DNA from: Heterodontus francisci
Lineage: Eukaryota
Assembly (NCBI RefSeq): GCF_036365525.1
Contig: NW_027142279.1
Coordinates: 868,001 to 932,000, forward strand
Direction of reading: 5' to 3'
Length of the DNA: 64,000 nucleotides
In this document: positions 1 through 64,000 of the stretch, piece after piece
Layout: each line of letters opens with the position of its first letter
Numbering within the stretch: position 1 is the stretch's first letter
Position numbers and translations under genes: made by a program
The notes under the pieces: model-generated
Databases searched by the model: none
What the model was told of the DNA's origin: nothing
The model's input: the letters and a program-made list of their open reading frames with translations, nothing else

Positions 1-189
1 GCCCCATTCCCCATGATGATTTCACCTGCCTTTACCTCTAAGGAACCAACGTCAGCTTGAGCTACTCTCTTGCTTTTAATCTAATAGCTCCGACCATCTG
101 TTTTGAGATTTCCGCTTAGCATATTCTCACATTTTATTCCCACATCCGATGAAAGAACATGAACAATGTCTTCAACCAGCCCTATCAGT

Positions 190-560
190 ATGACGTGCTA
201 TTTCCTGCTCCCTAATGTTTTTATCCAGCATCCATTTACATATATCTGGTTATACACATCATTTTTTCTGTGTGCTAGCGAATTCCACATTCTTACCACT
301 CTGTGTAAATTCATTTCTTGGAGTTATTAGTGAGTATGATGTATTCATGACCTTCCCTGCAAGTGCAGGCATCTTCTCTACCTCTCCCCTATTATATTCC
401 TTCATAATCTTGAGCACCTCTATCAGGTCACCCCTCAGCCTTCTCTTGACTGGGGAAAAGAATCCCAGACTTTTCAATCTTTCCTGATAGTTATAACCTT
501 TTGTGCTCTGGTATCATTCTTGTAAATCGTTTTTGCACTTCTGCTCGTACCACTCTGTGT
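190..560 (-). mobile_element. CR1 LINE 3' fragment (degenerate)
   Basis: ORF 259..477 reads LGFFSPVKRRLRGDLIEVLKIM, the CR1 ORF2 C-terminal motif; boundaries approximate. Confidence 0.75.
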
Positions 561-900
561 AATATGGAGACCAGCACTCTGCACAGCACTATAATAAAAG
601 CAAAATACTGCGGATGCAGGAAATCTGAAATAAAAACAAGAAATGCTGGAACCACTCAGCAGGTAGGGCACTCTACACAGCACTGCGGATTTGGTCCAAC
701 TAAGATTGATGGAGACCAGAACTGTACACAGGGCTCCAGAAGCGCTCTAAGTAAGGTATTTGGAAGTCAGAACTGTCCCCAGCACTTCAGGTGTCGTCTA
801 CACAAGGCATATAGAGCTGAGAATTGTGCACAGTGCACCAGGTGTGGTCGAACCGAGGTACGTGTTGAAGAGCCGTTCTATGAACCATTATTCAGGTGTG
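560..900. repeat. Diverged ~51-bp tandem repeat derived from a CR1 segment
   Basis: Recurring tggagaccagaactgtacacag...ccaggtgtggtc-like units starting near 564, 709, 760, 812 and 867; they resemble the antisense of the CR1 LVRPHLEYCVQFWSP region. Confidence 0.5.
591..667. mobile_element. Short Penelope-terminal-repeat insertion with 17-bp TSD
   Basis: aaagcaaaatactgcggatgcaggaaatctgaaataaaaacaagaaatgctgga...ctcagcagg, same family as 10161, 47760 and 51088; flanked by gcactct(g/a)cacagcact at 574-590 and 668-684. Confidence 0.65.
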
Positions 901-1067
901 GGCACAGACAGTGTGTGATGCCTGTCTGGAGGCTGTGGAGAGTTAGAACATGGGAGTTCTGCGACTCGAACGGGCACTGAACAGATGCAGTTCCGCATCC
1001 GATCACCCAGGGCTGCTCTTCACCGAATGATGGGTTAAATGCCCCCGTTAGAAGGGAGACGTGTGAG

Positions 1068-1106
1068 GGTTTTTGTCAAGGCGGCCAATGACTCTGAACC
1101 GCTGTG
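1068..1106 (-). promoter_or_regulatory. V(D)J recombination signal, 23-bp spacer (V1)
   Basis: Minus strand CACAGCG (1106-1100) + 23 nt + ACAAAAACC (1076-1068), directly after YFCAAGDG. Confidence 0.95.
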
Positions 1107-1840
1107 TCCCATCACCAGCTGCACAGAAATACACCGCCTCGTCCGTGGCGTTCACACTCTCGATCGTCAGAGTGGATTTCTTATTGTCCAGAGTCCTGGT
1201 AATAACAAACCCGCTCTTAAAACCCTCTTCATACTGAGGTTCACCTGCTGTATAGGTAAACCCGATTAACAGGAATCCTCTGTAGGGGGACTGACGATAC
1301 CAGTACATGTAGCTGCGAACTGTTCCTTTCTGCAGACAGTTCATTTCCACTGGTCCTGGTTGTTTAACAGCCAGTGACTGAGGCCATTGATGTATCACAT
1401 CACCCCGGCAAACACCTAGAAAGAGAAATTAGAGGGAATGAACTAGTATCGATGGAGTTACAATTGAGACGATGGGTGTCGGTGTTGCACCGAATTAACG
1501 ACGGAAATTCGGTCTGTGTCCTAATTTCCTACAAGCACCTGGATCTTTACAAATGTAAAATAGAATTGTGGAATCCACAAGTTTGCAAGTGGGTGCAAAC
1601 ATTAAAGAGTTAACATCATATTAATAACACTTGTCTTCCCAAACTAGGGGACAGATGAATGAGTTCACTGTCTTCTATTAAACAATCGATTACTGATTTC
1701 ACAAGTCACCGCCACTCAGTTTTATTGAGATCATTAATCATCCTTTTCAGTTAAACAAATGTAGAAGAGTGATTGGGACAGAATTTTAACCTACTCAGCG
1801 CCAGAAGGGAAATAGCAAAGACGATGAAACTGAAAGGCAT
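1107..1840 (-). CDS. TRBV: T-cell receptor V segment V1 (probably TCR-beta), apparently functional; leader exon 1795-1840, V exon 1107-1415
   Basis: Spliced product MPFSFIVFAISLLALS|VCRGDVIHQWPQ...MNC...WYRQ...DEAVYFCAAGDG. 46-nt leader with GTAGGT donor, ttctag acceptor, both Ig cysteines, Trp41 and RSS23 present. The IHQWP start resembles TRBV30-type V. Confidence 0.9.
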
Positions 1841-1918
1841 GTTTGGTGCGGATCTGAGGCACTTTCAGTTGGTTCCGCTGGTTTAAGGGTGAGAGGCAGT
1901 TGTAGTTCACCTGGTGCA

Positions 1919-1928
1919 GAACGTCATT
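1919..1928 (-). promoter_or_regulatory. CRE-like element upstream of the V1 leader (possible V-beta decamer)
   Basis: AATGACGTTC about 80 bp upstream of the ATG; 7/10 match to the TCR V-beta promoter decamer AGTGAYRTCA, with an intact TGACG half-site. Confidence 0.3.
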
Positions 1929-2574
1929 GAGATGGTCCCCGCCCCTACTTTTTAAGTTGTTCCCCCATTCTTTTGTTTGTTTCCTTCCTCCCCTTTCCAC
2001 TTGTTTCTTGTCTCCATTTCCCTCCTTCCACCCCACTTTCTACTCTGCTGCAAATGTCTTCACTCTCTTCCCTTTGTGAGCTTGCTGTCATGCCGAGGCG
2101 AGGGGAATTCTGAAGGTAGCGAGGTGTTGGAGAGGGTAGGTGAAAAAAACAAGGTGCGGTGCAACGATAGCTGCTTTGGGTGACTCCAGAGGTAACGGTG
2201 CAGAACAGGCGATTATTAACATCCTTTTGGAAATTAAAATCAGTAGTGGAGGAAGAGAAGGGGAATAGTTCGATGGCAGCGGAGGCGGCTCATATAACAT
2301 CACTGTAAAGTGGCAATCTAAGTGCGTTTAGCCTTTAAAGTGAAAAGATTGCAGAAGCAGAGGAATTGACTCATTGATCAGCGGCGCCAAAGCCTGTGGT
2401 GGCGCGAAATATAGTGGAGCCACTGCGCCGACCAGTGGCAGCATGGTGCAACTGCAACAAGCTGTGTTTGTTACTTTCCCAGTGAAACCCATGCTATGGG
2501 CTTCTTCAAGTCACTTCCTGAAATTCATCCTCCTTCTCAGTGTTTCATCCTCTCCTGCAGAGGATTATTACCCG

Positions 2575-2965
2575 CAGAATTAACGATACAAATTCAGTCT
2601 TTGTCCTAATTTCCTGCCAGTATCTGTACAGATGTAAAGCAGAAGAGTGAAATCTACATGAGTAAAAGTGGGTGTCGATGTTATATGGTTAACAGTATAT
2701 TCTTAACACTTTTGTTGCCAAAAAAGGGGAACAGATTAATGAGTTCACTATCTTATATTCAATAATTGATTGCTGATTTCACAAGTCACCGCCGCACAGT
2801 CTTGTTGCAATCATTAATCAGTTGATCAAATGTAAAACAGTGATTGTGACAGAATTTAAACATACTCAGTGACAGAAGGAAAATAGCAAACGTCGATGAA
2901 ATTGAATGGCATGTTTGCGGTGGATCTAAGACACTTTCTGCTGGTTGCTCTGGGTTTAAGGGAGC
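2575..2965 (-). pseudogene. Orphan duplicate of the V1 leader/intron/proximal promoter (frameshifted leader 2866-2912, no V exon seen)
   Basis: Colinear similarity to ~1490-1890. Leader ATGCCATTCAATTTCATCGACGTTTGC...CTGA|GTATGT is 47 nt versus 46 nt in V1. Similarity stops before any V exon. Confidence 0.7.
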
Positions 2966-3680
2966 GAAGCTGAGGGAGGAAACATTAATGGGATTAGCAT
3001 CCTTGAAAGTTAATAAATCACCAGGGCAGGATGAAATGAATCCTAGGCTGCAAAAAGAAGCAAGAGAAGAAATAGCAGAGGGTCTGACCATCTTTTTGCA
3101 GTCCTCACTGATTACAGGTGTGGTGCCGGAGGATTGGAGAATTGTTAACTTTGTGCCTCCATTTAAAAAGGGAGAGAAGGATAGACTGACTACTTCCAGT
3201 CCAGTCAGTCTGACCTCAGTAATGAGCAAATTATTGCAATCTATTCTGGGAGACAGGATAAACTGTCACTTAGAAAGGCACAGATTAATCCAGGATAGTC
3301 AGCATAGATTTGTTAAGGGACGATCTTGTTTGATCAACTTGATCGAATTTTTTGAAGAAGTAACAAGGAAGATAGATGAGGGTAGTGCAGTTGACGTGGT
3401 CGACCTGGATTTTTGCAAGGCTTTTGAAAAGGCTGCACATGGCAGACTGGTTCAAAAAAAGAAAATCCCATCGGATTCAGGGAAATGCAGCAAGGTGAAT
3501 GCAAAATTGGCTCAGTGGCAGGAAACAAAGGGTAATTGTTGATGGGTGTTTTAGCGACTCGAGGGCTGTTGCCAGTGGCGTTGCACAGGGCTCAGCACTG
3601 GGTTCCCTGCTTTTTGTGGTATTTATTAACGATTTGGTTGTAAATGTAGGGGGGCATAATCCAAATGTATGCAGACAACG
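2965..3680 (+). mobile_element. CR1 LINE RT fragment
   Basis: ORFs 2988..3542 and 3499..3729 read KSPGQD, PVSLTSV, SQHRFVKGRSCL, GVAQGSALGSLLF. Confidence 0.9.
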
Positions 3681-3689
3681 CAAGGATCT

Positions 3690-4071
3690 CTGTCTGTTTA
3701 TCGATATAGCTATCTATCTATCTCTGTAGCTATCTGTCTATCTTTCTCTCTATCTATCTAGCTGCATGGCTGTGTGTCTGTCTGTCTATCTGTGTCAATT
3801 TGTCTCTCTATCTGTATGAATTCGTCTGTCTGTCTTCATATCTACCTATCTGCATGTCTGTCTGTCTCTCTATCTATTTGATTATTTGTCTGTCTGTCTG
3901 TCTGTCTTCATATCTACCTATCTGCATGTCTGTCTGTCTCTCTATCTATTTGATTATTTGTCTGTCTGTCTGTCTGTCTTTATATCTACCTATCTGCATG
4001 TCCGTCTGTCTCTCTATCTATTTGATTATGTGTCTGCCTGTCTGCCTGTCTATCTACCTATCTAATGTCTG
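3690..4071. repeat. (TCTA)n/(TCTG)n compound microsatellite with longer repeated blocks, running into an assembly gap
   Basis: Directly visible. Confidence 0.9.
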
Positions 4072-4206
4072 NNNNNNNNNNNNNNNNNNNNNNNNNNNNN
4101 NNNNNNNNNNNNNNNNNNNNNNNNNNNNNNNNNNNNNNNNNNNNNNNNNNNNNNNNNNNNNNNNNNNNNNNNNNNNNNNNNNNNNNNNNNNNNNNNNNNN
4201 NNNNNN
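4072..4206. other. Assembly gap (135 N)
   Basis: Run of N. Confidence 1.
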
Positions 4207-4509
4207 TGCCTGTGACATGGTGCTGTGAACCAATTGGCTTCCGTGTTTTAAGTACACTGCTCTCTGGAATGACCTAGCAAACCCTTCAGTTATCTACAAG
4301 GCAACACACACCTTCTCCAGGGCAATAAGTGACGATGAATAACTACTGACCTTCTCAGACCCAGGCCCCCAGAATGAATTTTTTAAAAATCAAAGCAAGG
4401 GAAGAAGTTTCAGAGGATCTGACCATCAATTTCCAGTTCTTAATTGGCTGTTAACTGTTTTGGGGCGTCGTGAAGTCGTGGAAGACCTGATATAATTTGT
4501 TTTTCTTAT

Positions 4510-5040
4510 TCGTTCATGGGACGTGTATTTCTTTTGCAAGACCAGCAATTATTTCACAATACTGATTGCCCTTGAGAAGGTGGTGGTGAGCTGCCCTCTT
4601 GAACCACTGCAATCCATGTGGGGTAGGTACACCCACAGTGCGGTTAGGAAGGGAGTTCCAGGATTTTGACCCAGTGACAGTGAAGAAACGGCGATATAGT
4701 TCCAAGTCAGGATGGTGTGTGACTTGGAGGGGAACTTGCAGGTGGTGGTGTTCCCATGATTCTACTGCCCTTGTCCTTCTAGGTGGTAGAGTTGGTGGGT
4801 TTGGAAGGTGCTGTCTGAGTAGCCTTGGTGCGTTGCTGCAGTGCATCTTGTCGATGATAAACACTGCTGCCACTGTGGTGTAGGAAGTGAGTGTTGAAGG
4901 TGGTAGATGGGGTGCTGATCAAGAGGGCTGCTTTGTCCTGTATGATGTTGAGCTTCCTGAGTGTTGTTGGAGCTGCACCCATCCAGGCAAGTGGAGAGTA
5001 TTCCATCACACTCCTGACTTGTGCCTTGTAGATGATTGAT
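4510..5040 (-). mobile_element. Non-LTR LINE (L2/CR1-group) 3' fragment
   Basis: IYKAQVRSVMEYSPLAWMGAAPTTLRKLNIIQDKAA and SWNSLPN motifs; same family as 16835 and 19880. Confidence 0.8.
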
Positions 5041-5044
5041 ACTC

Positions 5045-5220
5045 TATACATCACTTCACAATGGTGATGTTAACTATCTGTCGTATTTAGATCATTAATT
5101 AACCTTCTAATTAATCAAGTATGAGACAGTGACTGTGACTCAGTTTTAACATACTCAGTGCCAGAAATTAAACGGTGTAGACGAGGACTTTGAAATTTTG
5201 CTGAGAATCTGAGACACAGC
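5045..5220 (-). pseudogene. Second orphan V1-family leader/intron remnant (leader ~5155-5200, no ATG, in-frame TAA)
   Basis: ...TTCAAAGTCCTCGTCTACACCGTTTAATTTCTGGCACTGA|GTATGT plus intron similarity to 1690-1800. Confidence 0.55.
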
Positions 5221-5398
5221 TCTCTCTCTTTCCTTCTGTCTCTTCCTCGTAACTTCTGCTATTCCCTGTCATTCAGCCCTTGATGAAGGTTGTGGAATCC
5301 GGGAATCACCAGCTTGGAAAACGGCCGGTGTGGCAGGGAGAGACATTAACCATTGTCACTGCTCCTGTATGTCAGTCAGTTGTGTTGGTCACCCTGTT

Positions 5399-5437
5399 GG
5401 TTTTTGTACTGGCACTAAGGCAGTCTGCAGCGCTGTG
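5399..5437 (-). promoter_or_regulatory. RSS, 23-bp spacer (V2)
   Basis: CACAGCG (5437-5431) + 23 nt + ACAAAAACC (5407-5399). Confidence 0.95.
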
Positions 5438-6253
5438 CTCACTGGCTGCACAGTAATACACCGCCGCATCCGCAACCTTAACCTTGAGGACCCTCAGGCT
5501 GCATCGTCTCTCCTCGGGCCTTAAAATCTTCACCTCCTCTTCAAATTTTCCTTCGTAAATGGGTGCCCTTCCAGTGTAAGAATGACCCATTAGGGTGAGC
5601 CCCTGCCCGGCATACTGCCGATACCACAGCATAATGCTCTTTCTACTATCATTCTGGTAACAATTTAATTCTGCTGGTTCACCTCTCTTCATCACGACCA
5701 GAGTTGGCCACTGGTGTATCACCTCTGCTAGAGTTTTGCCTTGAGAAATAAGGAGAATAGTTAAAAAAGGTTTAGAACATATTGTGACATATGATAACCA
5801 ACTATAACTATCCAAAAAGATAGGTAGATAATACTAGATAACTATATAGGCAGACAATATATAGTTAAATGATATATTGGTAGATATATAGATAATAAAC
5901 AGATAGATATAGAGATTGAAAAATAATGTAGCAAGTGATATGAGACAGACAAATTAACCCAGAATTAGGGCAAACTTATCGGTTAAAGATAGCTGTAGTA
6001 GCGTCACGAAAATATAAGTAACTTTTATTCAGTCAAAAATTTCATTAAGCCAATATTATTTACAGTGGAAGTAAAGTATGTAGTTTAAGAAATGACAGAA
6101 AATCGACTGCAATGATGTTTTATCAATCTAGTTTGATAGAAGTTAGTAGTGAATGAAAACACAGCAAGTATTTAGCAGAGGTATCTTTATGAACAATGAA
6201 TACCTACATGGAAGAAGTGAACAGACGATTAGGAAGAGTTTGACTAACTGCAT
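5438..6253 (-). CDS. TRBV: TCR V segment V2 (probably TCR-beta), apparently functional; leader exon 6208-6253, V exon 5438-5739
   Basis: MQLVKLFLIVCSLLPC|KTLAEVIHQWPT...LNC...WYRQ...DAAVYYCAASE. 46-nt leader, GTAGGT donor, ctcaag acceptor, RSS23. Confidence 0.9.
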
Positions 6254-6324
6254 CCTGCAGACTGGGGGCTGAATCTGTTCATGAACCAATATCAGGCGGC
6301 TGAAGATAAAGCAGAGAGTGGAAA

Positions 6325-6334
6325 TGACAGCACT
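6325..6334 (-). promoter_or_regulatory. V-beta promoter decamer-like motif
   Basis: AGTGCTGTCA, 9/10 match to AGTGAYRTCA, about 72 bp upstream of the V2 ATG. Confidence 0.45.
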
Positions 6335-7009
6335 GGAAACAGGGTTTCCTTCTGACCCCTCACTTCTGGGTATGACAGAATAATAACACCCCCTGGTCGG
6401 AAGGAGCTTGAATAAGGAACTGCTTCCCGTCTGTATCTGGCTCTCGTTGGTTGTGTCTGATTGGTGTTGTATAGCGTGGCTCTTGCGAACAGCCAGGCCA
6501 GGCTCGATGGGCTGTATGGCCTCGGCTCAGCTGTAGGAGTCTATAAATATATAAGACACATCAAGTGGCTTGTTTATATTAGGCAGATAAAGATTTATTT
6601 CCCCTTTGCTAAACGACAATTCAAGGGCTATGTTTTACATTGGGGTGAAATGTTAGATACTTTGAAAAGCGACAGTGTCATGAAGAAGTGGGTTAACTGT
6701 TTTAAACAGATGCTCAAACCGCCGTCAGGAGGCAGGTGTTCCAGTGAGAGACCTATCTGGGGAGGTGTCTCGCTTTTGCATTGTATGAATCATTGGGGAC
6801 ATGTACAACAGGGAGCTATGTGTAACTCTTGTCACATACCACCGACAGCTCATTCAACAGGACCATGAACCCATGTACCCCACCTCGGAATCTGTTCTTT
6901 ACAGGTAGAGGCTGCCTGAACGAGAAGGATCTGAGCACATTGCTGCAGCATTTTTAATAATTCATAATGTATTGATGTACTCTGAGTCGAAGGAGAGCAA
7001 GAAGATGAA

Positions 7010-7235
7010 ACTGTGAGAGACAGAGAGACAGACAGGCAAACACAAAGATAGATAGACACAGATAGATTTATAGATAGATTGATAGACACATAGATAGATA
7101 GAAAGATAGATAGACATCGATAGATACAGATCGATAGACAGATAGACAGATAGATAGATGCAGAGACGCACAAAGAGACACAGAAACTCGCAGATAGTCC
7201 GAGAGACAGAAAGACACTGAGATAGACAGACAGGT
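7010..7235. repeat. (AGAC)/(AGAT) microsatellite
   Basis: Directly visible; similar tracts at ~5810-5950, 9990-10140, 10290-10605 and 18420-19010. Confidence 0.85.
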
Positions 7236-7268
7236 TTATGTCCCACAAGTGCTTTCCTCCTCCTTTAG

Positions 7269-7307
7269 AGTTTTTGCTGAACTCCGGCGCCTTTCTGAGT
7301 CACTGTG
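7269..7307 (-). promoter_or_regulatory. RSS, 23-bp spacer (V3)
   Basis: CACAGTG (7307-7301) + 23 nt + GCAAAAACT (7277-7269). Confidence 0.92.
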
Positions 7308-7606
7308 CCGACTCCAGGCACAGTAATACACGGCTGATTGATTCGCCCACAGGCTGGAGGACTCCAGGTGAAAATGGGTGTTGTCGGGTCTCCTGGCGGT
7401 GAAACCGTCCACCTCACCGGAGTGAATGACCGTTCCGGCAGAGGTGGAATAGAAAAGGTTCTCGGGCTTATGGTCCAGATACCACCAGTACCGGTAGAAT
7501 GCGGAGTCAGCTACTGCTTCTGTGTAAATACACTGGATATTGACTGGACAGCCTGGGGAATGGGATATGGAAGCGGGAGACTGTTGGTTCAGCACGGCCC
7601 CTACAT
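7308..7606 (-). CDS. TRBV: TCR V exon V3, TRBV30-like (ends CAWS); open frame but conserved Trp41 replaced by Arg, so ORF or pseudogene
   Basis: ttttacag|DVGAVLNQQSP...IQC...FYRYWWY...LFYS...ARRP...F.L.S..L...SAVYYCAWSR, followed by RSS23. Leader not certain (weak candidate 11293-11338 with a GC donor). Confidence 0.8.
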
Positions 7607-7730
7607 CTGTAAAACAGAGAGAGAGAGAGAGAGAGAAAGATAGAGATACACCCAGGGACAAGATTTAAATTGGACATCGGCCACGATGAGGGGACAGGCA
7701 CGATGGGCCGAACGATCTCCTGTGTGCCCG

Positions 7731-9965
7731 AAATAGAACATAGAACATAGAACATACAGCACAGAACAGGCCCTTCGGCCCACAATGTTGTGCCGATCCT
7801 TTGTCCTCTGTCAAGGACAATTTAATCTATACCCCATCATTCTCCTTTATCCATATACCTATCCAAAAGCCTTTTGAAAGTCCCTAAAGTTTCTGACTCA
7901 ACAACTTCCCCGGGCAAGGCATTCCATGCCTCGACCACTCTCTGGGTAAAGAACCTTCCCCTGACATCCCCCTTATATCTCCCACCCTTCACCTTAAATT
8001 TATGACCCCTTGTAACGCTTTGCTCCACCCGGGGAAAAAGTTTCTGACTGTCTACCCTATCTATTCCCCTGATCATCTTATAAACCTCTATCATGTCACC
8101 CCTCATCCTTCTCCTTTCTAATGAGAAGAGGCCTAGAATGTTCAGCCTTTCCTCGTAAGACTTATTCTCCATTCCAGGCAACATCCTGGTAAATCTCCTC
8201 TGCACCCTCTCCAAGGCTTCCACATCCTTCCTAAAATGAGGCGACCAGAACTGCACACAGTACTCCAAATGAGGCCTTACCAAGGTCCTGTACAGCTGCA
8301 TCATCACCTCACGGCTCTTAAATTCAATCCCTCTGCTAATGAACGCTAACACCCCATATGCCTTCTTCACAGCCCTATCCACTTGAGTTGCAACTTTCAA
8401 TGATCTATGCACATAGACCCCAAGGTCTCTCTGCTCCTCCACATGCCCAAGAACCCTACCGTTAACCCAGTATTTTGCATTCATGTTTGTCCTTCCAAAA
8501 TGGACGACCTCACACTTTTCAGGGTTAAACTCCATCTGCCACTTTTCAGCCCAGCACTGCAACCTATCCAAGTCCCTTTGCAGACGACAATAGCCCTCCT
8601 CGGTATCCACAACTCCACCAACCTTTGTATCATCTGCAAATTTACTGACCCACCCTTCGACTTCCTCATCCAAGTCGTTAATAAAAATCACAAACAGGAG
8701 AGGACCCAGAACTGATCCCTGCGGCACGCCACTGGTAACTGGGCTCCAGGCTGAGTATTTACCATCTAAGACCACTCTCTGCCTTCTATCAGTTAGCCAA
8801 TTCTTAATCCAACTGGCCACATTCCCCACTATCCCATGCCTCCTGACTTTCTCCATAAGTCTACCATGGGGGACCTTATCAAATGCCTTACTAAAATCCA
8901 TGTACACCACATCCACTGGTTTACCCTCATCCACTTGCTTGGTCACCTGCTCAAAGAATTCAATCAGGCTTGTGAGGCAAGACCTACCCCTCACAAAACC
9001 GTGCTGACTGTCCCGAATCAAGCAGTGTCTTTCCAGATGCTCAGAAATCCTATCCCTCAGCACCTTTTCCATCAACTTGCCTACCACCGAAGTAAGACTA
9101 ACTGGCCTGTAATTCCCAGGGTTGTTCCTATTCCCTTTCTTGAACAGGGGCACAACATTTGCCACCCTCCAATCACCTGGTACCACCCCCGTCAGCAGAG
9201 AAGATGAAAAGATCATTGCCAGCGGCTCTGCAATTTCATCCCTTGCTTCCCATAACATCCTTGGATATACCCCGTCAGGCCCGGGAGACTTGTCTATCTT
9301 CAAGTTATTCAAAAACCCCAACACATCTTCCCTCCTAACGAGCACTTCCTCGAGCTTACCAGTCTGCTTCCCACCGTCCTCTTCAGTAATACACCCCTTC
9401 TCATTCGTAAATACCGAAGAGAAATACTCATTCAAAACCTCACTTATCTCTTCCGGCTCAACACACAGTCTCCCGCTATTGTCCTTGACCGGACCTACGG
9501 TCCCCCTAGTCATCCTCATATTTCTGACATACGCGTAAAAGGCCTTGGGGTTTTCTTTTATCCTACCCGCCAAGCATTTTTCATGCCCTCTCTTAGCTCT
9601 CCTAATCCCTTTCTTCAGATCCTTCCTGGCCATCTTGTATCCCTCCAGAGCTATGCCTGTGCCCTTTTTCCTCAACTTTATATACGCATCCTTCTTCTTC
9701 CTAACAAGACTCTCAACCTCTCTTGTCAACCACGGTTCCCTCACATGACCATCCCTTCCCTGTCTGACAGGGACATGCTTATCAATGGCCCCTACTATCT
9801 GCTCCTTGAAAAAGTTCCACATTTCGACCGTGCCCTTCCCTGCCAGCATATGCTCCCAACTTATGCTCCTCAGTTCCTGCCTGACAGCATCATATCTACC
9901 CTTCCCCCAATTGTAAACCTTGCCCTGTTGCACATACCTATCCCTCTCCATTACCACAGTGAATG
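7731..9965 (-). mobile_element. Young 5'-truncated CR1 LINE with an uninterrupted RT frame, just upstream of the V3 exon
   Basis: ORF 7837..10128 (about 710 aa is CR1) with NYRPVSLTS, QHGFVRGRSC, GVPQGSVLGP, FADD; 3' tail (TTCTATG)n at ~7731-7755. Confidence 0.95.
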
Positions 9966-10160
9966 CTACAGAAAATGTCCCGTGTTTCATTGTAAAAAGG
10001 GAGAGGTGGGAGAGGGAGAGATGCACAGAGAGAGAGAGACTCAGAGAAAGACATAGAATGATATAGAGTGAGAGAAAAGGAGAGAAGCAGAGACAGAGAG
10101 AGAGAGTAAGAGAGAGAGGGAAGCACACAGACAGAGGGAGAAAAACAACAACAATCTATA

Positions 10161-10256
10161 ACAAAAACAAGAAATGCTGGATTCACTCAGCAGGTCTGGC
10201 AGCATCTGTAGAAAGAGAAGCAGAGTTAACGTTTCGGGTCAGTGACCCTTCTTCGG
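10161..10256 (-). mobile_element. Short Penelope-terminal-repeat insertion with 11-bp TSD and variant minimal hammerhead motif
   Basis: Flanked by aacaatctata at 10150-10160 and 10257-10267; minus strand reads CCGAAGA-A-GGGTC-ACT-GACCC-GAAAC-GTT. Confidence 0.7.
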
Positions 10257-11519
10257 AACAATCTATACATGGACAACAGACGTGAAGGAGCTCAGAGGAC
10301 AGGGAGAGAGAGAAAGAGAGACAGAGAGAAAGGGAGAGTGGGAGGGACAGACATAGAGGTACATATATCGTTAGACAGAGAGAAAGAGATATGTAAATAA
10401 ATATTGATAGATAGAGATTCTATATAGATAGATAGTGAAATAGGCAGATATACAGATAATTAGATAACATAGATAGACAGATAGATAGAGTGATGGATGG
10501 AGAGACAGATAAATAGACGGAGAGATAGATAGATATAAAGTTAGATATGCAGATTCATAGATAGATAGATTCAGAGAAAGGGAGATACTGAGAGATAGAT
10601 GGTGCAATAGACATTCTGATAAATCCAGAGGTGTAATGAACAACAATACTGTCATGTATGGGGTAAATATCACTCTAACACGTGCTTTTATAGTTTAGCT
10701 GCCAGTCTTAAAAATAAAGTACTGTTGTTCTGAAGGATTCACTATCAAACCATTTGTACAAAATGAATACATTTTATTTACCTTCCAAACACTAATCTGC
10801 ACACAGGAAACAGATTCCCCCGCCCCTTTGTGTGAAGGAGTACTTCCTGACATCACTCCTGAATAGCCTGGCTCGAATTTTGGGTTTAGACCACCTTGTT
10901 CTACCCCCGTGCCCCGCCCCCAACAAGAGGAAGCAGTTTATCTCCATCTCGCCGATCAACCCATTCAATCATTTTAAACACCTCAGTCAAATCACCATTT
11001 AATCTTCTCTACCCGAGGGAATAAAGAACAAGCAATGTAAACATGTTGGGTGCTGCATTTCCTTCACACTTGATTAACTGATCAAAGATATTTTCAGAAA
11101 CTCCGAACACAGGAAATCGATCAGAGAATCAGAGACTGGTTACAGTACAGAAGGAGGCCATTCGGCCCATCGAGTCCATGCCAGCTCTCTGCAAGATCAA
11201 CCCAGCTAGTGCAACTCCTCCTATCTCTCCTGTCAATTCAATTTGTCGCCATAACCACCTGCAAATTCCTCTGCGCTGTTTCCTTCGCATGCTCTTGTGG
11301 AAGGACTTTGTCAGCACAACACAGCAACAGAATCGCATTGTACAGAGAGACACAGAGACAGGGAAGGCACCGTTAGTATGTGTGGTTATCAGAGTGCAGC
11401 TGTAAATGTTTCAACATGTTCACGGATGCAGCAAGAAAAAAAAACAGCCTGTTTTGTGGGTTTGCCCTGCACACATTTGTATTTTTCCACTCCTGGGCCT
11501 GAGGCAAAACAGTAGGTTA

Positions 11520-11830
11520 AAGGGTAAGGTAGCAAAGTGTTATGTTCCTGGGCTATTAATGTAAAGGCCTGGGCTAATAACCTGGAGATGTGAATTCAAA
11601 TCCCAGCATGCTGGATTATTTCAATTTCCTTCATTAGATAAAGCTGGAATTGATGAAAAGCTGCTCTCAGTCATAACCTACAGTATTGGACAAAAAACTC
11701 ATCGTCACTGAGATAAAGAAACCTGCCATCCTTATCCGGTCTGGCCTAAGAGGTGACTCCAGTCCCACAACAATATGGTTGATTCTTAAAAGGCCCTCTG
11801 CATTGGCCGGGCAAGACAGTCGGTCGTACA
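11520..11830 (+). mobile_element. tRNA-derived SINE (degenerate; same family as 26345-26745)
   Basis: Head with gtgaattcaaatccca (B-box-like) and body ...cctgccatccttatccggtctggcct...gactccagtcccac. Confidence 0.55.
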
Positions 11831-12254
11831 AAAGCTGTGACGGGAACAGACAGCAATGGGGGTTGGCTCATCGCCATCTTCTCAAGGACGGTGAGGTGGT
11901 GGGCACTGAATTCTGCATAACAGTGTCACAACCACATCCTGTGAATGAAAGCAGATAGAGAGATTGAGAAATATAATTGAATAGAGACCTCAACACGGGT
12001 GTGTGTACACTGCATGGCCTGTCCTCACCCCCAGACACATCATCTGGTCTGTTTCAATCTTTCCCCTCACTGCTCTGTAGCTAACCCCAGCCTCCTCCAT
12101 GCAAGCGATACATGCACAGTTACTTGGCTGAGCTCCCATCCAGCAACCCTCATTAACACTCCCCAGCAACCCTCCATCCTAAACTCCCACAAAATGCTCA
12201 TGTGCCGGCTGTGTTATTTCCACCTACTTCACCAATCCCTTTCAACACCCCTAA

Positions 12255-12980
12255 ATGTTGGTGTTGTTCTCCTGCTGAAGATGTTGTTGAATTTGTTGGT
12301 GTCTTCTTCCGACTGAAGTTGTTGGTGAACTTCTTGGTGCCTTCTTCTGACTGAAGTTGTTGTTGAATTAGTTGGTGCCTTCTTCTGACTGAAGTTGTTG
12401 TTGAATTTGTTGGTGCTTTCTTCCGACTGAAGTTGTTGTTGGATTTTTGGTGTTTTTCTCTCCTGCTGAAGTTATTGTTGGATTTGTTGGGTTTTGTTTT
12501 ACTGCAGCTGAAGTTGTTGTTGTATTTGTTGGTGTTTTTCTCCTGCTGAAGTTATTGTTGAATTTGTTGGTGTTTTTCTACTGCTGAAGTTGTTGTTGAA
12601 TTGTGGGGCTTTTTAACTGTTGCTGAAGTTGTTGTTGTATTCGTTGATGTTTTTTCCTGCTGATGTTGTTGTTGAATCTGTTGGTGTTCTTTACTGCCTG
12701 CTGACTTTGTTGTTGAATTTTTTGGTGTTTTTCTCCTGCTGAAGTTGTTGTTGTATTCATTGATATTTTTTTCCCTGCTGTAGTTGTTGTTGAATTTGTT
12801 CGTGTTCTTTAATCCCTGCTGACTTTGTTGTTGAATTTGTGTGTTTTTCTCCTGCTGAAGTTGTTGTTGTAATCGTTGATTTTTTTTTTCCTGCTGAAGT
12901 TGTTGAATTTGTTGGTGCTTTTCACCTGTTGAAGTTGTTGTTGAATTTGTTTGTGTTTTTCTTGAATTTGTTGCTGTTTT
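12255..12980. repeat. GTT-rich minisatellite (~36-39-bp units)
   Basis: Repeated ctgctgaagttgttgttgaatttgttggtgtttttctc; related tracts at 19110-19200 (opposite strand), 19565-19870 and 20990-21220. Confidence 0.85.
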
Positions 12981-13449
12981 ACTCCTGCGATGCAGTGTTA
13001 GAGGGGGCCAATTTGCTACCAATAATATTGTCCTCCTCGGCACAGATGCCACCGGATGTAAGGAACTATGCATAATGATCCAACAACAAAGCATGTGCTT
13101 AGACTACACAGGTCAATGTGTTGAACAAATGAGAAACATTTCATTGGCTAGTATTGGGTTTTGTTTTGGTGACATCCTGGGACTGTGCAGAGAACAACCT
13201 CTGATGTCCAGAAGGGCAGAACTGCACAGTCAGAGGGGGCAATCCTCAGCAATGATTATCCTCCAATCAAAATTGCTCCGACAATAACCACAGATGATCT
13301 GGACATTATTGCCTGTTTGATGGATCTTGCTTTGTAGAAACTGGCTGCCACTGTTCCTATCTTGCAGCAGTGGCTGCACTTTGAAGAAGTACTAGCAACG
13401 AATATGGGATTAGTAAAGCACTCGGGTTCTTGGGCTTTATAAATGGAAG

Positions 13450-14030
13450 CATGGAGCACAAGCGCTGGGAAGCTATGATGAACATTTCCAAAGCTCTGGT
13501 TAGGCTGTAACTGGAAGTTTGCGTTCAGTTCTGGTCACCACACTTCAGGAAGGATGTGAGTGTCCATGACAGGGTGCAGAGGAGATTTTACCAGAATGGT
13601 TCCAGTGATGTTACATGGTTATTTTGGAGAATCTGGGGTTGTTTACCTTGGTGCAAAGGCAATTGAGGGGAGATCTGATAGAGGAAACAAGATTGTGACA
13701 GTGTTAGTTAAGGTAGACAGAGTAAACCTGTTCCCATTAGTGGATGGTGCAAGGACTATTGGTCACAGATTGATGATTCTGGACAATAGATACTGGGGTA
13801 TTTGAGGAAGAACCTCTATACACAGTGAGTGGTAATAACCGGGAATTCACTGCCTACCAGGGTGGTGGAAGTGGAGACAATGAATGATTTCAAAAGGAAA
13901 TTGAATGGATACCTGAAGGAGATAATCTTGCTGGGCCGCAGGGATAGAGAGGGGGAATGGGACTGACTGGATTGCATGGACTCGATGGGAAGAATGGCCT
14001 CCTTCTGTACCATACAGGCTGTATGACTTT
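13450..14030 (+). mobile_element. CR1 3' fragment (degenerate)
   Basis: cagttctggtcaccacacttcaggaaggatg...gtgcagaggagattt and 3' UTR gaatggcctccttctgtac. Confidence 0.8.
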
Positions 14031-14178
14031 CTGGCTAACTGGCTGTAAAGTGTTTTCAGATGACATGGTGTTGCAAAGGTCACCAATAGGGATACACAGG
14101 GGCTCGATGGTTTGCTGAGCTTTCCAGACGATGCTGCTCACAGGTGGGTGTTTTAGGGGCAGGTTGGGAGAGTGAGGA

Positions 14179-14217
14179 TGTTTTTGTCTCACTCTGCCGC
14201 AGGGTTGTATCGCTGTG
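14179..14217 (-). promoter_or_regulatory. RSS, 23-bp spacer (V4)
   Basis: CACAGCG (14217-14211) + 23 nt + ACAAAAACA (14187-14179). Confidence 0.93.
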
Positions 14218-14837
14218 CCCATACTCGCTGCACAGTAGTAGGTCGCAGTGTCTGTCGGCTGGGGGTCGAACAGCTGCAGGGAGAATCGGTTGCTTGCAGC
14301 GTCGTGTTGCACAGTGAACCGCTTCTCAAAGCCTGGCCCACAGCTGCCGTGCTCATTGCACATCCACTTTACTGCCTTCCCCTCCTGCCTGTACCAGTGC
14401 ATGGTGTAGCTGCCCATGCTGGCTCCCTTCAAGCTGCAGCCAAGGGCGAGGGGCTTCCCCGGTCGAATAGAAGCCGCGGCTGGAGTCTGGATCACAGTGG
14501 GTGCAGACTGAACCCCTGGAACACATTCCATAAAAGAAAGTAATTCAGAATCATGGAAGGAAAATGGTAGCATAAATCATAAAATCTAACAGAATAGAAA
14601 GAGGCCGTTCTGCCCATCGTATCTGCTGTTTGAAAGAGCTGTCGAGTTAGTCTCACTTGCCCCCGCTCCTACCCCATTGCCCTCCCAATTTCCCCGCTCC
14701 AAGCCCTGATCCAATAGCCATTTGGGAGATTACTATTGAATCTACTTCCTCCTGCTGAAGGGATACCACTTACACCAAATCCAATGTCCAAGCAATAAGC
14801 TGACCAAGATTGAGATGTTTTTAGCTGAGACTGCCAT
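14218..14837 (-). CDS. TRBV: TCR V segment V4, apparently functional, divergent family with two extra cysteines around CDR2; leader exon 14774-14837, V exon 14218-14515
   Basis: MAVSAKNISILVSLLLGHWIWW|VQSAPTVIQTP...LGCSLKGASMGSYTMHWYRQ...WMCNEHGSCGPGF...DTATYYCAASMG. GTAAGT donor, ttccag acceptor, RSS23. Beta assignment rests on locus context. Confidence 0.85.
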
Positions 14838-15139
14838 CGCCCTTCTCAGAAGCAGAGAGGCAGCCCTTACTGAGCAACAAGCCAGCGCCTGGTAAATGGA
14901 AATGCCACCGGTTGTGATTCAGAGAGTGGAACGATTGGCCGCCCATCCTGTACCTCGACCACGCCTGTCAGCAGAGTGAACAAATGAGGAGCACTTCCCT
15001 CGGCAACATTGCTGTTATTTATGCAGATTGCTGCAAGCCCCTTAGCCCGACTTTCCCTCTTCCCTTCCCAACATTCCCACCTTTCCTTCGATGGAATATT
15101 GCCTTATTTTTTGATTGGCCAGGAACGTGCTGACCATGC

Positions 15140-16510
15140 GAAAGTTAGGTAGGAAAACAAATTGTGAGGAGGGCACAAAGAGTCTGCAGAGGGTTATAGA
15201 TAGGTTAAGTGAGTTGGGCAAAAAATTGGCAGATGGAGTATACTGTGGGCAAATGTGAGATTGCCCAATTTGGCAGGAAGAATGGGAATTCAGAATATTA
15301 TTTAAATAGAGAGAGACTGCAGGACTCCACAGTACAGAGGGATCTGGGTGTCCTGGTACGTGAATCACAAAAAGTCAGCATGTAGGTACAGCGCGTGATT
15401 AGGAAGGCAAATGAAATGTTGTTGTTTATTGCAAGGGGAATCGAATTCAAAAGTAGGGAAGTGTTGCTACAGCTGTACAGGGCCTTAGTTAGACCACATC
15501 TGGAGTAATGTGGACTGTTTTGGTCTGCATAATTGTCTTATGAGGAAATGTTGAGCAGTTTGAGCCGATGCCCACTGGAGTTCAGAAGAATGAGAGGTGA
15601 TCTTATCGAAACATGTCATATTTTAAGGGGGATTGACAGCGTGGAAGCCGAGAGGATGTTTCCCCCTGGTGGGCGAATCTAGAACTAGGCAGCATAATTT
15701 CAAAATAAGTGATTGGCAGATGGAGTATAATGTGGGGAAGAATGAGGTTCTTCACTTTGGTTGAAAGAATATAGTTTTTTATAAGGCGTCAATCTTCTCA
15801 ATGTTGATGTTCAGAGAGGCTTGGGTTTCTCAGTACATGAGACTCAGTAAGTTCACATGCAGGTGCAGCAAGAAATTCGCAAGGCAAATGGCCTGTTGGC
15901 CTTTATTGCAAGTGGGATTGGAGTACAGGAATAAGGAAGTCTTGTTACAATTGGCCAGCGCTTTGGTAAGATCACACCTGCTTTACTGTACACAGTTTTG
16001 GTCTCCACATCCGAGGAAGGCTACACTTGCCTTGGTGGCAGTACAGCGAAGGGTCACTCCATTGGTTCCTGGGATGAAAGGTTTGTCCTATGATGAGAGA
16101 GCCTGTAGTCTATGGAGTTTAGAAGAATGAAAGGTGATCTCAGTGAAACATGCAAGATTCTGAAGGGGCTTGACTGGGTAGACACTGAGAAGTTGTTTCC
16201 CCTGGCTGGGGAATCTATTTCAGCCTCAGGATAAGGGGCCAAGCATTTAGGACTGAGATAAGGAGAGGTTTCTTCACTCAAAGGGTGGTAAATCTTTGGA
16301 ATTCCCTACCCCCGGGGGTGGTGGATGCTCCATCATTGAATATATTTAAGGCTGGGATAGACAGATATGTGGTCACTCAGGGACTGAAGGGATATGGGGA
16401 GCGGGTGGAAAAGTGGAGTTGAGTTAGAGGATCTGTCATGATGGTATTGAATGACAGAGCAGGATCGACGGGCCGAATGGTCTACTCCTGCTCCGATTTC
16501 TCATGTTATT
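15140..16510 (+). mobile_element. Two adjacent degenerate CR1 3' fragments
   Basis: Two successive copies of the tggcagatggagta...LVRPHLEY...gaagaatgagaggtgatct region; ORF 15801..16130. Confidence 0.8.
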
Positions 16511-16834
16511 CTGAAATCTAGTCATTTGATTCATGATGATTCCATTAACACAATCTAAAAACCCGTTAACTTTAACTGCAGGCTCTTTACATCAGTCTTC
16601 ACCCTTCACTGATCAGACCAGAATAATTCTCTGCTGGCCTCTTTCAGTGTCTTCCCTGCAATTGGATTCATTTCTGGCCCCATCAACGTACATAACACAA
16701 CATCTGCCTAAATTTAATGCCAGTTGCCATTGTGTGGCCTAATCCCCTGCCACAGGTAAATCACTTTGGATTCCACAGGACCCCTCTACTGTCTTAACTC
16801 GTGCAAAGATTTTAGTGACATCTGCAAACATTCT

Positions 16835-17240
16835 TTTATTATTTCATTGGATGTGGGAGTCACTGGCCAGGCCAGCAATTATTTCCCATCCCTAATCGCC
16901 CTTGAGAAGGTGGTGGTGAGCTGCCTTCTTGAACCACTGCAGTCCATGTGAGGTGGGTACACCCACTGTGCTGTTAGGAAGGGAGTTCCAGGATTTTGAC
17001 CCAGCGACAGTGAAGGTGTGGCCGATACAGTTCCAAGTCAGGATGGTGTGTGACTTGGAGGGGAACTTGCAGGTGGTGGTGTTCCCATGCGTTTGCTGCA
17101 CTTGTCCTTCTAGATTGAGGTCGCGGGTTTGGAAGGTGCTGTCGAAGGAGCCTTGGTGCGTTACTGCAGTGCATTGCGTAGCTGGTACACACTGCTGCCA
17201 CTGTACGTTGGTGGTGGAGGGAGTGAATATTTAAGGTGGT
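16835..17240 (-). mobile_element. LINE (L2/CR1-group) 3' fragment
   Basis: Same family as 4510-5040 (SWNSLPNSTVGVPT); followed by a SINE head at ~17250-17360. Confidence 0.8.
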
Positions 17241-17397
17241 GTTTGTTTAGTTAGATTCCCCCAGCTGCTGTGCTGGGATTTGAACTCTTGTGCTCTGGAT
17301 CATTCGGCCGAAGCCTCAGGATTACTAGTCCCAGTAACATAACAGTAATGCTACCGTACCCCCAGAGACTGGGGTAAGGTGTATTACACAATTCCCA

Positions 17398-17436
17398 AGT
17401 TTTTGCCGTGTTTCCTTGCATTCTAGGTACACTGTG
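17398..17436 (-). promoter_or_regulatory. RSS, 23-bp spacer (pseudo-V5)
   Basis: CACAGTG (17436-17430) + 23 nt + GCAAAAACT (17406-17398). Confidence 0.88.
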
Positions 17437-17918
17437 TGTATCCTTGTGAGCCCCGCAGTAGTAAGTGCTGTTGTCTTGGACTCGGGAGCTTTTCCAGGAC
17501 AGAGTGAAAGTGTTGGCCTGAGTCTTGTGCTGGGTTTCAATCCTTTTCCTGTAGTTCGATGCAGAAAGTACACTCTATCTGATCAATTCCAGGCAGTCAC
17601 CAAACTGCAATTACCAGTCCAAACAACACTCAGTCATGTTGCCCTGCCCAATGCGTCTGTGGAACGTGGGTTCCTCCACGGGAACCAGAGCATTGACCAC
17701 TGGGGACTGGAGAACCATCTAACATCTAACAAGATTCTTCACACAGGATGGCAGATCAATGGGGAGAGAATGATACAGGGTTACAGGGAGGGACAGAGGC
17801 AAAAGAGGAAGAGAGGGAATAAGAAGGAGACAAATTATTCTTCTAGAGTCACGCTGCTACATTCATACTTATATTTGCTCCACAGGTTAAGCCCAATTAT
17901 AAATCAGATTTATTACAT
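17437..17918 (-). pseudogene. TCR V pseudogene V5 (V exon ~17437-17740; degenerate leader 17873-17918)
   Basis: Manual translation: MVLQSP...TFHRRIGQGNMTECCLDW*LQFGDCLELIR*...NTFTLSWKSSRVQDNSTYYCGAHKDT, then RSS23. First Cys lost, in-frame stops; 46-nt leader-like exon with stops and an ATAAGT (mutated GT) donor. Confidence 0.8.
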
Positions 17919-18149
17919 TGATAAAACTATAAATGCACCAAACTCGGAAGGATGAATACAAACCAATTCAGTCTGCATCTGAGAAAAAAGAAAATTGGTA
18001 ATGTTTAATGATGATACTCTGTCAGAATAATCCTAACTGCTGTTCACATCAAGGAACAGTAAATTATTTCAATTTGGTTGACGAGGAGATTATGTATAGC
18101 AATGCATAAAGTAACTATTACGAACATTAATTTCATCAACAATGGGACT

Positions 18150-18371
18150 AAATGGGGACAGTGGTGTTTCCTGTCTTAAAGCTGGAAAGCAGGAATATGG
18201 AAAGCAGATCTCAAACTACATTGAGATTCTTTTCAGAGGAGGAGGCTCGTTATAAGCAGTGTGATCAAACCGCCCCTGCTGCTGTGGAAACTGCAGATAG
18301 GTCAAATAACCAGTGTCACTGGCGTTGTATTCCTTGCAGAGCACCCTCTGACCACATCATACCAACAAAAC
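18150..18371 (-). pseudogene. Possible highly decayed V relic (no RSS)
   Basis: Acceptor-like cccctctaag, then fragments LCKEYNASDTGYLTYLQFPQQ and LSSFKTGNTTV in different frames, resembling FR1-FR2 and FR3. Confidence 0.25.
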
Positions 18372-19207
18372 CTTAGAGGGGAACAGAGCCGGACAGGCAG
18401 AGGCCATCCCGGGGAACCCCACATAGGGAGAAATAAAGAGAGAATGAGAGAGAGAGAACAACTGAGAGGGAGCAAGGGAGAGGTAGAGTGAGGCAAAGGC
18501 AGAGAGAGACAGACAGACTGATCAACACAGCCACTGAGAGATGGAATGATTCAGGGAAAATTAGTTGGAAAGAGAGAGAGAGATTGAGAGAACTAGTGAC
18601 AGATGGAGAGATTGAGGCAATAGGAGGTGCAGAGACAGACAGGGAGAGACAGAGACAGAGCGACACAGAGACAGTAAATGAGAGGAGATAGGCAGAATTA
18701 ATTAGAGACAGAGAGACAGAATGAGACTGAGTGCGTGTGAGAGAGGAATAGAGACAGACAGCAAGAGTAAGCGAGGAAATGAGAGGCGAGAAAGAGAGGG
18801 GAAGGAAAGAAGAGAGTGAGATAAAGAGAGAGAATGAGAATGGGTGTGTGTGTGAGAGACAGAAAAAGCATCAGAGCTGAGAGGAAATGAGAGAAGGAAA
18901 GAGAGACAGGGATAAAGAAAGAGAATGAGAGTGAGTGTGTGTGAGAGAGGAAAGATAACAAGACCAACAGAGACAGAGAAACAGACATGACGAGAGAGAG
19001 TAAGGAAACAATTTTACAGAACAATGTAAACGATGTTTTTTATAATCAATATTGGTGAAGTCTGATGTGTTTCCTGGTGCTTGCTCGCCCACTGCTGTCC
19101 CCCTGGAGGAGAAAACCCCCCAAAAATACAAAAACAACTGCAGCAGAAAAAAACACTAACAAATTCAACAATAACTTCAACAGTAAAAATAAAAGCACCA
19201 ATGAAAA

Positions 19208-19470
19208 GGGCGGTACAGTGGCCCAGTTGTTACCACCGCAGCCTCACAGCTCCAGCGACCCAGGTTCAATTCTGGGTACTGCCTGTGTGGAGTTTGCAAG
19301 TTCTTCCTGTGTCTGCGTACTTTCCTCTGGGTGCTCCGGTTTCCTCCCACATGCCATTATAAATTGCCCGTGGTATAGGTAGGTGGGAGGGAAATACAGG
19401 GACAGGTGGGGATGTGGTAGGAATATGGAATGAGTGTAGGATTAGTATAAATGGGTGGTTGGTGGTCGGC
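19208..19470 (+). mobile_element. HE1-like V-SINE
   Basis: tRNA-like head ggcggtacagtggcccag...ggttcaattctgg and central gtggagtttgcaagttct...gctccggtttcctcccac domain. Confidence 0.8.
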
Positions 19471-19879
19471 ACTGACTTGTCGACTCAAGCAAGTGATTCA
19501 GGTTTGCACAACGCCTCCCTCCCTGATGGGGAACCCACGCCCCTCTCTCTACCATTGGCTGCCAGTAGTTGCTGTTGCAAATGTTGGTATCATTCTGCTG
19601 CTGAGGTTGTTGTTGTATTTGCTGGTGTTTTCCTCCGGCTGAGGTTGTTGAATTTGTTGGTGTTTGAATCTCCTGCTGATCTGTTGTTGAATTTGTTGGC
19701 CTTGTTCTCCTGCTGAGGTAGTTGTTGTGTTGGTTGGTGTTTTCCCTGCTGAGGTTTTTGTTGTACTTGTTGTTTTCTTCCCTGCTTAAATTGTTGTTCA
19801 ATTCGGTTTTTGCATGCTGAGGTTGTTGTTGTATTTTTGGTGTTTTTCTTTCCCTGCTGAGGTTATTTTCTCTTTTTTA

Positions 19880-20985
19880 ATTCATTCATGGGATTTTGGG
19901 CGATGCTGGTTGAGGTCAGCATTTATTGTCCATCCCTAATTGCCCCTTCAGAAGGTGGTGGTGAGCTGCCTTCTTGAACCACTGCAGTCCATGTAGTGTA
20001 GGTACACCCACAGTGCTGTTAGGAAGGGAGTTTCAGGATTTTGACCCACAGTTAGTGAAGGAACAGCCGATATAGTTCCAAGTCACGATGGTGTGTGACT
20101 TGGAGGAGAACCTGCAAGTGGTGGTGTTCCCATGCATCTGCTGCCCTTGTCCTTCGAGGTGGTAGAGGTTGCGGGTTTGGAAGGTGTTGACGGAGGGAGC
20201 CTTGGAAATTGCTGCAGTGCATCTTGCAGATGGTACACACTGCTGACACTGAGCATCAGTGGTGGAGGGAGTGAATGTTTGTAGATGGGGTGCCAATCAA
20301 GCGGGCTGCTTTGTCCTGGACGGTGTCGAGCTTCTTGAGTGTTGTTGGAGCTGCACCCATCCAGGCAAATGGACAGTATTCCATCACACTCCTGACTTGT
20401 GCCTTGTAGATGGTTAACAGGCTTTGGGGAGTCAGGAGGTGAGTTACTGGCTGCAGGATTCCTAGCCTCTGACCTGCTCTTGTAGCCACAGTATTTATAT
20501 GGCTACTCCAGTTCAGATTCTGTTCAATGGCAATCCCCAGGATGTTGATAGTGGGGGATTCAGCGATGGTAATGCCATTGAATGTCAAAGGGAGATGGTT
20601 ATATTCTCTCTTGTTGTAGATGGTCAATGCGTGGCACTTGTGTGGCACGAATGTTACTTGCCACTTATCAGCCCAAGCCTGGATGTTGTCCAGGTCTTGC
20701 TACATCTGAACACAGGCTGCTTCAGAATCTGAGCTGTCACGAATGATGCTGAACATTGTGAAGTCATCAGTGAACATCCCCACTCTGACCTAATGATTGA
20801 AGGGAATTTCATTTATGAAGCCGTTGGAGATGGTGGAACAGGACGTACCCGGGGATGGCGATAGCGAGGTCTGTGACATTGTCTGTAAGGCATGATTCCC
20901 TGAGTATGACTATGTCAGGTTGTTGCTTGACAGCTCTCCCAACCTTGGCACAAGGCCCGAAATGTTGGTAAGGAGGACCGTGCAG
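19880..20985 (-). mobile_element. LINE (L2/CR1-group), internally deleted
   Basis: ORF 20256..20648 is the RT C-terminus; an endonuclease-like QPDIVIL.ES.L fragment at ~20850-20930 sits next to the end of RT. Confidence 0.8.
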
Positions 20986-21224
20986 ATTCAACATGTTGTT
21001 GCATCTGCTGCTGTGTTTCACCTGCTGAAGTTGTCTTTGTTGCTTTTCTCCTCCTGACGCACTTCTTGAATTCTGTTGGTGTTTTTTTCTCCTCCTGACA
21101 TTGGTTGGTGAGCTTTTTTTTGCCAACGTTGCTTCTGAATTTGTTGGTGTTTTCCCTCGCTGAGGCTGTTGTTGCATTTGTTGATGCTTTTCGTGCTGAG
21201 GTTTTTGTTGCATTTGTTGTATTG

Positions 21225-21470
21225 CCCAGAGGAGGTTACAGAGATAAGGAGGGTTGTTGGGCTGGAGGAGGTTACAGTGATAGGGAGTATTGTAGGGGCT
21301 GGAGGAGGTTACAGTGATAGGGAGTATTGTAGGGGCTGGAGGAAGTGACAGAGAGAGGGAGGGATGTAGGGCTCGAGGAAGTTTCAGAGATAGAGAGCAT
21401 TGTCGGGGCTGGAGGAGGTTACAGAAATAGGGAAGCTTGTCGGGGGCTGGAGGGGGTTACAGAGACAGGG
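21225..21470. repeat. ~38-40-bp tandem repeat (gggctggaggaggttacagagatagggag)
   Basis: About 6 visible units. Confidence 0.75.
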
Positions 21471-22339
21471 ATAATTGTCACTGTTCATCGAGTGTACTCA
21501 GTGTTAACCCCAGTATCATTCTGGTGAATCTCAGCTGTATCTGGTCTAAGGCAAACAGCTGCTTGTTGAGGAAGGTGCCCAGACTGTGTGCAATATTCCA
21601 GATGTAGTCGAACCAGAGCCTCCTACAACTGTGGCATTACCTCCAAACCCTTTGTATTGTAGCTTCTTCCATTAATCACACGTTCCATAATGCATGACTG
21701 GATGCACGCATACACCAAACACACACTCCCAACTCTCTCTCCCCCACCCCCTCTCTCTCCTCAGTTTGTTTGACTATGTTGTTAGTTGTGCATCTTTGTC
21801 CTTCAGCTGATCGTATCTGTGCCTCTGATATGAAGAGTCTATTGTTCTCAGTCCTTGACAAACACAATAGCTTCCTGCTTTGTAAAAGTTCACATTATCC
21901 TAGTTGACACACGGCACAACATTCAAATCTGTTAGTCCCAGGGAATGCAAATATCAAAGCCGGCTCAGAAGTGTTAATGAGTCCATTGTGGGACTGAATG
22001 AATATCTGACAACCTGGCATGGACTCAGGGGCACTGACAGAATCAGCAATCCAGAGAGAATGGAAACTGTGGAAACTATCAAGGACTAGGCGTTGGACAT
22101 GGGCTGGTTGGAACTGAGATGCACATTCAGACGCCCCTTTTCACAGGCAGTGTAACATTGAGTAACAATGTGCTGCAAGGTGATTGTGATTACTGAGGGG
22201 ACAGTGACATTGTGATTCTGTCACAGGAATATTATCTGGAGCCCTGGACTGACTGCACTGCCCAATGTGCTAATGATCTAACAGAGAAATGTGGGGACAG
22301 ACGAATCCCACCCCATCAGAAACAAATCCTCGAATAGTC

Positions 22340-22990
22340 CAACAGAGGGAGGCCATTCGGCCCATCGAGGGTTTGTCATCTCTTTCGAAAATCAACCCAG
22401 TTAATCCAACTCCCCACACTTTCACACATAATTCCCTCATTTAATTCCCCTTCAAGTATTGAGCCAATTCCCTTTTTGAATAATACCATTGAATTTCCAC
22501 CACCCTATCAGACATTGCCCTCCAAATCCAAACCACTCATGATATTAAAAAACATTTATCCTCATGTCACCTCTGGTACCTTTGCCCATCACATTAAAGC
22601 TGTGCCCTCTGGTGATCTATCGAATCTCCCCTTAACCTTCTCTACTCTAAGGAGAACTCCCCTTTCTAGCCCAGTCTTTTTACTTGACTGAAATTCCTCA
22701 CCAACTGAACCATCCGAGAAATTTTCTTCTGCATCCTCTCCAAAGCCTACAGGCTTTCCCAAAGTGTGGTGCCCAGAATTGGGCACAATGTTCCAACAGG
22801 GACCGAACTGGTGTTTTATACAGGTTTGGCATGACTCCCGGACTTTTGTACTCGACCTCTCTATTTCCAAAGCCCAGACTGGAATATGATTTATTAATCG
22901 CTTTCTCAACCTCCTCTGCCACCTTTAAATATTCCTGCACAAGCACCCCCAGGTCTCTCTGTTCTTGCACCACTTCACAAATTGTTTTGT
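22340..22990 (-). mobile_element. CR1 3' fragment
   Basis: ORF 22698..22973 reads EQRDLGVLV...LEHCAQFWAPHF. Confidence 0.8.
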
Positions 22991-23907
22991 TTCATCTCTC
23001 CTCATTCTTGCAGTCAAAATCAAACATATCAAAGACTAATCCCACCCATATCTGGGACAAATTACCTGCTTATTATTATTCGGTCAGTCATGGACAATGG
23101 TCTGCCAGTAACTCTATAAAGTTTACATACAACACTTTTCCTTCCAAAAAACAACATCCTCGGTGGTTCTTGTATTGGAGTTTATACCTGAAGCCCACTG
23201 CTATCTCAATGTTGGCAGTTGAGGAGCAGTCAGTGACTGAGACATTAACATCTGGTCAGGGACCCCTCACAATATCCCATGTCCTGAATCCTCAAACACT
23301 CTCTCACTGAGAAATTTATGTCCTCCTCATTCTGGTTTGTATGTGTTACTAACGCTGTATCTGTGCTATTTCGGAGATGGTATCACTGTCGCTGATGTGA
23401 GGATTTCATTGTTCTCATTCTGTGACTATATTCTGAAAAACAGAATCATTTACTTTAACCCCAACGACCTCAGGGATGAAAATGGATGTCTGATCATTTG
23501 TCTCTCTGGAACATCTTGTTTCTCTGCCCCCTCTCATCATCCCCCCAATACTGACCCACTACTGATAAGAGAGGCATGTCTCCTGTGAATATTCTCTCCC
23601 TAATACTTAGTGTCTATGAAATATCAAATATACACAGCCAACTGGCAAATACTAACTTTAATATTCAGAGTCCCAGCCCCAGGCTCCAATCTCCCTACAC
23701 CCTCCCTGTTGGGTAACTGAAGACAAGTTATGTTGCAACAGCAAAGCTCCGTGGGTTAGCATGGGCCCAGGAGAAATATTAATGTTGTTTATTATGGCAG
23801 ATAGTTTCACCAAAAGGCCTTCGTTTGCATAGATTATGTCATGTCATTCATCATTACTAAATGTTAATATTTCAGCCAACCAGCACTGCAGTCAATCCGC
23901 CGTGGTG

Positions 23908-24037
23908 TATATAGGGGTTGGAGCTGTCACTGAGACTGACACTGTTCACAGCAGAGTGGACCCAAGACTGAGGAGCAAGCAGCTGGAACTGAACCGACAA
24001 CATCTCTCACCCAGCGACATCTACTTTGGAGACTTTG
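23908..24037 (+). promoter_or_regulatory. Probable TATA box (23908-23913) and non-coding first exon (~23940-24037) of the GP2/UMOD-like gene
   Basis: TATATA about 30 bp before a stretch ending in the donor TTG|GTAAGC, 450 bp upstream of the signal-peptide exon; weak HNF1-like GTTAATATTTCAG at 23863-23875. Confidence 0.5.
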
Positions 24038-24501
24038 GTAAGCAGTCGGGTATGGGAGGACTGTTAGAAAAAGCAAAGGAGTTTGTCACTTGCTAGGTGT
24101 TGACCCAGGGGGTGTGTGTCCTGCTTCTCCTGAAACAACATCATCTTGAGTCATAACCTTAGTCAGAAATTCAAAGAGGTTTGTTTCAGGGATGCAGGAG
24201 ACAGACCTGGAGGAGAGAGTCAGGAACACATGTGGTTTATTCATAAAAGCTTTGGAGAGTGGAAAGGGTGAAGGATTGGAGTCAAGTTCCTGATGTTTAA
24301 CAAGAACATGTAGCTGAGCTCACCTCTGTCTGTCAGAGCCCCAGTGAGAGAGAGATAATTAGATGGAGCTCACCTATCTAAAACAGATATACTGACGAAC
24401 TCCTCGGCAACTCCCTATTTAATATTCCCTCCAATTCCCTACTCGGTAATCTCTCTCAAATGTTTGTCTTGTGTTTCCCTTTCCAGAATCTCACCAGTAA
24501 G

Positions 24502-24535
24502 ATGTGGACTCTGCTGATCATTCTGAGTTACCTGA
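24502..24535 (+). CDS. Signal-peptide exon of GP2/uromodulin-like gene (exon 24487-24535)
   Basis: tttccctttccag acceptor, AAGATG start, MWTLLIILSYL, phase-1 donor A|GTGAGT; joins in frame to 48273. Confidence 0.7.
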
Positions 24536-24599
24536 GTGAGTAACTTTCATAAAGTTCACCCCCAGTACAACCAGAACAAGCTGTGTTTATTCAAACCGT

Positions 24600-25560
24600 T
24601 ACACAGAATAATCTCCCAAGATGTTCCACAGTAATCTGATTGAAGAAATGTCTGACAGGGCAGGGAAGGAGATGATTGGAGGGCTGACTGTTAGTTTAAA
24701 AGAACAGACAGAGGTGGAGAGGCAGAAAGGTTTAGGAGGCTGGACATCTTGAAGCCACATCAGGCAATGTTGGAGGAAAGGGAGTGGAGGGAAGTTATAC
24801 AGGAGGCTTGGGTCAGAGAAACAGAGAGTTGGTGAAGATTACAGAAATGAGCTGGTAGATGTCGGGAGAGGTCATGAAAGAATTTGAACAAGAAGATGAA
24901 AATTGTAGGCCAAAGGCATTTGCAGCTGTGAAACAATGTGGGTCAGAGAGCATAGGGGTGATATGTGACTTCAACTTTCAGCAAGATAACATACAGCAGC
25001 ATAACATACATAACATACAGTGTTGGGGGAGTCCTGACCTCTGGAAAGTGGAAGCTGGGAGGCTGGCCAGGAGAGGATTAGAAGATTTGATTCTCTAGAA
25101 GGTTGAGGGTTTTAGGTAGAAGATTGGCTGAGGCAAAATCAGTGATGGTGGATATTAAGGAAGGTGAAATTGACAGCCTTTGTGGTGAAGAGGCTACAGG
25201 GAAGGAAGCTGGACTCAGTCAGCAGCAGGGCCGTGTGCTGATGAGAAATAAGAGGGGGACACGGATAGATCCTTGGGATACCCTCGTGTGGGTCGGGAAG
25301 ACACTGCAGGAGATTCTCTGGCTGAGACGGGATTGCGTTGAGTGGAAGCAGGCGAGAGGAGTCCTACCCAGCTGGACAAGGAAGGAGAGGTGTTGGCGGA
25401 GGGTAATGTATTGGACTGTGTCAAAGACTGTTGACAGTTCGAGTAGGATGATCAGGAACAGACCACGGACACAGAGGATATCATTTGCCTCTTTTATAAG
25501 GATTTTATTCAGGAGCTGTGACAGGGGTGGAAACCAGCTTGAAAAGCTTCAAAATGGAAT
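24600..25560 (-). mobile_element. Degenerate L2-type LINE fragment
   Basis: Minus strand agggtatcccaaggatctatccgtgtcccc (GVPQGS-like) and tcaacagtctttgacacagtc (SAAFDTV-like). Confidence 0.55.
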
Positions 25561-26344
25561 TTACATTTAAGTGCTTCAATTCCTATCGTTTATACTTTTG
25601 ATCATTTCAAATGTCTGCATTTCTAATCAATCTTCAATATTTGCATTAGTAATTAATATTATTACTTTTCCTATTTTTGGAATCTATTTTCACCTCAAGA
25701 GAATTGAGGTAGATTGTAATCCTTGGGATGCCCTGAAATTATTGTTCTTTATTTACACAAATAAGCTGATAATACTGTATATATTCCAGTTATATTTATA
25801 TATTTCTCTCCAATATTTAGCGAAATGTGTTTGCTCGATAAATTTAATATTTACTTTTATAGATTTATACATTTAGGTTTCATTCAATTTTTAGCTTCGA
25901 TTTCTTGTTTTAATTTAATTATGATTCAATTAAGTTCTTTATTCCTTAATGTTTATATTTCTTGTACATACTCTCAGTATTCTTATCATCGTGTTTATAA
26001 AATGTGGTATTAAATGCTATTTTAATTCAGCCTCCAACTTGTTTATAGGCTCAATATTAAAATGTTCATTATTCATGAATATATCATTGAATGGTTTGTT
26101 CAATGAACACCATAAGCAGAACGTTATTCTTGATCTAATTCCACTTGGGAACTGAGATCGTAGAATCGTACAGGACATAAAGAGGCCATTCGGCCCTTCG
26201 TGCCTGTACTGGCTCTGACAAAGAGCTGCCCAATTGTTCCCAATAGCTCCAGCTGTTTTTCCATAGCCCCGCAGATGTTTCCTTTTCAAATATCTATCCA
26301 ATTCCATTTTCAAAGTTACTGCGACATCTGCTTCAAACAGTATT

Positions 26345-26745
26345 TCTTTTATTCTTTCATGGGATGTGGGCATCACTGATCAGGCCATCATTTGCTGCCC
26401 ATCCCCAATTGCCCTTGATGGCTGAATGTCTTGCTAGGCGATTTCAGAGGGCAGTTAAGGCGATCACATTGCTGTGGGTCTGGAGTCACATGTAGGCCAG
26501 ACCGGGTAAGGATGGCAGATTTCCTTCCCTAAAGGGCATTAGGGAACCAGATGGGTTTTTACGGCAATCGATGATGGTTGCATGGCACCATTACCGAGAC
26601 AAGCTTTCAATTCCCGATTTTTTTATGAAGCAATTGAATTTAAATTCCAGAAGCTGCCGTGGTAGCGTTTGAACTCGTTTCCCCAGGGCATTAGCCTGAG
26701 CCTCTGGATTACTAGTTCAGTGATATCACTGCAATGCCCCCATCT
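26345..26745 (-). mobile_element. tRNA-derived SINE with L2-like tail
   Basis: Minus-strand head ...ctagtaatccagagg...gagttcaaac, body ttagggaaggaaatctgcc...; tail shared with the 4510/16835 LINE 3' end. Confidence 0.65.
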
Positions 26746-27059
26746 CCATTTTTTCCAGACCGTGTCAACTCTCTGCACAAAATAGTTTGTACTCGCTGGT
26801 TCGTTTGTCAATCCCCTTAAACCTTATGCATTGGAAACAATTTCTCCCCAACGACTCTATCAAAACTCCTCATAATATTGATCGCCTCCAACAGGCCCCC
26901 ACTTCAACTTCCCTGTTCTGACCCCAACCTCTGTCGTCCATCCACATCCCTGAATTCCCACATCCCGAATTCCAAACCAGTCCATCTCCAACCCTCCCTC
27001 TCTAGATCATGGATATCTTTCTGAAAGTGTGGTGCACAGAATTGGACGCAATATTCCAT

Positions 27060-28295
27060 TTTTTGAGAAGATGACTAGATGTGTAGATGAGGGTAAAACA
27101 GTTGATGTAGTCTACATGGACTTCAGTAAGGTTTTTTATAAGGTCCCGCAGGAGAGATTGGTCAAGAAGATAAGAGCCCATGGGATCCAGGGCAATTTGG
27201 CAAATTGGATCAAAAATTGGCTTAGTGGCAGGAGGCAGAGGGTAATGGTCGAGGGTTGTTTTTGAAATTGGAAGCCTGTGACCAGTGGTGTACTGCAGGG
27301 ATCGGTGCTGGGACCCTTACTGTTTGTAGTGTACTTTACTGATTCAGAGGTGAATATAGGAGGTATGATCAGTAAGTTGGCAGATGACACGAAAATTGTT
27401 GGTGTCGTAAATAGTGAGAAGGAAAGCCTCAGATTACAGGATGATATAAATGGGCTGGTAAGATGGGCAGAGCAGTGGCAAATGGAATTTAATCCTGAGA
27501 AGTGTGAGGTGATGCATTTTGGGAGGACTAACAAGGCAAGGGAATATACAATGGATGGTAGGACCCTAGGACGGACAGGGTGTCAGAGGGATCTTTGTGT
27601 ACTTGTCCATAGATCACTGAAGGCAGCAGCACAGGTAGCTAAGGTGGTTAGGAAGGCGTATGGGATACTTGCCTTTATTATCCAACGCACAGACTATAAG
27701 AGCAGGGAGGTTATGATGGAAGCTGTATAAAACGCTAGTTCAGCCACAGCTGGAGTACTGTGTACAGTTCTGGTCACCACACTACAGGAAGGATGTGATT
27801 GTACTGGAGAGGGTGCAGAGGAGATTCACCAGGATGTTGCCTGGGCTGGAGCATTTCAGCTATGAAGAGAGACTGAAAAGGCTAGGGTTGTTTCCCTTGG
27901 AGGAGAGAAGGCGAAGGGGGAACATGATTGAGATACATAAACTAATGAGGGCATTGATAGGTTAGATAGGAAGAAACTTTTTCCCTTCGTGGAGGGGTCA
28001 ATAACCAGGGGGCACAGATTTATGGTGAGGGGCAGGAAGTTTCGAGGGGATGTGAGCAAAGACTTTTTCACCCTGAGGGTGGGTGGAATCTGGAACGCAC
28101 TGCCTGAAGAGGTGGTAGAGCAGGAACCCTCAAAACATTTAAGAAGTATTTAGATGAGCCCTGGAAACGCCATAGCATACAAGACTACGGGCCAAGTGCT
28201 GGAGAATGCGATCAGAATAAATAGGTGATTGATGGCCGGCATGCACACGGTGGGCCGAAGGGCATGTTTTCGTGTGGTATAACTCTATGATTCCA
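27060..28295 (+). mobile_element. CR1 RT and 3' fragment
   Basis: ORFs 27029..27265 and 27278..27730 (YMDFSK, GVLQGSVLGP, LADD); tail ctatgattccatg. Confidence 0.9.
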
Positions 28296-29973
28296 TGACT
28301 CCAGCTGAGGGCTAACCAGTGAATTATAAAGGTTCAGCATAACTTCCTTGCTTTTGTATTCCACTCCTCTGTTACTTAAAATCAAGGATCCTGTTTGCTT
28401 TTTAATAAGGTTCTCACTTTCTCCTGCCAATTCAGTGACCTGTGTCCATTCCACCCCAGGTCTCTTTCATCCTGAAATCTTTTTAAAATGATACAACTTC
28501 ATTTCAATTAACTCTCCTCCTCATTCCTTCCAAAATGCATCACTTCACACTGATCTGCACGAAGCTCCATCTGTCCTTTGCTGAACCATTATAACGGCTG
28601 CTCAAGTCCTCGAGAAGTCTGTCACATTGGCAAAAAAACATGAAATCTCTCACTGAGCAACGAACATCTCCCACTGTCAGTATTCAGTATTCACCTGGGG
28701 AGTGAGATACCTCATGATATCTCGCACTGACCATTGAGTGTCTCTCACTGTCTTTAATCAGTGTTCACCTGGGGACTGAAATACCCCATGATATCTCACA
28801 CTGACCACCGAGTGTCTCTCACTGTCTGTACTCAGTGTTCACCTGGCGACTGAGATACCCCGTGATATCTCACACTGACGATCGAGCGCCTCTCACTGTC
28901 TGTACTCAGTGTACACCAGGGGACTGAGATACACCCGATATCTCACACTGACCATCGAGTGTCTCTCACTGTCTGCAGTCAGCGTTCACCTGGGGACTCA
29001 GATAGTCCTGATTTCTCACACTGACCATCGAGTGTCTCTCACTGTCTGTACTCAGTGTTCACCTGGAGATTGAGATACCCCATGACATATCACAATGCCC
29101 ATCGAGTGTCTCTCACTGCCTGAACTCAGTTTTAACCAGGGGACAGAGACACCCCATGATATCTCACACTGACAATCGTGTGTCTCTCACTGTCTGTACT
29201 CAGTGTTCACCTGGAGATTGAGATACCCCATGACACCTCACACTGACCATCAAGTGTCTCTGACTGCGTTTAATCAGTGTCCACCTGGGGAGTGAGATAC
29301 CCCATGATATCTCACACTGCCCATTGAGTGCCGCTCACTGTCTTTATTCAGTGTTCATCTGGGGACTGAGATACCCCGTGAACTCTCACACTGACCATCG
29401 AATGTCTCTCATTGTCTGTACTTAGTGTTCGCCTGGAGATTGAGTTACCCCATGATATCTCACACTGACCATCGAATGTCTCTCACTGTCTGTACTCAGT
29501 GTTCACCTGGGGACTGAGATACCATAGGATTTCTCACACTGACCATCGAACATCTCTCACTGTCTGTATTCAGTGCTAACCTGGAGATTGAGTTACCCCA
29601 TGATATCCCACACTGACCATCGAGTGCCTCCCACTGTCTGTAACCAGTGTTCACCAGTGGACTGATATACCCCATGATATCTCACACTGACCATCGAGTG
29701 TCCCTCACTCTCTGTACTCAGTGTTCACCTGGGGACTGAGATATCCCTGATTTCACACACTGACAATTGAGTGTCTCTCACTATCTGTACTCAGTGTTCA
29801 CCCGGGGACTGAGATACCCCATGATATATCGCACTGACCATCGAGTGTCTCTCACTGTCTTTGCTCACTGCTTATCTGGGGACTGAGATACCCCATGATA
29901 TCTCACACTGACCATCGAATGTCTCTCACTGTCTGTTCTCAGTGTTCATCTGGGGACTGAAATATCCCGTGAT

Positions 29974-31437
29974 CCACTGTCCACTGGAGGAGTACCGGAT
30001 GATTGGAGGGTGGCAAATGTTGTTCCCTTGTTCAAGAAAGGGAATAGGGATAACCCTGGGAATTATTGACCAGTCAGTCTTCCATCGGTCATGGACAATC
30101 ATTGGAGAGGATTCTGAGAGACAGGATTTATGATTATTTGGAAAAGCATGGTTTGATTAGAGACAGTCAGCATGGCTTTGTGAGGGGCAGGTCATGCCTC
30201 ACCAGCCTTATTGAACTCTTTGAAGATGTGACAAAACACACTGATGAAGGAAGAGTAGTGGATGTGGTGTATATGGATTTTAGCAAGGCGTTTGTTAAGG
30301 TTTCCCATGGGAGGCTCATTCGGAAAGTAAGGAGGTATGGGATTCAGGGAATGTTGGCTCTCTGGATACAAAATTGGCTGGCCCATCGAAGTCAGAGTGT
30401 AGTAGTAGATGGAAAGTATTCAGCATGGAGCTCGCTGACCAGTGGTGTTCCACAAGGATCTGTTCTGGGACCTCTGCTCTTTGTGATTTTTATAAATGAC
30501 TTGGATGAGGAAGTGGAAGGCTGGGTTAGCAAGTTTGCCGATGACACGAAGGTTGCTGGAGTTGTGGATAGTGTGGAAGGCTGTTGTAGGTTGCAACGGG
30601 ACATTGACAGGATGCAGAGCTGGGCTGAGAAGTGGCAGATGGAGTTCAACATGGAAAAGTGTGAAGTGATTCATTTTGGAAGCTCGAATTTGAATGCAGA
30701 ATACAGGCTTAAAGACAGGATGCTTGGTAGTGTGGAGGAACAGAGGGATCTTGGTGTCCATGTCCATAGATAGCTCAAAGTTGCCACCCAAGTTGATGTA
30801 GTTGTTAAGAAGGCGTATGGTGTGTTGGCTTTCATTAACAGGGGGATTGAGTTTAAGAGCCACGAGGTTATGCTGCAGCTATATAAGGCCCTGGTTCGAC
30901 CACACTTGGAAAATTGTATTCCGTTCTGGTTGCCTCATTAGAGGAAGGATGTGGATGCTTTAGAGAGGGTGCAGAGGAGATTTACCAGGATGCTGCCTGG
31001 ACTGGAGGGCATGTCCTACGAAGAAAGATTGAGGGATCTAGGGCTTTTCTCGTTGGAGCGAAGAAGGATGAGAGTTGACTTGATAGAGGGGTAGAAGATG
31101 ATGCGAGGCATAGATAGACGGATAGTCAAAGACATTTTCCCAGGGTGGAAAGGGCTACCACCAGGGGGCATAATTTTAAGGTCATTGGAGGAGGTTTTGT
31201 AGATGTCAGAGGTGGGATCTTTACACAGATAGTGGTGGGTGCGTGGAATGCACTGCCAGCGGTGGTAGTAGAAGCAGATACATTAGGGGCATTTAAGCGA
31301 CTCTTGGATAGGTACATCGATGATAGTAGAATGAAGAGTGGGCAGTTAGTTTGATCTTAGAGTAGGTTAAATGTTCGGCACAACAACGTGGGCCTAAGGG
31401 CCTGTACTGTGCTGTACTGTTCTATGTTCTATGTTCT
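29974..31437 (+). mobile_element. CR1 3' fragment, copy 1, inside the satellite
   Basis: RT ORF 30066..30773 (FADD), tail (TTCTATG)n. Confidence 0.92.
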
Positions 31438-34250
31438 TACGATATCTCACACAGACCATCGAACATCTCTCACTGTCTGGACTGAGAGTTCACCAGGAGA
31501 CTGTGATAGCCCATGACCTCTCACACTGCCCGTCGAGTGTCTCTCATTATCTGTATTCAGTGTTCACCCGTGGACTGAGATACCCCATGATATCTCACAT
31601 TGACCATCGAGTGTCTCTCACTGTCTGTGCTCAGTGTTCACCTGGGGACTGAGATACCCCATGATATCTCACACTGACCATCGACTGTCTCTCACTGTCT
31701 GTCATCAGTGTTCACCTGGGAACTGAAAGTCGCCATGATATCTCACGCTGTCCATCGAGTGTCACTCACTGTCTGCAATCAGTGTTAACCTGGGGTATAA
31801 GATACCCCTGATATCTCACATTGACCATCGAGTGTCTCTCACTGTCTGTCCTCAGTGTTCACCTGGGACTGAGATACCTCATGATATCTCACATTGACCA
31901 TCGTGTGTCTCTCTCTCAGTCTGCACTGAGTGTTAAACAGGGGTCTGAGAAACACCTGATATCTCACACTGACCATCGAGTGTCTCTCACTGTCTGTAAT
32001 CAGTGTTAACCTGGGGTCTGAGAGACACCATGACATCTCACACTGACAATCGACTGTCTCTTAATGTCTGTACTCAGTGTTAACCTGGGGTCTGAGACAC
32101 CCCATGATATCTCACACTGACCATCGACTGTCTCTTAATGTCTGTACTCAGTGTTCACCAGTGGACTGAGATACCCCATGATATCACACACTGACCATCG
32201 AGTGTCTCTCACTGTCTGTACTCATTGTTCACCAGGGGACTGAGATACCCCATGATATCTCACACTGACCATCGAGTGTCCCTCACTGTCTGTACTCAGT
32301 GTTCAACTGGAGACTGAGATACCCCATGATCTCTCACACTGACCATCGAGTGTCTCTCATTATCTGTTTTCAGTGTTCACCCGGGAATGAAATACCCCAT
32401 GATCTCTTACACTGACCATCGAATGTCCCACACTGTCTGTACTCAGTGTTAACATGGGGACTGAGACAGCCCATGATATCTCACACTGACCATCGAACAT
32501 CTCTCACTGTCTGTACTCAGTGTTCACCTGAAGACTGAGATAGCCCATGATCTCTCAGACAGCCCATCGAGTGTCTCTCATTATCTGTATTCAATGTTCA
32601 CCCGTGGACTGAGATACCCCTTAATAGCTCACACTGACCAACGAGTTTCTCTCACTATCTGTACTCAGTGTTCACTTGGGGACTTAGAGACCCCATGATA
32701 TCTCATGCTGACCATCGACTGTCTCTCTCTGTCTGCACTGAGTGTTAAACTGGGATCTGAGATACCCCATGATATCTCACAGTGCCCATCGAGTGTCTCT
32801 TAATGTCTGCACTCAGTGTTCACCAGTGGACTGAGATACCCCATGATATCTCTCACTGACCATAGAGTGCTAATCACTGTCTGTACTCATTGTTCTCCTG
32901 GAGACTGAAATACCCCATGATATCTCACACTGGCCATCGACTGTCTCTCACTGTCTGTAATCAGTGTTCACCTGGGGACTGAGAGTGCCCATGATATCTC
33001 ACGCTGTTCATCGAGTGTCTCTCACTGTCTTTAATCAGTGTTCACCTGGGGACTGAAATACCCCATGATATCTCACACTGACCACCGAGTGTTTCTCACT
33101 GTCTGTACTCAGTGTTCACCTGGCGACTGAGATACCCCGTGATATCTCACACTGACGATCGAGCGCCTCTCACTGTCTGTACTCAGTGTACACCAGGGGA
33201 CTGAGATACACCCGATATCTCACACTGACCATCGAGTGTCTCTCACTGTCTGCAGTCAGCGTTCACCTGGGGACTCAGATAGTCCTGATTTCTCACACTG
33301 ACCATCGAGTGTCTCTCACTGTCTGTACTCAGTGTTCACCTGGAGATTGAGATACCCCATGACATATCACAATGCCCATCTAGTGTCTCTCACTGCCTGA
33401 ACTCAGTTTTAACCAGGGGACAGAGACACCCCATGATATCTCACACTGACAATCGTGTGTCTCTCACTGTCTGTACTCAGTGTTCACCTGGAGATTGAGA
33501 TACCCCATGACACCTCACACTGGACATCAAGTGTCTCTGACTGCGTTTAATCAGTGTCCACCTGGGGAGTGAGATACCCCATGATATCTCACACTGCCCA
33601 TTGAGTGCCGCTCACTGTCTTTATTCAGTGTTCATCTGGGGACTGAGATACCCCGTGAACTCTCACACTGACCATCGAATGTCTCTCATTGTCTGTACTT
33701 AGTGTTCGCCTGGAGATTGAGTTACCCCATGATATCTCACACTGACCATCGAATGTCTCTCACTGTCTGTACTCAGTGTTCACCTGGGGACTGAGATACC
33801 ATAGGATTTCTCACACTGACCATCGAACATCTCTCACTGTCTGTACTCAGTGCTAACCTGGAGATTGAGTTACCCCATGATATCCCACACTGACCATCGA
33901 GTGCCTCCCACTGTCTGTAACCAGTGTTCACCAGTGGACTGATATACCCCATGATATCTCACACTGACCATCGAGTGTCCCTCACTCTCTGTACTCAGTG
34001 TTCACCTGGGGACTGAGATATCCCTGATTTCACACACTGACAATTGAGTGTCTCTCACTATCTGTACTCAGTGTTCACCCGGGGACTGAGATACCCCATG
34101 ATATATCGCACTGACCATCGAGTGTCTCTCACTGTCTTTGCTCACTGCTTATCTGGGGACTGAGATACCCCATGATATCTCACACTGACCATCGAATGTC
34201 TCTCACTGTCTGTTCTCAGTGTTCATCTGGGGACTGAAATATCCCGTGAT

Positions 34251-35714
34251 CCACTGTCCACTGGAGGAGTACCGGATGATTGGAGGGTGGCAAATGTTGT
34301 TCCCTTGTTCAAGAAAGGGAATAGGGATAACCCTGGGAATTATTGACCAGTCAGTCTTCCATCGGTCATGGACAATCATTGGAGAGGATTCTGAGAGACA
34401 GGATTTATGATTATTTGGAAAAGCATGGTTTGATTAGAGACAGTCAGCATGGCTTTGTGAGGGGCAGGTCATGCCTCACCAGCCTTATTGAACTCTTTGA
34501 AGATGTGACAAAACACACTGATGAAGGAAGAGTAGTGGATGTGGTGTATATGGATTTTAGCAAGGCGTTTGTTAAGGTTTCCCATGGGAGGCTCATTCGG
34601 AAAGTAAGGAGGTATGGGATTCAGGGAATGTTGGCTCTCTGGATACAAAATTGGCTGGCCCATCGAAGTCAGAGTGTAGTAGTAGATGGAAAGTATTCAG
34701 CATGGAGCTCGCTGACCAGTGGTGTTCCACAAGGATCTGTTCTGGGACCTCTGCTCTTTGTGATTTTTATAAATGACTTGGATGAGGAAGTGGAAGGCTG
34801 GGTTAGCAAGTTTGCCGATGACACGAAGGTTGCTGGAGTTGTGGATAGTGTGGAAGGCTGTTGTAGGTTGCAACGGGACATTGACAGGATGCAGAGCTGG
34901 GCTGAGAAGTGGCAGATGGAGTTCAACATGGAAAAGTGTGAAGTGATTCATTTTGGAAGCTCGAATTTGAATGCAGAATACAGGCTTAAAGACAGGATGC
35001 TTGGTAGTGTGGAGGAACAGAGGGATCTTGGTGTCCATGTCCATAGATAGCTCAAAGTTGCCACCCAAGTTGATGTAGTTGTTAAGAAGGCGTATGGTGT
35101 GTTGGCTTTCATTAACAGGGGGATTGAGTTTAAGAGCCACGAGGTTATGCTGCAGCTATATAAGGCCCTGGTTCGACCACACTTGGAAAATTGTATTCCG
35201 TTCTGGTTGCCTCATTAGAGGAAGGATGTGGATGCTTTAGAGAGGGTGCAGAGGAGATTTACCAGGATGCTGCCTGGACTGGAGGGCATGTCCTACGAAG
35301 AAAGATTGAGGGATCTAGGGCTTTTCTCGTTGGAGCGAAGAAGGATGAGAGTTGACTTGATAGAGGGGTAGAAGATGATGCGAGGCATAGATAGACGGAT
35401 AGTCAAAGACATTTTCCCAGGGTGGAAAGGGCTATCACCAGGGGGCATAATTTTAAGGTCATTGGAGGAGGTTTTGTAGATGTCAGAGGTGGGATCTTTA
35501 CACAGATAGTGGTGGGTGCGTGGAATGCACTGCCAGCGGTGGTAGTAGAAGCAGATACATTAGGGGCATTTAAGCGACTCTTGGATAGGTACATCGATGA
35601 TAGTAGAATGAAGAGTGGGCAGTTAGTTTGATCTTAGAGTAGGTTAAATGTTCGGCACAACAACGTGGGCCTAAGGGCCTGTACTGTGCTGTACTGTTCT
35701 ATGTTCTATGTTCT
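34251..35714 (+). mobile_element. CR1 3' fragment, copy 2 (duplicated with the satellite)
   Basis: Same ORFs and stops as copy 1, offset 4277; one T/I difference in ORF 35422..35631. Confidence 0.92.
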
Positions 35715-38453
35715 TACGATATCTCACACAGACCATCGAACATCTCTCACTGTCTGGACTGAGAGTTCACCAGGAGACTGTGATAGCCCATGACCTCTCA
35801 CACTGCCCGTCGAGTGTCTCTCATTATCTGTATTCAGTGTTCACCCGTGGACTGAGATACCCCATGATATCTCACATTGACCATCGAGTGTCTCTCACTG
35901 TCTGTGCTCAGTGTTCACCTGGGGACTGAGATACCCCATGATATCTCACACTGACCATCGACTGTCTCTCACTGTCTGTCATCAGTGTTCACCTGGGAAC
36001 TGAAAGTCGCCATGATATCTCACGCTGTCCATCGAGTGTCACTCACTGTCTGCAATCAGTGTTAACCTGGGGTATAAGATACCCCTGATATCTCACATTG
36101 ACCATCGAGTGTCTCTCACTGTCTGTCCTCAGTGTTCACCTGGGACTGAGATACCTCATGATATCTCACATTGACCATCGTGTGTCTCTCTCTCAGTCTG
36201 CACTGAGTGTTAAACAGGGGTCTGAGAAACACCTGATATCTCACACTGACCATCGAGTGTCTCTCACTGTCTGTAATCAGTGTTAACCTGGGGTCTGAGA
36301 GACACCATGACATCTCACACTGACAATCGACTGTCTCTTAATGTCTGTACTCAGTGTTCACCAGTGGACTGAGATACCCCATGATATCACACACTGACCA
36401 TCGAGTGTCTCTCACTGTCTGTACTCATTGTTCACCAGGGGACTGAGATACCCCATGATATCTCACACTGACCATCGAGTGTCCCTCACTGTCTGTACTC
36501 AGTGTTCAACTGGAGACTGAGATACCCCATGATCTCTCACACTGACCATCGAGTGTCTCTCATTATCTGTTTTCAGTGTTCACCCGGGAATGAAATACCC
36601 CATGATCTCTTACACTGACCATCGAATGTCCCACACTGTCTGTACTCAGTGTTAACCTGGGGACTGAGACAGCCCATGATATCTCACACTGACCATCGAA
36701 CATCTCTCACTGTCTGTACTCAGTGTTCACCTGAAGACTGAGATAGCCCATGATCTCTCAGACAGCCCATCGAGTGTCTCTCATTATCTGTATTCAATGT
36801 TCACCCGTGGACTGAGATACCCCTTAATAGCTCACACTGACCAACGAGTTTCTCTCACTATCTGTACTCAGTGTTCACTTGGGGACTTAGAGACCCCATG
36901 ATATCTCATGCTGACCATCGACTGTCTCTCTCTGTCTGCACTGAGTGTTAAACTGGGATCTGAGATACCCCATGATATCTCACAGTGCCCATCGAGTGTC
37001 TCTTAATGTCTGCACTCAGTGTTCACCAGTGGACTGAGATACCCCATGATATCTCTCACTGACCATAGAGTGCTAATCACTGTCTGTACTCATTGTTCTC
37101 CTGGAGACTGAAATACCCCATGATATCTCACACTGGCCATCGACTGTCTCTCACTGTCTGTAATCAGTGTTCACCTGGGGACTGAGAGTGCCCATGATAT
37201 CTCACGCTGTTCATCGAGTGTCTCTCACTGTCTTTAATCAGTGTTCACCTGGGAACTGAAATACCCCATGATATCTCACACTGACCACCGAGTGTCTCTC
37301 ACTGTCTGTACTCAGTGTTCACCTGGCGACTGAGATACCCCGTGATATCTCACACTGACGATCGAGCGCCTCTCACTGTCTGTACTCAGTGTACACCAGG
37401 GGACTGAGATACACCCGATATCTCACACTGACCATCGAGTGTCTCTCACTGTCTGCAGTCAGCGTTCACCTGGGGACTCAGATAGTCCTGATTTCTCACA
37501 CTGACCATCGAGTGTCTCTCACTGTCTGTACTCAGTGTTCACCTGGAGATTGAGATACCCCATGACATATCACAATGCCCATCGAGTGTCTCTCACTGCC
37601 TGAACTCAGTTTTAACCAGGGGACAGAGACACCCCATGATATCTCACACTGACAATCGTGTGTCTCTCACTGTCTGTACTCAGTGTTCACCTGGAGATTG
37701 AGATACCCCATGACACCTCACACTGACCATCAAGTGTCTCTGACTGCGTTTAATCAGTGTCCACCTGGGGAGTGAGATACCCCATGATATCTCACACTGC
37801 CCATTGAGTGCCGCTCACTGTCTTTATTCAGTGTTCATCTGGGGACTGAGATACCCCGTGAACTCTCACACTGACCATCGAATGTCTCTCATTGTCTGTA
37901 CTTAGTGTTCGCCTGGAGATTGAGTTACCCCATGATATCTCACACTGACCATCGAATGTCTCTCACTGTCTGTACTCAGTGTTCACCTGGGGACTGAGAT
38001 ACCATAGGATTTCTCACACTGACCATCGAACATCTCTCACTGTCTGTACTCAGTGCTAACCTGGAGATTGAGTTACCCCATGATATCCCACACTGACCAT
38101 CGAGTGCCTCCCACTGTCTGTAACCAGTGTTCACCAGTGGACTGATATACCCCATGATATCTCACACTGACCATCGAGTGTCCCTCACTCTCTGTACTCA
38201 GTGTTCACCTGGGGACTGAGATATCCCTGATTTCACACACTGACAATTGAGTGTCTCTCACTATCTGTACTCAGTGTTCACCCGGGGACTGAGATACCCC
38301 ATGATATATCGCACTGACCATCGAGTGTCTCTCACTGTCTTTGCTCACTGCTTATCTGGGGACTGAGATACCCCATGATATCTCACACTGACCATCGAAT
38401 GTCTCTCACTGTCTGTTCTCAGTGTTCATCTGGGGACTGAAATATCCCGTGAT

Positions 38454-39917
38454 CCACTGTCCACTGGAGGAGTACCGGATGATTGGAGGGTGGCAAATGT
38501 TGTTCCCTTGTTCAAGAAAGGGAATAGGGATAACCCTGGGAATTATTGACCAGTCAGTCTTCCATCGGTCATGGACAATCATTGGAGAGGATTCTGAGAG
38601 ACAGGATTTATGATTATTTGGAAAAGCATGGTTTGATTAGAGACAGTCAGCATGGCTTTGTGAGGGGCAGGTCATGCCTCACCAGCCTTATTGAACTCTT
38701 TGAAGATGTGACAAAACACACTGATGAAGGAAGAGTAGTGGATGTGGTGTATATGGATTTTAGCAAGGCGTTTGTTAAGGTTTCCCATGGGAGGCTCATT
38801 CGGAAAGTAAGGAGGTATGGGATTCAGGGAATGTTGGCTCTCTGGATACAAAATTGGCTGGCCCATCGAAGTCAGAGTGTAGTAGTAGATGGAAAGTATT
38901 CAGCATGGAGCTCGCTGACCAGTGGTGTTCCACAAGGATCTGTTCTGGGACCTCTGCTCTTTGTGATTTTTATAAATGACTTGGATGAGGAAGTGGAAGG
39001 CTGGGTTAGCAAGTTTGCCGATGACACGAAGGTTGCTGGAGTTGTGGATAGTGTGGAAGGCTGTTGTAGGTTGCAACGGGACATTGACAGGATGCAGAGC
39101 TGGGCTGAGAAGTGGCAGATGGAGTTCAACATGGAAAAGTGTGAAGTGATTCATTTTGGAAGCTCGAATTTGAATGCAGAATACAGGCTTAAAGACAGGA
39201 TGCTTGGTAGTGTGGAGGAACAGAGGGATCTTGGTGTCCATGTCCATAGATAGCTCAAAGTTGCCACCCAAGTTGATGTAGTTGTTAAGAAGGCGTATGG
39301 TGTGTTGGCTTTCATTAACAGGGGGATTGAGTTTAAGAGCCACGAGGTTATGCTGCAGCTATATAAGGCCCTGGTTCGACCACACTTGGAAAATTGTATT
39401 CCGTTCTGGTTGCCTCATTAGAGGAAGGATGTGGATGCTTTAGAGAGGGTGCAGAGGAGATTTACCAGGATGCTGCCTGGACTGGAGGGCATGTCCTACG
39501 AAGAAAGATTGAGGGATCTAGGGCTTTTCTCGTTGGAGCGAAGAAGGATGAGAGTTGACTTGATAGAGGGGTAGAAGATGATGCGAGGCATAGATAGACG
39601 GATAGTCAAAGACATTTTCCCAGGGTGGAAAGGGCTACCACCAGGGGGCATAATTTTAAGGTCATTGGAGGAGGTTTTGTAGATGTCAGAGGTGGGATCT
39701 TTACACAGATAGTGGTGGGTGCGTGGAATGCACTGCCAGCGGTGGTAGTAGAAGCAGATACATTAGGGGCATTTAAGCGACTCTTGGATAGGTACATCGA
39801 TGATAGTAGAATGAAGAGTGGGCAGTTAGTTTGATCTTAGAGTAGGTTAAATGTTCGGCACAACAACGTGGGCCTAAGGGCCTGTACTGTGCTGTACTGT
39901 TCTATGTTCTATGTTCT
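38454..39917 (+). mobile_element. CR1 3' fragment, copy 3 (duplicated with the satellite)
   Basis: Same ORFs as copy 1, offset 8480. Confidence 0.92.
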
Positions 39918-42900
39918 TACGATATCTCACACAGACCATCGAACATCTCTCACTGTCTGGACTGAGAGTTCACCAGGAGACTGTGATAGCCCATGACCTC
40001 TCACACTGCCCGTCGAGTGTCTCTCATTATCTGTATTCAGTGTTCACCCGTGGACTGAGATACCCCATGATATCTCACATTGACCATCGAGTGTCTCTCA
40101 CTGTCTGTGCTCAGTGTTCACCTGGGGACTGAGATACCCCATGATATCTCACACTGACCATCGACTGTCTCTCACTGTCTGTCATCAGTGTTCACCTGGG
40201 AACTGAAAGTCGCCATGATATCTCACGCTGTCCATCGAGTGTCACTCACTGTCTGCAATCAGTGTTAACCTGGGGTATAAGATACCCCTGATATCTCACA
40301 TTGACCATCGAGTGTCTCTCACTGTCTGTCCTCAGTGTTCACCTGGGACTGAGATACCTCATGATATCTCACATTGACCATCGTGTGTCTCTCTCTCAGT
40401 CTGCACTGAGTGTTAAACAGGGGTCTGAGAAACACCTGATATCTCACACTGACCATCGAGTGTCTCTCACTGTCTGTAATCAGTGTTAACCTGGGGTCTG
40501 AGAGACACCATGACATCTCACACTGACAATCGACTGTCTCTTAATGTCTGTACTCAGTGTTCACCAGTGGTCTGAGACACCCCATGATACCTCACACTGA
40601 CCATCGACTGTCTCTTAATGTCTGTACTCAGTGTTCACCAGTGGACTGAGATACCCCATGATATCACACACTGACCATCGAGTGTCTCTCACTGTCTGTA
40701 CTCATTGTTCACCAGGGGACTGAGATACCCCATGATATCTCACACTGACCATCGAGTGTCCCTCACTGTCTGTACTCAGTGTTCAACTGGAGACTGAGAT
40801 ACCCCATGATCTCTCACACTGACCATCGAGTGTCTCTCATTATCTGTTTTCAGTGTTCACCCGGGAATGAAATACCCCATGATCTCTCACACTGACCATC
40901 GAATGTCCCACACTGTCTGTACTCAGTGTTAACCTGGGGACTGAGACAGCCCATGATATCTCACACTGACCATCGAACATCTCTCACTGTCTGTACTCAG
41001 TGTTCACCTGAAGACTGAGATAGCCCATGATCTCTCAGACAGCCCATCGAGTGTCTCTCATTATCTGTATTCAATGTTCACCCGTGGACTGAGATACCCC
41101 TTAATAGCTCACACTGACCAACGAGTTTCTCTCACTATCTGTACTCAGTGTTCACTTGGGGACTTAGAGACCCCATGATATCTCATGCTGACCATCGACT
41201 GTCTCTCTCTGTCTGCACTGAGTGTTAAACTGGGATCTGAGATACCCCATGATATCTCACAGTGCCCATCGAGTGTCTCTTAATGTCTGCACTCAGTGTT
41301 CACCAGTGGACTGAGATACCCCATGATATCTCTCACTGACCATAGAGTGCTAATCACTGTCTGTACTCATTGTTCTCCTGGAGACTGAAATACCCCATGA
41401 TATCTCACACTGGCCATCGACTGTCTCTCACTGTCTGTAATCAGTGTTCACCTGGGGACTGAGAGTGCCCATGATATCTCACGCTGTTCATCGAGTGTCA
41501 CTCACTGTCTGCAATCAGTGTTAACCTGGGACTGAGATACCTCATGATATCTCATATTGACCATCGTGTGTCTCTCACCGTCTGTGCTCAGTGTTCATCT
41601 GGGGACTGAGATACCCCTGATATATCAGTTTGAAAATCGAGTGTCTCTCACAGTCTGTACTCAGTGTTCACACGGTGACTGAGATACCCTGTGATATCTC
41701 ACACTGACCATCCAACATCGTCTACTGTCCGTACTCAGTGTTCACCTTGGGACTGAGATAGCAAATGATATCTCACACTGACCATCGAGTGTCTCTCACT
41801 GTCTGTACTCAGTGTTCACCTGGGGAATGAGATGCCCCATTATATCTCACACTGACCATCGAGTGTCTCTCACTGTCTGTACTCAGTGTTCTCTTGTAGA
41901 CTGAGATACCCTTTGATATCTCACTCAGACCATCGAACATATCTCGCTTTCTGTATACAGTGTTCACCTGGGGACTGAGATTCCCCATATTATCCCACAC
42001 TGACCATCGACTGTGTCTCACTGTCTGTACTCAGTGTTCACCAGTGGACTGAGATACCGCATGATATCTCACACTGACCAGTGAACATCTCTCACTGTCT
42101 GTACTCAGTGTTTCCCTGGAGACTGAGATACCCCCTGATATCTCACACTGACCATCGAGTGCCTCTCATTGTCTGTACTCAGTGTTCACCTGGGGACTGA
42201 GATGCCCCATGATCTCTCAGACTGCCCATCGAGTGTCTCTCATTATCTGTATTCAGTGTTCACCCGTGGACTGAGATACCCCACGATACCTCACACTGAC
42301 CATCGAGTTCCTCTCACTGTCTGTACTCAGTGTTCACCTGGGGACAGAGGTACCTCATGATATCTCATACTGACCATCGAGTTCCTCTCACTGTCTGTGC
42401 TCAGTGTTCACTTGGGGACTGATAGACCCCATGATATCTGGCGCTGACCATCAACTTTCTCTCACTGTCTGCACTCAGTGTTCACCTGGGGACTGAGATA
42501 CCCCATGATATCTCAAACTGATCATCGAACATCTCTCACTGTCTGTATTCAGTGTTCTGCAGTGGACTGACATACCCCATGATATCTCACATTGACCATG
42601 GACTGTCTCTCTCTGTCTGTACTCAGTGTACACCTGGAGACTGAAATCGCCCATGATCTCTCTCACTGCCCATCCAGTGTCTCTCATTATCTGCATTCAA
42701 GGTTCACCCGTGGACTGAGATACCCCGTGATAACTCACACTGAGCATCGACTGTCTCTCACTGTCTGTACTCAGCGTTCACCTGGGAATGAGATACCACA
42801 TGATATCTCACATTGACAATCGTGTGTCTCTCACTGACTGTCCTCAGTGATCACCTGGGGACTGAGATACCCCTAATATATCACATTGAAAATCGAGTGT

Positions 42901-45900
42901 TTCTCAATGTCTGTACTCAGTGTTCACCTCTAGACTGAGATTCCCCATGATATCTCATACTGACTATCGAGTGTCTCTCACTGTCTGTACTCAGTGTTCA
43001 CCTGGGGACTGAGCGTCCTCATGATATCTCACGTCGTCCATCGAGTGTCCCTCACTGTCTGCAATCAGTGTTAACCTGGGGAATGAGATACCCCTGATAT
43101 CCCACTTTGACCATCGTGTGTCTCTCACTGCCTGTGCTCAGTGTTCACCTGGTGACTGAGATACCCCTGATATCTCACACTGACCATCGAGTGTGTCTCA
43201 CTGTCTGTACTCAGTGTCAACCTGGGACTGAGACACCCAGTGATATCTCACACCGACCTTCGAGTGTCTCTCACTGTCAGTACTCAGTGTTCACGCGGGG
43301 AATGAGATACCCCCTGATATCTCACACTGACCATCGAGTGTCTCTCACTTTCTGTACTCAGTGTTCCCTTGTAGACTGAGATACAGCTTGATATGCAACG
43401 CAGACCATCGAACATTTCTCACTGTCTGTGCACTGTGTGCACCTGGGGACTGAGATACCCCATGATATCTCATACTGACCATCGACTGTCTCTCACTGTT
43501 TGTGCACAGTGTTCACCAGTGGATTGAGATACCCCATGATATCTCACATTGACCATTTCTCACTGTCTGTAATCAGTGTTCACCGGGGACTGAGATACCA
43601 CATGATATCTCACATTGACAATCGTGTGTCTCTCACTGTCTGTGCTCAGTGTTCACCTGGTGACTGAGATACTCCGTGATATCTCACACTGACATTCGAA
43701 CTTCTCTCACTCTCCGTACTCAGTGTTCCCTTGTAGACTGAGATACACCTTGATATGCAACGCAGACCATCGAACATTTCTCACTGTCTGTAATCAGTGT
43801 TCACCTGGGGACTGAGATACCCCTGATATCTCACACTGACCGTCGAGTGTCTCTCATTGTCTGTACTCAGTGTTCACCAGGGAATGAGATACCACATGAT
43901 ATCTCACATTGACAATCGTGTGTCTCTCACTGTCTGTGCTCAGTGTTCACCTGGTGACTGAGATACTCCGTGATATCTCACACTGTCCATCGAGTGTCTC
44001 TCACTGTCTGTAATCAGTGTTCACCTGGGGACTGAGATACCCCTGATATCTCACACTCACCGTCGAGTGTCTCTCACTGTCTGTACTCAGTGTTCACCTG
44101 GTGACTGAGATACTCCGTGATATCTCACACTGACCATCGAGTGTCTCTCACTCTCCGTACTCAGTGTTCCCCTCGGAACTGAGATAACCCATGATATCTC
44201 AAAATACCCAACGAGTGCCTCTCACTGCCTGTAATCAGTGTTCACCTGGGACTGAGATGCCCCATGATATCTCATACTGACCATCGAGTGACTCTCACTG
44301 TCTTTACTTCGTGTTCAGCCGTGGACTGAGATACCGCATGATATCTCACAATGACCATCGAATGTCTCTCACTGTCTGTACTCAGAGTTCACCTGCGGAC
44401 TGAAATACCCCATGATATCTCTCACATACAATCGAGTGACTCTCACTGTCTTTACTTCGTGTTCAGCCGTGGACTGAGATACCCCATGATATCTCACACT
44501 GACCATCGAGTGTCTCTCACTGTCAGTACTCAGTTTTCACCCGGGGACTGAGATACCCCATGATATCGCACACAGATCATCGAACATATCGCACTGTCTG
44601 TAATCAGTGTTCACCTGCGGACTGAGATACTCCATGATATCTCACTCTGACCATAGAATGCCTCTCACTGTCTGTACTCAGTGTTAACCTAGAGACTGAG
44701 ATACACCATGATATCTCACACTGACCATCGATTGTCTCTCACTGTCTGTACTCAGTGTTGCCTTGTGGACTGAGATCCCCGTGATATCTCACACAGACCA
44801 TCGACTGTCTCTCACTGTCTGTAATCAGTGTTCACCTGGGGACTGAGAGTCCCCATGATATTTCACGTTGTCCATCGAGTGTCACTCACAGTCTGCAATC
44901 GGTGTTAACCTGGGGTCTGAGATACCCCTGCTATCTCACATTGACCATCGAGTGTCTCTCACTGTCTGTACTCAGTGTTCACCGGGGACTGAAATACCCA
45001 TGATATCTCACGCTGACCATCGAGTGTCTCTCACTGTCTGAACTCAGTGTTCTCTTGTGGACTGCGATTCCCCTTGATATCTCGGACAGACCATCGAACA
45101 TATCTCACTGTCTGTACACAGAGTTCCCCTGGGGACTGAGCTACCCCATGATATCTCAGACTGACCATCGATTGTCTCTCACTGTCTGTACTCAGTGTTT
45201 ACCAGTGGACTGAGATACCCCATGATATCTCACACTGACCATTGAACATCTCCCACTGTCTGTACTCAGTGTTCACCCGGGGACTGTGATACCCCATGAT
45301 ATCTCAGACTGACCATCGAGTGTCTCTCAATGTCTGTACTCAGTGTTCTCTTGGGGACTGAGATACCCATGATGTCTCACACTGACCATCGAACATCTCT
45401 CACTGTCTGTACTCAGTGCTTACACGATAACTGAGATACACCATGATATCTCACACTGACCATCGAGTGTCTCTCACTGTCTGTACTCAGTGTTCTCTTG
45501 TCCACTGAGATACCCCGTGACATCTCACACAGACAATCGAACATATCTCACTGTCTTTACTCAGTGTTCACCTGCGGACTGAGATGCCCCATGATATCAC
45601 ACCCTAACCATAGAGTGCCTCTCACTGTCCGTACTCATTGTTCACTTGGGGACTGAGATACCCCGTGATATCTCACACTGACCATCGAGTGTCTCTCACT
45701 GTCTGTACTCAGTGTTAACACGGGAACTGAGATGCCCCATGATATCTCACACTGACCATCGCGTGTCTCTCACTGTCTGTACTCAGTGTTCACCTCGAGA
45801 CTGAGGTACCCCGGGATATCTCACACAGACCATCGAGTGTCTCTCACTGTCTGTATTCAGTGTTCACCTGGGGATTGAGGTACCCCATGATGTCTGACAC

Positions 45901-47759
45901 TGCCCATCGAGTGTCTCTCACTGTCTGTAGTCAGTGTTCTCTTGTCCACTGAGATAACCCTTGATATCTCTCACTGACCATAGATTGCCTCTCAGTGTCT
46001 GTACTCAGTGTTAAACTGGGGAATGAGATACCCCATGATATCTCACACTGCCCATCGAATATATCTCAATGTCTGTACTCTGTGTTGTCTTGGGGACTGA
46101 GATACCGCGTGATATCTTACACTGACATTCGAACATCTCTCACTCACTGTACTCAGTGTTCACCTGGGGATTGAGGTACCCCATGATGTCTGACACTGCC
46201 CAATGAGTGCCGCTCACTGTCTGTAATCAGTGTTCACCTGGGACTGAGATACCCCATGATATCTCACACTGACCATCCAGTGTCTCTCGCTGTCTGTACT
46301 CAGTGTTCACCTGGGACTGAGATACCCCATGATATCTCACACTGACCATCGAGTGTCTCTCGCTGTCTGTACTCAGTGTTCACCCGGGGACTGAGATACC
46401 CCATGATATCTCACACTGACCATCGAGTGTCTCTCACTGTCTGTACTCAGTGTTCACTCAGAGACTCAGATAAACCATGATATCTCACACTGACCTTCGA
46501 GTGTCTCTCACTGTCTGTAATCAGAGTTCACCTGGGGACTGAGAGACTTCATGATATCTCACGCTGACAATCGATTATCTCTCACTGTCTGTGCTCAGTG
46601 TTCACCTTGGGACTGAGATACCCCTGATATCTCACAATGACCATCCAACATCGTCCACTGTCCATACTCAGTGTTCACCCGGACACTGAGATCGCAAATG
46701 ATTTCTCACACTGCCCACAGTGTCTCTCACTGTCTGTACTCAGTGTTCACCCGTGGACTGGGATCCCCCGTGATATCTCACACAGACCATCGAGTGTCAC
46801 TCAATGTCTGTACTCATTGTTCTCTTGGGGACTGACATACCCCATGATATCTCACACAGCCCAACGAGTGCCTCTCACTGTCTGTATTCAGTGTTCTCCT
46901 GCGACTGAGATACTCCATAATATCTCACACTGACCATCGAGTGTCCCTCACTGTCTATACTCAGTGTTCACTCGGAGTCGCTGATACCCCATGATATCTT
47001 ACACTGACCATTGAGTGTCTCTCACTGTCTGTAATCAGTGCTCACCTGGGGACTGAGAGACCCCATGATATCTCACGCTGACCATCGATTATCTCTCAAT
47101 GTCTGTGCTCAGTGTTCACCTGGGGACTGAGATACTCCTGACATCTCACTCTGATCGTCAAGTGGTTCTCACTGTCTGTACTCAGTGTTCACCTGGGGAC
47201 TGAGATACCCCAGATATTTCACACTGACCATCGAGTGCCTCTCACTCTCTGTACTCTGTGTTCACACGGGGACTGAGATACCCCGTGATATCTCACACTG
47301 ACCTTCGAGTGTCTCTCACTGTCAGTACTCAGTGTTCACCCGGGGACTCAGATACCCCATGATATCTCACTCTGACCATAGACTGTCTCTCACTGCCAGT
47401 ACTCATTCTTCACCTGGAGACTGAGATACCCCATGATATCTCACACTGACCATCGACTGTCTCTCACTGTCTGTACTCAGTGTTCACCCAGGCACTGAGA
47501 TACCACAGGATATCTCACACTGACCATCGAGTGTCTCTCACTGTTTGTACTCAGTGTTCACCTGGGGACTGAGATACCCCTGATATCTCACACTGACCAT
47601 CGAGTGTCTCTCACTGTCTGTACTCAGTGTTCACCTGGGGACTGAGATACCCCTGATATCTCACACTGACCATCGAGTGTCTCTCACTGTCTCTACTCAG
47701 TGTTCACCCGGGAATTGAGGTACCACATGTTATCTCACACTGAACATTTGCAGCTTTGC

Positions 47760-47979
47760 AACAAAAACAAGAAATGCTGGATTCACTCAGCAGGTCTGGC
47801 AGCATCTGTGGAAAGAGAAGCAGAGTTAACGTTTCGGGTCAGTGACCCTTCTTCGGGTCACTGACCCGAAACGTTAACTCTGCTTCTCTTTCCACAGATG
47901 CTGCCAGAGCTGCTGAGTGAATCCAGCATTTCTTGTTTTTGTTTCAGATTTCCAGCATCCGCAGTGTTTTGCTTTTCTA
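47760..47979. mobile_element. Palindromic Penelope-terminal insertion with 11-bp TSD
   Basis: Inverted arms 47761-47848 and 47855-47942 (88 bp, one mismatch), loop ttcttc; TSD tgcagctttgc at 47749-47759 and 47980-47990. Confidence 0.85.
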
Positions 47980-48272
47980 TGCAGCTTTGCTGCTGGGATG
48001 AAGTTAAACTGAGATATTTGCTGCTTCCTGTTACCTGAGAGCTTATGGTTAAGCTAGAATAGAGAGGACTGTCTTTGAGCAGTGAGTGGAGGGGGGAGGT
48101 TGAGCTGGGAACCTGGTTTAGAGAAGTTGGAAATTTTCCAGCTTTAATCTGGGAGATTTTCTGTCAGGGTAGGAGTGTGAAACTGAGTTTATTGGTATTT
48201 TGGTTGGGTACAAGCCGCTGTGTAACATTACCTGTACTTTTTATTAACTTTCAACATATTTCTGTCACTCAG

Positions 48273-48417
48273 TCACAGACTCCGCAAACACTGACCCGTG
48301 TGTAAATCACACAGTCCTGGACCAGCCCTGGAGGAGCATCGATTGTACTGAGACTGAGTGCTCCGGGCAGAAGAAGTGTGATACAAATCTTGTTCAAGGG
48401 TGGTACAGATTTAAAAG
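48273..48417 (+). CDS. GP2/UMOD-like gene, D8C/D10C domain 1, exon a
   Basis: ctcag|(I)TDSANTDPCVNHTVLDQPWRSIDCTETECSGQKKCDTNLVQGWYRFK(S)|gtaact. DPC..TVLD.PWRS and CD...GWYRF are GP2/UMOD/OIT3 D10C motifs. Confidence 0.88.
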
Positions 48418-51185
48418 GTAACTCTGAGAAGGGTGGTAAACAACAAGAGTAGAGCGGGGCTTAAAAACAGAGCGGGGCGGGTGAGGATTCACTCAGAAAG
48501 AGTGGCAGTCAATAAGGTCCGATTACTGATGAGAGAAATGAGTGACGTGGGGAGTGCAGCCAGACCCAAGGCCATGGCTCCACGGGTGACCCAGCTGTTT
48601 CGGGATTACAGCGAAGACTGGAAGAGCAACAGTGATAGGAGATGCCATCGTTGGGGGAATTGGCAAGCATTTCGGCTGCAGGTGTGAATCCAGGATGTTG
48701 TTTTATCTTCCTGGTGCCAGGGTCAAAGATGTCACTGAGCGGTGACAGAGCCCCCTGAGAGGGAAGGGTGAACAGCTAGCAGTCGTGGTCTGCATTGGCA
48801 CCAATGAAATAGCTAGGAAGTGGGATGTGGTCCTGCAGTCAATATTCAGGGAGCTGGGTACGATATGAGCGAGAAGGACCTCAAAATTAGTCATCTCTTG
48901 ATTACTCCCAGTACCATACACAAGTGAGTTTAGAAATAGGAGGATAGTGCAGATGAATGTGTGGCTGGAAAGATGGTGCAGGATGGAGGGCTTTAGATCC
49001 CTAGACACTGGGACCTGCTCTGGGGGAGATGGGAAGTGTACAGCAGGTATGAATTGCACCTAAATAGAGCTGGGACTGATTTCCTTGCAGGCCGATTTGC
49101 TCGTGCTATCGGCGACGGTTTAAACTCGCTTGGCAGGGGTATGGGAACCAGGAGGAATTATCAGAGAGGAATACCACAGTGCACAGAATACTGAGAGAGA
49201 TATATAGCCATAGAGTAGGGAATAGTTAGTTATTAGGTGGGGTCAGAGTGAGGGAGAAAGTAACAAAGTCTAAATCAGTGTTAATTTGACTGTATGTGAA
49301 TGCACAGAATGTGGTTAATAAGATTGGCATGTTACAGGCGCAGTCTGACTTGTGGAAATATGATGCTGTAGCTGTAACAGAGTCCTGGCTCTAAGAGGAC
49401 AGAACTAAATGTTAAATATTCCTGGGTACAAGGTGTTGAAGATAGATATGAGATGAAGAAAAGGGGCAGGAGTGGCAGTATTGATTAAGGAGAGTATTGC
49501 GGTGTTGGAGAGAGAGGATGTCTCAAGGGGTCAAGGACAGAATCTATTTGGCTAGAGGTACAGAACAAAAAAAGGTGCAATTACGTTGCTCAGTGTAGTG
49601 TATGGGCTACCAATTAGTGGAAAGGAACTAATTTTCAAGGAAATTGCAGAGAGGTTCAAGGATTATCGAATAGTTATCATGGGGGACTTTCATTATCTGG
49701 AATATTGGCTGGGACAATAGTCGCATAAAAGGCAGTGAGGGGCAAGAGTTCCTAGAGTGTGTTCTGGAAAATGTTCTTCAACACTATGTTTCCAGTCCAA
49801 GGACCGGCGAGGCACTGCTGGACCTGGTTCTTGGGAATGAGGTGGACCAAGTAGATCAAATATCAGTAGGACAACATTTAGGGGACAGAGATCATTGTTT
49901 CATCATGTTTAGTTTGGCTGTGGAAAAGGACAAAGAACAATCTAGACTGAAACTAATTACTAGGGGGAAGACAACTTAAATTCGATAAGCATGAAGCTGG
50001 GGCAAATAAACTGGAATCAAAGGTTGGCAGGAAAACCGGTTGCTGAACAATTAGCTACTTTCCAAGAAGAGATAGTTCGGGCACAGTCAAGGTATGTTCC
50101 CTCGAAGGGGATCGATACGGTAAAAAAATCGAGAGCTCTCTGGGTGACGAAAGTGATAGAGATGACGATGAAGAAGAAAAAGCGTGCTTCTGATGGATGT
50201 CAGGCAGATAACACAATGGAGAACCAGGCTGAATATGGAAGGCTCAGAGGGGAAGTGAAAAATAAAATGGAGAAGCAAGAATGGAGTATGAAAAGAGACT
50301 GGAAGCGAACACAAAAGGGAATTCCAAAGTCTTCCATATGCATATAAATAGTAAACGGTTGGTAAAAAGAGGAGTAGGGCCGTAGAAAGGGGTTTTAAAC
50401 ATGGAGGAAGGGAGAATAGCTGAGGTATTAAATAAATACTTTGCACCTGTTGCTACCAAGGAAGAAGATGTTACCCAGGCCATAGTGAAACAGGAGGTAA
50501 TTTTTAAAAATAGAATCATTCAGACTTGATGAGCAGGAGATATTAGATAGGGTTTCTGCACTTAAAGCTGATAAAGCACCAGGACAGGATGGGATGGATC
50601 CAAGGATCCTGAGGGAAGTGAGGGTGGAAATTCCGAAGGCACTGGCCACAACCTTTCAGTCTTCCTAAGACTCAGGAGTGTTGCCAGAGGACTGGATAAT
50701 TGCAAATATTGTATCCTTGTTCAAAAAAGGGTGTAAAGATAAGCCCAGCAACTACATGCCAGTCAGTTTAACTTCTATCAAAAATAATTCGGGACGCAAT
50801 TAATAGTCACATGGACAAATGCAGGTTAATTCCGGAAAGCCAGCACAAACTTGTTCAGGAAACATTATGTTTAACTAATATTCTGGAGCTTTTTTGAAGA
50901 TGTAACACAAAGGGTTGATGAGGGCAATGCTGTTGATGTAGTGCACATGGACTTTCAAAAGGCATTTGATACAGTGCCACGCAGCAGACTTGTGAGCCAA
51001 CTTGTAGCTCATGGAATAAAAGGGACGGTAGCAACATGGATAAAGAGTTGGTTGCATGGCCAAAAACAGAGAGTAGTGGTTAATGGATAAAAACAATATA
51101 CTGCAGATGCTGGAAATCTGAACTAAAAACAGAAAGTGCTGGAAATACTCAGCAGGTCTGGCAGCATCTGTGGAGAGACAAGCAA

Positions 51186-51222
51186 AGTTAACGTTTCAGG
51201 TCAGTGACCGTTCATCAGAACT
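51186..51222 (-). ncRNA. Minimal type-I hammerhead ribozyme motif (Penelope-associated)
   Basis: AGTT-CTGATGA-A-CGGTC-ACT-GACCT-GAAAC-GTT-AACT: CUGAUGA and GAAAC cores, stem I AGTT/AACT, stem II GGTC/GACC, palindromic AACGTT stem III. Confidence 0.55.
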
Positions 51223-51469
51223 GGCAAAGGTGACAAAAGAATTCGGTTTTAAGCAAGTGAAGGGCGGGGCGGGGGATGACGGGGATAAGAACAAAAAGGA
51301 AGGTGTGTGATAGGACAGAGGGCAGGAGAGGTTAAACAACAAAGCTGTCATGGGACATAGGCAAAGAGTGTGTTAATGTTTGTGGTGAAATACAAAGCAT
51401 TAGTCCAGAGAGAGTGGCAGAATAATGAGCAGCTCTGTCTACATAAAAAACAGGCATATGATGGAAGGT

Positions 51470-54272
51470 CACTGACTATTACTGAGTCTTGGTTGAGGGA
51501 AGGGCATGATTGGCAACTAAATATCCCAGGATATCGATGCTTCAGGCGGGATAGAGAGGGAGATAAAAGGGGTGGAGGAGTTGCATTACTGGTCAAAGAG
51601 GATGTCAGCTGTGCTGAAGGAGGGCACCATGGAGGACTCGAGCAGTGAGGCAATATGGGCAGAACTCAGAAATAGGAAGGGTGCGGTAACAATGTTGGGG
51701 CTGTGCTCCAGGCCTTCCAACAGCGAGCGTGAGATAGAGGTACAAATATGTAAACAGATTATGGAAAGATGTCGGAGCAACAGGGTGGTTGTGATGGGAG
51801 ATTTTAATTTTCCCTACATTGACTGGGATTCACTTAGTGTTAGAATTCTAGATGGAGCAGAATTTGTAAGAAGCATCCAGGAGGGTTGTCTAGAGCAGTA
51901 TGTAAATAGTCCAACTCGGGAAGGGGCCATACTGGACCTGGTGTTGGGGAATGAGCCCGGCCAGGTGGTTGAAGTTTCAGTAGGGGACTACTTTGGGATT
52001 AGTGATCACAATTCCGTAAGTTTTAGAATACTCATGGACAAAGACGAGAGTGGTCCAAAAGGAAGAGTGCTAAATTGGGGGAAGGCCAACTATACCAAAA
52101 TTCGGCAGGAGCTGGGGAATGTAGATTGGGAGCAGCTGTTTGAAGGTAAATCCACACTTGATATGTGGGAGTCTTTTAAAGGGAGGTTGATTAGCGTGCA
52201 GGAGAGACATGTTCCTGTGAAAATGAGGGATAGAAATGGCAAGATTAGGGAACCATGGATGACAGGTGAAATTGTGAGACTAGCTAAGAGGAAAAAGGAA
52301 GCATCCATAAGGTCTAGGAGGCTGAAGAAAGACGAAGCTTTGAAAGAATATCGGGAATGTAGGACCAATCTGAAACGAGGAATTAAGAGGGCTAAAAGGG
52401 GTCATGAAATATCTTTAGCAAGCAGGGTTAAGGAAAATCCCAAAGCCTTTTATTCATATATAAGGAGCAAGAGGGTAACTAGAGAAAGGATTGGTCCACT
52501 CAAGGACAAAGCAGGAAAGTTATGCGTGGAGTCAGAGAAAATGGGTGAGATTCTAAACGAGTACTTTGCATCGGTATTCACCGAGGAGAGGGACATGACA
52601 GATGTTGATGTTAGGGACAGATGTTTAATTACTCTAGGTCAAGTTGGTATAAGGAGGGTGGAAGTGTTGGGTATTCTAAAAGGCATTAAGGTGGACAAGT
52701 CCCCAGGTCCGTATAGGATCTATCCCAGGTTAGTGAGGGAAGCGAGAGAGGAAATAGCTGGGGCCTTAACAGATATCTTTGCAGCATCCTTAAACACAGG
52801 TGAGGTCCCAGAGGACAGGGGAACTGCTAATGTTGTCCCCTTGTTTAAGAAGGGTAGCAGGGATAATCCAGGTAATTATAGGCCGGTGAGCCTGAAGTCA
52901 GTGGTAGGGAAGCTGCTGGAGAAGATACTGAGGGATAGGATCTATTCCCATCTGGAAGAAAATGGTCTTATCAGTGATAGGCAACATGGTTTTGTGCAGG
53001 GAAGATCATGTCTTACCAACTTAATAGAATTCTTTGAGGAAGTGACAAAGTTGATTGATGAGGGAAGGGCTGTCGATGTCATATACATGGACTTCAGTAA
53101 GGCGTTTGATAAGGTTCCCCATGGTAGGCTGATGGAGAACGTGACGTCGCATGGGGTCCAGGGTGTACTAGCTAGATGGATAAAGAACTGGCTGGGCAAC
53201 AGGAGACAGAGAGTAGCAGTGGAAGGGAGTTTCTCAAAATGGAGACGTGTGACCAGTGGTGTTCCACAGGGATCCGTGCTGGGACCACTGTTGTTTGTGA
53301 TATACATAAATGATTTGGAGGAAAGTATAGGTGGTCTGATTAGCAAGTTTGCAGACGACACTAAGATTGGTGGAGTAGCAGATAGTGAAGGGGACTGTCA
53401 GAGAATACAGCAGAATATAGATAGATTGGAGAGTTGGGCAGAGAAATGGCAGATGGAGTTCAATCAGGGCAAATGCGAGGTGATGCATTTTGGAAGATCC
53501 ATTTCAAGAGTGAACTATACAGTAAATGGAAAAGTCCTGGGGAAAATTGATGTACAGAGAGATTTGGGTGTTCAGGTCCATTGGTCCCTGAAGGTGGCAA
53601 CGCAGGTCAATAGAGTGGTCAAGAAGGCATACGGCATGCTTTCCTTCATCGGACAGGGTATTGAGTACAAGGATTGGCAGGTCATGTTACAGTTGTATAA
53701 GACTTTGGTTCGGCCACATTTGGAATACTGCGTGCAGATCTGGTCGCCACATTACCAAAAGGATGTAGATGCTTTGGAGAGGGTGCAGAGGAGGTTCACC
53801 AGGATGTTGCCTGGTATAGAGGGCGCAAGCTATGAAGAGAGGTTGAGTAGATTAGGATTATTTTCATTTGAAAGACGGAGGTTGAGGGGGGACCTGATTG
53901 AGGTGTACAAAAGCATGAGAGGTATAGACAGGATGGATAGCAAGAAGCTTTTTCCCAGCGTGGGGGACTCAATTACTAGGGGTCACGAGTTCAAAGTGAG
54001 AGAGGAAAAGTTTAGGAAGGAAAATGCGTGGAACGTTCTTTACGCAGAGAGTGGTGGGTGCCTGGAATGCGTTGCCAGCGGAGGTGGTAGACGCGGGCAC
54101 GATAGCATCTTTAAAGATGTATCTAGACAGATACATGAATGGGCAGGAAGCAAAGAGATACAGACCCTTAGAAAATAGGCGACATGTTTAGATGGAGGAT
54201 CTGGATTGGCGCAGGCTTGGAGGGCCGATGGGCCTGTTCCTGTGCTGTACTTTTATTTGTTCTTTGTTCTTT
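51470..54272 (+). mobile_element. Younger 5'-truncated CR1 (partial endonuclease + RT), nested
   Basis: ORF 51572..54178 (868 aa) with MGDFNFP, LDLVL, SDH, NYRPVSL, GVPQGS, FADD; tail ttgttctttgttcttt. Confidence 0.93.
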
Positions 54273-55521
54273 GACCTGAAACATTAACTCTGCTTTCTCT
54301 CCACAGATGCTGCCAGATCTACTGAGTATTTCCTGCATTTTCTATTATGATTAGTGATTAATGATTGTTTTTCAGGCTGGAGGAAGGTTTGTCGTGAAGT
54401 TCCCCAGGGATCAGTATTGGACCCTTGCTTTCCTTGCTATATACTAAAGACTTAGACCTTGGTGTGCAGGGCACCATTTCAATATTTGTGGGTGATACGA
54501 AACTTGGAAGGATCGTGAAATATGAGGAGGATAGTGTAGAACTTCAAAAGGGCATAGATAGGTGGAATGGGGGACAAGTGGCACATGAAGTTCAATGCAG
54601 CGAAGATTCATTTTAGTAGGAGAAACATGGAGATACAATGAAAAATGAAGGGTACAATTCTAAAGGGGGTGCATAAGCAGAGGGACCTGGGTGTATATGT
54701 GCATAAATCAATGAAGTTGGCGAGACAGGTTGAGAGCGTGGTTAAATAAAGCCTGCAGAATCCTGGGCTTTATGAACAGGGGCTTAGAGTACAAGAGCAA
54801 GGAGGTTAAGTTGAACATGCATAAGACACTAGTTTGGTCTCAGCTGGAATATTGCGTCCAATTCTGGGCACCGCAATTTGGGAAAGACGCGGGGGCATTG
54901 GAGAGAGTATGGAAAAAATTCACAAGAATGGTTCCAGGGATGAGAAACTTCAGTTATGAAGATAGATTGGAGAAGTTAGGACTTTTGCCCTGAGGGAAAA
55001 GAAGGCTGAGGGGTGATTTGGTGGAGGCACTCAAAATCATGAGGGGTCTGGACAGAGTAGATACAGTGAAACTGTTCCCACTCGTGAAAGGATCGAGAAC
55101 GAGAGGGCACAGATTTAAAGTATTTGGTAAGAGACAAAAAACCTTTTCACGTAGCGAGTGGTTAAGGTCTGGAATGGGCTACCTGGGAAGTGGTGGAGGC
55201 AGGTTCAATTGAAGTATTCAAAAGGGAATTAGACAGTTATATGGAAAGGAAGAATGTGCAGGGTTACGGGGAGAAGGCGGGATGGAACAGAACAAATTGT
55301 TCATTCAGAGAGCCTGTGCGGACACGATAGGCCGAATGGCCTCCTTCTGCATTGTAACGATTCTGTGATTCTGTGATTACAGGTGTAATTTCAGGTGAAA
55401 TGATCAATAGGGAGGAGTAAGTGATTTGCCCCAGTTTCTGGTACTCTCTGCCGCTACCAGTCTCTCTAACAGTTAATAATTACCATCCGTTCAGGGACTG
55501 ACTCTGTGATTGTTGTTGCAG

Positions 55522-55598
55522 TTCTGGTGGATGGAAGATTCCAGAGACTGTTGTTCCAGCGCGCCAGTGCTCCACATATGGCACAGGCTGGTTACAGG
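55522..55598 (+). CDS. D10C domain 1, exon b
   Basis: ttgcag|(S)SGGWKIPETVVPARQCSTYGTGWLQ(G)|gtattg; 77 nt, phase 2 to 1, in frame with exon a. Confidence 0.88.
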
Positions 55599-55692
55599 GT
55601 ATTGTCAGATTTTATCATATCAGATTTACATTCACTGTCCAGCACTGCTCACATCGGTTACATTCTTCAATATTTATAAACTCTCATTTCAG

Positions 55693-55857
55693 GTTCCCAT
55701 CCCAGTGTGGGACAAGGGGAAGTAATGGGGACCATTTGTTTTAACTGGAATGAAAATCGCTGCCATTGGACACAGGAGATAAGCATCAAAAACTGCAGCA
55801 GTTATTTCGTTTATGAGCTGAAGCCTCCACCCGGCTGTGACGCTGCTTATTGTACAG
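55693..55857 (+). CDS. D10C domain 1, exon c
   Basis: tttcag|(G)SHPSVGQGEVMGTICFNWNENRCHWTQEISIKNCSSYFVYELKPPPGCDAAYCT|gtagat; matches the D8C C-terminal HP...C..W...C.W...I..K.C..Y.VY.L...P.C...YCT pattern. Confidence 0.92.
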
Positions 55858-58800
55858 GTAGATTGCTGTTTCTATATGGCCCAGTTGGGTGATTCTAGTA
55901 TGTCCCGTGTCACCCACAGAAATAAGACTGTTGACTTGCTCTCCTTATTGTAAGGGACACAGTGAATAAAGGATCTGTAGCACAATGTGAACTTTTCACT
56001 GAAGCTCTCGGGAACTGAATCAGATGATGCTGTCTGGAGAGAGGGCTGGAATGTCTCGGGATTTTTCCGTCAGGATTGTACTTTAGGTTCTCAGATGAGT
56101 GTCGGACATAGCAGCAGGGTCCTGATGGACTGGAGCTGGAGCAGGAACAGGGAGAGATCTTTGCACACCAAACTCCCTCTCCGGTGCCCATGGATCGTGA
56201 AGGTTCCAGGGTGCAGGGCTGTACCTGTATGCTCCCTTTCCCGTGCCCATTGATCGTGAGAAGAGTACGAAAACATGAATAGGGAAAGCAGGAGTGTGAG
56301 ATATAATAGAGCATTTCAGAGAGAAAGTGAAAGAGAGGAAGGGAATTCAAATTAAGAGAGATGGAACGAGTACAAGAGGGTAGTCTTGACTCAAGGGAAC
56401 ATTATGGCCAGGAAGAATCTTAATCCAGCGCAGGACCCAGTGAAAAGCTGTTTAAATTTATACAAGCTCTCCCTAAGTTTGAGGAAAGGGAAGTAGAGGC
56501 ATTTTTTTTTAAATAGCCAAACGAATGAAATGGCCAAAGGAAAGCTGGATACTGCTTGTGCAAAACAGGTTAATGGGCAGAGCTCATGAGCTTTATGCCA
56601 TGTTTCCTGAAGAGGCTTCTGCAGGTTATGAGATGACAAAAAATGCTATTCTCGATGCGTCTGAGTTAGTCCCTGGAGCTTCCTGACAGAAGTTTTGTTA
56701 CCTCCAGAGATTGGCTGGGCAGACTTATATAAAATTTTATAGGGCAAAGAAAATTAATTTGTATCATTGGATACGGGCAGTAAAGATAGAAGCCACGTAT
56801 GAGAACCTAAGTGAACTAATTCTCCTGGAAGAATTTAATGTTCACTCACTCCAGTCGTGAGAACTCATGTAGATAACCTGAAAGTTTTAAAAGCCAGGCA
56901 AACAGTGGAAAGTGCTGATGATTTTCAGCTTGTGAATAAGCTAATACCCTTTGTCTGTCAGCACCACAGACCCGAGAAGCATAGAGGGTGCAAGAGTGAA
57001 AGGGAGGAAGTATTCGGGGACAAGAAGGAACAGCTGGTAACGCCCCAGGATCCCCTCTTCAGGCCAGAAAGGAAGGTGCTGAGGGTAGGAGTGAAGTCCA
57101 CAAGCCGAAGTGTTATCATTGCCACAGGGTGGGACAGCTTCGCTTAGAATGCTGGAAGTTGCGATGTAAACCCAAAGGACTTGTTGGGGTAAACAAAGCT
57201 AATGCAGAGACAGGGGCTCGGACTGAGAGTACAGCAGAGCAGGCTGTAGCTTTAACGGCAGCTGTAAAAAGCAGATGCAAAAAAAAGTGAGTGTGGGGGT
57301 TGAGAATAGGTACCTGGAAGTTATTATAAATACTTGTCTGAAGGAAAAGCAACTCTATACCCCTCAAGTGAGGAAGGCAAACCTATCGTTATACTTCGGG
57401 TTACAGGAGCAACCCAAACTCTTTTGCTGGGGGATGGTATAACCTTTCCACCAGAGAGCGCACTGAATGCTAAAGCTTTAGTTAATGGTATTGGCGGGGA
57501 GCATATACCCTTCCGTTGTATCATGTGCACCTGGGGTGCAAGCTAATGTTGGGGAAGGTAACTGTCGTACTTGTCCATAGATTGCTGGGAGACGGAATTG
57601 ACCTACCCCTGGGGAATGGTTTGGCCGGAGAAGGAATATCAGCTTCTTCCATAGTCAAAGGGAAACCATGTGAAGTTAGAGAAACATATCAATTACAGGA
57701 ACAAGTTCTAGGAATATTTCCTGCGTGAGTAGTAACCCGAGCAAGTTCCATTGTCGGAGATAACATTGGCACCACAAACAGATAGCTGGGTATCTGAAAC
57801 TTTCCTTGGGGATTTAGATAATTCAACTGAGATGTTTAACAAATCATCTATAAAGGCAGCACAGCAAGCTGATCCAGAGTTACATGGAATAACAGAGTCG
57901 GCTCTGACAGAATCAGAGACAAAATGAGTTCCAGAAGGCTATTATGCTGAAGACAGGGTTCTTAGGAGGAAATGGAGACCACCTCATGGACTTGTGGAAA
58001 ACTGGAAGGTTGTTCAAAAGGTAGTGGTGCCACCTAAATATCGCCAGGAATTATTAGGGTTGGCAAAAGACATTTTACGAGCATGACACATGGCATCTGC
58101 AAGACCAAATCACAAAAAAGGCAACATTACTACTGGTCAGGCCTTGAAAAGGACGTAAGACAGTTTTTTAGGACATGCCAGACGTGACAAATGGTGGGAA
58201 AACTGTAACCTATCATAAAACCGGCACTCCTAATTCCCCTATCAGTTATTGAGTAGGGTATTGGTAGATTTTGTAGGGCCATTGCCAAAAACAAAATCAG
58301 GACAGCAATATATACTTACTATCATGGATATGGCTACTCAATCCAAGAGGCCATTCCCTTGAGGACAATTACTCCTAAAGTAGTAGTAGGAAAGTTAACC
58401 CAATTCTTTACGAGATATGGATTACAACTTGAAGTTCAATCGAATCAAGGTTCTAATTTCATGTCGAAGATATTTCAAGAAGTCATGGTTAATTTGGACA
58501 TCAAACAGTTAAAATCTTCAGCATATCACCCACAGACACAGGGAGCTCCAGAAAGGTACCATCAAACTCTCCAAACAATAATTCGAGCATACTGTCATGA
58601 ATTCGCCATGATTTGGATTACTTTAATTTGCCAGGAGAGATTCACCAAATGGGTCTACAGATTTCAGCCTTTTCGAATTGGTTTATGGACATGAAATAAG
58701 AGATCCTCTAAAACACATCAAAGACAGGTTCTCAGAGTGAAGGGATGAATCTTCAATACTAGACCATGTATCTGTGTTCTGGGAAAAGCTCACAGATCTT

Positions 58801-59066
58801 GCAATGTGGCTCAGGAACACCTTAAAGCATCCCAAGCCAATACGACAAAACGTTTAGATCCGAAATTTTCAACCCAGGGCTGAAATATTAATATTATTAC
58901 CATTGCAGGGCGAAGTATTAAAAGCTCGGTTCAGTGATCTGTATAAAGTGGTCAAAATAATAATTAAGGTAAATTGCTTGATTGACATCCGTGACCACCA
59001 GAAAAAGGGCTTGTGTCATATCAATATATGAAAACAAAATTATCACAGGGAGGAGGATAAACCAGT

Positions 59067-59983
59067 TGTCATCCTAGGCCCCCACCTGCTATAAATGAGG
59101 CACATTAATGTTGTCATGAACATTGATTTTAAACTGTTACTGGAGTGAAGAAAGGACTTGTTCAGCAGATCGGCCGTGCCTGGAAAAGACATTTGCATAT
59201 TAACAGGTGGTGATTGGAAGGACAAAGGGCCATTCCCTAACACATTCAACCCACAATGGTCCTTGATCACCAGGTATTGTGTGTAAGAGGAGCATTCCAG
59301 AGGCTGCTGCAATCCAAGACGTGGTCAGATCAATTAATCACATGACTAACCAGCTTGGCAACCGGGATTTTTCTGAATTGTACAACCAGTTTGAACTCAG
59401 CGAGCATGTCCGTTTGCCACTGGTGTGAGAAGATCGCTCCTGGCTGGCTTGCCACAGCCTCTCCTGTCTGCCTGCTCCCATCTCTTTCTCACAGAACTCC
59501 AAATCCACTGAAGATGCATGAACGACAAGAGAGAAAAGTCTCCTACAGCGAACAAGGTTTAAGAAGAATACTTGGCCCCAACAAAAAGCAAGACCTGCCA
59601 ACAATCAAGGACTCTACAGTGAGCTCGCAGAACCATAACACAAAAAACTTCTTCAGATTTTGCCTCAAACTTTTCCACTTTATTCACTCTCTTTCTGTCT
59701 CTCTCTGCATGTGGGTATTGCATGTGTGTGTTAGTATGGGCGCGTCCAGTATCCCATGGCATTAACCGAATTAGAGGTTAAGTTTCAGTTTAATACAATT
59801 TCACTTTTCTTCTTTAAAGCTGAGAAAACCTGTTGTGCAGGTTTATTTGCCTTATAATTGGAAAGCAGTGAAAAATTATTCACCAAGGGGGAGCTGAAAA
59901 CATAGTGTTTTTTTAAAAGTAAACCTGTTACAGAAAGTCAAGGTGAAGGTTAATAGGGAACCCTAGACCTCTTTCTCCTGTAA
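59067..59983 (+). mobile_element. Solo-LTR-like insertion within the Gypsy pol
   Basis: Non-coding block starting with TG that interrupts pol between integrase and RT; 3' end and TSD not clean. Confidence 0.4.
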
Positions 59984-60296
59984 GAGTACAGATATGTCAG
60001 GTAATGGGGAATGTTGAGAAGGAAAAGAATAGAGACGATGAGGCAGAAGGAGGCCTCGAGAATTCTCAGATTGAACCTCCTACTATCCGGTTAGATAATA
60101 CAGAATGTCTACGAAAATTGGACAACATGCTTTCGTACTTACATGCAGAACAACGAGGCTACTCACAACATTTAAAAGAGTCTGTAGGGATAAGCCAGGA
60201 TATATAACCTTAGCCACAGATGATGTGGATGCTCATCAGTTCCTTTAAAACAGTATCCATACTGCGTAAGTCCAGGCAAACAGGCCTAAGTAAAAA

Positions 60297-60635
60297 CAGC
60301 ACAGTGGCGCAGTGGTTAGCACCGCAGCCTCACAGCTCCAGGGACCCGGGTTCAATTCCGGGTACTGCCTGTGTGGAGTTTGCAAGTTCTCCCTGTGTCT
60401 GCGTGGGTTTTCTCCGGGTGCTCCGGTTTCCTCCCACAAGCCAAAAGACTTGCAGGTTGATAGGTAAATTGGCCATTATAAATTGTCACTAGTATAGGTA
60501 GGTGGTAGGGAAATATAGGGACAGGTGGGGATGTTTGGTAGGAATATAGGATTCATATAAATGGGTGGTTGATGTTCGGCACAGACTCGGTGGGCCGAAG
60601 GGCCTGTTTCAGTGCTGTATCTCTAATCTAAAATC
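60297..60635 (+). mobile_element. HE1-like V-SINE (full length, CR1-type tail)
   Basis: gcacagtggcgcagtggttagc (A box), gggttcaattcc (B box), V-domain, 3' gggccgaagggcctgtttc...(tctaa)n. Confidence 0.88.
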
Positions 60636-61269
60636 TAATACATGTTGGAGAACAACTTACTTGAATCTAGTCAAAGCAGCTGGAGTTCACCAATGGTATT
60701 AGTGCCGAAACCTAATGGGTCGATCAGACTTTGCATAGACTACAGAAAAGTCAGTGCAGTAACAAAGGCAGACTTCTACCCAATCCTAACTTCGAAGACT
60801 GTATTGACAGAATGGGCAGTGCCATATTTCTTATAAAGATAGATCAGTTAAAGGGATACTACCAAGTTCCTTTGACACCTCGAGCAAAAGAAATGTCAGC
60901 TTTTGTCACACCAGATGGTGTTTATCAGTGCTGAGAAATGCCATTACAGTAACCATACAGTAACCCTAGGAAGGAACACTTAAAACGCTGTTTAAAAAAT
61001 TAAAAGCCGCTGATTTGGTGGTAAGTCTGGCAAAAAGTGAATTCGCAAAGTATGAGTGACCGACCTTGGACATATAGTAGTTGTGCTGCCAAGAACTGCA
61101 AATGTGCAAGCATTAGTGGAGTTCCCTATCCCTAAAACTAAGCGTGAAATCATGAGGTTTTTGGGTATATATGACCCAGGAAAAGAGGAGTTGTTACTAT
61201 CTGTGGAGGAAGACTATTTTGATGAAAGGAAGCCATTGCATTCAAAAGGTGGTAGATTCCTATTGCCTC

Positions 61270-62245
61270 TAGTCTCTGGAGATCCCAGCTATTCACAATA
61301 TATATTAATTATATAGATGAGGGAATTAAATGCACTATATCCAAGTTTGCAGATGACACAGAGCTGGGTGGGAGTACGAGCTGTGAGGATGATGTGAGCA
61401 GATTTGGACAGGTTGAGTCAGTGGGCAAATAATGGCAGATGCAGTATAATGTGGATAAATGTGAGGTTATCCACTTTGGTGTCAAAAACAGAAATGCAGA
61501 TTATTATCTGAACGGTGATAGACTGGGAAAGGGGGAGGTGCAGCGAGACCTGGGTGTCCTAGTGCACCAGTCGCTGAAAGTAAGCATGCAGGTGCAGCAG
61601 GCAGTTAAGAAGACAAATGGTATGTTGGCCTTCACAGCGAGAGGATTCGTGTACAGGAGCAAGGATGTATTGCTGCAGTTATACAGTGCCATGGTGAGAC
61701 CACATCCGGAGTATTTTATCCAGTTTTGGTCCCCTTATCTTGGGAAGGATGTTCTTGCTATAAGGGAGTGCAGCGAAGGTTCACCAGAATGATTCCTGGG
61801 ATGGCAGGACTGACGTAGAAAGAGAGATTAGGTCGATTAGGCTTGTATTCACTAGAGTTTAGAAGAACGAGAGGGGGTATCAATAGAAGCCTACAAAATT
61901 CTAACAGGACTGTACAGACTAGATGCAGGAAGGATGTTCCCAATGGCGGGGGGAGTCCAGGACCAGGGGTCACAGTCTAAGGATAAAGGGCAAACCCATT
62001 TAGGAATGAGATGTGGAGGGTGGTGACCTGAGGAATTCTCTGCCACAGAAAGCAGTTGAGGCCAAATCATTAAATATATTCAAAAAAGAGCTAGATATAG
62101 TACTTCGGGCTAAAGGAATCAAGGAATATGGGGAGAAAGCGGGAACAGACTACTGATTTGGATAATCAGCCATGATCGTATTAAATGGCGGTGCAGCCTC
62201 GAAGGGCTGAATGGACTACTCCTGCTCCAGCTTTCTATATTTCTA
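61270..62245 (+). mobile_element. CR1 3' fragment
   Basis: tttgcagatgacac (FADD) and ORF 61439..61792. Confidence 0.88.
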
Positions 62246-62249
62246 TGAT

Positions 62250-62950
62250 GAATCCCTGCCTCAAGAGCGATTCCTGATGCACCCTGTGTTTTGGGAGATC
62301 CTGAAATCGCAAGAAAGAATCCATTGCTGGACTGATACTTCAAAACCCAAGTGCACGTGTTGCTGCACCCTTTTCTGAAAGACCTGTGTGACGCCTGCTG
62401 CAGACAAATTGCTTTGAACGCCTATCCATCATAGACTGCTCAACAAACTCGCCTGGAGAGACTTCGAGTGGCATCTGGCTATTTGACTCTGGGACAGCTC
62501 ACCATACTGGAAGCATCCTATCAGAATGGAATAAACTCAATCACTTTATTTTCTCCTTTTTATTCTGAAGAAACAGCTGTAAATCTCCCCAGTTAACTTT
62601 TTGAATGTATGTGTGTGTGCATGAATGTTAGGAAGAATGAGAAGTTGGTGGCAAAAACAGAAAGGCAGATTATTATCTGAACGGTGATAGGTTGGGAAAG
62701 GGGAGGTGCAGTGAGACACGGGTGTCCTTTCACACGCAATTATCTCATTATTGTTTAAGACTTGGTATATTAATAAATAGTTGATTTTTATTCATTCAAG
62801 AAACCTGGTTTGGTGTGTTTTATTCTGGGGGACAAATAGCGTGTTTAATTTGGCTACTTTCTGGCTGGTGGGAACTTTTAACAATATGTTGTGACCTGTG
62901 GAGTAGCAGGACTAAATTAACAGTGCATTACCACCGCCTTGGTCAAAACA
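62250..62950 (+). mobile_element. LTR-like sequence (possibly the 3' LTR of the Gypsy element)
   Basis: Non-coding, contains aataaa and ends ggtcaaaaca; no matching 5' LTR identified. Confidence 0.35.
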
Positions 62951-62959
62951 AGACTAAAT

Positions 62960-63435
62960 TAAAGGAAGTCCAAAGTAATGGAAGGGATTTTTGTGGCCTG
63001 AACAATATGGAGAGAGAGGAGGTAAAAGTGCTGAATCTCCTCTGCTTGCATGGAATTCTGCATTCAGAAAGGGGAAGGCTGTTGACAGAGACTGAGATGT
63101 GAAGCAGGGAGTCTCGGAGGGAATGGGCCCTTTGGAATGCAGAAACGGGAGGGGGGATGTGTTTGGTGCCATCAAGTTGGAGGTTACTGAATTGGGGGAG
63201 GATGTTCCATTGATTAAGAAGGCTGGTGGGGTGAAAGGTGAGGATAAATGGGTCCCGATCGTGTTTGATCTTTTGACTGGACACTCGATATAGCCTTGCA
63301 CCATCTGATATTTTGTAATTTATTCTCACCTGCACTCGATCCTATCACAGACCTTTCCTTTGGTTCTTCTTCACATCCTTCCCACTTTCACCTGCTCAAA
63401 ACCTATTACATTTCAAACGTTTCCCAGTTCAGATG
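62960..63435 (-). mobile_element. Penelope-like element fragment
   Basis: ORF 62943..63335 contains PFILTFHPTSL...PPPVSAFQRAHSLRDSLL (Penelope RT-to-GIY-YIG linker); adjoining plus-strand terminal piece ending ttcccagttc. Confidence 0.65.
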
Positions 63436-63476
63436 TAATATCACATATTAACATTAAACATCTTTCTGTCACTCAG

Positions 63477-63609
63477 TCACAGACTCCGCACTCACTGACC
63501 CGTGTGTACATCACACAGTCCTGGACCAGCCCTGGAGGAGCATCGATTCTACTGAAACTCAGTGGAAGTGTGATGATGGTCTTCACTTCGGATGGTACAG
63601 ATTTAAAAG
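63477..63609 (+). CDS. D10C domain 2, exon a
   Basis: ctcag|(V)TDSALTDPCVHHTVLDQPWRSIDSTETQWKCDDGLHFGWYRFK(S)|gtaatg; paralogue of 48273-48417. Confidence 0.88.
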
Positions 63610-63761
63610 GTAATGTAAAGGAACAAGTTCAGGATAAACTAGTCAATAAGAGAGGAGTGAGGAATTGTCCCCAGTTTCTGGTATTCTCTACCGGTACCAG
63701 TCTCTCGAACAGTTAATAATTACCGTCAGATCAGTGGCTGACTCTGTGATTGTTGTTTCAG

Positions 63762-63838
63762 TTCTGGTGGATGGAAGATTCCAGAAACTAGCGTACCAGT
63801 GTATCACTGCTCCACAGCAAGCCCAGGCTGGTTACAAG
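63762..63838 (+). CDS. D10C domain 2, exon b
   Basis: tttcag|(S)SGGWKIPETSVPVYHCSTASPGWLQ(G)|gtattg; 77 nt. Confidence 0.88.
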
Positions 63839-63932
63839 GTATTGTTAGGCTTTATCATATCAGATTTATATTCACTGTCCAGCACTGTTCACATCAGTTA
63901 CATTCTTCAATATTTATAAACTCTCATTTCAG

Positions 63933-64000
63933 GTTCCCATCCCAGTGTGGGACAGGGGGTCGTAACGAGGACGGTTTGTTTTAACTGGGGTGGAAATCAC
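63933..64000 (+). CDS. D10C domain 2, exon c (runs off the window)
   Basis: tttcag|(G)SHPSVGQGVVTRTVCFNWGGNH... Confidence 0.85.

Follow-up and report, generated by a model that had tools for sequence, protein, structure and literature searches.

The D10C domain is the part of uromodulin (UMOD) and GP2 that presents a bait glycan to bacteria and, to our knowledge, all studied D10C carriers mount it on a ZP filament. In the GP2/UMOD decoy module, the disulfides are C1-C8, C2-C9, C3-C6, C4-C10 and C5-C7, and a disulfide-stapled beta-hairpin before D10C, spanning Cx48-Cy59 in GP2, makes a groove that holds a high-mannose glycan; removal of the N65 glycan of GP2 abolishes FimH binding (PMC8930769). 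Tandem D10C domains have been published for the teleost omcins, in a paper that calls the family teleost-specific and mentions neither sharks nor cartilaginous fish; the zebrafish omc5 mutant shows greater susceptibility to E. coli (PMC11415648). Database predictions of tandem D10C, with up to 17 domains, also exist for corals, an anemone and a loach. GP2, UMOD and the zebrafish omcins are the analogues invoked below for a microbe-binding role.

The window, meaning the whole stretch of 64,000 nt from the horn shark Heterodontus francisci that was analysed, contains the following parts of a D10C gene:

23905..24038, + strand, possible promoter (TATA-like gtgtatatagg) and non-coding first exon, from sequence reading only; the putative exon ends at 24038 with donor g/gtaagc
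24487..24535, + strand, leader exon; acceptor tttccag, ATG at 24502, donor A/gtgagt
24536..48272, + strand, intron 1, 23.7 kb
48273..48417, + strand, exon A of cassette 1; residues 13-59 of XP_067884563.1
48418..55521, + strand, intron A-B of cassette 1, 7.1 kb
55522..55598, + strand, exon B of cassette 1; residues 61-85, with C4 and with Val at the GP2 C3 position
55693..55857, + strand, exon C of cassette 1; residues 87-140, phase-1 end
55858..63476, + strand, intron separating cassettes 1 and 2, 7.6 kb
63477..63609, + strand, exon A′ of cassette 2; residues 142-184
63762..63838, + strand, exon B′ of cassette 2; residues 186-210
63933..64000, + strand, first 68 bases of exon C′ of cassette 2; residues 212-233, the exon extending past the window

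The coding part of the leader consists of 11 codons (24502-24534) plus one base, that is, it ends in phase 1, and each cassette is made of three exons with phase 1 at both ends. Exon A holds the linker TDSANTDPC, C1, the sequon NHT, two family-specific Cys, C2 and GWYRF, exon C holds C5, C7, C8 (inside the sequon NCS), C9 and C10, and exon A′ starts with TDSALTDPC, as in cassette 1. All seven coding exons inside the window are open, and the splice sites of the leader and of both cassettes are canonical (acceptors all ..ag, donors all gt..). These data confirmed that both cassettes open with a TDSA.TDPC-type linker and are phase-compatible with a single leader, as had been proposed in the preliminary description.

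This stretch is very probably the 5′ half of a single gene modelled by RefSeq as XP_067884563.1 (P0007; "uncharacterized protein [Heterodontus francisci]", 472 aa), which was found on one contig of 1,112,283 nt. The leader peptide (24502-24534, pattern search) is identical to the first 11 residues of this protein, the translations of the six cassette exons are exact substrings of it and with the junction codons cover residues 12-233, and the six junction codons all encode the residue found in the model, the leader junction giving I12. Such an exon-by-exon match is far above chance. As the RefSeq model was drawn from the same genome, it is a repeat reading of the same DNA and no proof of expression. 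The gene had been described as hidden, but the NCBI annotation already contains its concatenated form; on the other hand, the proposal of a signal-type leader followed by two tandem D10C-type three-exon, phase 1-1 cassettes in one gene was borne out, and the concatenated reading is the one found in RefSeq. Splicing would join the leader exon, over a 23.7-kb intron full of satellite, to the two cassettes in series, and both cassettes are probably always included. Past the window, the model completes domain 2 and continues into an acidic stalk rich in Ser/Thr, followed by a 60-residue tail that holds two Cys.

A 74-nt satellite forms four arrays in intron 1, with about 199 copies at 28639-47747; LINE-like fragments separate the first three arrays from one another, and satellite in introns totals 14.7 kb. 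The intron A-B of cassette 1 is swollen by inserts, among them a LINE ORF (51572-54178; 868 aa, endonuclease plus RVT_1), whereas its counterpart A′-B′ in cassette 2 measures 152 nt. The intron between the cassettes holds LTR-retroelement scraps; except for one local scan, later searches covered the window outside 60393-60438.

When the cassettes were compared with known structures, E values of 2.5e-30 (GP2, PDB 7p6r) and 4e-29 (UMOD, 6zs5) were obtained, and on these alignments the cassette domains are homologues of GP2/UMOD. Exon C alone passes the Pfam family D8C_UMOD (PF23283) with 30.6 bits over a cut-off of 27 (E 3.9e-7); the truncated exon C′ alone reaches E 0.06, and exons A, B, A′ and B′ searched singly in Pfam gave no match. 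There are ten cysteines in cassette 1 and eight in cassette 2. Both keep C1, C2, C4, C5, C7, C8, C9 and C10 in the alignment to GP2, but have Val or Ser opposite C3 and Arg or His opposite C6, so that the C3-C6 disulfide of GP2/UMOD cannot be placed in either cassette. Cassette 1 has two extra, family-specific Cys, a pair that is missing from cassette 2 through a Cys to Ser change and a 4-codon gap. The ten cysteines of cassette 1 therefore differ from the canonical D10C set. Among 53 distinct family domain copies, the two family-specific cysteines are kept in 94% and 89%, and no column beyond the ten listed reaches 15% Cys.

Regarding glycosylation, the GP2 N65 position reads N-H-T in cassette 1 and H-H-T in exon A′ of cassette 2, and the UMOD N275 position reads E-L-K in both. 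Of the 53 family copies, 15 have the N65-type sequon and 35 keep the N-C-S sequon at C8. The gap between leader and C1 is of ~7 residues without Cys, and 10 residues separate C10 of head 1 from C1 of head 2. A disulfide-stapled beta-hairpin of the GP2/UMOD type before D10C is absent from both cassettes; hence, the shark heads have no hairpin/D10C groove.

A Pfam search of the spliced protein XP_067884563.1 matched D8C_UMOD two times (85.7 bits over two stretches), in agreement with the preliminary description, and revealed no other domain at E<=0.01, neither EGF nor ZP. The GPI part is also absent. ZP and EGF were likewise absent by Pfam from six other elasmobranch relatives, while the coral and loach proteins gave ZP-N or ZP-C matches in the same run. 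Lacking EGF, ZP and GPI parts, the protein cannot form filaments of the UMOD type. The stalk comprises ~140 residues in repeats of roughly 32 residues (32% Ser/Thr, 20% Asp/Glu) and is probably O-glycosylated. The product would consist of two GP2/uromodulin-type heads on this stalk and would be secreted. The tail had no Pfam match, its last 62 residues had no match among PDB sequences even at E<=10, and an atlas search returned one unnamed cluster at 0.84, under the atlas lead threshold. As none of these searches gave anything solid, a 10-residue likeness between the tail and a ZP-C stretch of UMOD (score -1.1) was taken as chance. The family has three tail types, the horn-shark tail being of type I, as in P0071, P0057, P0063, P0020 and P0086; when types I and II were compared by profile, the probability was 37% (E 3.6e-4), other pairs scoring lower, so that the tails may, but need not, have a common origin.

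Relatives with 1-5 D10C domains are predicted in at least 10 shark and ray species, under the database names 'uromodulin-like', 'GP2-like', 'OIT3-like' or 'uncharacterized'. A common leader, linker, stalk and tail unite those of Mustelus, Chiloscyllium, Carcharodon, Scyliorhinus, Hemiscyllium, Pristiophorus, Hypanus, Hemitrygon and Leucoraja (for example, XP_078062394.1 in Mustelus, XP_072423510.1 in Chiloscyllium, XP_041038352.1 in Carcharodon and XP_059815959.1 in Hypanus), and those of Mustelus and Chiloscyllium include two-domain proteins built like the horn-shark one. By these predicted features the gene belongs to an elasmobranch ZP-less family of D10C head, stalk and tail, known from database predictions only. 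The novelty of a lineage-specific multi-decoy gene did not hold in view of this family, of the predictions in corals, anemone and loach, and of the published omcins (PMC11415648). Among the papers listed in literature searches, judged by title, none dealt with a D10C family of cartilaginous fish, and the shark-and-ray family appears unstudied; shark transcriptome expression tables may name such genes. The symmetry of the cassettes, with phase 1 at either end and the same linker at the start, explains how duplication of the unit changes the number of domains in the family (1 to 5 in the relatives found).

On the - strand of the window lie the following V segments, given with their Pfam V-set E values where the segment is open:

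1048..1398, - strand, V-type segment (V-set 3.6e-12); YFCAAG then CACAGCG-23-ACAAAAACC
5372..5815, - strand, V-type segment (V-set 6.7e-11); YYCAAS then CACAGCG-23-ACAAAAACC
7236..7661, - strand, V-type segment (V-set 3.7e-10); CACAGTG-23-GCAAAAACT, RSS 7307-7269
13890..14573, - strand, V-type segment (V-set 1.4e-10); CACAGCG-23-ACAAAAACA
17398..17850, - strand, broken V segment with three in-frame stops; ends ..STYYCGAHKDT, RSS 17436-17398

These five segments, four open and one broken, each have heptamer, 23-bp spacer and nonamer and point away from the D10C gene, so the head-to-head layout of gene and V cluster reported initially is real. The broken segment is the closest one, about 6 kb from the gene start. 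The neighbours are rearranging antigen-receptor V segments, TCR or Ig; the best PDB matches of the 13890..14573 segment are antibody VH or nanobody chains, PDB matches to V segments being swamped by multi-domain antibody constructs, and a word search aimed at typing the segments gave no hit.

Taken overall, the explanation that probably fits best is a two-head, stalked, secreted D10C protein acting as a soluble, glycan-based microbe binder or decoy. The role itself is put forward more tentatively: by analogy, the protein may be a soluble glycoprotein carried in mucus, whose heads and stalk bear glycans by which it binds or decoys microbes. The missing hairpin/D10C groove, the missing C3-C6 disulfide and an N65-type sequon that cassette 2 lacks and only 15 of the 53 family copies have count against a decoy. 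Since the groove and the C3-C6 region are what shelters the bait glycan in GP2/UMOD, and the N65-type sequon is found in so few of the family copies, the heads themselves could be modules that bind proteins, microbial glycans or host glycans, the protein being an agglutinin or mucus cross-linker, although this seems unlikely; we know of no D10C domain that binds a ligand directly, and the commoner N-C-S sequon at C8 could bear the bait. Where the two cassettes differ, the changes are grouped in patches within exons B and C (27/145, vs. 6/94 in the intervening intron), which would fit changing binding surfaces. The higher exon divergence appears only against this 94-nt intron B-C (39/275 in all exons vs. 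24/228 in both alignable intron parts, p=0.23), and dN/dS between the cassettes is 0.72, indistinguishable from 1.

The same dN/dS value would fit a silent or decaying copy, with an intact-looking frame in a many-copy family, stretched by repeats and no longer expressed. Consistent with this are the 23.7-kb satellite intron, the 7.1-kb and 7.6-kb retroelement introns compared to the 152-nt sister intron, the absence of both the conserved Cys pair and the sequon from cassette 2, the broken state of the nearest V segment and the fact that, of three sequencing runs of the sample, none of them recorded as RNA, none contains the exon region 55400-55900. Long repeat-filled introns are nevertheless frequent in shark genomes, the seven coding exons are open with intact splice sites, the RefSeq frame is open through 472 aa and the two lost cysteines go as a pair, keeping their count even, so decay appears improbable. 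Skipping of cassette 1, or use of one cassette or the other, would yield single-head isoforms; as each cassette opens in phase 1 and with a shared linker, the junction 24535>63477 would keep the frame, and single-head members exist in the family (P0056, P0057 and, as modelled, P0109). RefSeq has one product whose name carries no isoform label, and 7 Hypanus isoforms (two loci) and 2 from Mustelus vary at the N-terminus or tail with no internal cassette skipped, which makes the alternative variable cassettes suggested initially very unlikely. That cassette 2 belongs to a separate paralogous gene with its own promoter and leader is extremely improbable: the 7.6 kb between the cassettes would allow it, and cassette 2 is nearer to the domain of P0109, another horn-shark protein (78.9%), than to cassette 1 (75.6%), but the inter-domain linker ..YCT-V-TDSALTDPC matches that of multi-head relatives, blastn detected no second copy of the leader region in the window, and a pattern search between 24536 and 63476, outside 60393-60438, found neither a family-type leader peptide nor a phase-1 hydrophobic start.

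A broader scenario, in which the D10C head turned into a free-standing modular unit on a ZP-less mucin stalk and its genes multiplied jointly with rearranging V segments, giving a fast-changing microbe-binding or decoy family tied to V arrays and diversifying alongside them, perhaps with splice-chosen cassettes, is improbable too. More generally, a family with 1-5 heads on a short mucin-like stalk, having neither filament nor bait-sheltering hairpin, could be a natural experiment on the head alone and could reveal how early jawed vertebrates built mucosal defence proteins. The horn-shark copy, already in RefSeq, adds little past the family, but it illustrates the cassette structure cleanly, as well as a second head minus the conserved disulfide and the GP2-type sequon.

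Compared to its predicted elasmobranch relatives, the horn-shark gene is alike in leader type, linker before C1, cysteine pattern, Ser/Thr stalk and tail type, and differs in the second head without the family-specific Cys pair and in its unusually swollen introns. With secreted gel-forming or stalked mucins it shares an acidic, repetitive, Ser/Thr-rich middle between folded ends, but it has no VWD, CK or SEA by Pfam and its stalk is short, about 140 residues. The human GP2/UMOD decoy module (7p6r, 6zs5/7pfp) resembles it in D10C homology, eight Cys and the N65 sequon of cassette 1, whereas the shark protein lacks the beta-hairpin and C3/C6, has two extra Cys in cassette 1 and two tandem domains, and carries a stalk and a small tail instead of EGF IV, ZP module, cleavage site and GPI signal. 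The zebrafish omcins omc1-15 retain EGF IV and the ZP module and are predicted to have a GPI anchor, all three absent from the shark protein, but they are like it in their tandem D10C domains, in a domain number that varies among paralogues, in forming a clustered, expanded family and in their proposed antibacterial role (PMC11415648).

The gene for a D10C-domain protein was read on the + strand as a single leader exon followed by two three-exon cassettes, encoding head 1 (exons A, B and C) and head 2 (exons A', B' and C'). The coding features were placed by sequence reading, and are listed below together with neighbouring features to which the text returns.

Features of the D10C gene and its surroundings
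7837-10128, - strand: LINE-type ORF of 763 aa, RVT_1 at ~1e-36
17398-17850, - strand: V pseudogene, the nearest V to the D10C gene, with three in-frame stops and a good 23-RSS
24502 (ATG), + strand: leader exon, 11 mostly hydrophobic codons plus 1 base, gtgagt donor at 24536
48273 (start), + strand: cassette 1 exon A, preceded by a pyrimidine-rich acceptor, 23.7 kb 3' of the leader exon
51572-54178, + strand: LINE-type ORF of 868 aa, RVT_1 at ~1e-36 plus an endonuclease domain, in intron A-B of cassette 1
55522-55598, + strand: cassette 1 exon B
55693-55857, + strand: cassette 1 exon C, Pfam D8C_UMOD
63477-63609, + strand: cassette 2 exon A'
63762-63838, + strand: cassette 2 exon B'
63933 to window end, + strand: cassette 2 exon C'

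All junctions of the gene in the window are AG/GT, and each cassette is in phase 1 at both ends. The cassettes are duplicates including their introns (82-85% identity by blastn), and the linker before the first cysteine is identical at the start of both. When the cassette exons were searched against Pfam one by one, unjoined, exon C alone reached 30.6 bits for D8C_UMOD against a threshold of 27 and exon C', cut by the window end, gave an E value of 0.06, while exons A, B, A' and B' had no match. With exon C (54 aa) as the query, a full HMMER search returned 1155 proteins at E<=0.001, among them P0007, whose first matched stretch is identical to exon C. P0007 is the RefSeq entry XP_067884563.1, 'uncharacterized protein [Heterodontus francisci]', of 472 aa, from one contig of 1,112,283 nt. 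It contains the six cassette-exon translations exactly, 6/6 junction codons yield its residues, and its first 11 residues are the leader peptide. Therefore, the window covers residues 1-233 of an annotated gene. Contrary to the preliminary description, this gene is not hidden, and its model has exactly the concatenated two-cassette form proposed there. This model is a second reading of the same genome's DNA and does not imply expression. The D10C gene is real, intact-looking and annotated, one further member of an unstudied elasmobranch family.

A second cassette with a leader of its own would make head 2 a separate gene. A second copy of the leader region was not found in the window by blastn, and neither another family-type leader nor another phase-1 hydrophobic start was present between 24536 and 63476, so that head 2 does not belong to a separate gene. 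The two cassettes had also been proposed as alternatives to each other. The junction 24535>63477, which would skip cassette 1, is in frame and possible, with no support: the RefSeq name carries no isoform label, and the seven Hypanus isoforms (from two loci) and the two Mustelus isoforms examined vary in the N-terminus or in the tail, an internal head being skipped in none of them.

The divergence of the cassettes is uneven. In exons B and C, 27/145 sites differ between them, compared to 6/94 in the small intron B-C (Fisher p=0.007), and 18/134 differ in the 3' part of intron A-B; when all exons (39/275) were compared to both intron parts (24/228), the difference was not significant (p=0.23). 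A threefold excess of exon over intron divergence is therefore seen against intron B-C only. The dN/dS ratio between cassettes, computed over the in-window codons, was 0.72 and did not depart significantly from 1 (p=0.43). Synonymous sites in the exons on either side differ more (pS 0.21) than the 94 nt of intron B-C (55599-55692 and 63839-63932). Gene conversion, splicing constraint or diversifying change may each explain the uneven divergence.

Kinship of the heads was analysed with a FastTree tree of 51 distinct domain copies with a midpoint root only, from which identical copies and matches of <100 model positions were dropped, nine input proteins giving no distinct full-length copy. Head 2 clustered with the domain of the horn-shark protein P0109 (support 0.95, 78.9% identity) and not with head 1 (75.6%), and in multi-head proteins of rays and Mustelus most heads clustered with others of their own gene. 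This grouping fits repeated unit duplication. P0109 (XP_067883189.1), a paralogue encoded outside the window, has a single head which, like the start of its stalk, is closest to head 2; its modelled N-terminus is not signal-like, and a leader or a first head may have been overlooked in the public model.

Upstream of the D10C gene, five V segments lie on the - strand, four of them open (V-set, Pfam E 1e-10 to 4e-12) and one broken. All five end in Y-x-C with a heptamer, a 23-base spacer and a nonamer behind it. The nearest of them, ~6 kb from the D10C gene start, points away from the gene, which bears out the head-to-head layout noticed previously. Ig-heavy-like V segments among TCR-type ones have been described for shark TCR delta. 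The RSS-bearing segment at 13890-14573 (- strand) had antibody VH and nanobody chains as its best PDB sequence matches, a hint that it may be such an Ig-heavy-like V, here among putative TCR-type segments. In the segment at 7236-7661 (- strand), the heptamer CACAGTG of the RSS (7307-7269) is directly followed by ACTCA, so that the RSS contains TGACTCA, an AP-1-type site.

Repeats lie in the introns of the gene. Intron 1 holds ~199 copies of a 74-nt satellite, which between 28639 and 47747 form four arrays (18, 38, 37 and 106 copies), all within this intron; the first three are spaced by LINE-like fragments of ~1.5 kb, in a higher-order unit of ~4.2 kb. The two long open LINE-type ORFs, one in intron A-B of cassette 1 and the other upstream of the gene, may be young insertions. 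Scraps of LTR elements were found in the intron between cassettes 1 and 2.

When compared to known D10C domains, head 2 aligned over the whole domain with GP2 (7p6r, E 2.5e-30) and with UMOD (6zs5, E 4e-29). The disulfides described for GP2 are C1-C8, C2-C9, C3-C6, C4-C10 and C5-C7, with a stapled beta-hairpin preceding the domain (PMC8930769). In both shark heads C3, C6 and the hairpin are missing, and only 7-10 Cys-free residues precede C1. The ten cysteines of head 1 do not form the canonical set, since two of them are additional ones located between C1 and C2; head 2 has lost both of these, through one Cys-to-Ser change and a four-codon gap. In a set of 53 distinct domain copies drawn from 48 elasmobranch proteins, the additional pair was kept in 94% and 89%, whereas C2 was present in 45% and C9 in 49%. 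The joint absence of C2 and C9 from the Hypanus heads examined fits their partnership in GP2.

Binding of FimH by GP2 is described as requiring the N65 glycan (PMC8930769). The corresponding position reads N-H-T in head 1 and H-H-T in head 2; across the 53 copies, an N65-type sequon was found in 15 and an N-C-S sequon at C8 in 35. Any function of the D10C gene product is inferred, and these counts lend a bait-glycan reading of the heads only partial support.

Multiple D10C domains are not a novelty of this gene, contrary to what had been suggested. Zebrafish omcins combine five D10C domains with EGF IV, a ZP module and a GPI anchor, and a knockout phenotype has been published (PMC11415648); other, predicted examples come from corals, from Nematostella and from a loach, whose protein has 17 domains and ZP-C. 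At least two matched stretches were counted by hand in 94 of the 150 matches listed out of 1155, in a summed-score ranking that favours multi-stretch proteins. No publication on a D10C family of cartilaginous fishes came up in literature searches, judged at title level. Named members of the family are from Mustelus, Chiloscyllium, Carcharodon, Scyliorhinus, Hemiscyllium, Pristiophorus, Hypanus, Hemitrygon and Leucoraja, and are labelled 'uromodulin-like', 'GP2-like', 'OIT3-like' or 'uncharacterized'; their number of heads ranges from 1 to 5, and their tails are of three types.

A domain search of the whole modelled protein agreed with the tandem arrangement read from the exons: P0007 has two D8C_UMOD domains and no other Pfam domain at E<=0.01, and EGF, ZP and GPI parts are absent from it. 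The same Pfam run found ZP-N or ZP-C in the coral protein P0001 and the loach protein P0016, and was thus able to detect a ZP module. Head 2 is followed by a stalk of ~140 residues (32% Ser/Thr, 20% Asp/Glu), made of repeats of roughly 32 residues, and by a tail of ~60 residues with two cysteines and no match in Pfam, the atlas or PDB. The family of P0007 is a stalked, ZP-less variant of the D10C proteins.
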